Assembly: GCA_964019335.1 (NCBI GenBank)
Contig: OZ025731.1
Span: forward strand, 310,001 to 374,000
DNA length: 64,000 bases
Direction: 5' to 3'
DNA from: Diplonema japonicum
Taxonomy: Eukaryota; Protista; Euglenozoa: Diplonemea
This document shows positions 1 to 64,000 of the stretch, one piece after another. A program made the position numbers and the translations under genes. The notes under the pieces are model-generated. The model was given only the letters and a program-made list of their open reading frames with translations, had not been told where the DNA came from and did not search any database. Numbering within the stretch: position 1 is the first letter of the stretch; each line of letters opens with the position of its first letter.

Positions 1-165
1 AAAAAAAAAAAAGGAGAAAAACAAACTCTCAAGTGTTTTTTTTTTTTTTTTTTTTTTTTTTCCCGCAGTGTTTTTTTTTTTATCCCCTTCCCCTCCCTTT
101 CCTGCCTGCTTTAATTATTTTTTTTTTTTATAGATACACACAAATAAATAAATAAAAAAAAAAAG

Positions 166-765
166 ATGCCATCTGTCACCCTTCAGGTCATCCTTCCTGA
201 CGGAGCCAGCACTACTATAGACGCAGTTGCTACCGACACCGTTAAAAGTCTTCACAAACGAATCGCAGAGGCCACGGGCATCGATGAGAAAAAAAGTGCT
301 TTGGTGTTCGATGGCAAAGCTCTGAGGGATGGGTTGGTCCAGGAGTACCCTTTTGAGGACCAGAGCACCGTTGAACTCAAAAGTGAATGCTGGTTCGAGG
401 AAATGAAGGAGGAAGGCGTACTGGTCGACTTATCACACGTGTGGTACCGCCACATGCAGTATAAGTCAACTCGTGGGCTTGAACCCCTCCTTGCGGCCCT
501 TCAGGAAGCCTCGTTGTCAGACCACCGGACTGTTGGGTATTACTATCACATAGGTCGTGTCGAAGGCGGGTTGCTTTATGATGGTGTTGAAGTTTCGGAT
601 TCGGAATGGCCCGTCAAGGACCCTGTTCTTCTTGCCTGCGGTAGCATTACATGGGGTTCACCTGCCGATTGGAGGGGGTCTGGGACGCCATCTGATCAAA
701 CGTCTACCCAAGTGGGGAGGGGTTGGGATACATGGAGGACCTGCAGAAAGATTAGGCTCCAGTAA
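166..765 (+). CDS. Ubiquitin-like domain protein
   Basis: N-terminal ~75 aa resemble a Ubl fold (LQVILPDG..TIDAV.TDTV..L..RI...TGI....ALVFDGKAL); T-run+AG at ~121-133 upstream of the ATG. Confidence 0.7.
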   Translation: MPSVTLQVILPDGASTTIDAVATDTVKSLHKRIAEATGIDEKKSALVFDGKALRDGLVQEYPFEDQSTVELKSECWFEEMKEEGVLVDLSHVWYRHMQYKSTRGLEPLLAALQEASLSDHRTVGYYYHIGRVEGGLLYDGVEVSDSEWPVKDPVLLACGSITWGSPADWRGSGTPSDQTSTQVGRGWDTWRTCRKIRLQ

Positions 766-1364
766 AGGGCGGAGAGAAAAAGAGAGACGACACTTCTCCA
801 GTTGGTGTTAAATTGCTTCTTGCTTCTTGTTTCCTATCTCCCTTATTCTAAAGGTTTTTGTTTTTTTTGTTTTTTTTTTTTTGCGTCCGGGGGGGGGGGG
901 GGGGGGGCAGATCAACCTTTATCCTCCCTCTTTTTTTAAATGTGCTTGTTTCTTCTTTCTTTCTTTTTTTTTTTTTTTTTTTTTTGCTCAGATAATCAAA
1001 ACAAGATGTTTTTGAACTGCCAAAAAAGAAAAGTGCGGACATTAATCCGGACGTTCCAAAACAGGAACCTCCTTTATCTCATCTCTTTTTTTTTTTTTTT
1101 TTTGTATTGTGGTTGGGAAAAGCACTCTCCAAACCTGCTGGGACTATGAACCGTTGAAGGGTGCCTCTCACCTGAAGAGAACAGCACCTGGAGGAGTCGC
1201 GAGATATGTCCGAAGCTGTGAGACACCTCTGACCATTACCCGTTCCCCTTCTTTAGGGCGAGTTTTTTGTTTCCTTTTTCCCATCCCCCCCCCCTTTTTT
1301 TTCCAGATCCTCCTTTATCTCCTCCCAGATGGATTCTACTTTCTACACATAAGAAAAAAAAAAA

Positions 1365-2171
1365 ATGCCAATTATCGAATCAGCTGTGGTGACAGGCTGT
1401 GTTGGGAACGGGGTGCTGCTCACCATATCCGATTGGTGTGCACAGACAATTGAGACAGGTGCTAAAGACGACCCGGAACGGGGCAAAACACAGAATTATG
1501 ATTATGTTAGAACAGCAAGGTACGCGGGGATAGGGGTTTTTCTGACGGGCCCGCTCACCATGTGCAGGTACATGGTGCTGGGAAATATGTTTGGGTTTAA
1601 CGCAGGAGGCGCTGTGGCTGTGCAGAAAATGGTGTTCAATCAGCTGATTTTCGACCCCCCAGAAACGGCGGTTCACCTTGCAGGGCTCGAGTACCTAAGG
1701 TCAAAAGACGTCAACTCAGCGGTAGAAAAGCTCCGGGCGGACTATACAAAAGTACAGATCCCCTCATGGGGGCTGGCAGTGCCCGTGAACATCGCTACCT
1801 TCACGTTCTTTCCTGAGATTTGGCAGCAGTTGGTTTTCCAGAAATCGGTCGGGACGTGTTTCAACGTCTATTTTTCCTATGTTGCGAACCTCAAAGTGTC
1901 CACTGATGAAGATAGAGAGAGAAAGGTAGACGCTGCGGAACGGCATCGCGTCCTGATACCCAGGAAGCGGCGGCTCAAGCTTTCTACGACGCGTCCCGTG
2001 CACCCCCCCGACACCCTTCCCTTGCGGGATCAGAAAACCACACCACGAACGTTCCTTGGCGCCAGCCTCGAACCTGCTTCCACTAACTCCAAACTCACCC
2101 CTGCCCCCACGCAACAGCGGCCTCACCGTGTCTGCAGTTGGCGGGGCATCATGGCCGCCGTTTGGCGGTGA
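1365..2171 (+). CDS. Mpv17/PMP22 family membrane protein
   Basis: SDWCAQ, YDYVRTARY, KMVFNQLIFDP, W..AVPVNIATF, YFSY motifs typical of Mpv17/PMP22. Confidence 0.85.
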   Translation: MPIIESAVVTGCVGNGVLLTISDWCAQTIETGAKDDPERGKTQNYDYVRTARYAGIGVFLTGPLTMCRYMVLGNMFGFNAGGAVAVQKMVFNQLIFDPPETAVHLAGLEYLRSKDVNSAVEKLRADYTKVQIPSWGLAVPVNIATFTFFPEIWQQLVFQKSVGTCFNVYFSYVANLKVSTDEDRERKVDAAERHRVLIPRKRRLKLSTTRPVHPPDTLPLRDQKTTPRTFLGASLEPASTNSKLTPAPTQQRPHRVCSWRGIMAAVWR

Positions 2172-2177
2172 GAAACG

Positions 2178-2212
<35 letters not shown>

Positions 2213-2213
2213 A

Positions 2214-3718
2214 CATAGTATCCAGGGTTAACCGATCACCCGCGGGTTTTTAATTACAATCGGGTTTTAAATTGACGTCAAATGAAAGGCGAGCATGCAA
2301 CCATGCTTAAAACCCTTATATTCGTATCCCGGGCCCCCCAGATACACAAAGCCGACCCCAGGGAGCATCAAAACGACTTAGAAAAGGATTATTTTCCTGA
2401 AAAGCTGGGTTTTCCCTTTTTTTGGCGGTTTTTCTTCTTTTTTCTGTTTAAATAGGAGCGAAATCAAAAATCAATAATTAGAACGGGAGGAGAGCGTGCA
2501 ACCATACTTATAACCCTTGTATTCGTCTCCCAGACCTCCCAGATACACAAAGCCTGCATCGAAACGACTTAGAAAAGGATTATTTTCCCGAAATCGGGAT
2601 TTTCCCTGTTTTTGGCGGGTTTTTAACTAGGCGCGAAAGTCAATTATGAAAAACAATGAAACTTGAACGGGAAGTGTAGCAATGCACAAAGTAAGGGCGC
2701 CTAGAATGGGACTCCATGGGACGCACGGAAGCGCACCCGTTGAGGCAGGATGTTCACCCACAGAGAACTGAATGCACGCACACAGCGATGAACGCTCAAT
2801 TTCTTACCTCCCTGCTTGCAACCCGGCGTGCCTGAGAACGTGCGAAGACAGAGCACCGCTGATGTCCTGGTTCAGGTACAAGAACAACAGCTGCCTTCGT
2901 ACGTCTGGTGTGAGGCGGACGCGACGCATCTCTCCGAACTTGGCGTCGATCGAGGAGAACACCGCGTCCACGGCTGTTACCACAGGCTGCGCGTACAGCA
3001 GCGACAAGGCCCTGTCATGGAAAACAGGGAGAGCAGCTTTCTGAGCCAGCCACCACGCTTCGATATCGAATGAGGTACTCGTCTCAAGGCTGTGGTCCAT
3101 TTGGGCTATGGCCGAGTAGGACAGCCATTCCCCCTCTGACACGTCTGCAGAGGTAGGCTGTCGCGTACCGTTGCGAAGCCGCGCTAGAAAAACTAGTTGA
3201 TGGCAGCGTAATGAGCTATTTTTCAAAACTGCATTTAAAGCCTTAAATAAGGCTCTATTTTGGGTTTTGATAGCTGGAATGGGCTCAGCTCGTCAAAATA
3301 GGGTTTCTGAAAAAAAAAAAATTGAGCATGGTCTTGGTATTTTTTGCCAGAAACATGGGTTTTGGATCGATCAAACCGATCCGAAATTAGAAAAAAACCG
3401 ATCATAAATCTTGTTGTTTTTAACCTGGACCTCCCTGACCCAGTTTTTTCAAAACTGCATTTAAAGCCTTAAATAAGGCTCTATTTTGGGTTTTAATGGC
3501 TGGAATGGGCTCAGATCGTCAAAATAGGGTTTTTGGAAAAAAAGAAATTTGAGCATGGTCTTGGTAAAAAAAACCGATCAAACCGATCCAAAATTAAAAA
3601 AAAAACCGATCCGAAATTACAAAAAAACCCATCATTAACCCGACAGTGATCGAAAATCTAAAATTGCTCGGGTCGGGTTTTAAAACCCGAAGGTGATCGG
3701 TTAACCCTGGATACTATG
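2214..3718 (-). mobile_element. Non-autonomous hAT-family DNA transposon with 27-bp TIRs and 6-bp TSD
   Basis: catagtatccagggttaaccgatcacc (2214-2240) is the exact reverse complement of 3692-3718; aaagaa flanks both ends (2208-2213, 3719-3724); internal duplications (e.g. 3221-3345 vs 3446-3566). Confidence 0.9.
2804..3170 (-). pseudogene. hAT transposase C-terminal dimerisation domain remnant
   Basis: AWW.....LP.....ALSLL...P.....DAVFS.......RRVRLTPD..RQLLFLYLN matches the hATC pattern. Confidence 0.8.
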
Positions 3719-3985
3719 AAAGAAGAAGAAAAAAAAAGGGGGGGGATAAAGAACTATTTTACACGGGAGGGAAAAAAAAGTACACGTTTTTTTTTGGGGG
3801 GGGGAGGGTCATGAGGAAAAAAAAAGAGAGGGGGTTTGTATCTGATTTTTTGTTGTTTTTGGTGGGGGGGGGGGGGGGGGGGGAACCGTCTTTTCCACCC
3901 ACAAAAAATTGAGTTTTACCCTATCTCTGTGGTGTGTTTTTTAACCTTACAAGGTGAGGACCCACACGCTCATACGCGTGACGAC

Positions 3986-5314
3986 ATGAAAGAGATGATT
4001 GCCCTCCATGTTGGTCAGGCCGGCTGCCAGATTGGAAACGCCTGTTGGGAACTATTCTGCCTCGAGCATGGTGTGCAGCCTGACGGGAATCCTCTGAGCG
4101 AAGATTGCGGCCCGAGGCCCTTGTTCAGCGAGTCTTGGCATGGAAAGCAAGTTCCGCGTGCGATGTACATCGATCTGGAACCCAGTGTAGTTGACGAGGT
4201 GCGGAGGGGGGCCTACAGAGAATTGTTCCACCCGGATTGCATGTTCACGTGGAAGGAGGATGCTGCCAACAACTTTGCCCGTGGGTACCACGCGTTCAGA
4301 TATCTCAAATATGACTGCGAAGATAGGATACGGAAGCTCATGGAAAATTGCAACAACCTGCAGGGCTTCCTCATCTTCAGTTCTGTGAGCGGTGGTACTG
4401 GGTCTGGCTTCTTGTCCTTGATCGCGCAACGGTACAACAATTATGGTAGTAATCTCGCCTTTACCCTGTACCCCTCGCCACAGGTTTCGACAGAGATAGT
4501 GTCGCCTTATAACAGCGTTCTGGCAACAAATCATTTCTTAGATGGGCATGCTATGAGGAATGCAACAGTGATGCTGGACAACGAGGCCATCCACAACATC
4601 GCCAGGAGGAGGCTAGGTATAGAAAAGCCCACCTACGCCAATATAAACCGTTTGATTGCACAGGTGGTGAGCTCCGTCACAGCCTCATTGCGTTTCGACG
4701 GCGCTCTGAACGTGGACATCGAAGAGATGCTGGTCAACATAGTTCCCTATGGGAGGATACAGTTCGTGCTGCCTTCATTCGCCCCTCTTCGCAACGTAGA
4801 GAGAGCGTACCATGAAAGGCAAACTGTAACAGACATCACGCTGTCTGCCTTCGAGTACTCGTCTTTCTTGGTGGACGCCCACCCAGAATATGGCAGATTC
4901 ATGGCGTGCCTCCTAATGTACCGTGGTGACGTGGTACCGAAAGATGTGAACGAGGCGGTGCGGCAAATCAAATGTCACAGGAAGATCCATTTTGTTGACT
5001 GGTGTCCCACCGGGTTCAAGTGCGGGGTCAACTATCAGCCCCAAACCACGGTTCCTGAATGTGATCTTGCAGATATGGAGAGGTCTGTTTGTATGCTGGC
5101 CAACCACTCCGAAGTCGGTTCGATCTTTGAGAGGATAAACAAAAAGTACGACCTCCTCTTCACCCGTCGGGCCTTCACCCACTGGTTCATCGATGAAGGC
5201 ATGGAACCGGACGAGTTCTCAGAGGCCAGGGAAAACATGGCAGCACTCCAAAGAGACTACGAGGAAGTCAGCTGTAACGACGATTCCCTTTATGATTCGT
5301 CGTACGATTACTAG
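3986..5314 (+). CDS. Divergent alpha-tubulin-like protein
   Basis: [90 protein letters not shown]. Confidence 0.93.
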
Positions 5315-5720
5315 CATTTCCACCACTGTTTACGGTAACCCACAACTTTTTTTCCACTGTCCATGGTAACCATAACCTTTCGCGGTTCGGGAAAGACACC
5401 AAGAATCTCTTCTGGAAGTTGGCAAGGGCGATTTCCCAGCCTTCAGGGTAGTCACCCATTTCTCTTAAAGGTTTTTTTCCTTTTCTTTTGCCATGACATC
5501 ATGCTCCCCTTGCTACATTTCATACTAAACCCAACGAGGCATAAAAATGTCGGAGGTTACCGTGGACGGTGGAAAAAAAGTTAGTAGTTGCATAGGGAAA
5601 TTGTTGGTGGTTACAGTAAAAAGTGGGGGGAAAGTTGTAGGTTACTGTGAACGATGGAAAAAAAGTTGGAGGTTGAAGGCGGCGGTGGAAAACAGTTATT
5701 TTGGTTACCGTGGACGTTGC
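5311..5720. repeat. MITE-like region with ~30-bp subterminal repeats in opposed orientation
   Basis: tttttttccactgtccatggtaacc (~5347-5371) vs ggttaccgtggacggtggaaaaaaa (5555-5579); further degenerate ggttac..gtggaaaa units to ~5716. Confidence 0.55.
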
Positions 5721-5862
5721 TTTTCCCTTTCCACGCGAAGTCCACCAGACCCGCAGCCATGCATCCCTCTGCACAGAAGGGAAGCAACATACGTTAGCGT
5801 AGAAAAGAGGTTGCTCAAAAAAATCAATGATTTTTAGAGGCAACTAAAGACATTCTTCTTCT

Positions 5863-5896
<34 letters not shown>

Positions 5897-5920
5897 TGCT
5901 AGAAAGCTTCCCCTTCCAGG

Positions 5921-6652
5921 ATGGACGACGCATGGTATCGGGGAAGGTGGTTCGTGGCAGGATGTGCTGCAGGGTGCGACATCCTTCTCAACTATCCGTT
6001 GTGGATAGCAGGTAAACGGTTAGGCGCTGGGATGGGACTGCCGTCCCTCGGCGAGATGTACAAGGGCGGTGGTGCACTGTGGTGCAGTGTGGGGCCGACC
6101 ACAATGGTGGAAGACACAGTAACAGAAGGACTAAAAGATGTAGGGGTTCAGGGCGCCATGGGAGCATGCATATCTGGTGCTGTTGCAGGGTGCATCGTGA
6201 CCAGCCAGGTTGAGAATTGCATCACAAAGGCGCATGTCGCAAAGAGGAAACTTATCCCGAATACCGTCGACTTGTATAAGAAACGAGGCGCAGGTGGGTT
6301 ACTGCTTCCCTATGGTATGGCCGCTACTGCTTCACGTGAAATTCCCTTCGCATGTTCTCTCTTCTTCCTCAGGAATAGAATTCGTGATTACTACAGCGCT
6401 GCCTTTCCTTCCGTCCATTCCTTCTTCCCGGAGGTCTTTTCCTCCTTCACCACAGCGTGTGTTTGTGGTCCCTTGTCCCACCCCTTTTCAGTCCTCGCTT
6501 CTCACCAGCAAGCCAACGACACATCTCTCACATCTTCTTTTGCCACCATCAAGTCCGAACGTGCTTTTTTCAGGGGCCTAGTTCCCCGCACGCTTAGCAT
6601 CACGGGGACCTTGTTCTTAATCCCTTTTGCGTTAGAGAATTTTTCGAGCTGA
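5921..6652 (+). CDS. Mitochondrial carrier (SLC25) family protein, divergent
   Basis: YPLWIAGKR, REIPF, HPFSVL, FFRGLVPR carrier-like motifs with hydrophobic helices. Confidence 0.75.
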   Translation: MDDAWYRGRWFVAGCAAGCDILLNYPLWIAGKRLGAGMGLPSLGEMYKGGGALWCSVGPTTMVEDTVTEGLKDVGVQGAMGACISGAVAGCIVTSQVENCITKAHVAKRKLIPNTVDLYKKRGAGGLLLPYGMAATASREIPFACSLFFLRNRIRDYYSAAFPSVHSFFPEVFSSFTTACVCGPLSHPFSVLASHQQANDTSLTSSFATIKSERAFFRGLVPRTLSITGTLFLIPFALENFSS

Positions 6653-6767
6653 TTATTTTCAAAAAAAAAAATTTTTTTTTTTGAGCGGATTCATATCTAA
6701 TTTTTAAAAAGAAAAGGAAAAAAAAAAGGGGGGAGGGAGGGAGGGGGGAATAGAAATCTAAAAAGAA

Positions 6768-7451
6768 ATGGCATCCTCCGAGCCCCCTAAATACACCCCG
6801 ATGGATTTCGCGAAGGTGTTGCCGCCGGTTAAGGTGCCGCCCCAAGGGGTTTTAACGAATGAGGTACAGGTGTGGCTGCGAGAGAAAATAGAGAGGGTGC
6901 CGCAGAGGGAGAGGGAAATGTGTAGTGAGATGATAGATACGGGGATGCAAGGGTGTTTCGATGTCTTGTTCAAGCTGCCGTTGAAAAGTCTCAATGTGGA
7001 GGAGCAGCACGAGCGAAGGGAATTCTTGAGAAAGATGATACGGTTCCCCATTGCGAAGGAAGACTGCAGTAAGGCAGAGAATCTTGTATCGGTTGAGGTC
7101 CGAGGCCACGTGCTGACCCTGGCTGCTAGTGACTCGTCGACGGTTCGTGACATACTCGAGCGGACACACCTCTTCTGCCCCTCCAACAGCGACGCTGGAC
7201 TCTACCATAACTCTTCCCGCCTCTCTGACTCGACGCCCTGCAGTTCTTTGGACGCTCCTCAGTACTCCTCTACCAGACCCCCTTCCTCATCCTATGCCCC
7301 TTACCCTTCAAGAACGGGTGGGAAGGGTGAATTTGACCCCCACAACGACGGGAAAGGTGGAAAAGGGAAAAAGGGAACGAACAAGGGCAAAAACAATTGG
7401 AAGGGCAAGGGAAAATCGAACAAAAAAGGCGACAGGGTCCACTTTCTTTGA
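6768..7451 (+). CDS. Hypothetical protein with possible Ubl domain and GK-rich tail
   Basis: 227-aa ORF with coding-like composition; TVRDIL..LYHNSSRLSDSTP resembles Ubl; GKGGKGKKG tail. Confidence 0.6.
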   Translation: MASSEPPKYTPMDFAKVLPPVKVPPQGVLTNEVQVWLREKIERVPQREREMCSEMIDTGMQGCFDVLFKLPLKSLNVEEQHERREFLRKMIRFPIAKEDCSKAENLVSVEVRGHVLTLAASDSSTVRDILERTHLFCPSNSDAGLYHNSSRLSDSTPCSSLDAPQYSSTRPPSSSYAPYPSRTGGKGEFDPHNDGKGGKGKKGTNKGKNNWKGKGKSNKKGDRVHFL

Positions 7452-7523
7452 AAGATTACCCCGTCTTTTTTTTTTTTTTCTCATTTTTTTTTTCTTTTTT
7501 TTTGCTTTTATGGTATACCACCA

Positions 7524-7593
7524 TCATTATGAGTCACAGAGTCGCAATCGGCCTATAATCGGCCTAGGCCGACAGCCGATTATAGGCCGATTG
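7524..7593. repeat. MITE fragment with palindrome
   Basis: 19-bp inverted repeat caatcggcctataatcggc (7545-7563 / 7575-7593); 16-mer tcattatgagtcacag shared with the MITE at 54132-54147. Confidence 0.6.
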
Positions 7594-7773
7594 GGGTTTG
7601 GGTGGGGTTTTTCGGTCTCAAATCTGGGTTTCGTTTTTTTTGCGATGAGTCAGACGGATTCAAGTGATGATTCCAAAGACGTGTTTGAGTTGCAGAATCT
7701 TTTCGCGTTTACGGTGGGTTCTTCTCTGAGTCTGTCCCACTACTTACAAAAAAAAGAAGGGGGGTAAAAAAAA

Positions 7774-10462
7774 ATGAGCAAGTTCGGCGGTCTGTTTGAC
7801 GATGATTCTGACGATGGGGCTCCGCCGCCGCCCGTGGCGGTCCCAAAGCCACCACAGGGCGGGAACTTGGAACCACCACAACCAGACACAGAGGAAGGGA
7901 CTACACCGTCAGAATCTCAACCACAGGCAGAAGAGAGTGTGGTAGAACAGCAAGCGATACCAGCGGCAGTGGCACAGCCGCCTGTTGTGCCCACCCTACC
8001 CATTGCGAGCACGCCAGCACAAACACCCCAGGTCGTACCTGACTCTGTGAGGTCAGTTGCTTCATCGATCGCGCCTTCAGTGGTGGCGGCCCAGGCACCT
8101 CTTGCGTTCAACCCTGCAGCCTCGATGCCTGTCCTCCCTTCGAACCCTGCCCCCGTTACACAAGCGGACCCTCTTGCAGCTTCTCTGCCTGTGATGCCAG
8201 CCGCCGTAGTTGATGCTGCCGCGCTTGACAATCTCGCGAAGCAAAATTCTGAGATTCAAACCCTGCAAAAGACAACCGCTGACACCCTGCAGACCACCAC
8301 GAGCGACATCGACGGGAAGCTCTCGGAGCTCATGAAGCAGATGGAGCACCTCACCGTCTTGAACACACCAGTGCCCACTGAGGATGTTGAAATCCCGGAC
8401 CTTAAGAGTTTCCCTTCGTTCAAAGTGTCGGATTCCATGCAGGAGATCAAGGAGGACTTCGAGGGGAGACAGAAGTATGTGCTTTCCCCCCCTTTTTTTT
8501 ACTACGAATTCCCGCAGGAGCTGGTGCGACGAGAGGAACAGGGTTCTGGAGGATGCGAACAAATTGGACAGCGAAGAGAAGGAGCGCGACAGTCAGGTCT
8601 TGCAGAAGCACAACAGCGAGCAGATTCAACAGCTTCGTCGGGAGAAAGACGATCTCCGGAAGGAGTTGGAAGCCGTACAGGTGCGTTGAAAAAAAAAAAA
8701 AAAAAAAAAAGAAACCTTTGGTCTTTTTTATTTTTTGGTGTTATACGTGTGTCCCGCGTACACAGGCTCGCCGTATTTGTCGACAGCGAGGCAAATGATA
8801 CCTGCTGCCTCCTGTTGGCGCATGTTCTTGATGATGCGACTGCACTTTGCGGATGCATCCTTGTTACGTCTGCTGCTGTCCGGTCGGCGTTGGAAATGTC
8901 TCGCTACTTCTGGACTAAGAGTCCTTTGTATCGGTTTCGGTTTGTCGTTTGTACTTCTACGTATGAAGTGTGGTCGCTCATGAGCATTCGTCTTGTTGTT
9001 TTTTTCTTCTTCTTCAGAACACAATAATAATGCTCTTCATACCTTCTTTTTCAATTAATAACAACAGACCCAACTTGCTGGAGCGGAGTCTGACCTGCAG
9101 CAAGCGGTGGCACGGGACGCCCAGGAGATCGCAGACTTCAAGAAGTCCTTCAACGTGATGATGCAGCAACAGGCCGACGAGATCGAGGAGCTGAAGAAGT
9201 CCCTCAAGGAGCAGACAGAACGGACGGAACAACTCCAAGTTTTCCTCAGCACCAAAAAACAACAAGCCGACGAGAGGCTAACGTATGTTTAAAAAAAAAA
9301 AAAGAAAAAAACAGGAAAATCCAAGAACAAGACTTGCTATGCCAATCCCTCCGTGTGGAGAAAGCGGATTTCGAGACACGGTTCATCATGACATCCAAAT
9401 CTCTGGACACATCAAAATTACAACTGGACGAAATGCGCGCGCAGTTGAAAACGGTAAATAACATTTAAAAAAAAAAAAAAAACCCCCATCCAAAAACAGA
9501 TGTGCGATGAAAAGGCAGCCCTCTCCCAGTCCCTTGACGACGCATCGCAAGCAAAGTACATCTACGTCAACGAGCTGCGCAAACGGCACGATGAGCACCT
9601 CGACATGATGGCGGCGAAGTACCAAGAGCGGGAGGCATACTATGTGTCGGAGTACGCGAGCAAAGAAAAGTCCATGCGCGAGGACTTGTTGAAATTTTCA
9701 TCAGCGTTGAAAAAGACATCCGAAGAGATGCTCGGCAGGTTCCGGTCGGAGTACGCCAAGGAGCTCAAGGAGCAGTCCGACAGTTTTTACACGCAAGCAA
9801 AGGCGATGAAGGCAAAGCACAAGGCAGCAATAATCGACGCCGACGTTGCGAGGGAACAGCTCAGACAGGACTCCAAAAAGAAAATCCAAGACCTCGAGGA
9901 ACGAATGGCGTCCAGAGAGGAAACTCTTCACAAGCAGCACGGCAAGGAACTCGACGAGGCAAGAAAACGTTTTGACAAAGCTCAGGAGACAAGTGATAAA
10001 CGCCTTTCCGACACTGTGCGTGATCTCCGCAACGAGATGTCTGCCAAGGCCACAGCAGCAAAGCAACAAGAGACCAAAGCCCTGCAAACAGCGCACCTCG
10101 AAGCAAAAACAAAGCTTGCAGAAATGGAAACTCAGCACCGTATCAAAACCACCCACATGGATAAGAAGAGCGCTGAGGACAAGGAACAGCTTATGGCGAT
10201 GTTCTCACGTGAGCTGGGCAAGATAGGCGAGGAGCACCGCAAGGCCGAACGTGAGCTGGAGCGTCTCCACAGAGACAGGGAGGGCGAACTCGAAAAACGC
10301 TTAAAACTCCTCAACACTACATCCGAGGCAACTACGGCTTCTGTCGCGCATGCTGCAGAGTCTGCACGTCTCAAGGATGATCTTGTCGGCAAGTGGGACA
10401 AGCACCGACAGGCACTGCGAGACCGTCACGAGTCGGTCAAACGTACCATTGAAGAGAATTAA
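7774..10462 (+). CDS. Pro-rich N-terminus + long coiled-coil protein, 5 exons
   Basis: GT-AG introns 8475-8517, 8681-9067, 9283-9314, 9454-9499 join the ORFs in frame. Confidence 0.75.
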
Positions 10463-10579
10463 AAAAAAAAAAAGTTTTTTGTTACCTCGTGTGTGTTTTT
10501 AAAACAAAAAAAAAAAGAGAAAGCGAATTTACTGGTTTGGAAGAAAAAAAAAAAAAAATCCGTGTGTTATTTTTTTGGA

Positions 10580-10620
10580 GGCGATCCTGTCACATACTGC
10601 AGGTTCCCTTCAAAGACATC
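10580..10620. repeat. 41-bp dispersed T-flanked element, copy 1
   Basis: ggcgatcctgtcacatactgcaggttcccttcaaagacatc; identical at 52904-52944, variant at 63352-63389. Confidence 0.9.
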
Positions 10621-10768
10621 TTTTTTTTTTTCTGTCCCCATATTCCCCCCCCCCCTCACACAAAGTCTTTCCATTTTTTTTTTGTTTTTTGTTTTGAAAT
10701 TTGGAGAAAAAAAAAGAAAAAGGAAAAAAAAAAAAAAATAAGAAATCCTCAAAGGAGAAAGAAACGAA

Positions 10769-11176
10769 ATGTCGTTCGACCCCAGAACAGAGGCGGAAGA
10801 AAGGGAGAATTTGCGTGACGTGACGTGGGAGGAGCTGGAGGAGCACTCTTCAGAGGCAAATGCGTGGCTGGCTGTGTATGGCAGGGTGTATGATGTTTCA
10901 AAGTTCATGGATGACCACCCAGGTGGTGCGGATCCACTGTGGCAGATGGTATTCTTCTTTTTTTCTTTTTTCTCGGGAGTTCTTTGTTTTTTTCTTTTCT
11001 TGACAGGCAGGGCAGGACGCCACGTCCGAGTGGGATGCTGTGGGCCACAAAGAAGGCGCAGCACGACTCATGGAAAAAATGATAGTTGGGAAGTTGGTCG
11101 GCAAGCGGCCACAGCGGAGAACGGCTACAAAACCAACATCCCAACCAACACCTGTGTATGAACATGGATGGGAGGG

Positions 11177-11208
<32 letters not shown>

Positions 11209-11307
11209 ACCCACAGGGTTCCAATGGAACAAGGGCAATCCTTCCCGCTTACCATGGCCGTGGTTGTCATGTTTTCGCTATTTTTGGCTTACTACTTGTT
11301 CTTCTGA
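10769..11307 (+). CDS. Cytochrome b5, tail-anchored, 3 exons
   Basis: WLAVYGRVYDVSKFMDDHPGG + AGQDAT..W..VGH + C-terminal TM after removing introns 10949-11006 and 11156-11216. Confidence 0.92.
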
Positions 11308-11536
11308 TGATTTTTTTTTTTTTTTTTTTTGTTTACGTACCCCCTTCCCCCCCCCCCTTTTTTTTCTTTCACTGTAGGCGCAAACAACCTACTGCAGTGG
11401 ATTCACTCCCGGATTGACTTTTTGGACACAGATTCCCGAAAAAAAAAAAAGAAAAGAAAAAAAAAAAAAGAAGAAGAAATCCGTTTTATCTTACCCCTCC
11501 CTTTTCCCCCTCAACTCATCCACAGGTGTAAATGAT

Positions 11537-12787
11537 ATGGGCACCCATTACACCAATATAAACCGGCAGGGGGCACCGGTTCAGACCCCTCGTCTTGTCG
11601 AGGTTGTGACAGATGTTATGAAAAAGGAAAGGGACCTGCAAAGGAGGGAACATGCCGTGAGGTGTAAAGAGGCAGACTTGGAAAAACGTGAGAATGCCAT
11701 CGCGGCGTCGGAACTGAAGGTGGAGGCCTTCCGCAGGGAGGCGGTAGAGATGGAGCGAAGAAAAATTGCAGAAGTGAGGCAAAGAGAAACCGACGTCGAA
11801 AAACTCATCGAAGAATTAAAAACAAAGACGAAAACTTTAAACGTTCACCATCAAGGAAACGACATGGCCTTCATCGTGGGCAGGGACGACACCACCGCCT
11901 TGATCTATGACACAATACGCCAGACCTTCGGACTCCCCGCCAAGCTACCGTTCAACTTGATGACGAAAAACTCCCAGATTCTAATCCCGTCTTTCGCGTC
12001 CGTTGATCCGACCCCTACATATTTCGTGCAGTTTTTCAATGGGAACAGAACGTCACCCGAACCTCCTATTCAATTACCAGCAAGCAAACCGGAAGTGTGT
12101 GTCTCAACAAAGGCTTTGTTCGTTAGTATATCCGGTGGCGATCACATTGCCGCTCTTTCATCAAGCCCACCCAAATTTGTCCATTCCAGAAGCTTGCTGC
12201 CAGGTTCTGGACAGGAACGCAATGTGGAGAGAGAAGTCCGGTGTTTATTGGAGCCCTGTAATGGGGTTTCAAAACGAATTTTTGTCTACGCTGGGTTCGG
12301 AGACAGCGCGGTAATCACCGACGAATTCGGAGGCCAAGCCCACACCGAACGGTTAACCATGGACAACAATGCTATTTTTACAGATGAGATGCTGTATCAA
12401 TCTTTCCTCCTCCCGGGAAGGTGCGATCCAACGCATGAAACACTTCTTTTGTTAGACAGCGGGCGGCATACGTTGACGATGCCTTACTGTATATCAACTG
12501 ATAAGCATGGGTCTGTCAGGAAGGAGGTTAATGTTACGGTTCCGCCGATGCACCCTGGTGTGCTTGTTCTGTCTGTGGGGTACGACCGCCCGCCGCCCCC
12601 TGACCCGTTACTCATTATCTCCGTCTTCCAGCTCCGGCACCTCGTCGCGCCTTCCTTGTCGTCGTTTGTCGCGCAGCTGCACAGCCTCGTGCAGAGCATG
12701 TTGCCATACGGTGTGGTGCCCTCCATACTTTGCGGGGCGTCGCGTGAGATTGACTTTGACACGTGCACGTTCCGATTCTGGGACTGA
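11537..12787 (+). CDS. Coiled-coil + degenerate metacaspase-like domain protein
   Basis: KALFVSIS, FVYAGFG (for YSGHG), IFTDEMLY, LLDSGRH..MPY (for DCCHSG..LPY). Confidence 0.55.
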   Translation: MGTHYTNINRQGAPVQTPRLVEVVTDVMKKERDLQRREHAVRCKEADLEKRENAIAASELKVEAFRREAVEMERRKIAEVRQRETDVEKLIEELKTKTKTLNVHHQGNDMAFIVGRDDTTALIYDTIRQTFGLPAKLPFNLMTKNSQILIPSFASVDPTPTYFVQFFNGNRTSPEPPIQLPASKPEVCVSTKALFVSISGGDHIAALSSSPPKFVHSRSLLPGSGQERNVEREVRCLLEPCNGVSKRIFVYAGFGDSAVITDEFGGQAHTERLTMDNNAIFTDEMLYQSFLLPGRCDPTHETLLLLDSGRHTLTMPYCISTDKHGSVRKEVNVTVPPMHPGVLVLSVGYDRPPPPDPLLIISVFQLRHLVAPSLSSFVAQLHSLVQSMLPYGVVPSILCGASREIDFDTCTFRFWD

Positions 12788-12811
12788 TGAAAGGTGTGTA
12801 CTTTTTATTAC

Positions 12812-13074
12812 AAGGTGGTGGGGATAACATGAAAATATAAGAAAAACATCAGATGTGTTGTTCGTCGTCGGTCGGCGCCCTGCACAAGAACTGTCTACTT
12901 GATTACAGGGGGCGCACCGCGGCCGAGTTGTAGCTTCTTCTGCGTTCCGCGTCGTGTCCTTAATGCGTGCGGTGTACAGCTCAACCCCAGCCGGTGCGTC
13001 CCGGGTAACCAAGATTCTGCGCTCGTGCAGTTTGCTGCCTGTTCGTCACCCTGAGCATCTGCATTATGTTCTTC
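12812..13074. repeat. Dispersed repeat, partner of 50457-50728
   Basis: 12812-12864 matches 50457-50509 directly; 12895-13074 matches 50552-50728 in reverse complement. Confidence 0.9.
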
Positions 13075-13622
13075 AACACCGGCCTCCTTTAACTCATATA
13101 TATTTTTTTTTATTTTTTTGTTTCGGTTTTGTAATTCTCTCCCCTCCTACACCCTGTTTTAGAGTATCTTATCCCTGTTATGTGATAAAAGTTGTTTTTA
13201 GTATCGCACTGCTAGGAGAATGGGGGGGATGAGAGCTTGCTCGTGGTGTGCTGGACAGGTTTGTGCGATGGTGCGGCGCCTTGGGTAGGCTGATTCTTGA
13301 ACGAAAGGGTGTGGGCAGTGATAGAGCCATCGGAACACAACACCCACTGTGTTCTGCGTCCCAGTCATGACCGGGTGTACCTTTCCAGGCAGCTCTCATG
13401 GCAAGAATGGCTGTCGACCCATGTTTCTTCTTCGGTTTTGGAGCTGAACGGGCTTTTGAGCTGTAAGGGATGTCCTACGCCAAGACAACGACGACGACCC
13501 TGGGGGGGCTTTTTGTATTTTCATCTTCATTTTTTTTATATACCGAAGGTTCCACCAGAAAAAAAAAAAAGAAAAAAAAAAAGGGTTCTTCTCCAAAACA
13601 CGCCCCATCCCTTTATTCCATT

Positions 13623-15068
13623 ATGAACAGACTTCTAAGGTCCGAGATCTCCTTGCGAAAGACGATTGGAAAAGAGGCTAACGCCAGCTACGAATGTTTG
13701 CTGAGGCAGTTGGACATCATTAAGCAGATCCCAGTACGGGAACCGCTCAGGGCACAACTGCAACGGGAGGAAGACGAACGAAACGAGGCGCTGGAACCGG
13801 TGCCGCCTTGCGTAATGTCCCCGATCCCACCGGAGACACAGAATTCCGACAGCAGGAAATCGTCTGCTTCAAGCCACAGAAGCTCAAAAAAACACGGTAC
13901 AGCCTCGTCAATAAAAAGCAGTAGGTTTTCTAAATACTCAACAGCAGGAAGCTCAGCTTCCTCTCGAGTAGATGCGTTGGTGCAACTTTTTTCAGGTGCG
14001 AGCAACGTGGTGGACCTTGGTGCTCCATTGATACGGCTGAACTCGCGGCACGACTCAAGCATGTGGCACCTCGATTTCCCGAAGATTTCAGATCTGTTCC
14101 ACAAACGTACTGCAAACGTTATTCCCGACACACCGGATACTCTTCTGAACCCAGATGTCGTGTGCGCGGGTGAGGCTGAACATCGTACTCATGTGGAGTA
14201 CCTTGAAAAGATTGCGTTGGAAGCTTTTCTCCCGCGGTACGTTAACGCGTTCGAGTCACACCGTTTGTTCCGCTTAGAAGCCGTTCACAGAAGCGTCTTT
14301 GTCGATGAAGAACAAGACGAGTCGGTATCGGTCCTAGTAGCTCCTACTGTTCTCGTCTGGGTCATCCAGGAGGAGTTCTACCAACGAAGACGTTTGGAAT
14401 CCGAACAGCACGATTGGTCCGATCGCGCCATGCGGATGTGCGTCAGAGCTGTCCACGCTTCACGGGGAAACATCACACGAAAACCTGCTTCGAAATGGCG
14501 GTTGAAACATAACCGATCTCAACAACACACTTTTCAAGACCGTTGTGTACAGACAAGATCGAAGCTTGCAGAGTGGAATTCATGGAACAGAGCGAAATTA
14601 CGGCGATTATTCAAACCATCCTTTAACATCATCGAACACGAAGAAACGGAGCAACGGGAAGCGGTTGAGAAGGAGGAGGATGCTAATCTTGTTGTTTTCT
14701 TTGCAGAGGTAACACGTGTTTGCTCTTCGCAGCAGGAAGTTTTCTTTTCCCATTGTAACGATCGATATAACAATATCGAAGCAGAACAGGCGTCTGCTTG
14801 GTGCAGTTTGTCCTCCGCGTTTGGTTCTGGTCTCATCGCTCTCCAACTGCAGTCCCCCGCCCCTCACGCCAACCCCATCCTCACCCTCGACCTGCGGGTC
14901 AACGCTGCTCTTCTCATCATCACCGAGACGTTCCTCAGAAAAAAGCTTCTTCACGAATCCTTGGTGTCCACGGAGAATATTCTTAAATCGCCCTGCAGCG
15001 GCTACACCGAGATCAACCACCACCATGCGATGCAACGGCTTAACCGAACGCTTGGCGTGACTACGTGA
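13623..15068 (+). CDS. Hypothetical protein (481 aa)
   Basis: Long non-low-complexity ORF from ATG 13623; no family recognised. Confidence 0.65.
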   Translation: MNRLLRSEISLRKTIGKEANASYECLLRQLDIIKQIPVREPLRAQLQREEDERNEALEPVPPCVMSPIPPETQNSDSRKSSASSHRSSKKHGTASSIKSSRFSKYSTAGSSASSRVDALVQLFSGASNVVDLGAPLIRLNSRHDSSMWHLDFPKISDLFHKRTANVIPDTPDTLLNPDVVCAGEAEHRTHVEYLEKIALEAFLPRYVNAFESHRLFRLEAVHRSVFVDEEQDESVSVLVAPTVLVWVIQEEFYQRRRLESEQHDWSDRAMRMCVRAVHASRGNITRKPASKWRLKHNRSQQHTFQDRCVQTRSKLAEWNSWNRAKLRRLFKPSFNIIEHEETEQREAVEKEEDANLVVFFAEVTRVCSSQQEVFFSHCNDRYNNIEAEQASAWCSLSSAFGSGLIALQLQSPAPHANPILTLDLRVNAALLIITETFLRKKLLHESLVSTENILKSPCSGYTEINHHHAMQRLNRTLGVTT

Positions 15069-15099
15069 AAAAAAAAATTTTTTTTTTTTCTTCTTTTTT

Positions 15100-15546
15100 G
15101 GGGACCAATGTTTCCAACCTCCCTGTGGTGGTTCCTGGTAATTGTGGTTTGGAGAAACACAAGCGAAAGGGAAACTCTCGTTCTAAAGCCGTACACGTGG
15201 GGAAACTTGGACGGGGGTGGAGAGCCCACCCTACGCGTGGCGCCAGTTAGCATCGCCCTCAACGGAGAGTCCCTTATCCCATTACATCGAACAAGGAGGT
15301 GGCTTCACCAGGTCAGGCAAGTAGCCTCCCCGCGGCATCGTGCCAGTGAAGCAAGCCTCCCACAACTCTCCAGTTGGTGTTTAATTGCTTCTGTGGCCCC
15401 TCTCCCTATTTCAATTTCCAAGCTTTCTTTACCTCCACTTTTACTTTCTACGGGACCACAGGGGACTTGGGAGGCTTCGGGGCGAAGTTTCACAAGGGTG
15501 GCCGCTTTGTCACATACTGCATGGCACCACTAAAATCGAGACAACT
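15100..15546. repeat. T-flanked dispersed element, partner of 38955-39096
   Basis: Shared ggaccaatgtttccaacctc.ctgtggtgg and acacaagcgaa.gggaaactct; 15508-15521 tgtcacatactgca shared with the 41-bp element. Confidence 0.75.
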
Positions 15547-15680
15547 TTTTTTTTTGGTTTCCACCAAAAAAAAAAAAAAAAAAGATTGAAAGATAAGTTT
15601 TTGTGTGTTTTTTTTTTTTCATTTTTATCGGGTTTTCAAAACAAAAAGAAGAGGGGGGTGTGGGACTTTAAAAAAAAAAA

Positions 15681-16643
15681 ATGGAGGAAGTTCGAAAGTT
15701 GTTCAGACAACAAGCCCCCAGCAAAGACATCGTCGGCATGTTCAAAGAGGTCCCGTCTTGGGTAGACGAGGAGGTGCAGGACAAGTTTGTGGAAATGGTA
15801 TTATGTGACGACGTTGCGTTGAAGTACAAAGCAGTGGAAAAATACCCGTGGCTGGTGTGCAAAGCCATCGTGAGGGAAGTAGAAGCGGCGGGCGGCGGGA
15901 TCAGCGATTGGTTAATGGAGAAATGCATCGACCTTCAACCCAAGGGAGAAGAGGTGAGCGACAGCCTCGGCGGCATGGGGAGAGACCTCACATACAGCTA
16001 CAAATCATACGAAATTGAAAATGTAACATTCGGCATCAGGGTCTGGCCGCAGTTCAGCCACGTTGGCTTGGCCTTATGGCCCGCAGGTTTCGCCGTAGCA
16101 GAATGGGTACTGCGCAATAAAACGAACCTGAACGGGAAGACCATCGTAGAACTCGGCAGCGGTGTAGGGCTGACGGGAATAGTGGCGTCCTTAGCAACGG
16201 CTGCAAAGCGGTCCATTATGACCGACTACCTGCCCATGGTGAATGACAACGCTGAGATAAATATCAAAGAAGCGAATGTAGGCGACAAGACTCAGGTTGA
16301 CCTTCTTGACTGGATGTCCGTGGCTAAGAATGACCCAGCTGTTCTGTCACTCATAGAAAGCTACAACACAACCCATCTTCTTGCCGCCGATGTGGTATAC
16401 GATCGTGAGGTGGTCCCTGCTCTCGCGGATACTTTCCGGGCCTTCCTTCGCCTCTCCCCCAACTTGGAAAAGGTCGTTTTCGCCGTGACCCGTAGGAATG
16501 AAGAGACCTTCCAATACCTCCTGGAGCAGCTCCGCCGTTGCAACCTTACCCTCACAGCAACCTCGACCCCCTCTCCTACGGGTGTCTTCCACTACGACCC
16601 CGATTTGATCACTATTTATAGTCTGGAGCTTAAGGACGATTGA
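15681..16643 (+). CDS. Protein-lysine methyltransferase, EEF2KMT/FAM86-like (Methyltransf_16)
   Basis: VGLALWPAG, IVELGSGVGLTG, MTDY, LDW, LAADVVYD, TRRNEETF. Confidence 0.9.
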   Translation: MEEVRKLFRQQAPSKDIVGMFKEVPSWVDEEVQDKFVEMVLCDDVALKYKAVEKYPWLVCKAIVREVEAAGGGISDWLMEKCIDLQPKGEEVSDSLGGMGRDLTYSYKSYEIENVTFGIRVWPQFSHVGLALWPAGFAVAEWVLRNKTNLNGKTIVELGSGVGLTGIVASLATAAKRSIMTDYLPMVNDNAEINIKEANVGDKTQVDLLDWMSVAKNDPAVLSLIESYNTTHLLAADVVYDREVVPALADTFRAFLRLSPNLEKVVFAVTRRNEETFQYLLEQLRRCNLTLTATSTPSPTGVFHYDPDLITIYSLELKDD

Positions 16644-16722
16644 TCACTTTTTATTTTGTTGTTTTGTAAAAAGAAATTTGAAAAAAAAAAAAAAAAAAGA
16701 GAGTGGAAAAAAAAAAAAAAAA

Positions 16723-19700
16723 ATGGACAAAGGATTGTTCACGGTGCACGTTGCAGTGAAGTCGCTCATTGTGGTACCGAAGGAAAATGCGGATTATCAA
16801 AATAGTTACGAATTGTTGTGGAGATCGAGTAAAGGCGCGCTGCGTGGGGGCGCGACCGAGAAGCGTACTGTCGAGGAGCTGAAGGAGGAGTGGGGCGAGC
16901 TGGGTCCGGGGAACAGCGTGACGTTTCAAGGAAAGCGGCGAACCGTCGTGCTGTGCCTCGCGATGTACAGGACCCGAAGCGTGGAGTACTCGGCGGAGGT
17001 GGAACTGGATTTGAAAAAGGTGATATGCAAATCAAACACCCGGAAGATATTCGTTGTGTTCCCTCTAAAGCATTTCTCTGCCGAGCTCACCCTACACGCC
17101 TCATGGTACGCAAGGGAGCAACCAACAGTCCTCCCATGGGACCCACCTCACACAGACGTCGTGTGTACAAGTGCTGTGTCGCACCCTCTGTCGCCGTTAT
17201 CGTCGAAAACAAGTTCGAACGATAGAAAAGACCGGCGGTTGACATCAATGTTGCTTTCTAATGAAGCAACGAAAGCGTTTGTAAACATGGTCAGCAATTC
17301 TTGGATGGGTTTGGGCAAGGGGAAGCGGGAAAGCCTCGCTGGCATCCTCGACGACATCTCGGCTTTGTTCGAGGCGGAGGAAATGAAACAGGTCCCGTAC
17401 CACCATGCGATCGCCTCGTCCATCGACATGTTCGAGAGGTTTCTGCTCGATTGGAATCATCAGAAACCATGCAAGGATCTGCTTCTCGCAACGTCGAATC
17501 CAGAACAGTCGCTTCTGTCTATTTTGTCGAAGTACTCCCTCACCGATGCTGACCTGACAGTGTGCGTGTCGGAATGGTTGGAAACAATTGCGTTAAACAT
17601 AATCTCTGAACACGATCTGGTACCTCACAGCCGTTCAAAAGAAGCGAGCAACAAACTAGAAATTGAAAAATCGAGAATGCACGCGTACCGGATTCTGAAG
17701 ACAGCGTTGCATCGGTATTTCTATTCAAAGTGTGCAGTAGCATTGCGACGACCGCCGTTGGCGTCCGGACCATGGCTGCGAGCGTTGAACAACGCACGGC
17801 TACGGGACCAAAACGTTCGAGAACGCCTCGCAGAACTGAAGGGAACCGACCCTGATATTTCCGAATGGGGGGTCAACTTGGAAATTCAAAAATCCTCGCT
17901 CGCCGATGGAGTGGAACGCCTTTCAAAATTGAAGGGATGTGCGTTGTCGCCATTCGATGCTGTAGTCACCATATCCCGTGCGAGCATATCCATCACGAAA
18001 ACAGTGGAAAACATAACAGGGAGCTTGGTTGGGGCAGATGTGTTCTTCCCGTTGTTCGCGTGGTGCGTGGCGGAGGCAGACCTCAACGACGCTTCAGAGA
18101 TGCAGTGTATCATCGAAAACTTTTTGACGTCGCGTCCCGTCGCGTCGCTTCTTCTATCTTCCGAGTTAGAATATTACATCACATGTTACTCCGCAGCAGT
18201 TTCGTACCTCGAGTCGAATAATATCAGGGAGTCCGACGACACTTCTTCATCCGAATGGTCAGAGGAAGGCAACAACGATTCCGATCCCGACTCCGACGAA
18301 CACGACGCACAAGCTATCGACCGAGAGTACCGCGAATGGTTGAAGGTCCGCCGCGAGCAATCCGTTCGCGACCGTGCCAACGAGACATGGATGGCGGAAA
18401 TCAAATCCGTTCCAATGTTATGGAGGAACAGTAAGTTAAAAGGCCGGCGTAGAGGGTGGTTCTGGAGGCAAGGCTTGCGGAATAGAATACACTTCCGCCC
18501 CGAGTCGTACATTTGCCATCTTGGAACCTCGATGGAAAAATACCGTGTTCTTGCTGACAAGCTGGACCACAAGGCCTCCAGCAAACGGACGTTGGAGTTC
18601 GACCTCAAGCGTACTTTGTCAGGATTCGGTCCGACCGTTGCCGCGCAACCTGAATTGTACATTACAAAGCTTCGAGATTTGCTGACTGCGTTCGCCAACG
18701 TTCGACCGGACCTTGGATACGTGCAGGGGATGGGTTACATCGCGTTGATGTTCTTGTTGCACTCCGACGATACCGCGGAGGCCTTCATGGGGTTCACAGC
18801 CACCATACACTCGCCGGTGATTTCGGATTTTTACAATTTCGACACGACCGAGATGGAGGTTCAGTTTCGAACGTTCGATCTGCTGTTCCAACAGGTTGCC
18901 CCGACGCTCTTCAAACATTTGTCAAAGCTGAACGTCGCCACGAGGACATTCCTCTTCGACTGGTGGATGACGCTGTGGACAAGGCAGTTTGACTACGACA
19001 CCATCGCCGCTCCCTTGTGGAATCTGTACATCGGCGGTGGTTCCAAACCGCATTTGTTGCACAGCATCTCTATCGGGATCTTGAACTCGATGGCACCGCA
19101 GCTCCTTTCAAAGAACGACGAGCAGGTACTCATCACGCTTTCCCAGCTTCGTACCGTGAGGCTGGACGCCGATCTCGTCCTTGCCTCGGTCCAGAACATC
19201 GTTTCAAGAATTTCCTCGAAGAACTTCAAGGACGCGCTCAACGCAGTCCGAAGCTCCGACCCATCGCTGCAGCAAATGCAGGCCTCCGCATCTGTCCCGC
19301 ATCACAAATACCACACGTGTTACACGAGACGAAGGGTTCCCATCGATGAGGACACGTCGGCTGTAGTTCTATGGTTCGCTTCCCGACCGCATCCCGCTGC
19401 CAGTGGCGAGGTCCCCGGACTGCGGGAATGGGTGTGGGACTATTCAAAGCACACCATGAGCTCCAAATGGGACGCTTTGTTGAAATACGCCGAGAGCATG
19501 CCGCATGGGACCGTTCGCTGCGCCGGCGTTGATTACGTGGAGTGGATCAACGGGCTCATCACCAGCTGGGCAGAGACCGACGAAGAGTACGCCGCCCTTC
19601 ATGCTGCCCGTTGGCAAGGCCTTATCTTCGTCGAGCAGATCCCCGACTCCATGAGGATACTCAGCCCTGCTTCCAGCACCACGTTGCTGCACAAGATCTT

Positions 19701-21704
19701 CTCCCGGATACCCAGAATGCCTCCCAAGGGATGGTCACCGCATACTTACCTCAGCGTCGCGTCCGGACCCATATTCATCCTTGGGAAGTCCGATAGCTCG
19801 CAAGCAAAGCCGACGCCTTACAGGTCGCCCGACCCTTATAGTATTTCTTCCATCCCGCATGTCATTCCGAAAAGGGTGGAAGGGACGCTTTCGCAGGAGG
19901 TCAAGGAGGAAGCGCTTGACGTGGACATTTCGGTGTGGTGCAAGAACAAGAAACCGAGGGTGACCGAGCTGCATGTGTCGAAGATGGACCACAGTTCGTT
20001 GTACTGCGTGGCGAGTGATGTGTATCAACCGTTGGAGTCGATTGCGTCGCAGCTGTCACCGACGGAGAGGCTGCAGCTGTGCGTTCCAAAGGACACTACG
20101 CTGCAGCTGACGGTGTGCGTGAAGACGATGCAGCAGCTGAACGGGAGCTGCGAGGTCATCGGGACCACAGCGGCGATCGCGTTCAGAGGCGAGCCCCTGT
20201 CACTGTGGGTACCTCTCACCCTCGGGCAGAACGAGATCGGAAAGGTGAACCTCTCCGTTACAACCCCCACCGCCACCGAGCGGCAGAAAAAGCAACAACG
20301 AATCGAAGAGCGACGCAAGTCCATCGGACGCAAGATGCAACACTGCGACGAACGCATACTGACGACCTTATTCCAGTACTGTGGTCCCTCCACGTTGCTG
20401 GCTAGCTGTCTCGGTGTTTGCAAACCGTGGCACAAACACGCTGCGTCCTGCATGAGGGCTACCGATATGTGGGGTGCCGTTGAACAAAGCACTGCAGCCA
20501 TCTCACTGATCCACCATCCGATGGCACTCCCGGCGTTTGTTAAACTAGCTGTCGCGCAGCAAGGGCCCGCAAGGACCTCTGTGGCTAAAAGGCTGGCTTT
20601 GTTGTTGAAGAAAGGCATGTCTGCAGACCATCTTGCATCGGTTTCAGAAGACGTGAGGGCGCTTCTGTCCTTGTTGTACTCTTCCGAACCGAATGCTGAG
20701 GTGCTGCTGACCTGTACTGATCTTGTCGTGTCACTGTTGCGCGGGAAGCTTGAAGTGAGCGAGACCGCTGCAGACAGTCTAAAAGAGCTGCTGGCACATC
20801 CTCTGGAGAACGGTATGTTCTTACTTTAAAAAAAAAGAAAATTGCAGACGAGCTTTATGTTGTCCTCAGAAACCTCATCACAAGGGACACGGACCTCGAC
20901 TTACATCTACTGAAGAGCGGGTACCTAAGCGCGCTGAACAAGGGTTTGAAGGCTGGGATTCAAGTCAAGCAAGACCGTGAAGCGTTTGTGACTATTATAA
21001 ACAGGCTTTGTGTGATACAGGTTGGTAATGAAGGTAGCGACATGGCCGGCACTATCGACTGCATCGAAGCACTGCTTCGCCAGACGGAGTGCGGAGACGC
21101 AGGCCCTCTGTTGTCAGCACTTCAGGGCGTGCTTACATTCACTGCAAGGTATTAAAAAAGAAACCCCAAAATGAAATACAGAACACCTGACGCGCTCACC
21201 CGTCTCTGGGACGTTGTTTTACCGCATTGTGCCAACACAGAAGCGGTCCCTGTTGTGCAATGGCTTGTGGCTGAGAGATGTGATGGATCGTTTCCAGGGG
21301 TACTCGCGTGTATTCCTGAGAATGTATGTGTGAACAGGGAAGCGATGGTGGTGTGTTTGGAATGCAAAGGTGGCACCGGTGTGCTCGCAGTTCTTGGGCA
21401 AGATGCGGAGCACGAAAGTCGAGAAATGTGTCTGTCCGTGCTCCTCGAGGACACTTCTCCTCCTTACGCCGACCTCGCCCTTGTTGTCGAGCGTTGCCTT
21501 GAAGACGGGAAGCTCCCGTTGCTTCGCGCCGTGTCCCGCGCTCTGGAGCGCGTTCCCAGTCCAACTGACGTTTATACCCTCCCTTTGCTTATTTCTAACC
21601 TTTCTGTTTATTACAAGCAGCATCAATCGGCCGAGGTTTTGAAACTGCTGCAGGAGTTAGGTAAGTGGTGCCCGCTCGCGATGTGCAGTGCTTTAATAAG
21701 CTAG
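16723..21704 (+). CDS. Multidomain VPS9 (Rab GEF) + TBC (Rab GAP) + F-box-like protein, 3 exons
   Basis: VPS9: GADVFFP..EYYITCYSAAVSYL; TBC: DLKRT..GYVQGM; F-box-like: ILTTLFQYC..LGVCKPW; introns 20813-20847 and 21149-21181 restore frame. Confidence 0.8.
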
Positions 21705-21793
21705 CTAGATACCCCCCCCCCCCCCCCCCTTCTCTTTCTCCCCCCCCTTTTTTTCAAGTAGAAGAAAAAAAAAGAAAGAAAAATAAAAAAAAA

Positions 21794-22117
21794 GAGTCGG
21801 CTGATTGTTTGTGCAAGCCGGTCATCTTTCTTGTGGACCTGCTTGAGACGGCCTCGTTGCCCAAGCAACCACATCTTGGGCAATGGAAACCCGTTTTGTG
21901 CTCCCGGTCGCACCCGGCAGCACAGTCCGGGTCCGCCGGCGCCGTGGGGGCCCCCTCCGGGTATAGTATAACCGACAACTCCGACGGGTCGATGTCTGCG
22001 CAAGCCATTTTTGTTTGTGCAAGCCGTTTTCACCTACAGTAGGGATAAACGGGCAAGCTGCCTCTACTCTTTTTTGCAATAACAATTCTTTTCAAAAGTT
22101 TGTTTACTTGTTCCAGC
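21794..22117 (-). mobile_element. T-run-flanked short element loaded with a Cys/His mini-ORF cassette
   Basis: 16-bp direct repeats (21805-21820, 22011-22026) bracket ORF MACADID..DCAAGCDREH..HCPRCG; the flanks align to the empty copy at 61272-61401. Confidence 0.8.
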
Positions 22118-22140
22118 AAAAAAAAAAAAGAAATGCTGCC

Positions 22141-22905
22141 ATGCTGACAGACGAAGCGTCCCAATGGCTCGATGAGCATAACCGTGTGCGATGCCAGTAC
22201 GGAGCGGCGAACGTGACGTGGAACAACACCATGGCAGCGGAGGTCGAGGGGATCTTGTCGAGCATTGGGTGTAGGTACAGCGAGTACAGCAGCGCATCGG
22301 GGGTCAACAGCTACTGGTCGGTGTACGAAACAAGCTCGGTCGAGGTGGTCAAGGCATGGGAGGCGGACGGTGACATGTACAATTTCACAAAGGGTATCTC
22401 CAGCGCAAAAGAGCTCACGTTTACACAAGTCCTGTGGAGGTACAGCACGCAAATCGGCTGCGCGTCGTGCGCCAACACATCAAGCTACGGTGCCCTCTGC
22501 CAGTACTCCCCTGCGGGGAACGTGAAGGGGCATTTCTCCAGCGCTGTGAAGCGTGCTCTGTCCTGCGACACGATAGTCCCTTCGCCGCCAGCCTTCGAGT
22601 ACAATGCAAGCTACATTGTCTTCACAGTTCTCTTAGGATGCCTGCTTCTATGCGTCTTGTCGATTTACTCTTACATTAAACTAACGTCTTCTGAAGAGCC
22701 TGCCATTCTCCATGCTGCGCATCATGGTGTCACTGACACACCCGATCTCGTCTTAGGAAAGAGCGGGACTGGGATGAAAAGTGCGCAGAGGGGGGCCACC
22801 GTCCCGGACAACGAGGAAAGCGAAGAGGAAGAGGAGGAAGAGGAAATTATTGAGCCGACCGAAGAGCAGCAACGCGAGGCGCCGTATCCGGTTGTCCCTC
22901 GGTGA
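22141..22905 (+). CDS. CAP/SCP (PR-1-like) domain protein with TM helix
   Basis: HNRVRC..W..., FTQVLW.YSTQIGCA, CQYSPAGN; TM IVFTVLLGCLLLCVLSIY. Confidence 0.88.
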   Translation: MLTDEASQWLDEHNRVRCQYGAANVTWNNTMAAEVEGILSSIGCRYSEYSSASGVNSYWSVYETSSVEVVKAWEADGDMYNFTKGISSAKELTFTQVLWRYSTQIGCASCANTSSYGALCQYSPAGNVKGHFSSAVKRALSCDTIVPSPPAFEYNASYIVFTVLLGCLLLCVLSIYSYIKLTSSEEPAILHAAHHGVTDTPDLVLGKSGTGMKSAQRGATVPDNEESEEEEEEEEIIEPTEEQQREAPYPVVPR

Positions 22906-23064
22906 AGAAAAAAAAAAAAAAAAGAAAGAAGCTTTTTTTTTTTTTTAAATGACTTTACAGTCTATGTTTTTGTCTCTCTTTCGTCCCCCCATCTTTTCTT
23001 CTTTTTGTTCACACATTATCCAGAGCGTGGAGGAGAGGGAGGAGAAAAAAAAAAAAAAATAATA

Positions 23065-24702
23065 ATGAGCTTCACGGCATTGACGCCAGCGGCGAAGACG
23101 CCGCTCGGCAAGCGAAAGGTCAACGAGCTTGTGACGGAGCCAAGCAAACGCCACCAACCGAGTTTCGACAGCATGTGGAGAAACAGCTGCATGGACGTGA
23201 CAAAAGAAGACGGGTGGATGTCCCTGTACACCGTCCCAGCGAAAGGCACCCGAAGCATCCAAGAGTTTGAAGAACTCACACTACGACGGATAGAGATGCT
23301 GACGGTTCTGCACCAAGAGGAAGGCTTGGAGAGGCTCTCGTACATGGATATTCTGAAGGAGATCACCGCCGCAAGCAAAGGGGAAAAAGCAACACACTGC
23401 AAAGGCGTCTTCGAATGGGTCTCCCCAGTTACCTTAGAAAGCACACTAATGACAGCCGAGTTCGGAATAAGATACGAAAAGAGAGTTTCGTACGATGAAA
23501 TAAAAACCGCCAAACGGACCAACACCTCTGGACTGTACTCAGCCAACGACGACGATGAAGGATTCCAAGCATACGAACGAGCATGGAGAGGCGAGAAGGT
23601 ATCCACTATCACCGATCTCTTCAACTCGGCGTATGAAGACGATTCCATTGCACACTGGGCATGCAGGTTAGCCTTCTGCGGCGAAGAAAAATGGAGAAAT
23701 TGGTTCTTAAAATACGAGGAAACACTTTTCAAGGGACGGGTCATGGGTCTATCGGTCTCTGACCAACAAACCCTTCTTAAACGCCACACCGGGCTCACGG
23801 AGACCTTGTGGACCTCGCTTTCGGAGGAACAGATAGAAACTCTCGCACTTATGGAGACCAAGTTCGACCGAACCGCTCGGAAGCAAACCGCAGCAGAGGT
23901 TCTCCGAAGCAAGAACAGGCGATACTATCTCGTGGATTTCACATCTGTCCCTTCATTGGTCAAGGACCGCAAGGTAGTTGTCTTCAAGGGTAAGGCGTTC
24001 ATCACGCACGAGCAGGCGATGGCAAAGCTCGTCGAGGCGTTCAGGGAATCCGTTACAAAAGGTCTACAGGACGCACTGCGTGCCCGACCGGACATCGCAG
24101 AACGGGAAAAGGACAGGGTATCAGCATTTTTGAACAAAGCAGTTTTGGAAAGTATGAATGTGGTCGACCGGAGCAGAGCGAAACAGGGGCCAGAAGCTGT
24201 TCTGGATATTGAGGATATTGGAGACCATTCGGCAATGCACTTTCCCCTTTGCATGCGGAGCATGGACAAACACCTCAGAGCTACAAGAAATCTAAAGTAC
24301 GAAGGGCGTTTTCAATATGGTGTGTTCCTGAAGCAAGCCGGGCTGTCTCTGGATCAAGCGATGAAATTTTTCAGCCAAACCATGACCTTACGAGTCACAA
24401 CTGCAAAGTTCCCAAAATCTGAGTACGGCTACGGTGTCCGGTCTTTATATGGTCGCGAAGGTAAGAAGACCGATTATACCGCGCATAGCTGTCACACATT
24501 GATTGTAAGCAAGGCACCCGGACCCGGTGCCTGTCATGGTTGCCCTTTCCGTCACACCCACGAGAGCAAGCTGAGGCCGATGCTTATGGAACCCCGATCC
24601 TTCCCTACTGTGAAGGGGAAGGAGAAGATCGTGCAGTTAAACAGCACTATTCAGCTTAAAGAAGCTCAGGTTCAAGATGTTATGAAAAGTATGGAATCGG
24701 GG

Positions 24703-24733
<31 letters not shown>

Positions 24734-24970
24734 TTAGAAGTATCAACGGGGCATATATCTGCTGCGTGCAGGAGTTACTTCAATGCCACACATCCTGGGT
24801 ATGTTTTTTTTTTTCCTTTTTTTTTTTTGTTTCAAAATAAAAATAAAAATAAAAATTAAAAAAAAAGGCACCCCGAAAATCATTCCTTTAGCAACCCTTT
24901 GGCATACTATCAGTCGTCCTTGGAGTATGCCAAGGAGAGGGCAGAAGAACAGACGAAAAGTAACGCTTAG
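23065..24970 (+). CDS. PRIM2: DNA primase large subunit, 3 exons
   Basis: HWACRLAFC, HFPLCM, GRFQYGVFLK, YGREGKKTDY..SC, CHGCPFRH; splicing 24689-24737 and 24799-24867 restores HISAACRSYFNATH and NPLAYYQSS. Confidence 0.93.
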
Positions 24971-25186
24971 ATTTTTTTTTAAACCTCCCCCCTATCCCCC
25001 CACCTCGTTGATATTTTTGTTCATTTTTCTCTTTCTTATTGTTTTGTCCTGTTTTTTTTTTTTTTTTCCCCTTTTTTTTTTTTCTCCCTCTCAATATATT
25101 TTTTTTTTTTTTTATTATTATCCCAAAAGAAAATCCAAAAAATATGTGTACAGATTTCTTTTTCTTTCTTTTTTTTTTTGTTTGTG

Positions 25187-25217
<31 letters not shown>

Positions 25218-25280
25218 TTATTATTTTCGTGTGTCTGCAAAAAAATAAAAAAAAAAAAAGGGGTGCGAACGGAAAGAACT

Positions 25281-25976
25281 ATGTCGGCAGTGGTAGATCT
25301 CACCGCACCGGGGAGGGCGGCAGCAACACATTTCGACACCGCTAAGCGGCCGAAGATAGGGTGGACACAAACAGAGGACAACATAGCAGTTATAGTACGC
25401 ATCCCAGGGGCGAAGGAGATCAGCGTATCCGTGAAGAGCAAGAGCATCAGCGTGCAGCTCACGGGAGAAGACGGCGTTCGGTACAAGGCCGTCATGGCCT
25501 TAACAGGAAGGGTGGAGGTGAAAGACGGGTCTTGGAGCTCGACCGTCAGAAGATTGAGTCTAAAAGTACAGGTCACAAAGGAAGCCGGATCAAAAGAAGA
25601 ATGGGAAAAGCTAGTCGACCTGCCTGCAAAGGACACGAAAAACTGGCTAGAATACGATTGGGACGCGCACAACGAGATAGAAGTTGACGATGTTGAACCT
25701 GATGAAAAAGAAGAGCCAGATGTGGAACCGCGAAAGAAGCGTCGGCCTGACGAATCTGACAAACCCAAGCCGGTTGAAACCAAAGAGGAGAAGCAGACCC
25801 GTTGGGTTGCGAAGCAAAAGCAGCTCCAAAAAGAAGCCGTGGAGCTCGCCAAACAACGCCCGGTAAAAGCCGCGCCTCTGCAGTTCACCTGCAGCCAGCT
25901 GCTTTCCTTGATGTCGTTTGTAGCGGTCTTCACCGCAATTTTCACGCACTTTGCAACAAGATACTTCATAGCCTGA
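25281..25976 (+). CDS. CS (p23/HSP20-like) domain protein with C-terminal TM
   Basis: WTQTEDNIAV.VRIP, K...WEKL..NWLEYDWD; hydrophobic C-terminus. Confidence 0.8.
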   Translation: MSAVVDLTAPGRAAATHFDTAKRPKIGWTQTEDNIAVIVRIPGAKEISVSVKSKSISVQLTGEDGVRYKAVMALTGRVEVKDGSWSSTVRRLSLKVQVTKEAGSKEEWEKLVDLPAKDTKNWLEYDWDAHNEIEVDDVEPDEKEEPDVEPRKKRRPDESDKPKPVETKEEKQTRWVAKQKQLQKEAVELAKQRPVKAAPLQFTCSQLLSLMSFVAVFTAIFTHFATRYFIA

Positions 25977-26307
25977 AAAGGGTGTCAGGGTAGGGGGTGT
26001 TTAGTTTTTTGGTGTTGGTTTTTTTTTTTTTTACTAGTTTTTTTTAATAACCCCCCCCCCCTCTTTTTTTTTACACTACATATCTGTAAAAACCTGTTGA
26101 TTGCTCCCCCCCCTCACACTTAACTTGGAAGATATGAAGCGTTTTTTTTTTTTTCTTAATAACACCCCTTCCCCCCCTTTTTTTTATAAAAAGAAAATAC
26201 CCCCTTCCCCTTCACTCTCTCACTCCCCACATATTTTTCCCCCCCCCCCCCTCTTTTTTTAATCCGCTGTTTTAATCAAAAAAAAGGAAACACCCCCCTC
26301 TTAAAAA

Positions 26308-27267
26308 ATGGACATATGGCTGTCAACAGAAGGCAGCGGGGAATCCCTTCTCGCGGACATTCAAGAATACGAGAGCGCGGGGGAGGTGTTGGAAAAAATC
26401 GGGAAAGGAGAGGGTTGGACGATGGTGGTGGAGGGGGAGGAGGTAGACCGGAGTATAGCAATAAGCCGGCTGGGAGTGGTGGGGGGAAGCGAGGTCATTC
26501 TAAGGCCTCAGGAAAGATACGAGATCATGCACGCAAGGAAGTTAGTGCAAAGCGGCGAAAGGTTGAAACAACTCGGAAAATTGTCCAGATCAACGGACAT
26601 CGTGGAATGCTGCTCGACACAGGACTTCATCATGGTCCGACAAATGTTTAAGTCCGAAACAAACACCCAAGAAGAACTCGATTGGGCTGAAACACTGTCT
26701 TCCTTCTCACACCCAAACCTCCTTCACGTTATTGGAACGTACAAATCATCAGGAATCCTGACAGAATACTGTCGAAAAGGTAGCGTTTATGAATTCATCG
26801 CCCACCAGCCTGATTTTAGCTCCGAAGAGTTCGGGGCGGATGTTATCAGGCAACTTCTCTCTGCGACGCTGCATGTTCACGAACAAGGTATTACCAACCT
26901 TGGCATCGATTTGCAAAATATTTTTTTTTCGGAGGACGAGGGTGTTTTCAAGCTAAAATTAAGATTTTCTGCGACGCCGTGTACACCGCCTCCCGAATAC
27001 TACTCTGGTCATAAAACAGGGCCTAGTATCGATATTTGGGCAATTGGGTGTCTTGCACACGAGCTGCACAACAGGGGTAGAACTTGTTGGTATGCAGGTG
27101 GTCCTGGGACCATCTTGTCGCTGAGGCGGGCCGTTGAGGCCGGAGGGGTCTCGATACCTGGTCATTTTTCACCATCCTTGGCTTCTTTTATCGCTTGTTG
27201 TACTGTCAAAGATCCGTCGCTGCGCGCAACCTGTGATCAGTTGCTTGATCACCCTTGGTTGCAGTAG
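26308..27267 (+). CDS. Protein kinase-like (probable pseudokinase) with Ubl-like N-terminus
   Basis: HPNLL, TEYC..GS, PPE, DIWAIGC, R.TCDQLLDHPW present; GxGxxG, VAIK, HRD and DFG degenerate. Confidence 0.8.
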   Translation: MDIWLSTEGSGESLLADIQEYESAGEVLEKIGKGEGWTMVVEGEEVDRSIAISRLGVVGGSEVILRPQERYEIMHARKLVQSGERLKQLGKLSRSTDIVECCSTQDFIMVRQMFKSETNTQEELDWAETLSSFSHPNLLHVIGTYKSSGILTEYCRKGSVYEFIAHQPDFSSEEFGADVIRQLLSATLHVHEQGITNLGIDLQNIFFSEDEGVFKLKLRFSATPCTPPPEYYSGHKTGPSIDIWAIGCLAHELHNRGRTCWYAGGPGTILSLRRAVEAGGVSIPGHFSPSLASFIACCTVKDPSLRATCDQLLDHPWLQ

Positions 27268-27834
27268 GGGGGGGAGAAGGAAATAAAAAAAAAAAAAAAA
27301 AAAAACCTTGAAGCATTCTTTTTTAAAAGAATTAACCTTCGGTTTTTTTTTTTTTTTTTTTTTTTTACATACAAAAAAAAAAAAAAAAAAAAAAAAGAAG
27401 AATAATAAATATATGGGGAACAGCAAAAAAAGTTTTATTTTTTTTTTGTCTTTGTTTTCAAATTTTTCTTTTTTTTTTCAGCTCGGTGAGCGCAAAAGCG
27501 CATACTTTAAAAAAGAATACGGTTTCATTTTTTTTTTTTTTTATATTCTACATCGACAGCTAAAAAAAAAAAAAAAAAAAAGAAAAAAAAAGCAGAGTGT
27601 GTTTCCCTCTCTTTTTTCTTCTTTTTTTTTTCTTTTTTTTTTTTTTTTTTTGGCTGGGTAAACATCTTCTATACTTGCATTTTCCCTCCCTGTCTCGCGT
27701 GCCAATGCCACCTAGTAAATAAAATCCACTCTGAAAAAAATCGGAACAAAGAGAGAGAAAAAGAAAAAGGGAATAAAAGAAAAAGAAGGGAAAACCTCAC
27801 AGCTACTGCTTTCCTCAGGGTAGAGTTTAATGCT

Positions 27835-27984
27835 TTTTTATTTTTATTTTTATTTTTATTTTTATTTTTATTTTTATTTTTATTTTTATTTTTATTTTTA
27901 TTTTTATTTTTATTTTTATTTTTATTTTTATTTTTATTTTTATTTTTATTTTTATTTTTATTTTTATTTTTATTTTTATTTTTA
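27835..27984. repeat. (TTTTTA)25 microsatellite
   Basis: Perfect hexamer tandem array. Confidence 0.95.
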
Positions 27985-28915
27985 TTTCCCCTCTTTCCGC
28001 TCTTTTCTACCCAGAGGAACTAACCTGTTATTGTCGAGAGTTTACCTTCTTTTTTACTTCCATCTCATTAAACAAAAAAAAAAAGAAAAAAAAAGTAATA
28101 ACGATAACTATCCAACACAAGCAAAACACAACGAAAGAAGGAGAAAACAAAGAAGAAGAAGAAGGAGAAATGGAATCCACCATGGCCTCTTTTTTTTTTA
28201 TTTTTATTTTATTTTTCTTTCTCTTCAAGGGGAACAAAAAACTGAAATAGCTGCTGAAGGGCAGCTTTTTGTAGTGAACCCTTTGAGTGAGCGATTTTTT
28301 TTTTTTTTTAATTTTGGCTTTGGGTTGATTTTCATTGTTTTCTTCTTTTTCTCTCTTCATCTTTTTTTTTTTTTTTTTTTCCTGGCTTCAGAGCGCAAGA
28401 CAACCCCCACCCCAACCATATCTAACCAATTTCCTTCTCCTCTCTTCCTCTTTTATTTCCCTTCTATTTTTTTTTTTTTTTTTTTTTGCTTCCATTCACC
28501 CCCACCTTTCTTTCGGTGCCCTTAGTACCATCAGCCATTGCAAAAAAAAAAGGGGGGGAGAAAAAAAACTGTAAAAAAACCTATCTTTTATTTGGTGAAT
28601 CGAAAACATACACCCCTCCCCCCCCTTTTTTTTTACAGTTATCTATGTTCTTAACAATGAAGAAAAAAGAAAAGAAAAACATGAAAGAAAAAAAAAAGAA
28701 GAAAAAAAAAAAAAGCTAGCGGCCGCATAGGCCCTCTTAAAGAATAAGAACAAAAAAAAAAAAAAAAAAAAAGGGTGTACACTGAAAATGGTGGGTTTCC
28801 CCCCTTCCCTTTTTTTTTTTTCTTTTTTCATACCTCCACTTCCCCCCGCTTTCTTATTCAAATATGCAGAACAAGGTGAAGGGTGGATACAAAAAAAAAA
28901 AAAAAAAAAAAAAAA

Positions 28916-29194
28916 ATGTCGGAGGAGCAGAAGGTTCACGTGGTCTGCAGTCTGGTGGATACGGCAAGCCATAAAATAATCTCAGAAGAGCACATGTTTG
29001 TAACTAGTACTCTACAGGCACTTAAGCAAGGGCTGGCTGTCCGAACGAATTTCTGTCGATTGGACTACTTAGATCACGAGGGGGATTGGGTCATGCTGGA
29101 GGAGGAAGAAGAGTGGCTCGTCTGCAGGCAGGTGTGCCCAAGAGAAGTTAGCATACGGGCTCATGTGAACCAGTGTGAGACTTCCTCTTTGTAG
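28916..29194 (+). CDS. Small PB1-domain-like protein
   Basis: LDYLDHEGDWVMLEEEEEW matches the PB1 OPCA motif. Confidence 0.7.
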   Translation: MSEEQKVHVVCSLVDTASHKIISEEHMFVTSTLQALKQGLAVRTNFCRLDYLDHEGDWVMLEEEEEWLVCRQVCPREVSIRAHVNQCETSSL

Positions 29195-29195
29195 A

Positions 29196-29231
<36 letters not shown>

Positions 29232-29321
29232 AAAAACCGCACACCCCACCTTTTTTTTTTTTTTTTTAAAGGATTGTGTGCAAGAAGAAAAATGAAAAGC
29301 CAAGCACGGTGTCTTTTTTCT

Positions 29322-30940
29322 TTAACCCATAACACTCCAAGGCGCAAATATTTGTCGTTTTGAAATCGTTTTTTTCTCTAAGTACTTTTTCGTCCCCACG
29401 ACCCCTGGATCTCCAAGAACGACTATAGTGAGGAGTTATTTTCAACTGCAATTAATGCTGCGCTGCGTCACTTTACCTTGTTATCCACCCACCAAGTGGG
29501 TCCCAAATCCGAGTAGATAGGCTAAAAACGCAAAATAACGGGTGTGCATACTGTGCCCAAATTGTTCCCAAAAAACGCAAAGGTAAAGTCAAAACAGCTA
29601 CGGACGAGGTCTAACCTTCATGGGTAAGGGAGTTGGTACCCATAGAGACCATACAATAGGCCAGTGGGGAGAAAAAAAGCTGTCCCGTGGTACGCAGAAA
29701 CCTGACGACGCAAAATGGTTATTCCTTTCGGTTTTTTTATAAGAAGCTCACAGACGTCATCCAAGAAGAGACAAACAAGCAAAAGGACGCTGAGATTGAT
29801 AAAATTTCGACCCAGGACTCCACCGCTTACTCGGATTGAGCATTGCGATGGGTTTACGGCGTGCCCAGAATCAGCAGTCGTATTGGTCCATAGGACCCAT
29901 GAAAATCCCCCTTTTCAGTAACACGATGCCCAGGAGACGCTACTGGGAAATCAAAAGTAGCCTCCACTTCACTCACACAGAAGAGTCAAACGGTGATGTG
30001 TTGTGAAGATACGAGGGTTTCTGGACAGAATTGGTGACAAGTGGGCAAAAGCAGCAGTGCCAGGAAAATAATTAAGCATTGACGAGACACTCGTACCTTC
30101 ACGGGGCAATTGGGGGGCTGCGGGTCTACTGTCCTTTCAAGCGTAAAAGATATGGCATAAAAATCTACTGCCTAAACTGCGCGAGCACGGGTTATCTTTT
30201 GCGTTTTCACATCCACGCCACCAAAATCGAGGGGCACGCACTTGAAGATTTCAGTGTTGTGGAAAAAGCGGGGCTGGGGTTAACAGAGCCTTTCCGGGGA
30301 AATGACAACACGGTAGTTTGCGATAGCTACTTTTTGACTGTGGGTCTGGCCGAAGCCCTGTGAAAGAACTGTGAGGGGCTTGCATTTCGTTGGGTGTTGC
30401 GGACTCTTCTGGTGGACCCTAGAAGACAATAGTTAACTGCCATGCACTTCAAATAAAATATGGTTCAGGGATGCCAAAGAGATACACAACCCTGTCTGCT
30501 TTTAAAGAGCGCTTTCGAGAGAGCCTAATTGATGGGTCCAGCGTTGCAAAAACACCACTCCCGGCACCCAACTAGTGGTGCACACACCCCCTATACCCCA
30601 GATAACACCAAACGTGACCGCTAGCCACTCAAAGGGGGCACCTCCAGGGCTGCCGTCACCCCAAAAAGGCCTCTTGACGATTTCGAGGCCGATATTCCAC
30701 CCGCAAATAGGCACTTCTCTCGGTCTGAGACATCTGAGGGGTCCTGATGCTGCCTTTTTGTCCCAGGATGCTCAATTTACACCCCCCCCCCCCCCGTGCA
30801 CAACCCATTTTGACATGGTCGTTTTTGAGCACCCTACGGCCATTCAACTCTTCACCCCCTTTGTATTTTTATTAATTTTTGAACTTTTTTTTTAATTTTC
30901 CTGGTCCAAAGAACCCGTTTTACCTGCAAACGGGGGTTAA
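29322..30940 (+). mobile_element. Degenerate piggyBac-like element; boundaries tentative
   Basis: Frameshifted transposase LSIDE..RVYCPFKRKRYGIKIYCL.CASTGY..VCDSYFLT (~30070-30360); TTAA-CCC at 29322 and GGG-TTAA at 30940. Confidence 0.7.
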
Positions 30941-31380
30941 ATGCTGCCATTTCCCCCCTCAAATTATGAAAAGGAGCAAAAAAGGGACCCCTATGTAGAT
31001 AGGCCCCGGAGTGTTATGGGTTAAAAAAAAAAAAAAAAAAAAAAAAAAGACACCCCTGCAAACTCTTTTTTTTATTTTTTTATTTTCCCCCTTCTCTTAT
31101 ATGTTTATTCTTTTTGCTACTTCTTCTTTTTTTTTTTTTTTTTTCCTCCCTTTTATTTACGCAACACCGGTATCGGGGCAAGAGGGGCACCTCCCCCCAC
31201 CTCCCCCACCCAGTACAAGGGCGGCGTTTATGCTATCTTAACAGCAGTATTCTATTTCCTATCCCCCTCCTTTATGTTTCCTGCTAAAACCGTATTTATG
31301 AAGTTGCGTGGAAATGGGCGAAGAAATATTACTGGGGGAGGGGGGGGAACCAATATCTCTTATCACCAGCCTGCCTCCAT

Positions 31381-31414
<34 letters not shown>

Positions 31415-31608
31415 TTTCCCGTCTGTTCTCCCCTTCTTTCCGAGTTACACACTTTTTTTTTTTTTTTTTTTTTCAAATGTTCATTCAACTGTATCCCACA
31501 ATACACGTCAAAATTTTCAAACAGTAAAGGGGAGGGAGGGGAGGGGGGAGAGAGGAAGTTATAACAAAAAAAAAAGAGAAAACGACTATAAAAAAAAGAG
31601 AAAAAAAA

Positions 31609-32888
31609 ATGAGTGAAGGTGTACCTCCGGAAACAACTGTAGCAGAGGTAGAACCACGGGGGGAGGTTCACGATGCAGGACATGACGAGTCGAAAAAATA
31701 TGATTACGGGGTGGCGGTCGAGGGAGAAGCCCCGCCACCACCGCCCCCTCAGCAGCCACAACCACCAGTGCCGGAACAGGAGGGACATGCGCCTGTCCCT
31801 TCCCCTCCCGCACAACCCTCGCCCGCTTACGACTTGAGCCATTATCACCAGTACCAACAGTACTATAACAGTCAATATGGACAGTACACGGCGGCGCAGC
31901 AACAGGCAGGCGAACCTGGGGCAGTGCGGCCACCACCGCCTGCTCAGCAGCCACCGCAACAACAACCACCACAACAAACCGCGCAAATGGATCCTGCCGC
32001 TTATGCAGCTCAGTACGAGCAGTACATGGCAGCTTGGGCATCGTACTACCAGTCTTCTGACCCTGCTGGTGCAGGTGTATATGCTGGATCAGCAGCAGCA
32101 CGGCCATACGCTGGGGAGAGTCTTTATGCAGGCGCGACCGTTAAACGGAAACTTGGTGGCGGTGGTGGCGGCGGTCCATCAGCAGCATCCCTAGCCGACA
32201 GACAACCTGGTGAAGGCAACCCAAACGCCGCCCCGTGTAAATTCTTCGAACGGGGAGAATGCAAATTCGGCAATCGCTGCCACAACCTCCACCAAGGCAG
32301 CGGTGGTTCCAAAGAAATCACCGCTTGCAGGGACTACGTAACATCACGCTGCCCAGCAGGCTGCACTTGCAAAATGCTTCATTATGACGCGGCGACTGGA
32401 CGTTCTGAGTACACCATAGCCAACATAGACAGAATCTCCGCTAGTATCGCGGCTAATGAGTGTCGGTTTTACATTGAAGGGACGTGCCGATTCCAAGAGA
32501 GGTGTTCTTTGACACATAATAGTGAAAAGGCTATGGAGTACCAGCAGGCAAAGGCAGCACTGAAAACGGTTCCGTGCCAAGCTTTTAGAATTGGAAAATG
32601 TAAGTTCACCGACGACCAGTGTGTTTTTGAGCACAGGATCGGGCAAGTATGGATGGGGGAAATTTTTGGGGAAAAAAAAAAAAAAAAATACAGGAATCCC
32701 CCGCCCTCATATCCGCTAACTCAACGCCGAGTTTTGTAGGTGGTGGGAGAAAGGCAGGAGGTGCCCCTTCAGCGCACCCTGCCATCCAAGCTGCCCCCCA
32801 ATATTCCAGTACCGCGCCTTACTCTATGGACCAGCAACCCGAGTTGAGTAATAGGGAAGCTTATCCGAGGGTTACCTCTAATGTTTAG
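31609..32888 (+). CDS. CCCH zinc-finger RNA-binding protein (4 fingers), 2 exons
   Basis: Four C-x7-C-x5/6-C-x3-H motifs; P/Q/Y-rich N-terminus; intron 32647-32693. Confidence 0.88.
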
Positions 32889-33166
32889 TGTCCCGCCCCC
32901 CCCCAAAAAAAATAAAGAAACTTACTTCTTTTTTTTCCCTTTTTTTTTCTCGTAAAGTGTGATCAGAACTGTTTTTTTTTTCTCTTCTTTTTTTCTTTTA
33001 TTTATCCCCCCCCCCTTTCCCTCCCTTCCACCCACACCACCCCCCCCTCCCAATTCGCCCCTTCAAAATCCTTAAGAAAATAAGTGTTGGTTTTTCTCTC
33101 TCTTTTTTTTTATAAATATTTTTTGTTCCACTCCACTACCACCTTCAATCAAGGGTGTGGAGTGTT

Positions 33167-35162
33167 ATGAGTTATGAGCCGACGACGTGTTCTTGCGGAG
33201 GAAGGCACGCGCCGGAGACGTGTCCGCTGAGTCAGCCACAGCAGCGTGTGCAGCACAACCCATATGGGGGCTTCACTCCGGCGTCATCTGCTCCCGCTCC
33301 CACTCCTCAGCCGATGCAGCCTGTGCAGCAGCCTCCCACAGGGGGTGCACCGAACGTGCTGACAATACAACAGCAGCAGCATCAGCAGAACCACAACCAA
33401 GCCAGGGCACAAGCGATGGCGTGGCAGTACCAACAACAGCAGCAGAGACAGATGGCACCGCCCCCGCCCTCAGGATACGGTGGGGGCAATCAGTACAGCG
33501 ACTACGCCTCGCAGTACCCCCCGCTACCGTCGTCGTCCACCGTGCAACACCAGTCCAGTCATCATCCTTATCAGCTTCAGCATCAGATGCCCCACCCCCA
33601 CCCGCAGCAGCATCAACATCAACATCAGCAGAATCAGCAACAGCATCAGCATCAGCACCCACAGCCGCAGCCGCCTCCATCCCGGGCGTCTCCTTACGGC
33701 GGGTACCCTGGGGGGTACACGGCTAGTGACGGTCCTTACCAGCAGTGGCAACAGCAGCCGACGCAGCCAACACAGCCCACCGAGCCCCTTCCCTCCCCAG
33801 CATCTACAACTACTCCATCTCCATCTAGCATCTCAGCCACGCAGGGTGCGGCTAAGCAACCTACAACCCTCGATGCCAGCGCACCTTCGTTCATCCCGAA
33901 GCTGGCAACGGGTAGCAACTCAGCACCGAAGAAGTATATGCCGATCACGTCAGTGACATCGGTTCTGAACAAGGAGCCGCATCAGGGGCTGGTGCCGGAC
34001 TGCCAAAGGCAGCAGGGCACCGTCATCAAGGGGCAGTTGAGCGAGCGGCAGCAGGCAGTGTTGAACAAGGACGAGCACTACGGGGAGATCGTGTCGTACG
34101 ACGGGTCCAAGGGGTTCGTGGAGTGCCCGGCGGTGCGGTCGGTGTTCGACTGCCAGGTTTTGGTGGCTGGCGCGCAGTGCAAGTTCCAAAACCCTGCGCC
34201 AGGCATGCGTGTGGCCTTCGGGCTGTCGAAGAGAAAATGGCCTGTTGCGTCATTAGTATCGCTGGATGAAGGGGGCAGTGCCGTGCAGAAAGGGCAGAAC
34301 CCTTGGGAGATGGATGTTGTCTTCTTCCACGCGCTGTGTTGGGACGGCCTTTGCGCGGCGTACTCCTTCTACAATGCAGCAGGCTCCCACCGCAAGAAGA
34401 TCACCTTCGTCCCCGTCACCTCTAACCACGAAGACGACATCCCCGAGACAGAGGACAAGAACATCGCCATCCTCGACATGGTGTTCCCTCCTGCGAGGAT
34501 GACGGAGATCGTGAACGGTGCTGCGTCCGCCGTCATCATCGACCACCACGTCTCCAGCGAGGACTACCTCACAAAGGGGTCCATACCCCCGCATATGGTC
34601 CGGTTTGATGTTCGTTACAGCGCTGCAGAGCTGTCGTGGGAGTACTGCAAGGTTGCTACACGATTCGCTCCCAAGTGGGTTCAGGTACATTTTTTGGAAA
34701 AAAATAAATAAAAAAAAAAAACTTTCGCACAGGCAACCCACAACAACATCCCCCAATTCCTCTCCCTTGTCGGTGAAGTGGACCTTGGTCGGTTTGGGAC
34801 GGAGTACCCTACCTCGCGGAAATGGGCCATAGGCGTAGAGGTAAAGTTGGGGGAAAAAAAAAAAAAAAAAAAAAAAAACCAGATCTTCTCCCGCCACCCG
34901 GAGTTCGAGGAGTACCCGCCGCTTACCCTGCTGCGGGCAGGTTCCTCCGCCCAGAATACCGCGAAGATGTTGGTCAGACTGAACGCGTTAGTCAATGAGG
35001 TATTTTTTTTTTTTCCTTTTTTCTTTGTTGCTCTCTAATAAATCCCCCCCTGCAGGGCGACACGATCGTGCAAAAAATATTGCAAATCGGAGAAGAGGCC
35101 GAGACAGCCTTGGAGGACCAAGTTGAAGAATGGATGTTGGAGTGCGAAATCAAGAGGTTTGG

Positions 35163-35201
<39 letters not shown>

Positions 35202-35500
35202 GGTTCTCAAAAAAACCCGATATCACCGTTGCTGTTGTAAATCTGCAGCAAGCGGAGACTGCCAAGTCCCCCAGAGGGACTATCCCATACAAGTTCGCGA
35301 GAAATGAACTAGGGCACAGGCTGTCCAGGGTGGAAGGGGTGAGCTTTGGTGTGGTCATTGCAGGTAAAGCAGTGATGTTAAGGTGCGATAACACCGGCGA
35401 CTTTAATGTAAATGATTTAGCTAGCCTTTACGGGGGCGGTGGCCACGCCACTGCGGCTGCCTTTCAACTTGAGTCGGAAGATGATTCACCATTCGTTTAA
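33167..35500 (+). CDS. Q/P-rich + cold-shock-like OB fold + DHH/DHHA1 phosphoesterase, 5 exons
   Basis: H.LCWDG, ILD, IIDHH, FDVRYSAA, GGGGHATAAAF; introns 34685-34732, 34841-34882, 35000-35055, 35157-35202. Confidence 0.82.
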
Positions 35501-36166
35501 GGAACCGGGGGGGGGGGGGGGGGGGGAAGAGAGAGAGAGTGTGTTTTTTTTTTCTTTCTTCATCTGTAGTGTGATTTTCTTTTTAAATGTCTCTCTCTTT
35601 TTTTTTTTTTTTTTTTTATGACCCTTTAGATTTTTTTTGTTGACCCGTCTGTACTTCCGTACTTAGAAAGAAAGAAAGAAAGAAAGACTTTTAAAAAAAA
35701 AGAGGAAATGTGGAATTGGTAAGATTGTGGTAGGGGGGGGGGGGGGGGGGACTTTCTGTTTTATGTTATGAGCTTATCCCGAATAACTTTTTTTTTTTAA
35801 ATCCATTCCCCTCCCCCATCCACCTCTCTCTCTCCCCCCCCTTTTTTTTTAGCTAACATTTAAAACGGTTTCGTTCTTCGGAAAGAAAAAAAAAGAAAGG
35901 TTTTTTTTTTTTTTTAAATCTTCAAATGACAAAAAAAAAAGAAAAAAAAAACCCCTGTTTTTTTTGTCCCCCCCCCATCTCTCTTTTTTTCTCCTTTACG
36001 TCATCACCATCGGTAGTAGTTAATAAAGAAAAAAAAAAACAAATAGCCTGCCTCTCCCCCTCCAAAAAAAAAGAAAACAGTCCTTGCAATTTTTTTGTCC
36101 CCCCCCACCCCTGTTGTTATCCAATTTTGCCACTTCAGATGAAGGGGTGAAAAAAAAAAAAAAGAA

Positions 36167-36388
36167 ATGGGTGATGCGACGCACAGCATAAGTTCTCTCA
36201 GAAGCCTGGACTCCTTTCTATCGAACTCCGATACGGCCTATCACACTCCTCTGGTGGGGTTGCACCTTCATGTAGGACATGTTCACGATTCCATGCTAGA
36301 CTTCGAACCTTCTGACCCCTCTGTAATGGAGGCCGCGGGAGGGATTTCACTTCATAACAGAGTAGAGGTGTTTAAACACTGGCGCTAA
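36167..36388 (+). CDS. Small hypothetical protein
   Basis: 73-aa ORF, A-run before ATG, non-homopolymer composition; no motif. Confidence 0.3.
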   Translation: MGDATHSISSLRSLDSFLSNSDTAYHTPLVGLHLHVGHVHDSMLDFEPSDPSVMEAAGGISLHNRVEVFKHWR

Positions 36389-36469
36389 AAAAAAAAAGTA
36401 AATAGTTACACAATAATATATTACACATTTTTCTTTTTTTTTTTGCAACGACTTTTTTTTGGGGGGGGT

Positions 36470-36600
36470 GGTCGGGAACAGTACTTTCCAAACCTGCTGG
36501 GACGATAGTAGGAGCCATTGAAGGGTGCCTCTCGCCGGCGAACAACAAAGACAATATTGTCATAAAGAATTATTTTGTTGGTAAATCGAAATCAAAGCCT
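36470..36600. repeat. Dispersed element related to 1111-1170 and 50893-50930
   Basis: tccaaacctgctgggac..ttgaagggtgcctctc shared with ~1128-1169; gcgaacaacaaagaca..gtcataaagaattatttt shared with 50893-50930. Confidence 0.75.
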
Positions 36601-36641
36601 TTCTTTCTTCCAATTCTTCCAAAGGAGGGTGCGGGGGGGGG

Positions 36642-38900
36642 ATGGCAGGCTGTCTCAGCGTCGACAACCTGCCGTCAAAGAAAAAAGACCGCGTGCTCAG
36701 TGTCTACGAGGCAGCCTTGGTATGCGGAATCGACAACGTGGGAGAGGAGCTGAACAGGAGCTGCGACGAAGGTCTGCTAGAAGCGCTGAAGGATGAAACG
36801 GACGCCCTCGCAGATCCATGCAGCGACCTAGCAACCCTGATATCCGAGCTAGCATCGTCTGAGGCCTTCGAAGGAGGAAAGGACAGAACAGTTCTGACCA
36901 ACATGCTCAGCCTCTGCGACAGGTTGCAACGATCGCTTTCTGTAAAATCAACCGTTATCGAAAAGAACTCTGAAACAATATCATTGCTCCAGCAGGAGGT
37001 CAGTGAAGGAGGCTCGGGCGTGATAGCGCTTCAAAACAAAATAGAGGAGCTCACTACAGATCACGAGGAACAGCTACGGAAACTAAAAAAAAGGCACGGC
37101 TTGGAGCGCGAGTGTTTGGAAGACAAGGCGGGCACCTTGGAAACGCAACTGTCCGGCCTTGGTGTTGAATTTGAAAAACACAAAAGCACGCTTCAGAAGA
37201 ATTCCCGTCAAGATGCCTTCATGGCCGATACAAGCAGAAAGAATGCAGCGTTAGAACGCCAAGTTGACGAGCTCCGTGGAGAGCTGTCAGGATCGCAACA
37301 AACCATTGCAGGGCTGAAGGGCCAGATCACCCGGTTAGAATCCGACGCGAAACGGAAGGAACGAAAAAAGGAACCATCGTCGCCCCCGCCGCCGGTACCT
37401 CTCCCGCCGCCCGTTATCGAAGAACCGAAGAAATCAGAAAAACCGTCGCTTTTGAAAAAGATAGCGAGGGAGGCCATTAAAGGAAAGAGAAACGCCGTCC
37501 ATCGGGAGTCGGTTCTGGCCAGAAAAAAAACCTCAACCAACCCAACAACACGCGACGCAAGCACCGAGACGACACAACAGAACGTAATTAAAAAGGAAAA
37601 CGGTATCACTCAACAAAACATGAACACTCCACTGCCGAACGTGCCGGAAGCATCACATCACCACGAAGAGGAAAGACCCGGTCCCACCGTCAAGCCAACC
37701 AGCCAAAGCACTGCCACAATGACGGACTCGAACGACAAAATATTTTTAACAGAGACGTTCACCACCACTTCCTTCAAGCGCGCGCGTTCTCCAACAGTTG
37801 TCCTGCCCGCAATCGGCACCCATGACACACAAGGAAAAGATAATGAGATCGACCGCCTGAACAAGCTTTTGAGAGAAACGGAAAACAGCTACAACCTAGC
37901 AAGGACCGATGCAAGAAAACTACAACAAGACATCTTGAGGGACGTTCAAATGACTGCGGTGGTGGCGGCCGCAAGGTTGCAGACCAAAGGCCTGTTGCGG
38001 GAATACTACTCAAGGCTGCACCTGTTAGCGAAGAAACAGAGTACACAGAACAGTACACAGAACAGGACGGCACATGACAAGGCGACGATGACGCAAGCGG
38101 TTCTTGAAACCCTGGTGGCTAGGACAAGAACAAGCCTGAAACCATCAGGGCTGTCGCAGCCCTTGCCGTTGGTCGAGGTAAGCTCAGCAATGGCATCGCC
38201 CTTGAAGCACCATGTCGATGCCACAAAGGAGCCTGAAGCGGTGCTGTTTAGCACTTTCCTGATGACGGGGTTCCTCGGGATGCAGCACCCACCGAAGCAG
38301 CCCTCTTCCACAGCATCTATTCATAAAGCATTACGTGCATTTTGTAAAGTGCGTTCGATGATGTTCCACATCGCTTCGCTTCTCATCCTCTTCGGCCGCA
38401 GAAAGGAGAAAATAAAACGATGGACCGGGCTTGGGATCCATGCTGAAACCGTGACTGGGGTGTACCTTGTCTTTAAAACAACAAGGTGCGAGCTTCGCGC
38501 TTTGGGTGAGACGATCAGGAAGGAGCGGAGAAGATATGGGGCGCAGTTTCTCTTTAGCGACGAAATCCTGCAGGGGTACGAAGCAAAGCTGGCAGTGTTG
38601 ATTGCCACCAGCAACAAAGCCAGCGTGTGCTTCCTCAAGAAATATTTCTCCGTGTTCAGCCCGCGCACTACATCTTGGGTTATGGTTAGAAGCATGAAGA
38701 AGTCCAGAGAAAAACCTGCCATTCTCCCCACAGTTCCCTCTGCGCCCCCCGTCCTCCGTGTTCCGCACCCCACGCCACATACATGGAACCCCACCGAGGC
38801 CGCAGTCGGCGGGCTTGGTACCACCGCTTCGAAGGTCGCCTTTGCAAAGAAGACGAAGAGGCGGAAGAAGATATTAATTCAGGTTTTACCAGTTTTGTGA
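36642..38900 (+). CDS. Coiled-coil hypothetical protein (752 aa)
   Basis: Long ORF with heptad-rich segments. Confidence 0.7.
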   Translation: MAGCLSVDNLPSKKKDRVLSVYEAALVCGIDNVGEELNRSCDEGLLEALKDETDALADPCSDLATLISELASSEAFEGGKDRTVLTNMLSLCDRLQRSLSVKSTVIEKNSETISLLQQEVSEGGSGVIALQNKIEELTTDHEEQLRKLKKRHGLERECLEDKAGTLETQLSGLGVEFEKHKSTLQKNSRQDAFMADTSRKNAALERQVDELRGELSGSQQTIAGLKGQITRLESDAKRKERKKEPSSPPPPVPLPPPVIEEPKKSEKPSLLKKIAREAIKGKRNAVHRESVLARKKTSTNPTTRDASTETTQQNVIKKENGITQQNMNTPLPNVPEASHHHEEERPGPTVKPTSQSTATMTDSNDKIFLTETFTTTSFKRARSPTVVLPAIGTHDTQGKDNEIDRLNKLLRETENSYNLARTDARKLQQDILRDVQMTAVVAAARLQTKGLLREYYSRLHLLAKKQSTQNSTQNRTAHDKATMTQAVLETLVARTRTSLKPSGLSQPLPLVEVSSAMASPLKHHVDATKEPEAVLFSTFLMTGFLGMQHPPKQPSSTASIHKALRAFCKVRSMMFHIASLLILFGRRKEKIKRWTGLGIHAETVTGVYLVFKTTRCELRALGETIRKERRRYGAQFLFSDEILQGYEAKLAVLIATSNKASVCFLKKYFSVFSPRTTSWVMVRSMKKSREKPAILPTVPSAPPVLRVPHPTPHTWNPTEAAVGGLGTTASKVAFAKKTKRRKKILIQVLPVL

Positions 38901-39153
38901 ACGGGGGAGGAAAAGAAATTCCTATTTCCTCCCCACTTTTTTTTTTTTTTTTTAGAGGACCAATGTTTCCAACCTCTCTGTGGTGGACACAAGCGAAGGG
39001 GAAACTCTTTTCTTTAAGCCGCAGGGGTATGCACTCTTTTTTACAAAGGAGTTTCCAAATGTTTTCCAAAAATGTTCAGACAGTTTGCACGGTTTCTTTT
39101 CTTCTTCTTTTTTTTTTTTTGTTTTCTCCCCCCACCCCCACAGATTCAAAAGG

Positions 39154-39184
<31 letters not shown>

Positions 39185-40303
39185 ATGAAATGCCAACTGC
39201 TGGTGTTGGTAATGGTGATAACGTCCGTAGCAGAGACGTGCAAAGATGAAGTGTGCAAAGGTGATGAACAAAACGATGCAAGAGCAGCAGCAGAGGCGAA
39301 GATCTGCGTGGACATCTTCAGAAAGGCGGCAGATGGGGGCGAGACAGGGCTAGACCGCGAAGAGGCAACAGGGGTCAGCATAGTGGAAAACGTAACAAAC
39401 GTCACCACAGAATGGACACGCGACGGCGTTCCAAGAGGAACCGCAGAATGGATCATCCCAGACAACCCCCTCCATCCCGACTGGAAGGTCAGGGTTCTAT
39501 TTTTACACGGAGGTGGATACAGCAGTTACTCACCATCTGATGTGTACCGGCCGTTAACAACGAGACTGGCAAAACTGCTAAGACTTCCCATTTTGGCAAT
39601 TGATTACAGACTAGTCCCTGAGCATCCGTTCCCTGCTGGGGTCGAGGATGCTGTGAAGTCATTGTCATGGTTATGGAGGAACAGCCATGAAGCTGCTCAC
39701 CCTGCAGATAAGGTGTTCGTCATTGGAGATAGTGCGGGAAGCGGGATGGCGCTCTCTTTGTTTCTGTCGGTTATAAGCGGAACCATCGACGGTGAGAGTT
39801 CGTCGAAAATTTTGAACGATGTGGCACAACCGACAGGCGGGGTGTTGTTATCTGCGTACACCGATCTGTCTTGCAGCCTACCGTCTTATAAAAGCAAGTC
39901 ATGGGACCCTGTAACTGGTCTTGGCGACCCTATATTCTCTGATGGGAACAGCACAGAGGACATTCTCGGTTCGGTAGAAACGGGTATCGCGTACTTGCCT
40001 GCTGATGGGCGGTATTCCCTTACCAACCCGATTGCTTCTCCTTACTGGGCTCCTATGGCTTGGCTTGCGCAGTTGCCTCCTATATACATGGTGGTGGGTG
40101 GTGCTGAGATCATGCTGGATGACACTGTTATGTTTGTGGAGAAGACGAAGAAGGCGGGGAATTTAAGAATAGAGCATGAGGTGTATCCTCGGATGTGGCA
40201 CGACCACCCTATGTACACTGAGAATTGTATTGGGACAGGGCATCTAGGGGAAGCACACCGTGCGTTGGAAAACATCAAAAAATTCATTTATTCTATGTTG
40301 TGA
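39185..40303 (+). CDS. Secreted alpha/beta hydrolase, HSL/GDXG esterase family
   Basis: Signal peptide; HGGGY, DYRLVPEHPFPA, GDSAG, E.MLDD, YPRMWH. Confidence 0.92.
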   Translation: MKCQLLVLVMVITSVAETCKDEVCKGDEQNDARAAAEAKICVDIFRKAADGGETGLDREEATGVSIVENVTNVTTEWTRDGVPRGTAEWIIPDNPLHPDWKVRVLFLHGGGYSSYSPSDVYRPLTTRLAKLLRLPILAIDYRLVPEHPFPAGVEDAVKSLSWLWRNSHEAAHPADKVFVIGDSAGSGMALSLFLSVISGTIDGESSSKILNDVAQPTGGVLLSAYTDLSCSLPSYKSKSWDPVTGLGDPIFSDGNSTEDILGSVETGIAYLPADGRYSLTNPIASPYWAPMAWLAQLPPIYMVVGGAEIMLDDTVMFVEKTKKAGNLRIEHEVYPRMWHDHPMYTENCIGTGHLGEAHRALENIKKFIYSML

Positions 40304-40441
40304 TAAAACCCGTGTTTTTCATTATTATTACTGTGCTGTAAAACAATAAATTTTTCGGGAAGTAAAAAAGCCTCCGGTATCCTATTCCTTGTTGCATTTT
40401 AAAGTTGAAGAATTGATAAGATAAAATAATCACTGGATTTT

Positions 40442-40476
<35 letters not shown>

Positions 40477-40605
40477 CATATCACAAAAAACCCCTTACGA
40501 AAAAGAGAAAATAAACCATGATTGGGAGACGAAGAAAGCAACGGGTGTCTCCGGTAAAGTTTCCTTCCGGAATTAATTGTTTTACAGTATTTTCTTTTTT
40601 CTTCT

Positions 40606-40645
<40 letters not shown>

Positions 40646-40923
40646 AAAAAAAAAGAAATATAACTCATCACAGGTCCCCCTCCCTCTTCCTCTCCACTCC
40701 CTCTCGCCTGGTGCGGCTCCCAGGTACTTTTCTTCCTTCCTCTTTTATACCTTTGCTCTCCACTCTTCCTTTCCTTAAAAAGAAAATACCCACATATACA
40801 AAAAAAAAAAAAAAGAAAATCTTTTTTTTTTTAAAAGTTTACCTCCCATCTAGAAAGATAATAGGGTTTTCTTATTAAATACCTCTTTTTTTAATAGAAC
40901 AAAAGGAATAATAAAAAAAAAAA

Positions 40924-41244
40924 ATGCAGGAGCAGCAAGGTATTTTTAAAAAAAAAAAAGAATCCCCAATTCCCAATCCCAACAGATTTCAATGCCGCAG
41001 GTATGGCAGCACAGACGGTAACTGTGACCAACCAGAGTGGGCAGAAGAAACAGTACATTAATGATATTGGTGACCCGAGCAAGGTGGTGCACTGCCGTAA
41101 TGTTACAGCTGACGTAACGCAGTCGGGCCTTGTTGCAATGTGCCAGCAGTTTGGTCGGGTTGTCAACGTGGTGATGCTTCGCGCAAAGAACCAGGCCCTC
41201 ATTGAAATGGACAACCACGAAAGCGCAAAAGCGGTACGGGAGAC

Positions 41245-41281
<37 letters not shown>

Positions 41282-42095
41282 TGGTCGAGTACTGCCAGCA
41301 GCAGGGTTTCGTTGATGTGGACCACAGAAGGGTCTACGTTAAGTACTCCCGGCACCAGGAGCTCAGCGACACCCCTGCAGGGAAAACTCTGCTTGTGTCA
41401 ATGTTCAACCCTGAGTACGACATTTCCGGGATGGTGCAGCTGACTCCACTCATTGTGTACCAGGTATGTGGGAGATTTAAAAAAAAAAAAAAAAAAAAAA
41501 CCCAGATCTTCGGCAACTACGGGCAGGTGGAGAAGATTGTCGTCCTCCCTAAGAACGCCTCCTCGGCACAGAACCACAACAGGGTGCAGTCCCTTGTGCA
41601 GTTCTGTGATAAGGAACAGGCTGAAAAGGTGAAGAACATGCTGCAAGGCCAGCCTGTGAACCTCGGTGACCAGGCGTCGTTCTTCCTTGACATTCAGGTA
41701 TTTGAGGGGAGTGGGAAAAAATGGAAAAAAAAAAAAAAATTAAAAAAAAAATAGTTCTCCAAAGTGCCTGAGATCACTGCGACTGGGAACTCTGCTACTT
41801 CTATGGTGGTGCCCAAGGGTATGTGGGAGAAAAAAAAAAATTTTTTTTTTTAAAGGGGAAATAACAAAAAAAAAAAAAAAAAAAAAAAAAAGGTTTCACT
41901 CCCCAGCTGCTCGCACAGCAGCAAATGTTCACCCAGATGGGTCAAATGGGCCAGATGGGACAAATGGGCCAGATGGGACAAATTAACCCCATGGGCCAAA
42001 TGGGCCAGATGCCAATGGGCCAAATGGGGGCCTCACCCCAGCAGTTGCTTACCCAGCAGCTGAACCCTTTCGCTATGCAAGGGTTTGCTCAGTGA
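40924..42095 (+). CDS. PTB/hnRNP-L-like double-RRM protein (trypanosome DRBD3-like), 6 exons
   Basis: PSKVVHCRNV, KNQALIEM, YSRHQEL, FGNYG.VEKIV, NRVQSLVQF; introns 40940-40985, 41234-41280, 41464-41505, 41698-41754, 41819-41892; QMG-repeat tail. Confidence 0.88.
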
Positions 42096-43142
42096 TTTAA
42101 AAAAAAAAAAAACTTGAGTGTGGCTTTATTTCTTTTTCTCCTACTTTTTTTTTCATTGAGCTTTCCCCCCCCCTTTTTTTTTCAGATTTCTGCATACAAG
42201 TTTCCCCCGAACGAAGACAAAATGAAAAAAAGAAGAAGAAAAAAAGAAATGGTGAATGAAAAAAAAAAAGAGAAAAAATACCCAGTGGGAGGGGGAGGGT
42301 GAGGCAGTTGCTTTGTTCCCACCCACCCCTACCCCCACCACCCCCCCCCTACTCAAACATTCTCCCGTTCCCACCCCCTTTTTCACTTTTTTCTCTAGGA
42401 CCGCAGAGTGGAGGAAGGGAAAAAAAAAAAAATGAAGGCAATACTTTTCTTTTTAAAAAAATCCCCAGAGAGCAAAAAAAAAAAAAAAAAAAAAAATACT
42501 TGAATTTAAGGAAAAGAGGAAGTTTTTTTTTAAAAGGAAAATGAAGGAAGAAAAAAAAAAAAGTGTGGCACCAACAGGAACAGGGTTTTTAAAAAAAGGG
42601 AGGGGTGTGAGGGGGGAAGTATAAAAAAAAAAACGGAAACAAAATAAAAAAATGAATACATTGGGCGACTTGTACAACTACAAAATATCTCCCTGACCTT
42701 CCCACTGTCTCCCCTCCCCAGAAGTTTTGAGGAAAAAAAAAAAAAAAAAGGGAAAAAAAAAACCTGCTTTGCGGGTTTTCTTTTTTCAAGGGCTGCCTTA
42801 TTCCAGCTTCTTCCCCCTTCCCCGTTTTCTTTTATTTTTTTTTTTATTTTTATATTTTCTTTTTTCTTTTTACTTTTATTATCCTTGCCTGTATTTAGCC
42901 TCAGATTTTTTTCTTTTTTTTTCTTTTTTTTAATGGGTTAAGGGGAAAAAAAAACCCTTTTTTTTATTCGGTTCTTTTTTTTTTTTTTTTTTCCCTTCAT
43001 TTTTTTTCCCCCCCCGCCTACAAAAAGAAATAGCTATTATTCACAACGAATAATGAATCATATCTGACCGGGGGGAGGAGGGGGTGAAACTACAAAAAAC
43101 CGACAACAGAAAAAAATATTCACCCGGTGCCGGGAGGGGGGG

Positions 43143-43587
43143 TAGGGGGGGTCATAAGGGGGTCGTTATTGCCCTTTTTCAGGCTCTTCGCCAAGGGCAT
43201 TTTGGGCCCTTAAAAAAACTGTAACCACCCCAAAAGTGCCCACAAATCACCCAAACCCCCGTTTCCCGATGGTTTCCGGCCCCAGAAGTGCCCAGAATCA
43301 TGTTCTAATTTTGGGGCCCCCGTTTGGTACTTTCCCTATGTAATCCTAGGGAACATAAAATAGGGGCCCCTAGGATTACATAGGGAAAGTACCAAACGGG
43401 GGCCCCAAAATTAGAACATGATTCTGGGCACTTCTGGGGCCGGAAACCATCGGGAAACGGGGGTTTGGGTGATTTGTGGGCACTTTTGGGGTGGTTACAG
43501 TTTTTTTAAGGGCCCAAAATGCCCTTGGCGAAGAGCCTGAAAAAGGGCAAAAAGTGGCCCTTTTTAAGGACCATATGACCCCCCCTA
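43143..43587. mobile_element. Foldback/MITE with 183-bp inverted arms and TA termini
   Basis: 43169-43351 is the reverse complement of 43368-43550 (16-nt loop); outer 14-bp IR tagggggggtcata/tatgacccccccta. Confidence 0.9.
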
Positions 43588-44591
43588 GGGCTATGCTGGC
43601 ATGGAAACGCGTTTCCATGCATTTTTTGAAAAAAAGGGAAACGGAAACGGAAACGTTTCCCTATTTTGGGGCCGTTTCCTTGGGGCAGAAACGTTTCCTT
43701 ATTTTGGGGGTTTTAGAGACTTATTTTTTTGGGGGCAAATCACTCGGAAGAAATATACGAGACAAAGGGGGCCAGTGTTGGTGGCGCCCTGGGGAAATCT
43801 TCTGGGTTTCGATGAAGGATGCGATTGTGGCATCCATTTTTTGAACAGCGTCGTCAACCAGCCTTCCGCTCAGAGCTTTCCTGTCCGGTAGCTCGTACGT
43901 GGCCCCGAGCGGAAGGCGCTTCACCTTCTCAAACAGTGCCTTGAATGTTCTGTTATGAGAGGACACGAAACAGATAAACATCATACCGATGTTCGACCCT
44001 CAAAAATGGGGTCCCAGTTTTTCGAGAAAGAAATCCCGAACAGCCCTGTCCACGTCGTCTGGCGTGCTTGTAGCAGTTAAAAATGGCGTCATTGGCCTGT
44101 TCTCCACTTTACGCTTCTTCGTTCCCTCTGCCTCAGCCTTCGCCTCCGCTGTCGCTTTCTCCAACAGCTTCTTGTGGGGCTCCACTATCCCCTTGGGGGC
44201 ACACGTCGCTACTCCTTGGCCTTTTGTTTGGAACATGTGGGCGCGGAGTCTGCTGGTTGACGCTACTGTGAAGACCATATCACAGAAGCGACATTTTACT
44301 GTCTTCTTCTTCCCATCCTCCGCCTGAACCTCCACCCCACCCCACAAGCGCCTCCCAGGGGGTGCTTTCTCTGGACCATGTTTACTTTGTAGAGACCGAC
44401 GTGCGCTTTCCTTGTAAAACCCCAAAAGTAAGTATCTTCAAAAACCCCAAATAAATAAGGACCTTCTAAACAGTGTTTACCGAAATATACATAACCGTTT
44501 CCATAACCATGGAAACGCGTTTCCATGAGAATTTTGAAAACATGGAAACGGAAACGGAAACGTTTCCACGTTTCCTGCCAGCATAGCCCTA
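43586..44591 (-). mobile_element. Internally deleted hAT element with BED-finger transposase remnant
   Basis: TIR tagggctatgctggca/tgccagcatagcccta; subterminal ggaaac repeats; minus-strand CRFC..RLRAH..GVATC and frameshifted YELPDRKALSGRLVD. Confidence 0.85.
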
Positions 44592-44709
44592 GGGGGGGGG
44601 GGGGGGGGGGTGGAGAAGGACCAGGACAAAAAAAAATGCAACAAAAAAAAAACAATTTTCAAATTTTCTTTCCGTGAAGTAATAATAATATAAAAAAAAA
44701 AAAAGAAAA

Positions 44710-45963
44710 ATGCACCGCCGGCGAAAAGCGTTGGCAGGACCATTCATAGATGTGACCACCGTGAAAAAGGGAAAACCACGTTACCCGCAAAAACAAAGGC
44801 CGTGGACGAAAAAAAACGAGAACGATGATTTAACAGGCGACGAGAAGACCGCACGCACAATCCAACTCAAAGACGAAGAAATTCGGAGAACCGCGGCCAT
44901 CATTTGCATGCAAACACACAACCGAATCTGGGACGCGCGTAGAAACGAGCCAGAACAGGTCAAAGCCAGAAGAACAACCTTAAACACCTCCGTGAAAAAT
45001 TATCTAAACACCCTCGAAAGATCAAATGAAGTAGGAACCAGATCACTCTCCCAAGCAATGGCCATGTGCTCCAGAGTACATGACCTCCCGGAAGCACTAA
45101 ATATCTACAACCGTATCCAGCAAGATCTTCGCGACACCCACCACGATGTCCTCCTGGCAACATGCCACATCACAATGGGTGACCACAAAGAAGCCGGTTC
45201 AATATTGCAAAACCTCAAAACAGAGTCGGTCCACCCTTCTTTCGCAATGCGGCTCCTCTCCCACACAATGCTCAGAAGAAGGTTGTCTCATCCTGCAGAA
45301 CACGAAACATTGCGAAACATCGCTTTCGAAATTGGAGAAAGGTTCAAACTCAGAGGCGACGAGGGTGTCTGCCGGAATCTAGTTCACCTGGCGATGGGAC
45401 ATGAAGACGCTTTAAACCTGAAAAAACTGACGAAACTTTCCGGTTTCGACGGGGTTGTGGGAGCCTGCGCAGAAGCAGGAGTCGAAGAACTGCAAAAATG
45501 CAAACCGTATCTGGAAAAAGGCTACTTGAAAAAGGTTGGTTTTGAGTTCTACATGGGCGGGTTGGGCGCGCACCCCGACACCGTAGACTATAGCGAGCTG
45601 CAAGAAGCATGGACCGCAACCCGGAATATATTCAAATCAACGGAAGCATGGATGCTAACTTATTTCTGCGATGCTGCTCTGTCTCATTTTTTGCACGACC
45701 CCGAATCCTCTGAGGACGTCCTTCTTGACATGGAGAAGAAATTCGCTGTCTACATAACTCGGATCCTCTCGCTGTCGCCGTCCGAGCTCAGTAAAGGAAC
45801 GAACAGGACGGACATCGCCCCCCGTGCGTGGGAGTACCTCATGCAAGCTTACAGCGTCACCGACCAGCCGAACAAAGCGGACTGGCTCCACCGCCTTGCA
45901 GGAGGCTCCGCCATTAGCACCGTTTACGAGCAGCACCGAGCTGCCGTTAAGCATATCATCTGA
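44710..45963 (+). CDS. Helical-repeat (PPR-like) hypothetical protein
   Basis: SLSQAMAMCSR..EALNIY and AWEYLMQAYS..NKADWL resemble PPR helices; basic N-terminus. Confidence 0.55.
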   Translation: MHRRRKALAGPFIDVTTVKKGKPRYPQKQRPWTKKNENDDLTGDEKTARTIQLKDEEIRRTAAIICMQTHNRIWDARRNEPEQVKARRTTLNTSVKNYLNTLERSNEVGTRSLSQAMAMCSRVHDLPEALNIYNRIQQDLRDTHHDVLLATCHITMGDHKEAGSILQNLKTESVHPSFAMRLLSHTMLRRRLSHPAEHETLRNIAFEIGERFKLRGDEGVCRNLVHLAMGHEDALNLKKLTKLSGFDGVVGACAEAGVEELQKCKPYLEKGYLKKVGFEFYMGGLGAHPDTVDYSELQEAWTATRNIFKSTEAWMLTYFCDAALSHFLHDPESSEDVLLDMEKKFAVYITRILSLSPSELSKGTNRTDIAPRAWEYLMQAYSVTDQPNKADWLHRLAGGSAISTVYEQHRAAVKHII

Positions 45964-46298
45964 AAGAGGGTGCGTTTTTCACCAGGGGGGTTTTTTTTTT
46001 TCTTTTTTTTCTTAAACATCATCGCCCCCCCCCCCCCTTTTTTTGTATACAAGAACTTTGAAAGATTAGAGAGCGGAGATCGTCCACACGTGATCTTGCT
46101 TCATGTGATCAGAAATGAAGAAAGTCGTGCGATACGTGAGCGCACCGAATCACCACCTCCTTCGACCAAATCGATGCAATTACAAGGTCAGGCAAAAATC
46201 ACCAAAGAAAGGTTTTTTGGCATAGAAAAATTAATTCCGTTCCTGCCCTACTGGACACTTAATAAAAATAAAGGGGGAGGAGGGGGGGGTTTAGTTAT

Positions 46299-46763
46299 AT
46301 GCCTTGTTCTATTGAAAAACCGAATGAATTCACGGCCCGCCTCACCTCTGCAACGGACAGCAGGAGTATACTGTGGACAGTGGCATTGGCTGTGGCATTG
46401 GTAAGCGTTGCACTAGGGTGTGGAGTAGAGGCATGGCCACTGGCGGCTTGTGTGGTGGTGATGCTGACGTTGGTGTGGAAACAGGCGACGGAGGTACGGC
46501 GTGAGTCGTTGCTTGTAGTGCAAGGTGTGTGTGTGCAGCTTGAACAGTCTTCGTTCCTGAGGACCACCTGTGAGATGTACCCAACCAGTAGCGTTAAAGC
46601 CGTGTTCATAAACGAAGCCTTCCACGGCTTGACGGTGCGCAACGTGTTGGCTATGTCGTGCGATGAAACGCCTGTCCTTCTCCTCCCCTTTCAGAACACC
46701 AACCCGAAGCTCCCCTTCCTTCGCGATGCTTGGAGCCTCGTTGACTCCATGCTGCAGACCTGA
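46299..46763 (+). CDS. PIGH: GPI-GlcNAc transferase subunit H (PIG-H/Gpi15)-like
   Basis: Two TM helices, then VRRESLLVVQGVCVQLE, VFINEAF, PFQNTNPKL. Confidence 0.8.
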   Translation: MPCSIEKPNEFTARLTSATDSRSILWTVALAVALVSVALGCGVEAWPLAACVVVMLTLVWKQATEVRRESLLVVQGVCVQLEQSSFLRTTCEMYPTSSVKAVFINEAFHGLTVRNVLAMSCDETPVLLLPFQNTNPKLPFLRDAWSLVDSMLQT

Positions 46764-47164
46764 CGTCTTTTTTTTTTTTTTTTTTTTTTTTTTTCTTCCG
46801 CCAGGTCCCCAAAAAAAAAAAAAAAAAAAAAAAAAACCTCAGGGGTGGTGGTGGTGTAAGAAATGGACCCTATTGAGGAAGGATGCCCGCAAACACAGTC
46901 CCTTACCAGGTACATTACCTATTTGCATTCCGACCTTGCCTTCTCTAGGTCCGAGAACGAAAAGCTTCGCGGCGAGATATATTCCCTGCACCAAGAGAGG
47001 ACACAGAACCGCGCAGCGAGGGAACGATGAGTCTTTCCCCCCCCCCCCCCCCCCTATTTGTCAAGTTTCAACATCAAAAAAGGAGGGTTGGAGGGGGGGA
47101 GGGGGGGGGGGGGGAAAGAGGGGGGGGGAGAGAAACGTACATAAAGAGGGTCTCTCTTTTCCTC

Positions 47165-47422
47165 ATGGGCCTCTGCTGCTCGTCTCCTGATAGCCCCAGA
47201 GAGTCACCAAGGACACCTGATGAGTACCGTGGCGCACAACGAGATACACTTTCAGCACTAAGTGTCAACAGCAGTGATGGTGCCGATCCCCTGCCTATGT
47301 ATAAAAAGAAAGCGCCCCCCCCAATGAGAAATATCCCTTCAAACTTCAAGGTGTGCCGTGTTATACTTTTGGGAGGGGGGAAAAAAAATTTTTTTTTAAA
47401 GCATGTACAACTTCGTGCATAA
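47165..47422 (+). CDS. Small putatively acylated protein (MGLCC), 3' end uncertain
   Basis: N-myristoyl/palmitoyl-type start MGLCCS; short ORF. Confidence 0.35.
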   Translation: MGLCCSSPDSPRESPRTPDEYRGAQRDTLSALSVNSSDGADPLPMYKKKAPPPMRNIPSNFKVCRVILLGGGKKNFFLKHVQLRA

Positions 47423-47438
47423 CCGAATGAGGAGAAGG

Positions 47439-47480
<42 letters not shown>

Positions 47481-47565
47481 ACTTCCGTGGTTCTTAAGGA
47501 ATCAAGAAGATAAAAAAAAGGGGGGGGAGGGATAATGATGAAATTCTACTTTGAACTTTAAAAAT

Positions 47566-48244
47566 AACTATTTATTAAATGAAAATAAGATTGCATTATT
47601 TCACGCGTGGTGGCAGGGGGTTTAACGAGAGAGGATCTTACTTCACGAGCGAAGCGAGTGCAGTAATAATTTCGAGTTAAACCCGCCAAGTGAAATAATG
47701 CACTTATTTTCATTTAATATGTTGTTTTATTTAATAAGAGCCAGGTTTGAAAGGGTGGGAGGTAACAGGTGCAGGGCACAGGTTACAAGAAGAAATCAAA
47801 ACTGAGAGGCAGCAAAAAAGGTTGGGTATTACAAGCTACAAGGGATTTCAAGTTACCAGTTCTCGTTAGTTCTAACATTTATGTTGATGTCGAGGCTTAT
47901 CCTGTGCATCGCTACCGCTGGAACCATCTGAGGTTGCATGTATGGTGGATGCGGGGGCCCACTGCAGAATCTTGATTCTGGGATGGGTTGAGCAGACTGA
48001 CTAGCACCCCTGTGACGTGTAATCCTCCCCATCGCCTTAGGCTTTCTTCCCATAGTTTTCTGTGTTTCTAGGGAGTTTGGCTTAAAATAGGTGCAGGAGT
48101 GACATAATGTAACATTATAACACTCCTGTACATTATGTCACTCCTGGGCCTTATTTCTCTATAAGCTGGGAGTGAATATAATGTTGAGCGTGATATAAAG
48201 TGAAATATTATTTTCACTCCCACCCTTGAAAACCCGTCTCGAAT

Positions 48245-48250
<6 letters not shown>
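47566..48250 (-). mobile_element. Crypton-like non-autonomous element, reverse copy of 55233-55944
   Basis: Both ends align in reverse complement to 55233-55944; internal part differs. Confidence 0.8.
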
Positions 48251-48282
<32 letters not shown>

Positions 48283-48725
48283 GCTGCATTCCATAATCCC
48301 CCCCTTCCCTGGGGGTTAGGCATATTCGTGCAAAAATTTCAAATTACTTCTTTTTTTTTTTATTTTTCTTTTTCTTTTTCTTTTTTTTTTTTATAATTCA
48401 AAAAGCAATACCGGGTTTGGTGGACTTGATATGGAACGGAAAAAATACTTTTTTTTCCCGCTTGCATATTAAGCCCAAGTGTGGTATGGTTTAAAAAAAA
48501 AAAAAAAAATGATATACGTAATAAACTTGAATCTGCAGGTTTGTTACCTTTTTGCGCAAGTTTTACCATATTATTTTTTTGTTCTCCCTTTGTTTTCCCC
48601 TTTATATAGTACAGAACTACGGTGCATGCCCCCCCCTCCCTTCCCCATTTCCTTTCTATACTTTTCTTTTTTTTCTTCTTCTTATTTCGATTCTTACTTT
48701 ATCGCAGGAGCTAATGTAGAACAGG

Positions 48726-48773
48726 GGCTTCTTAAGAGACAGGTTCTATGTAGAACCTGGCTCTTAAAAAGCC
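48726..48773. repeat. 23-bp-arm hairpin, probably a TE fragment
   Basis: ggcttcttaagagacaggttcta-tg-tagaacctggctcttaaaaagcc, 21/23 pairs. Confidence 0.7.
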
Positions 48774-49121
48774 TTATTCACAGTGCATCAAGCAACAGTG
48801 GATGGGAACGGGGTGCCTGATAGAGACAGTATAAGAACGAGAACCTGCTTTTTTTTACGGTGCTAGAAAAGAATTTCCCTAAAATTGTCTTTTTTTTTTT
48901 TTTTTTTTCCTCCTCTTTTCATTCTTCTTCTTTTCTTTCACTTCCTCTTCTTTTTTTTTTTGTTGCTCTCCCTCGCCAAAAAAAAAAAAAAAAAAAAAAC
49001 CCACGTTTCTTATCACAGGTTGGTCTCAAAGCTTAAGAGTGGATAGCAGCAACGTGGGGGGCCTCCCGAGGGCCCCCCAGTGAAAAAGAACCTGACACTC
49101 TACAACGACGTGGAGCAACCG

Positions 49122-52108
49122 ATGGTGGTCTCGAAAGGAAAGAAAGGTGGCAAGGGGATGAAAAGGGGCAAGGGAGGCAAGGGCACAAAGCCACTTCCAA
49201 GGAAGCAGAAAGTGGAGAAAATCGATGATGAAGAAAAGCCCGAGATTATCCCCGACACGATCCCGGAACCGGTGGTGATAACAATGGGCGGTTTCGAGCT
49301 TCCGAAAAGGAGGACAGTGCCCCCGAAGCCGGGTGTTATATTTCCTTCGGGGCCTGTTAGGAGAAAGGTACCGCCTAAGGCTGCACCTCTACCGTGTTTT
49401 TCAGACGATGATGAGCCACCCACAACTGCACCGTCGACCACATTGACAACAACGTCCACGATGACTACCGCGACTATTGCGACGACCGCGAGCAGCACAT
49501 CATCTTCACGAGTTCGAAAAAAACCGGTTTGCAACCCACTCCCTCCTGAAGTGTGGCAGGACGATCCACACCTTCCCCTTCACCTCACCGTTGCCACTGT
49601 TAATAAACCACCATCTCCGGAAATCGCTGTCGCAGCGGGTTGTGTTGCGGTTTTGGCGTGTGTGTCACCAGTCCCATGCGTTGATACGCATCCTTTACCT
49701 ATATTCTCGTTGAACGAGGGTGACGAGCATGAATGGGAGTTGAAAATTGAAACACCGGTTCCTAGAAGCAACTCACGGTGTTGGAAGAAGAAGAAGAAGA
49801 AGGCTAAGCCTGTCGACGATTGCTTCCCGACAGACGGGAGCCACCTCACCGTCGCGAACCCCGTCACCGACACAGGGCTTGAGGTCGACGTCTTCAGAGA
49901 GAACTGGCAGTGTTTCGACAGCATGCGGCCTCAGTTCAAGGTCTCGTCGCATGGCGCTGAACAATCGTCGTTTTTAATTCTAGACTCTCGTCGGTCAGGT
50001 CATTCCCCACAACCTGTTTACTCTGGTGTGTGGGGTGCCGACGACTCTGATGACGATGAACCTGGTATCCAGTATGATGATGTTTTGATGACTTCCGAGC
50101 TTATCGGACGTGGGGCGCAGGGTTCTGTGTTGAAGTGTTATCATCGGAAGACGCACAAGCCGCTCGCCATGAAGAAGATCGACCTTAACATGTACAAAAA
50201 GGACCAGCTCTGCATCGAGGCGCAAGGGAAACAGATCGCCAGGGAGCTGTCCATGCTGTTCGCGCACCACGAGAGCCAGCACCTCGTCAAGGTATTTTTT
50301 TTTTTTTTTTTGTTGAAAAAAAAAAAAAAAAAAAAAAAAAAACCAGTCCTACAACGCATTTTACCGCAGCAACTGTCTGCTTCTGTTGTTCGAGTACATG
50401 GACTGGTCTTTGGAACGTCTGCGGGACACCGTTTTAAAGTATTTCTTTTTTTTTGAAAGGTGGTGGGGATAACATGGAAATATAAGAAGTACATCAGATG
50501 TGTTGTTCGCTGTTGACCTCCTCGTCGGTCATCACCGGTAGCGCCCGAGTGGAAGAACGTAACGCAGATGCTCAGGGTGACGAACAGGCAGCAAACTGCA
50601 CGAGCGCAGAATCTTGGTCACCCGGTACGCCCCGGCTAGGGTTGAGCACACCGCACGCATTAAGGACACGACGCGGAACGCAGAAGAAGCTACTGCCCGG
50701 CCGAGGAGCGCCCCCTGTAATCAAGTAGGTAGTTCGTGCTTCATTGCACGCTACCTAGTGTTGCAATCAAAGCCCCATTTTTTTTTTTTTTTGTTACAAA
50801 TATTTATCTTTCAAAAAAATGATTTTATAACTATATGCAACTTGTGCCGAGCAAAAAACTTTCGCAGCTTTTTAAAAACCTTTTTTGCTCGTGCGAACAA
50901 CAAAGACATATAGTCATAAAGAATTATTTTTAACGGGAAACAAATTAAAAAAAAAAAATAATAGAATCCCGCCTGAGAAGCTTCAGGGCATCACGGCCAA
51001 GACGATGGCTCGCCCGAGCACAAAGAAACCAAAACGTCGCCACGCAGAGGACAAGCGTGTGGAGCCAAAGCAGCCCCCACAGTACATGCCGATCGGCGCG
51101 ACGCAAGGGCTGCAGAGGTTCGAGTCATCGACGTCAAGCATGATCACTTCCTCGGCAAGCCTGGAGGAAGCCGATGGAAGCAGCAACGGGGGCAGCCCAA
51201 GAAGCCCTTCAAGGAAGAAAAAACCAGGAAGCCCGAAACACAAAAGAGGCACACCGATCCCGGAACGGGTCATTACGGTCATCGCACACCAAATCCTTCT
51301 CGGCCTGACAGACCTCCACAGCTTGAAATACGGTGTTCTAGAGGGCGTTGTTCACAAAGACATCAAACCGGGCAACATTCTCATCAACATGAACGGGAAG
51401 GTTAAAATCGCTGATTTTGGATGCTGCTCGTTCATGAACTCCACGGGGAGTGTTCCCAATACACCTTTCAACGTCGGCACGCAGGCCTACATGGCGCCAG
51501 AACGGCACGCAAACGGGGAATATTGCGCATCAGCGGACATCTGGGCTTTGGGTGTCTCGTTGTTGGAGCTAGCGTGCGGGTGCCATCCTGTCCCGTCCAA
51601 AAGAACTGGTACTTGGCATGTTTTTCAAGAACCCAGTCACGGGAATCTACCGCTTGATTTAATATGGCCGGACGACGACTATGTGATGAGCAAAGGTTTC
51701 CGTGATTTTTTGGAGGCTTGCTTGCGGGTGGACCCGTCGGCAAGGCCGACCGCAGAGGAGCTGTTAGGGTACGAAATTTTCCAGTTTGAATTCGACCCGA
51801 GCAGGTTGGCGTTGTGGGTTCAGAAGGCGATGGAATATGAGCAGAAGCAGCGGACACAAGAGTCCCGTCTCGAAGCAAAAAAAATTTCGCGGTCACTAAC
51901 AGAAAACATTACCGCTACCGAGCGGGACATAATGGGGTACAGTCATGTGAGCTCGATGGCTTGGAAGCAGTTCGGGCCGTTCAGTGCTTCCTTGCCGCAA
52001 CCGAATCCGAACGACCTCGATGCCTTCCCGCCTTTGGGTGTGACGTGTAAGAAGGAGATTTTCAGCAACTTCCCGCAAACCCGCAGCCAAGGTCAAGGTT
52101 GTGAGTGA
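49122..52108 (+). CDS. MAP kinase kinase (STE7)-like protein kinase, 3 exons
   Basis: IGRGAQGSV, LAMKKI, SYNAFY..FEYMD, HKDIKPGN, DFG, GTQAYMAPER, ADIWALG; introns 50292-50346 and 50439-50964. Confidence 0.88.
50457..50930. repeat. Intronic composite repeat insertion
   Basis: Lies within the kinase intron; matches 12812-13074 (part inverted) and 36538-36576. Confidence 0.85.
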
Positions 52109-52162
52109 CACTTATACATTGTGATAAAAGAAAATGAGGGGGGGAAGCAAAAAAAAAAAGGA

Positions 52163-52381
52163 TTTTATTTCACGGCACTCTGAAGCATTACTTTCACCGC
52201 CGATTAGGTAGTTCCCAGCTCAGCTCTTTCTTGTACTCCTGTACATGAGGGACAGTTGGGTCGGTCTTACCTTTCTGGTACTTTGTTATATTTACCTAAG
52301 ATTTATTACTTTCACGGGAGACGGGCCATTAGTTCACCGTGAGGTCCCTGAGTGCGTGCAGTAATTTCAGAAGAGTGAAAT
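52163..52381 (-). mobile_element. Truncated member of the 57916/62357 family
   Basis: ttttatttcacggcactctgaa..ttcacc at the start and agtgcgtgcagtaatttcagaagagtgaaa at the end. Confidence 0.75.
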
Positions 52382-52903
52382 GTCTTTTAAAAAAAAAAAA
52401 AAAAAAAAGTGTGTGTCCCCCCCCCCCCCCCCCCCCGATCTCCCCCTTTTTTTAAGTTGTGAGCAGCAGTCACAACAAACACCAAAAAAGTTTAGAAGAA
52501 AGAGTTTTTGAAAAATGAGAAAAAAAAAAAGAATAAAATTAAAAAGCAAGGAACGCGGGAGAGCCTTGAGTGTGCTAGAATGGGAGAAAAAAAAAGGGGG
52601 GGAAGGCAAGAATTATATTAAAAAAAAGGAGGAAGAAAAGTTCCCACCTCACCCTTCAAGTTTAAATGCAAAATACCGGATTTTTAAGAAGTCACCTCTG
52701 TCGGTCAGGATTTTTTTAATTTATTTTTTTTAAATGGAAAATGGATAACTCTTCCGTCACTCAAAAGCCTCCCCACATGCGTACAACGAAGAAAAAAGAA
52801 AGAAAAAAAGGAAGAAAGAAAACACTTTAAAAAAAAAAGAAGAAAAAAGAAAGGGTGAAAGTATTACAGAAAACAATGTGTGCATTGTCTTCTTCTGTTT
52901 TTT

Positions 52904-52944
52904 GGCGATCCTGTCACATACTGCAGGTTCCCTTCAAAGACATC
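52904..52944. repeat. 41-bp dispersed T-flanked element, copy 2
   Basis: Identical to 10580-10620. Confidence 0.9.
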
Positions 52945-54119
52945 TTTTTTTTTCTCTTTTTTTTTTTTGGTCCATTCATGGGATGGTCTCATTTCCCCAT
53001 TTGCCCTTTTTTTCAAAATATTTTTCTCTTGGTTTTTTTGAGTCATTTTGGGCGCCTGACACCGTGTGGACACCGCTCTCCTGCCTCGTGTAATGAATGG
53101 ACTGACCTTCTTCGTTTAGTTCCAGTGCCATTACAGGAGTGTAGATTTTGGGCACGCAATTTTTTCTTTTTTTTTTTTCACCCCCTAACCTTTTTTGAGC
53201 CATCACAGTCAGAAAAACATAAGAAGAAAAAAGAAAAAAAAAAGAAAGAAAGAAAAGAAAAGAAAAGATCCACCCGGAGGGGAGTGGGGGAGGGAGGAGA
53301 GCTATTCCGTAAATCTTTTTTTTTTTCTCTTCTATTTATTATTTTTGCTGAGCGGGCTATTGGTGGAGACAAAAAAAAAGGGATATAATTTTTTTTTTTT
53401 CCCCCCAGAGGATTTGAGAGGGGTGGGGGAAAAAAAAGGGGAAAAAGAAAGATAAGATAGGGATCTTTCATGACCTTTGTAGAGGGTTTGTATTCATCAA
53501 AAGATAGCGTCCCCAGAGGGAAAAAAAACCCCCAGGGAAAAAAAAAAGAAATGCATGTCACCCCAAGCCTGCCTTGTTTTTCTTGTGTCCTCTCTCTCCC
53601 TTTTAATAGAATTAGAAAAAAAAAAAAATTAAGAATAAGAAACTGACGGTTCTTTTTTTTTTTTTTTTGGTTTCCTCTTATTCTCCCCTCTTTGTATGTG
53701 AGGTTGTAGCTTTTGTTCTTCCTTGTAGGCTCCGGTATCAAGGGAGAGTGCCCCTGTGGTTGTAGCTTTTTTTTTTTTTCTTACTTTCCTTTTTTTTTCT
53801 TAGCCCCCTCCCCTCCCCCCATCCTTTATTTATTCTTCGTATGGTCTGCAAACAGTCACTGGGTTCCGTTACAAGAAGGGGAAAAAAAATTGAAAAAAAA
53901 ATCTTTTTCTTTTTTTCTTTTCTTCCCGTCCCCCCCCCCCCATTTCCCCCACCCGTTTCTCCCAAAAAAAAAAAGATTACGGAAACACAACAACAACAAA
54001 AAAAAAAAAAAACCGCACAACACACTCACCCTTTTTTTCTTTTTTTTTTTCTTTTTTTCCTTTCTTTTCTTCTTTTTCGTCTTCTTGTTTTATTATTTTT
54101 TTTTTCTTTTGCCTCTCTG

Positions 54120-54341
54120 CATAGACCGAAGTCATTATGAGTCACAGGCCGATTGCCAAAATTATAGCAAAAACATCTTGAAAGAAAGCTTACACACATA
54201 CGGTTGTGCTTGTAGAGACCCGGTAGTTACAGTAGACCCCCATCCGTCCGGGTCTATTTCTTTCTGCGTCCGGGAGTTTGTCCGTCCGGGAATTTTTCTT
54301 GAGGGCCCTCTGGGCTTAAGAAAAACTGACTTCGGTCTATG
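54120..54341. mobile_element. MITE with CATAG termini and ~6-bp TSD
   Basis: 15-bp TIR catagaccgaagtca/tgacttcggtctatg; flanks tctctg/tctcta. Confidence 0.8.
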
Positions 54342-54402
54342 TCTCTATTAAAAAAAAAAAAAAAAAAAAAAGAGAAAAAGGCGGAGGGTGAGGGGGGTGA
54401 AC

Positions 54403-55029
54403 ATGACCGTGCAGCTCGGGCTGCAAGTCTGGGCTGCCATCCTGCTTGTTGCTTCAGGTGCCTGTCCGGACAGTGACGACCTGTATACTTCGCATTCGGA
54501 GTGCGCAGGTAAATATGAGACAATCTCTGAGGCTGAGCTAGAGGACTGCAAGGACGTCATATGCAGCATAATACCAGAAGGGAAGTTTGCCAGAGCCAAC
54601 GCATCATCCATGGTGGTGGCTAGGGACAACCGCGGGGGCTGCTCCCTGTTACTCTGGGACGGTTTTGGAACCGCCGTTTTCGTCTGCAAAAACTACACCG
54701 AGCAAGCCCCCATCTCAACCCCTGAGGCACCCTCTTCAGGAAGCCCTCAAAAAAAGTTTTTATTCATCTTTGGTGTCGCAGGATGCAGCTTTCTCCTTCT
54801 ATTAGGTGTCTGGTTCATCACAAAGCAAGCTAGGCAAACGGGCTTGAAGGAGTACTCATACACAACGGGGAAGAGGAGGAAGGCTGAGATTATGGAGACC
54901 TTGAATGTAAACCGCTCACCGGGAACAGAGGGGACGGATCCTGAATCGTGCGAAACACGCACACCTCCAAATGTGTATGTTCACCCGGCGCACCCTTACA
55001 CGCGACAAGTTGCGGAAGAGGCGGAGTGA
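54403..55029 (+). CDS. Type I membrane protein with Cys-rich ectodomain
   Basis: Signal peptide, 6 Cys, TM FLFIFGVAGCSFLLLLGVWFI, cytosolic tail. Confidence 0.7.
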   Translation: MTVQLGLQVWAAILLVASGACPDSDDLYTSHSECAGKYETISEAELEDCKDVICSIIPEGKFARANASSMVVARDNRGGCSLLLWDGFGTAVFVCKNYTEQAPISTPEAPSSGSPQKKFLFIFGVAGCSFLLLLGVWFITKQARQTGLKEYSYTTGKRRKAEIMETLNVNRSPGTEGTDPESCETRTPPNVYVHPAHPYTRQVAEEAE

Positions 55030-55232
55030 AATTGTGTTTTTTTTTTTTTTTTTTTCTTCTTTTTTTTCGGATAGGAAAACAGAGGGAATGCGCGCCAAGG
55101 AGGATGTTTTTGAAACGTGTCCACCCGCATGTTACAGACGAATGGCTTCATGGTGCTGAATTTTCTCGTTTTTTTTTTTTCTTTGTACTTTTTTCCCTCT
55201 CTCTTCTATCCTCTGCCAAAAGCACTTTTTTT

Positions 55233-55944
55233 TATATAACTCAAGCCGGGTTTTCAAGGGTGGGAGTGAAAATAAGATTTACTTTATGTCACTCCAGCTT
55301 TATTTTCACTCCTAGTTTACCTTGAAATTAGGCCCAGGAGTGAAATAATGCTCGAGCGTGAAATAATGTAACATTATTTCACTCCTGGGCCTAATTCCAC
55401 CTATTCCCCGCAAGATCAACGCCATCATCCAACGAAACTTCGGTAAGAAAATGCAGAACTTTCCCAGGGTTGCACTTCTTTTGAAGAAGGCCATGAGGTG
55501 AAAAAAGCTTCGGTGTTTAGTCAGGAACAAATGAAAGAGTATCTGGCAATGAAATTCAGCGACAACATAGTGCGTCAGGCATATGCAGCTTGCATGTTTG
55601 CAAGTGGGATGAGGACAAAAGAGTCGCACAAACTGAAATTTAGCGACGGTGTATCTCCCACACGCTGTAACCCAAATCCCACTTTTCACTTGTTGTAACC
55701 CTGTAACCTCCCACCCTTTCAAACCCGGCTCTTGTTAAATAAAACAACTTATTAGTGAAAATAAGAGCATTTTATTCCACTTGTGGTGGCAGGTTTAACT
55801 CGTAGCTTTTTACTTCACTCGCTGCGCTCGTGAAGTAAACAGGATATTAGTTCACTCGCTTCGCTCGTGAACTAAGATCCCTACTCGTTAAACCCCCTAC
55901 CACGCGTGAAATAATGCTATCTTATTTTCACTTACTAAATAGCT
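55233..55944 (+). mobile_element. Crypton-like tyrosine-recombinase element remnant
   Basis: Asymmetric IR (55238-55267 / 55708-55737); terminal hairpins with ttcactcgctgcgctcgtgaa; YR fragment 55412-55650 KKASVFSQEQM..FASGMRTKESHKLKFSD. Confidence 0.8.
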
Positions 55945-56056
55945 TTTTTTTTCTTCCCCCTCCGCCTTTTATCTCCAATTGTGTTAGGCCCTCGTCGAAA
56001 ATGCCATTCAAATGCGTGGTCAAAATTGTCCTTTTGTTGCCGTTGGTCATGCGATC

Positions 56057-56090
<34 letters not shown>

Positions 56091-56326
56091 GAGTCTTTAT
56101 TTTCTTTTTTCTTCAGGAAGGTCTGTGCCAGGCGGAGTAGGCACAGGCAGACCTCTCAAAAACAAGGGGTAACATGGATTACATTTGATTTCGGAAAAAG
56201 AAGAAAAAAAAATGTCCCCCACTATGTCTGAGAGGTGGCGCCGCACAGGTCAGAAGCTCACTCCAATGTCATCTGACAATAATTCTTAACGTCAGAAAAT
56301 CGTTGTTGTGGTTTAAAAAAAAAAAG

Positions 56327-56367
56327 TGTAGGTGGAAACGGCTTGCACAAAAACAATCAGCTGACTC
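56327..56367 (+). repeat. 3' part of an empty cassette-acceptor element
   Basis: tgtaggtggaaacggcttgcacaaaaacaatcagctgactc closely matches the two flanks of the 21794-22117 cassette joined at one repeat. Confidence 0.8.
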
Positions 56368-56442
56368 TTTTTTGAGCCAGGGACGCTGTTTTCAGATATT
56401 CGTGCAATTTAAAAAAAAAAAAAGGAAAAAGAAAATGTGGTG

Positions 56443-56694
56443 TGCTAACTAAACCCCTATGTTTTAGAAAACCCCCAAGTTTCTAAATGCCCAAATTAGA
56501 CCCCTAGGCTTTAAAAGTTGCCGGATATGCAAAAGGGAGAGAGAAAAAAAAAACCCATTGGTGAAAAATCATGCCTTTGTGACCCAAGAATGCCCCAACA
56601 ACTACTGGGATTCTTGGTCACTCAAGTAAACCCTTTTGCCTGTCTGTGAGGGGGTTGGTTTTAAATTTTCCCAAACTTAGGGGTTTAGTTAGCA
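56443..56694. mobile_element. MITE with 17-bp inverted repeats
   Basis: tgctaactaaaccccta (56443-56459) / taggggtttagttagca (56678-56694). Confidence 0.75.
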
Positions 56695-57915
56695 GCTTTC
56701 TCAAAAAAAAAAAAAAAAGTAGACTTGTACTCTTTGTTATGACGAGAAAAAAAGTTTTTTTTTTTACTTTACCATTTGCTTTTTTTCTTCTCTTTGTTCG
56801 AGCGAAAAAATACCAAAGTGCGAGACGAGTTTACCCTATAATAATTTTTTTTTTTGTTCAGAGATCAGAATCATCTGATGAATGTTCTCAACTGGGGGGG
56901 GTCCCCCCAAAGTGGGGAAAGCAAGAGACAATTCTTTGGGTTCTAGGTCCTCTGTTTTTTTTTTCTTTTCTTTTCTTTTTTTTTTTTTGCAATTTTGAAA
57001 AAAAAAAAAAAAAATCGGCACTTTTTTTTTTCATTTTTACAGTATCAGCTATATTTTATCTTCACAAACGAATGATGAAAGAAATTAATTCTATGTCACC
57101 CCTGAAAATAAGGTTTTTTTTCTTTTTTTTTTTTTTACTTCCCCCCCTCCTTTTTTTTTTCACCCCCGTTCCACAACGGAAATTCAAAATCACAGGAGTA
57201 TTAAAAAAAAAAAAAGAGACACCCTTACAAGTGAAGTTTAAAAAAAAAAGGTCCCTACCCCCCCCTACCTCTTTGTGTTTTTTTTGTACTTTACGAATAT
57301 ACCTCTAAGTCCCGTTTTGACCCTTCGTTAGGCCCCCCGTCAAAAAAAATTGGATGAATCTTGTTGTAGACCCGGCTGATCGTGAAGCCAGTAGCAAACA
57401 AGCGGGGTGTCCTTTTGTTGCACGAACAACCATCTCCGACAGACACTGTTGAAGGCATTGGCGTCCGTCTTGATGAGGATCGCAAGATTGCTCAATGAGT
57501 AGAGATGTGGGGAAAAAAAAAAAAAAAAAAAAAAAGAGGGGACAAAAAGTTAATCTTTTCATTACCTTCGTCAACGTAGATTTCTTTTTTTTATATTTTT
57601 TGTTTTTTTGTTTTCTTTGAATGGAAAAAAAAAAAAAAAAAAAAAATGAAAAGTAGTAAAAATAAACGAAAAAAAAAGGGAAGCGAATTTTTATAGCCCG
57701 CCATCTGAATCCAGATTGGGAAAGAAGAGAACTAAAAAGGGGTGGGGGGGAAAATAAAAAAAAGAAAAAGAAAAAAAAACCTTATTTTATGAATTACATG
57801 CAGCCATGAATCGAAAAAGAAAAAAAAAAAAAAGATATTAGGACCTCCTCCTCCCCCATCTCCCCTAATTAGGCCATTAAAAAAACAAGAATACCAAATC
57901 GCCGACGAAAGTAAC

Positions 57916-58596
57916 AATAGCTATTTACTAACAAGTAATGACTTTACCGTTACCTCGAGGTCGGTAAAGCATTACTTGGCGGTAGGTAAGTGGTTTTATT
58001 TCACGACACTCTGAAATTACTTCACCACGAGGGGCACAACAGGGTGACAAGGGGTACAACAAGAGAGGGGTTACAAAGGTTACAATACAAGTTGTTTTCC
58101 CTCCTTTTGTTGACTAAGAGCTGCCGCTGCCGCTGGCATTGCCACTGTCACCATCTCTAATCAAGCCTTCCCATACCTGGCGCGGCCGCTGGCTCCTTTT
58201 TTTCTGCTGCTTCGGTATTTTGAAGTCATTTGGGGAGCTTGGGTAAGCTGACTAAGTTACCCTTACCCACAGAAGAGTTACCCCCAGAAACTGGGAACAA
58301 GGCCTAGCCAAAAGTGGGCAAATTGGGAGGAAAAAGTAGTCCAACTTGGAACTGAGCCGAGGCAAAAGTTGGCCAATTGAGCTGAACCTGGGGGGAAATA
58401 GCAAACTGGGAGGAAAAAGTAGCCCCACTGGGAACCGAACCGAGGCAAAAATTGGCCTACCGAGGCATATTATTTAACGGAAACCCCCTATTACTTCACG
58501 GAAAACAGGCCATTATTTCACCCGTGAAGTAATGAGATTTAGCGTGAAGTAATGGGCCCCCCAGTGCGTGAAGTAATTTCTGAAGAGTGAAATATA
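57916..58596 (-). mobile_element. Non-autonomous element with asymmetric subterminal IRs and terminal hairpin (Crypton/Helentron-like)
   Basis: Hairpin 57932-57978; IR 57999-58025 vs 58568-58592; near-identical ends at 62357-62697. Confidence 0.8.
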
Positions 58597-58638
58597 AAAA
58601 AAAAATTGCCATGGCATTATGGCTTTTTTTTTTTTTTT

Positions 58639-58928
58639 GCAAGAACGAGTCTTTGACTTGTCTAAACAAAAGGGGAACGTTGGCAACGTGTTTCGGGTTG
58701 ACAAACTTCTCCAGGTTTTACCCGGCACGTACAAACAAAATGACGGCACTAGACTGGGATGATCTGGTCCAATACGCGGACCTCGAGTACCCATCGGGAA
58801 GCACTCGCGCCCCTCACCTCGCGGATTGCATCTTCGAGGAGTGCGACACCTCGCACGGTGACACTGCGGTTCACTGTGCGAGGTGTGGCGCTAAAGGGCA
58901 GGCACGTACAAACAACGGCCAGTTCCTC
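58639..58928 (+). mobile_element. T-run-flanked short element loaded with a Cys/His mini-ORF cassette
   Basis: 15-bp direct repeats ggcacgtacaaacaa (58724-58738, 58901-58915) bracket ORF from ATG 58740: YPSG..AP..DC...CD..H....HCARCG. Confidence 0.8.
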
Positions 58929-59316
58929 TTTTTTCTTTCTTAACTCTAGTTTCCGAAGTTTTAACCCCCAACCCAACACACCCGTTAGAATCAATGGACG
59001 TGGTGTTCGATAACTTTTTTTTGTTTTGTTTTTTTTTGCTTTTTTTTTTTGTTCTTCAATCCCCCCTCCCCGTTCCGCAAATTCAATACTACTTTTTTTT
59101 CTTTTTCTTTTTTTTTTCCCCAGTTACATCACCACCCTTGCATTCGCTTTTGCTCTGTTTCCGACCCTTTACCCGTACAGAAAGCAGATGAACTACAGGG
59201 GGGATACCTTTACCCCCCCCCCCCCCCCCCCCCGTTTGGTTGTCCCAGGCTGAACACTGGACCAAAAAAAAAGGGGGGAAATAAAAGAAAGGGGGAAAAA
59301 AAAAGAGAAAAAAAAC

Positions 59317-60147
59317 ATGAAAATCGCAGGTAAGATTTGCGCAGTGACAGGGGGTGGAAACGGCATCGGTGCGGCCATTGTGGAGGCCTTGTGCGAGAAG
59401 GGTGCGAAGGCGGTAATCGTGGCCGACATCGACATTGAAGGCTGCAGGCGTGTGGAGGAGTCCATGACGCAGCGCTACCCGAAAACCAAGGTCATCGTCC
59501 AAAGGTGCGACGTCACTAACGAGGGAAACATCAGGTCCCTGGTGCTGACGGCGAAGGTTCGATTCTTAAGAGGTATCGACCTCTTCGTGGCCAACGCAGG
59601 CATCACAGGGGGGTTCGGCGGACCAGAAGTGTCCAACAGGGAGTGGGAGGACATCTTCCAAATCAACGTAATGCACATAATTCAAGCCGCAAGGCACGCT
59701 CTCCCCGATATGCTTGCAAAGGGCGAAGGCGGTTTCATCATCACAGCCTCTGCCGCAGGCCTTCTCTCGCAGATTGGAAGCCTGCCTTACACCGTTACCA
59801 AGCGTGCAGCTGTGAGCGTTGCGGAGTGGTTATCCATTACGTACGGCGACGCTGGTATTTCCGTCTCATGTTTATGCCCTCAAGCAGTGGACACAAACAT
59901 GATTAAAGGTGCGCCTGGTGGTGGTGTTGCTGGTGTCGATGGTGTGCTGCAGCCTCTTCCCGTTGCACGCGAGACTCTCAATACTTTTGAGGACGGAAAG
60001 TTTCTTGTTCTTCCCCACAAGTCGGTTTCCGGGTATGTTAAAGGCAAAGCCAATGACCCTGACAAGTGGATCCTCGGGATGCGTGGGTTGATGAAAAGAT
60101 CGGGAGGCGGGCTTCTTATGCCACCCCGCCCAAGTGCTAAAATGTGA
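59317..60147 (+). CDS. Short-chain dehydrogenase/reductase
   Basis: VTGGGNGIG, FVANAG, TASAAG, YTVTK. Confidence 0.93.
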   Translation: MKIAGKICAVTGGGNGIGAAIVEALCEKGAKAVIVADIDIEGCRRVEESMTQRYPKTKVIVQRCDVTNEGNIRSLVLTAKVRFLRGIDLFVANAGITGGFGGPEVSNREWEDIFQINVMHIIQAARHALPDMLAKGEGGFIITASAAGLLSQIGSLPYTVTKRAAVSVAEWLSITYGDAGISVSCLCPQAVDTNMIKGAPGGGVAGVDGVLQPLPVARETLNTFEDGKFLVLPHKSVSGYVKGKANDPDKWILGMRGLMKRSGGGLLMPPRPSAKM

Positions 60148-60435
60148 GATTTTTTTTTTTTTTGAAAAATTTGTTTGTTTTTTGTTTTGTTTTTTTGTTT
60201 TCTTTAAAGCTTATCTACCAACGAGGATGTATTTTTTTTTTTTTGTTTTTTTATAAAAAGTAAAAACTTTTTTCGCTGAACAGGCTTTCGTTGTCCAAAA
60301 CTACGAATACCCCCCCTCCCCGTTGGTGGATGGTTTAAAAAAAGAAGGAAAAAAAGAAGGCACCACCATGCTCTGTTCTTTTTTTTTTCTTCTTCTTTTT
60401 CATTTTTTTTATTAACAATATTTATTGTCAAAGAC

Positions 60436-60476
<41 letters not shown>

Positions 60477-60731
60477 AAACTAGTTGATGGCAGCCGTAAA
60501 TTGGTTATTAAATACCGCTCGTGGGAAGAGACAAGGGGGGGGAAAAAAGTTTTAAAAAAAGATTTTTTTTTCCCCCCTCACACCCCCTCTTCCCCTCCCC
60601 CCTCTTTTTTTTTTTTTTTTACGATTTTTATGCGGCCTCTATATTTTGAGCTTCCTCCCACCTTGGAAGTCAACAGCAAAGTATAGATACACAAAATAAA
60701 AAACGTTATCATTAGGTAGTAAAGAAAAAAT

Positions 60732-61217
60732 ATGGGTTGCGGGCTGGCAAAATCTGCATCAGGCAGCGAAGTAATTATGAATGAGCCGTCTCCTCTCCAC
60801 TGCGCCCTGAGGATGAAACGGTGCAGCATAGTGGCTGGGCTGAAGATTGCCATGGCAAGGGACCTTTACTCGGATACTAGGAGCGCCTCCTCTCTGGAGA
60901 GCAGTGACAGAAGAAGGCTTGAGTCATGGGTAAAAGAAGTCCCTGCTTGCAGCAGTGACAGCGATGAAACGGCAGAATCACGAAGCGTCACTTCTGACGA
61001 AAGCTTGCACACAATTGAGGAAAATCCTTTTGTGCCCGAACCACTGCCGCCTGCCCGTTCGGGTTGTTGCCTCTCCCCAGTGCGGCTGACTACAAAAATG
61101 CAGCTTGTTGCCCTGGAGGAACACGGACGCCGGGCGTCCATTGCAACGTCCCCTCTAGATGTTGTTCTTCGGTTGCCACCTGCAGCGCGTAAGCAGCTGC
61201 CGCCTCTTCTTAAGTAA
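60732..61217 (+). CDS. Hypothetical protein with MGCG acylation-type start
   Basis: 161-aa ORF, A-run before ATG, dual-acylation motif. Confidence 0.55.
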   Translation: MGCGLAKSASGSEVIMNEPSPLHCALRMKRCSIVAGLKIAMARDLYSDTRSASSLESSDRRRLESWVKEVPACSSDSDETAESRSVTSDESLHTIEENPFVPEPLPPARSGCCLSPVRLTTKMQLVALEEHGRRASIATSPLDVVLRLPPAARKQLPPLLK

Positions 61218-61219
61218 TC

Positions 61220-61271
<52 letters not shown>

Positions 61272-61273
<2 letters not shown>

Positions 61274-61398
61274 ATGAACAAGAAAAACAATATATTGATA
61301 ATGAATTGTTATTGCTAAAAAGAGTAGTGGTAGCATTGTTGGGCTTATCATTCTACAGGTTAACCCCGGCTGTGCACAAAACAACAATCAACCGGACT

Positions 61399-61401
<3 letters not shown>
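61272..61401 (+). mobile_element. Full-length empty cassette-acceptor element
   Basis: gcatgaacaag..gaattgttattgc.aaaaagagtag..cggctgtgcacaaaacaacaatcaaccggactc between T-runs; colinear with the flanks of 21794-22117. Confidence 0.8.
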
Positions 61402-61443
<42 letters not shown>

Positions 61444-62356
61444 GCGATTGGAAGGGGAAATAAAAAAAAAGGAAGGGTTCATCAAACAAAACAAAGGGAA
61501 AAAAAAAGAGCAAAAATAAAATAAATTCTGCAAAATTCCTTCCCCCCCCCTTCCCCAGCGACCCGAATCGATTTACCGCACCCTTCCTTTATCCTTCCCC
61601 TGCGCGCTGTATTTTTTTTAAAGGAACAGAAGAATCCCTTTCTTCAGCTTTAATTCCTTTCAGTTTTTTTTTTTTTTTCTTCTTGAGTTGAAATTTTATC
61701 GAGTTTTTCCTTTTTTTTTTTTTTAAAAAAAATGCTATTTTTTTTTCGCCCACAGCCCTTAGAAGAGTTTAAAAAAAAAAGAACCGGGAGCAAAAGGCGG
61801 AAAGAAAAAAAAAAAGGAAAAAAAAAGGGAGAAAATGATGGAGTGCAACTTTCCTCGTTTAAAAAGAAAAAGAAAAAAAAAGTGAGAGAAAAAAAAAAAA
61901 GAAGAAGAAAAAAATACCATTTACGGCAACCAAACAACTTTGTTTCTTTTCTTTTAGTCGTAAAACTTTTTTGTAGTTGGTTATATTCCAAAAGAAAAAA
62001 AAGAAAAAGAAAAGAAATAGTGCCTCCCTTTTTTTTTCTAGTCGTAATCACTTCTTATCCTCCTCGGACAGAGGACGCAACTTTCTTTTTTTTTTTTTTT
62101 TTTTTTTTTTCCAACATCATTCACATCTTTGTTATTTAATGGTGAGCATTTTTCTAGCTCGCTGACAGTTTTTATCCATGTTATTGATTCTTATTATTAT
62201 TATTTTTTTTTTTATTTCTGCGGGAGACCAAGGATTTAGATTATATTATACTTGGGTTCCACCGCTGTTTTTTTTTTTTTTTTTTTCTTCATTATTAAGC
62301 TAAGTCGGAGCCATCTTTTAATTGCTCCTTACTTACATATCCCAGAAAATATTCTT

Positions 62357-62691
62357 AATAGCTATTTACTGCCAACAAGTAATGACTTTACCGTTACCTC
62401 GAGGTCGGTAAAGCATTACTTGGCGGTAGGTAAGTGGTTTTATTTCACGACACTCTGAAATTACTTCACCGCGTTGTCGCTGGCGCGGCCACTCGCTCCT
62501 CACTTTCTGCTGCTTGTGTGTGCGTTATTTTGCTGACTAAATATGAAAAGTTGTAACTGGGAACAAGGCCTAGCCAAAAGTGGGCAAATTGGAGGAAAAG
62601 GTAGTCGACCTTGGAACCGAGCCGAGGCAAAAGCTGGCCAATTGAGCTGAACCTGGGGGGCCCTAGTGCGTGAAGTAATTTCTGAAGAGTG

Positions 62692-62697
<6 letters not shown>
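62357..62697 (-). mobile_element. Second copy of the 57916 family, internally deleted
   Basis: First ~110 bp and terminal gtgcgtgaagtaatttctgaagagtgaaa near identical to 57916-58596. Confidence 0.85.
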
Positions 62698-62730
<33 letters not shown>

Positions 62731-63351
62731 AGAAGGATTGTACTAACAAAACAAACAACAACAGAATACCTCTTTTTTTTTTTCTTTTTTTTTTTTTTTG
62801 CCCCTCCCCTTTTTTTTTTCCCTGTTTTCTTTGTGCATGTGATGCTTCCCCCCTGAGTCCGAAGAAGAAAAACAAGGGAGAAAAAAAAAAAGAAACGCGA
62901 AAAAGATCTTTGGTTTTAAAAGCTTGAAAGCACCAGAATTAAGGGAGAAGAGAGAGAGAGAGTGTGTGGGTTTTTTTTTTTAACCCTGAGAAAAACATTT
63001 ACTTCTAAAATTCTTGATTCCCCCCCCCCCCCCCCCCCCTGCTCTTCCGAGCCCTTAATGGTACCCAAAGAGCGCTAATCACTATTGAAACCAAACAATA
63101 CCCCTCCCCCAGTAAGTGCCAAGTGTCAAGGTTTGACTAAAGGTACGGAATCTGATTTCAAATAAGGGCCCCTACCTTATTTTTTTTTTGTGGGCCGTTG
63201 CTAACCACCGTTTCCTATCATAGTGAAAAAAAAAAAAGATCTTTTTTTTTATTATTCGTGCGTACTTTGCCCCTACAAAAAAAGAATTTTTCTGTTTTTT
63301 AACCCGTAAAAAGAGGACCGCTTGATTTTTTGCTCCCCTCCCTTTTTTTTA

Positions 63352-63389
63352 GGCGATCCTGTGTACTGCAGGTTCCCTTCAAGGACATC
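63352..63389. repeat. 41-bp dispersed T-flanked element, variant copy 3
   Basis: ggcgatcctgtgtactgcaggttcccttcaaggacatc between T-runs. Confidence 0.85.
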
Positions 63390-63467
63390 TTTTTTTTTTT
63401 TTTTTTGTGGGCTAGAAGAAAGGTTACCTACACTGACTTTTGTTGTTGTGTTAATTACGTTTTGACT

Positions 63468-63502
<35 letters not shown>

Positions 63503-64000
63503 AGAAACTGTTAGTTATGTGTGGTGGCCCGGTAACTTTTGAAAAATCTGTTTTAGACTGATTAATCAGTTGCGGTCCTCTAGGGGATTTAAAAAAAAAA
63601 AAAAAAAGGACCCTCCTCCCACAACCCCCGCTTCTTCCCTGTCTACGACATGCCTTTCACACCTTGAAATATATTGCTGCCTGGTGGTCGACCAGCTGCT
63701 GTCACCATCCTTAGGCGTCATTAGGCAGGAGGAGGTTTTTTTTTTTTTTTTTTTGGCTGACAAATATTTATGGGTACGCCGAAACATTTTCAACTTGAAC
63801 ACCTAGTTTAGTTTCGGGGTTACTCTTACAGCCTTCTTCTTGCTTGCTTTTTTTTTTTTTTTTTTTTTTTTTCTTTCCCCCCTTTCTCCCTCTCCCCCGT
63901 CCCCCTGGTACCAGGGTGGAAATATAATACTTCTAGTGATATTTCCCTTCCACAATCAATTTAAAAAAAAAAAAAAAAAAAAAAAAAGAAATAAGAAAGA

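Follow-up and report, generated by a model that had tools for sequence, protein, structure and literature searches.

Short repeated units in the Diplonema japonicum genome derive, as solo ends or internally deleted copies, from a putative VIPER-like tyrosine-recombinase retrotransposon

A 64,000-nt stretch of the Diplonema japonicum genome (contig OZ025731.1; hereafter the window) contains four short units, two of which carry a core sequence twice, on either side of extra DNA that opens a Cys/His reading frame. Are these units carriers that gain and lose small gene cassettes, or parts of something larger? An earlier note on this DNA had offered both readings: (a) site-specific gain and loss of cassettes at the core, and (b) internally deleted tyrosine-recombinase (YR) retroelements with an empty form comparable to SIRE. 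Alignment of the window places the four units at the coordinates given in that note, and the head motif TTTGCNNGAACRAG occurs three times against 0.1 expected by chance. We found that the four units represent three families (A, B, and C) of a VIPER-like YR retrotransposon, and that units of this kind are the termini of elements of ~3.9–4.1 kb belonging to at least four families.

Copy A (family A) lies on the minus strand. Its head, H of A1 (22026–22117), starts with GCTGGAACAAG, ends in a pyrimidine-rich stretch and TAG/GT, and is 97–98% identical to the heads of the full-length copies L034–L037. On its 3′ side A1 closes with the first core, GGCTTGCACAAACAA (22011–22025), a sequence that B shares. 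After this core come codons 1–61 of a gag-like ORF1 with a Cys/His finger (21825–22008), which is colinear with full-length ORF1 to element position ~293 and, over C84:331811–332008, 85% identical to ORF1 residues 1–65. Five nucleotides of filler, TGACC (21820–21824), connect the truncated ORF1 to the terminal repeat B (21794–21819), which consists of the second core and TCAGCCGACTC and is followed, on the element strand, by a T run. An unrelated junction (L053) shows TGAC again, so this filler may stem from the element's native sequence just ahead of B1. Copy B (family B, plus strand) is built in the same order: the head H of A1 (58639–58723; GCAAGAACGAG at its start, CTCCAG/GT...ACCC at its end), the first core GGCACGTACAAACAA (58724–58738), family-B ORF1 codons 1 to ~53 (58740–58900) cut at element position 260–262, and the terminal repeat B (58901–58928), here the second core plus CGGCCAGTTCCTC. 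Its junction is free of filler and shows 1 nt of microhomology.

The core is thus duplicated in both longer units, as the earlier note had said. The same note was right that an ATG stands just past the first core (the gap is 1–3 nt; 22008 on the minus strand in copy A, 58740 in copy B) and that both reading frames lack a stop as far as the end of the tail. What it took for a bounded insert is the opening stretch, bases 1 to N, of a far longer element. The two other units, both on the plus strand, hold no such DNA. Copy C (family C; 61272–61401) is a solo unit with a head (61272–61365) and a B-equivalent block CCGGCTGTGCACAAAACAACAATCAACCGGACTCTC (61366–61401), set directly between T runs at 61212–61271 and 61402–61437. 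Copy D (56327–56367) is a 5′-shortened solo unit of the family-A type, of which ~41 nt remain (the end of the head, the core, and the tail). Rfam returned no family for the window at gathering scores, and chance-level matches only for 57700–59000 at E values up to 1; the head therefore corresponds to no known ribozyme or small RNA.

A search for full-length elements with these ends recovered gag-like, YR, and reverse transcriptase/RNase H (RT/RH) ORFs in the VIPER order together with split repeats, and the finding therefore reduces to reading (b), which held on every point that could be tested. The element reads A1, ORF1 (gag-like), ORF2 (a 338-aa YR), the overlapping ORF3 (RT/RH), B1, TTTTTT, A2, and B2. 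A1 is a ~90-nt head plus a 15–18-nt core, and B1 is the identical core plus a 12–15-nt tail; the split direct repeats A and B measure ~107 nt and 26–32 nt. This map was stitched from overlapping loci and from coordinates. The order gag-like, YR, RT/RH fits the coordinates in single copies (C82, C63, C25, and C11) and is found in further families (C52, C73, C66, and C98). On the plus strand of C82, A1 lies at 412167, ORF1 at 412279–413273, YR from 413277, RT/RH at 414952–415893 (within a 656-aa open frame), and B1 at 415953–415978, followed by T6 and by B2 at 416077–416102; C63 (minus) and C25 (plus) have the same layout. The 656-aa ORF3 of C82 requires a start ~350 nt before the 338-aa YR frame ends. 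On C82, C63, and C49 a distance of 124 bp separates B1 from B2, and the sequence B1–A2–B2 was read in L009, L041, and L066. The spacer between B1 and A2 is exactly T6 in all four family-A and both family-C junctions, and T4 in family B. The 127-bp unit that the earlier note had called empty, copy C, aligns end to end with A2–B2 of L009, a full-length family-C element; it is A plus B, the equivalent of SIRE, a short unit that supplies a trans-splice acceptor site.

Three YR frames are open across all 338 aa with 99–100% identity. Among 32 homologues R82, H195, and Y204 never vary and K109 hardly does, and the consensus has an HxxR box. A profile of the YR reaches proteins above the Pfam cut-off for PF00589 as well as proteins named XerD. 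An AlphaFold model built on the 32-sequence alignment (pLDDT 91; a 7-sequence version gave 44) matches XerH and Cre with E 3e-6. ORF3 matches RVT_1 with E 1.6e-4 over profile positions 1–184 of 205, below Pfam's cut-off, and the MMLV RT with E 1e-3 in an alignment that takes in motifs A and B; a homologue with 41% identity (P0111) carries PF00078. By these matches the element is predicted to encode a reverse transcriptase, the catalytic activity of which is not assured because motif C has W-I-D-N in place of Y-x-D-D. The putative RNase H keeps its D-E-D-D motifs (DAS, KEL, CDN, and DNPAD) in four sequences; its match to PF00336 is weak (E 0.04), and a profile search against the PDB gave no match. 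The relatedness of the two window peptides proposed in the earlier note extends to the full-length ORF1s, which share 27% identity over 274 residues (BLASTP E 1e-18); Pfam on ORF1 was blank except for one match at E 0.73.

In the loaded units the interior of the element is deleted, and element bases 1 to N are joined to B, a constant block of 28–30 nt. We collected at least 34 of them with ~30 distinct junctions, N being mostly 135–350 of ~3800, in a biased sample that took the best 40 candidates per search with queries of ~300 nt. All 34 listed copies end at B. In 27 of them CC directly precedes GGC, against 8–10% by chance. Filler of 1–7 nt is present at 18 of the 34 junctions, and the 16 filler-free junctions have a mean microhomology of 2.2 nt against 0.4–0.5 nt by chance. 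Conventional splicing is an unlikely source of these deletions: the 5′ borders have no common GT or other consensus, and splicing is not known to add filler. Recombinase action at pseudo-sites was likewise rejected on account of the filler, since conservative tyrosine recombination is not known to add such bases.

T runs flank the units on both sides (93 of 104 heads and 49 of 55 tails), a pattern in which duplication of T is indistinguishable from recombination within T. The outer runs vary in length from 4 to more than 60 and match the oligo-T of the internal B1–A2 junction. Logan contigs for 56000–61150 contained no empty allele; the joints found were those of other family members, and neither extrachromosomal DNA nor a circle junction nor an insertion polymorphism turned up. 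We consider a VIPER-like YR retrotransposon with solo ends and with copies deleted before integration to be the explanation of these units as a whole, and put its probability, including the steps that follow, at about 0.85. The element would be copied into cDNA and closed as a circle with the junction B–oligo-T–A. The recombinase would then recombine this oligo-T with a genomic T run, an event that would leave T on either side without duplicating a target site, and we infer that integration at oligo-T is the work of the recombinase. The internal deletions probably arose during cDNA synthesis, so that the deleted copies, and probably many solo units, would be by-products made ahead of integration. 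In this view a DNA strand with one end fixed at the 5′ edge of B1 would cross the B1–T6–A2 junction, switch from the core of A2 to that of A1, and halt early in ORF1. Microhomology or added bases would close the halted strand, which would then integrate by way of the one oligo-T junction it holds; a strand halting at the core would yield a solo unit.

The main alternative is decay in place, in which full-length insertions become solo units when A1 recombines with A2, or one core with another, as happens in solo LTRs, and deleted copies by microhomology in the chromosome. Direct repeats of ~107 bp (A1/A2) and 15–18 bp (core) do flank the internal region, solo units greatly exceed full copies (111 family-A tails, counted genome-wide as exact or near-exact matches, against 4 internal junctions), and there is microhomology at the junctions. 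For the solo units, A1 × A2 recombination in place could equally be the origin. An internal deletion in the chromosome, however, should keep T6–A2–B2, and none of the 34 listed deleted copies does. Furthermore, the 3′ breakpoints fall within ~5 nt of one site whereas the 5′ breakpoints are scattered, and filler bases are frequent. We therefore regard decay in place as unlikely, though not far-fetched. Far less probable is SINE-like parasitism, in which the short units would be non-autonomous and copied by LINEs of the same genome via target-primed reverse transcription. The units do sit between T runs, but a series driven by a non-LTR retrotransposon would be 5′-shortened, whereas here nearly every copy has an exact 5′ end, the variable part is internal, and copy D is the only 5′-shortened unit in the window; moreover, the full YR element has like flanks and carries oligo-T inside its own B1–A2 junction. 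Scarcely credible is reading (a), a short carrier that gains and loses Cys/His mini-ORFs by site-specific recombination at the core via a small circle: the core is indeed a direct repeat around extra DNA in both window copies, each family repeats its own core variant, and the long elements encode a recombinase, but the supposed cassettes of this or any integron-like system are one sequence, the 5′ part of ORF1, cut differently at ~30 positions and often with filler (the 18 junctions above, unlike conservative tyrosine recombination), the core brackets the 3.7 kb of gag–YR–RT in the full element likewise, and no second kind of cassette was found among the copies listed.

Returning to the retrotransposon whose copies are deleted before integration, the nested series with its one fixed end may be the trace of a replication intermediate not described for any tyrosine-recombinase retrotransposon: a strong-stop-like DNA from the 5′ edge of B1, with the core as strand-transfer repeat, a small circle, and integration at oligo-T. 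This DNA would cross the B1–oligo-T–A2 junction, and where it halted early it would be closed and integrated. We offer this reading tentatively, as possible but somewhat doubtful, and the part given to the core in strand transfer is putative. If it is true, SIRE-type short units would be by-products of each replication round, neither independent parasites nor decayed copies. The origin of SIRE was left open in the VIPER literature (PMC6681497), and the deletion series provides a concrete clue to how such a short unit arises.

The family is transcribed: within its aligned part, a transcript of D. japonicum shows 100% identity. A first look genome-wide gave 452 candidates for the empty unit, and the scored copies are 94–98% identical. 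In a crude ORF-based count of the D. japonicum copies, 26 were co-oriented with host genes, 16 were opposite, and 43 were unclear, and there is therefore no clear orientation bias. Relatives are present in D. papillatum, D. ambulator, Rhynchopus euleeides, and Flectonema neradi, which with D. japonicum makes five diplonemid species, and in many marine metagenome contigs; the named matches are diplonemid or bacterial only. These occurrences would extend VIPER-like retrotransposons from kinetoplastids to diplonemids and move the origin of the subgroup back at least to the common ancestor of the two. With copies that are young, transcribed, and partly intact, diplonemids become a system for a poorly understood replication cycle. 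For annotation, the hundreds of 127-bp units and their "mini-ORFs" are repeats to mask, not genes.

How does the element compare with known systems? It shares with Ngaro and PAT-like DIRS elements the split direct repeats A1 ... B1–A2–B2, an encoded YR and RT/RH, and a presumed circular intermediate whose junction is templated by the internal B1–A2 junction. In Ngaro and PAT-like elements the YR lies downstream of RT/RH, whereas in D. japonicum, VIPER, and TATE it precedes RT/RH. The likeness to solo LTRs and to retroviral and hepadnaviral strong-stop DNA (R, DR1/DR2) is one of possible working, not of membership: the core lies wherever a growing strand would change template and the ends-only by-products are the commonest copies, but the element lacks an LTR, a tRNA primer, and a primer-binding site. 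In DIRS elements a short sequence of the circle junction also stands on the flanks (PMC7192593), and the oligo-T of the D. japonicum element stands in the same way on both flanks; it is, however, a homopolymer of variable length where DIRS-1 has a fixed trinucleotide, and inverted repeats and an internal complementary region belong to DIRS-1.

The closest likeness is to VIPER and TATE, which have the matching gene order, split repeats, and no target-site duplication, SIRE being A2+B2 (PMC6681497, PMC12278014). The D. japonicum element has the same order of gag-like ORF, YR, and overlapping RT/RH (PMC6681497, PMC12278014), a YR of ~338 aa, split direct repeats of the same arrangement, and a short A2+B2 unit far commoner than the long element. 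It may also resemble them in two further traits: there is a weak signal for an RNase H of the hepadnavirus type, and no target-site duplication is evident, though duplication of T would mimic recombination within T. It differs from VIPER in its much shorter repeats (A ~107 nt and B 26–32 nt, where those of T. cruzi measure 173 and 219 bp), in the overlap of A and B by the 15–18-nt core, which gives three cores per element, in a longer Cys/His pattern at the ORF1 N-terminus in place of a CX2CX4HX4C box, in the WIDN form of RT motif C, and in the position of nearly all copies in T runs. By gene order, split repeats, and encoded domains, we provisionally place the element as VIPER-like, within the retrotransposon order DIRS. 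VIPER-like retrotransposons are a known group; the host, a diplonemid rather than a kinetoplastid, represents a new host group.

Four short units lie in the window at the places, and with the alignment, that the earlier note had described from the sequence. Copy A (21794–22117, minus strand) and copy B (58639–58928, plus strand) each carry two copies of a 15–16-nt core, doubled in each unit's own variant as had been claimed; copy C (61272–61401, plus) has one core, and in copy D (56327–56367, plus) only the final ~41 nt of such a unit are present. By chance, the head motif TTTGCNNGAACRAG would be expected 0.1 times in the window; it is present three times. An ATG stands directly after the first core, at a distance of 1–3 nt, and the ORFs of copies A and B indeed contain no stop, both frames continuing through the tail into the flank. 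The proposed kinship of their two peptides also held, as ORF1 of family A, taken at full length, aligns with that of family B with an E of 1e-18.

Long ORFs of the window are almost all on the same strand, and homopolymer tracts are very frequent between its genes. C runs of ~20 and ~8 bases lie at 21712–21750, beside the A/T runs flanking copy A. Just 5′ of copy B, the contigs from each of the four runs cover the stretch 57892–58600 at 100 to 1000 times the depth of the adjoining sequence, and because of this depth we regard it as another very high-copy repeat; an Rfam search of the stretch gave no match.

We searched the genome assembly (62.5 Mb, in which the window is C84:310001–374000) with copies A and B as queries. 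Genomic copies match the query from base 1 to base N and then skip to its final 28 bases, N taking many values. Further copies match to the end of the presumed insert and then continue beyond it, in family A into a 347-aa ORF1 with ORF2 immediately after it, and in family B into a 317-aa ORF1 followed by a second ORF. Since the inserts run on into ORF1, those of the window are the first 61 (copy A) and 53 (copy B) ORF1 codons. The cassette system that the earlier note had put first, with empty and loaded sites, is therefore rejected, the inserts being an ORF1 start cut at variable N within a nested series of a long element with tyrosine recombinase (YR) and reverse transcriptase (RT). Its second option, deleted YR retroelements with a SIRE-like empty form, is borne out by long elements with ORF1, YR, RT, and split repeats. 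By their layout and the published descriptions, the units are VIPER-like retrotransposons with SIRE-like short units, a known kind that is now found in diplonemids.

The element map was pieced together from the coordinates of four mutually consistent searches, single copies being known from overlapping loci. In the plus-strand copy on contig C82, which is 3.94 kb in total, repeat A1 (head plus core) lies at 412167, ORF1 at 412279–413273, YR from 413277, RT and RNase H at 414952–415893 (one 656-aa open frame), and the B repeats (core plus tail) at 415953–415978 (B1) and 416077–416102 (B2), all on the plus strand. The same layout is found in the minus-strand copy on C63 (469805–473809) and in a family-C copy on C25 (632200–636331, plus). 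The ORF1–YR–RT order recurs in weaker matches, with 26–41% identity to family A, on five contigs (C11:361566–365142, C52:77404–80966, C73:463209–466744, C66:288619–291864, and C98:363647–366740), which by sequence would add at least a fourth family.

At the 3′ ends of fetched loci L009, L041, and L066, the internal region is followed by B1, a short T run, and a complete A+B unit. The spacer between B1 and A2 is exactly T6 in four of four family-A and two of two family-C junctions and T4 in the single family-B junction, whereas the outer T runs range in length from 4 to over 60. This constancy argues that A2–B2 is part of the element and no chance neighbor. Directly 5′ of B1 we observed a G-rich purine run in all three families (~25 nt upstream of C83:429375 in L041, upstream of B1 in L066, and at L009:1445–1462), with TATATGG ahead of it in both family A and family B; its place next to B1 is that of the polypurine tract in LTR elements. 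The minus-strand copy that starts at C83:429343 in L041 (C83:427547–430843) differs from L037 by 89 substitutions; C>T and G>A changes account for 76, of which 73 fall at CpG. Three other copies have no such bias, and the pattern looks like methylation-linked decay of this one copy.

ORF2 is a tyrosine recombinase. Its homologues provide the C-terminal half (HDIRH ... RH ... TRLY), and 32 of them show no variation at the box-I Arg, the second His, or the Tyr and hardly any at the Lys. Among 1.8 billion proteins searched with a profile there were 75 relatives, several above the Pfam cut-off for Phage_integrase, and a second profile search extended to proteins named XerD. Furthermore, a structure model from the 32-sequence alignment (pLDDT 91) matches XerH, Cre, XerA, and IntI with E of 3e-6 to 1e-4. 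A D. japonicum EukProt transcript is 100% identical to the element's YR across the aligned part, and D. papillatum proteins rank next among the relatives. The homologues P0006, P0019, and P0022, with cluster members, are on ENA metagenome contigs of 4.0–4.3 kb, about one element length; relatives of the element seem to be common in marine samples.

The RT is encoded downstream of YR. It matches RVT_1 over nearly the whole profile (E 1.6e-4) and the MMLV RT with motifs A and B aligned (E 1e-3), and a metagenome homologue with 41% identity, P0111, carries PF00078. The Y-x-D-D motif of other RTs is W-I-D-N in P0111 and in families A and C (L041:1889–2866, minus; L009:6–863; L028:973–1221), and a conserved asparagine thus takes the place of the second aspartate. 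An RNase H-like region with conserved D-E-D-D motifs follows 3′ of the RT; it matches the C-terminal domain of hepadnaviral polymerase only weakly (E 0.04).

Heads of families A, B, and C alike close with a run rich in pyrimidines and AG|GT, 8–10 nt before the core (22026–22040 on the minus strand, 58700–58716, and 61345–61358 in the window), and the ORF1 ATG follows the core. This looks like a candidate spliced-leader acceptor, in which case the core would be 5′ UTR. In T. cruzi, SIRE provides a spliced-leader acceptor.

A mechanistically informative extra is a deletion series with one fixed end. Each copy in the 90 fetched loci was aligned with a long member of its own family, and among the best-scoring 40 candidates per search we found at least 34 internally deleted copies (18 of family A and 16 of family B, with L083 and L085 as one segmental duplication pair). 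The 3′ side is the B block in all 34, and N, the bases kept from the 5′ end, is 135–350 in 30 of them, against an internal region of ~3.7 kb. Three family-A copies share N=206, a point with 4 nt of microhomology. CC are the two bases preceding GGC in 27 of 34 copies (8–10% by chance), 18 of the junctions contain 1–7 bases of filler, and the 16 filler-free ones have a mean microhomology of 2.2 nt, against 0.4–0.5 by chance. T6–A2–B2 follows none of the 34. Rearrangements of other kinds occur in three copies only (L038, L066, and L070); the sequence extends past the 3′ end in L066 and L070, and only the former keeps A2–B2.

The DIRS model has a short circle-junction sequence that is also present on both flanks (PMC7192593). 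In our elements, whose anatomy, families, and transcription are established, the constant internal oligo-T equals the T on both flanks. By analogy, the cDNA would be circularized with a B–oligoT–A junction, and YR would exchange strands inside the oligo-T of a genomic T run. Strand synthesis might begin at the upstream boundary of B1, directly 3′ of the G-rich purine run with TATATGG or a similar sequence in all three families, copy B1–T6–A2, switch from the A2 core to the A1 core, and end early, with closure and integration to follow; a halt at the core would yield a solo unit. We hold this scheme tentatively, at a probability of roughly 0.3 to 0.4. For solo units alone, chromosomal recombination between A1 and A2 is an equal candidate. 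For the deleted copies, we infer from the junctions an origin before integration: the fixed end at B1 and the thinning-out of N values away from the 5′ core fit aborted processive synthesis, whereas a chromosomal deletion would keep A2–B2, and filler is not added by conservative recombination or splicing.

A literature search found no published description of these diplonemid elements; the scope of the VIPER study does not include diplonemids, and the D. papillatum genome paper merely lists ‘TATE’-like ORFs among transposon proteins. VIPER and TATE have a gag-like ORF, YR, and an overlapping RT/RNase H ORF in this order, split direct repeats with A1 at the 5′ end and B1–A2–B2 at the 3′ end, insertion without target-site duplication, and an RNase H that clusters with hepadnaviruses, and SIRE is A2+B2 of VIPER (PMC6681497, PMC12278014). 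The diplonemid elements agree with these published descriptions in every structural feature that could be compared, and their open YR frame is 338 aa, as is the T. cruzi VIPER YR alignment (PMC6681497, PMC12278014). The diplonemid repeats are, however, much shorter, and, unlike in VIPER/TATE, A and B overlap in a 15–18-nt core, which therefore occurs three times per element. The Cys/His pattern of ORF1 also differs, and strict placement at T runs sets the diplonemid elements apart from VIPER/TATE.
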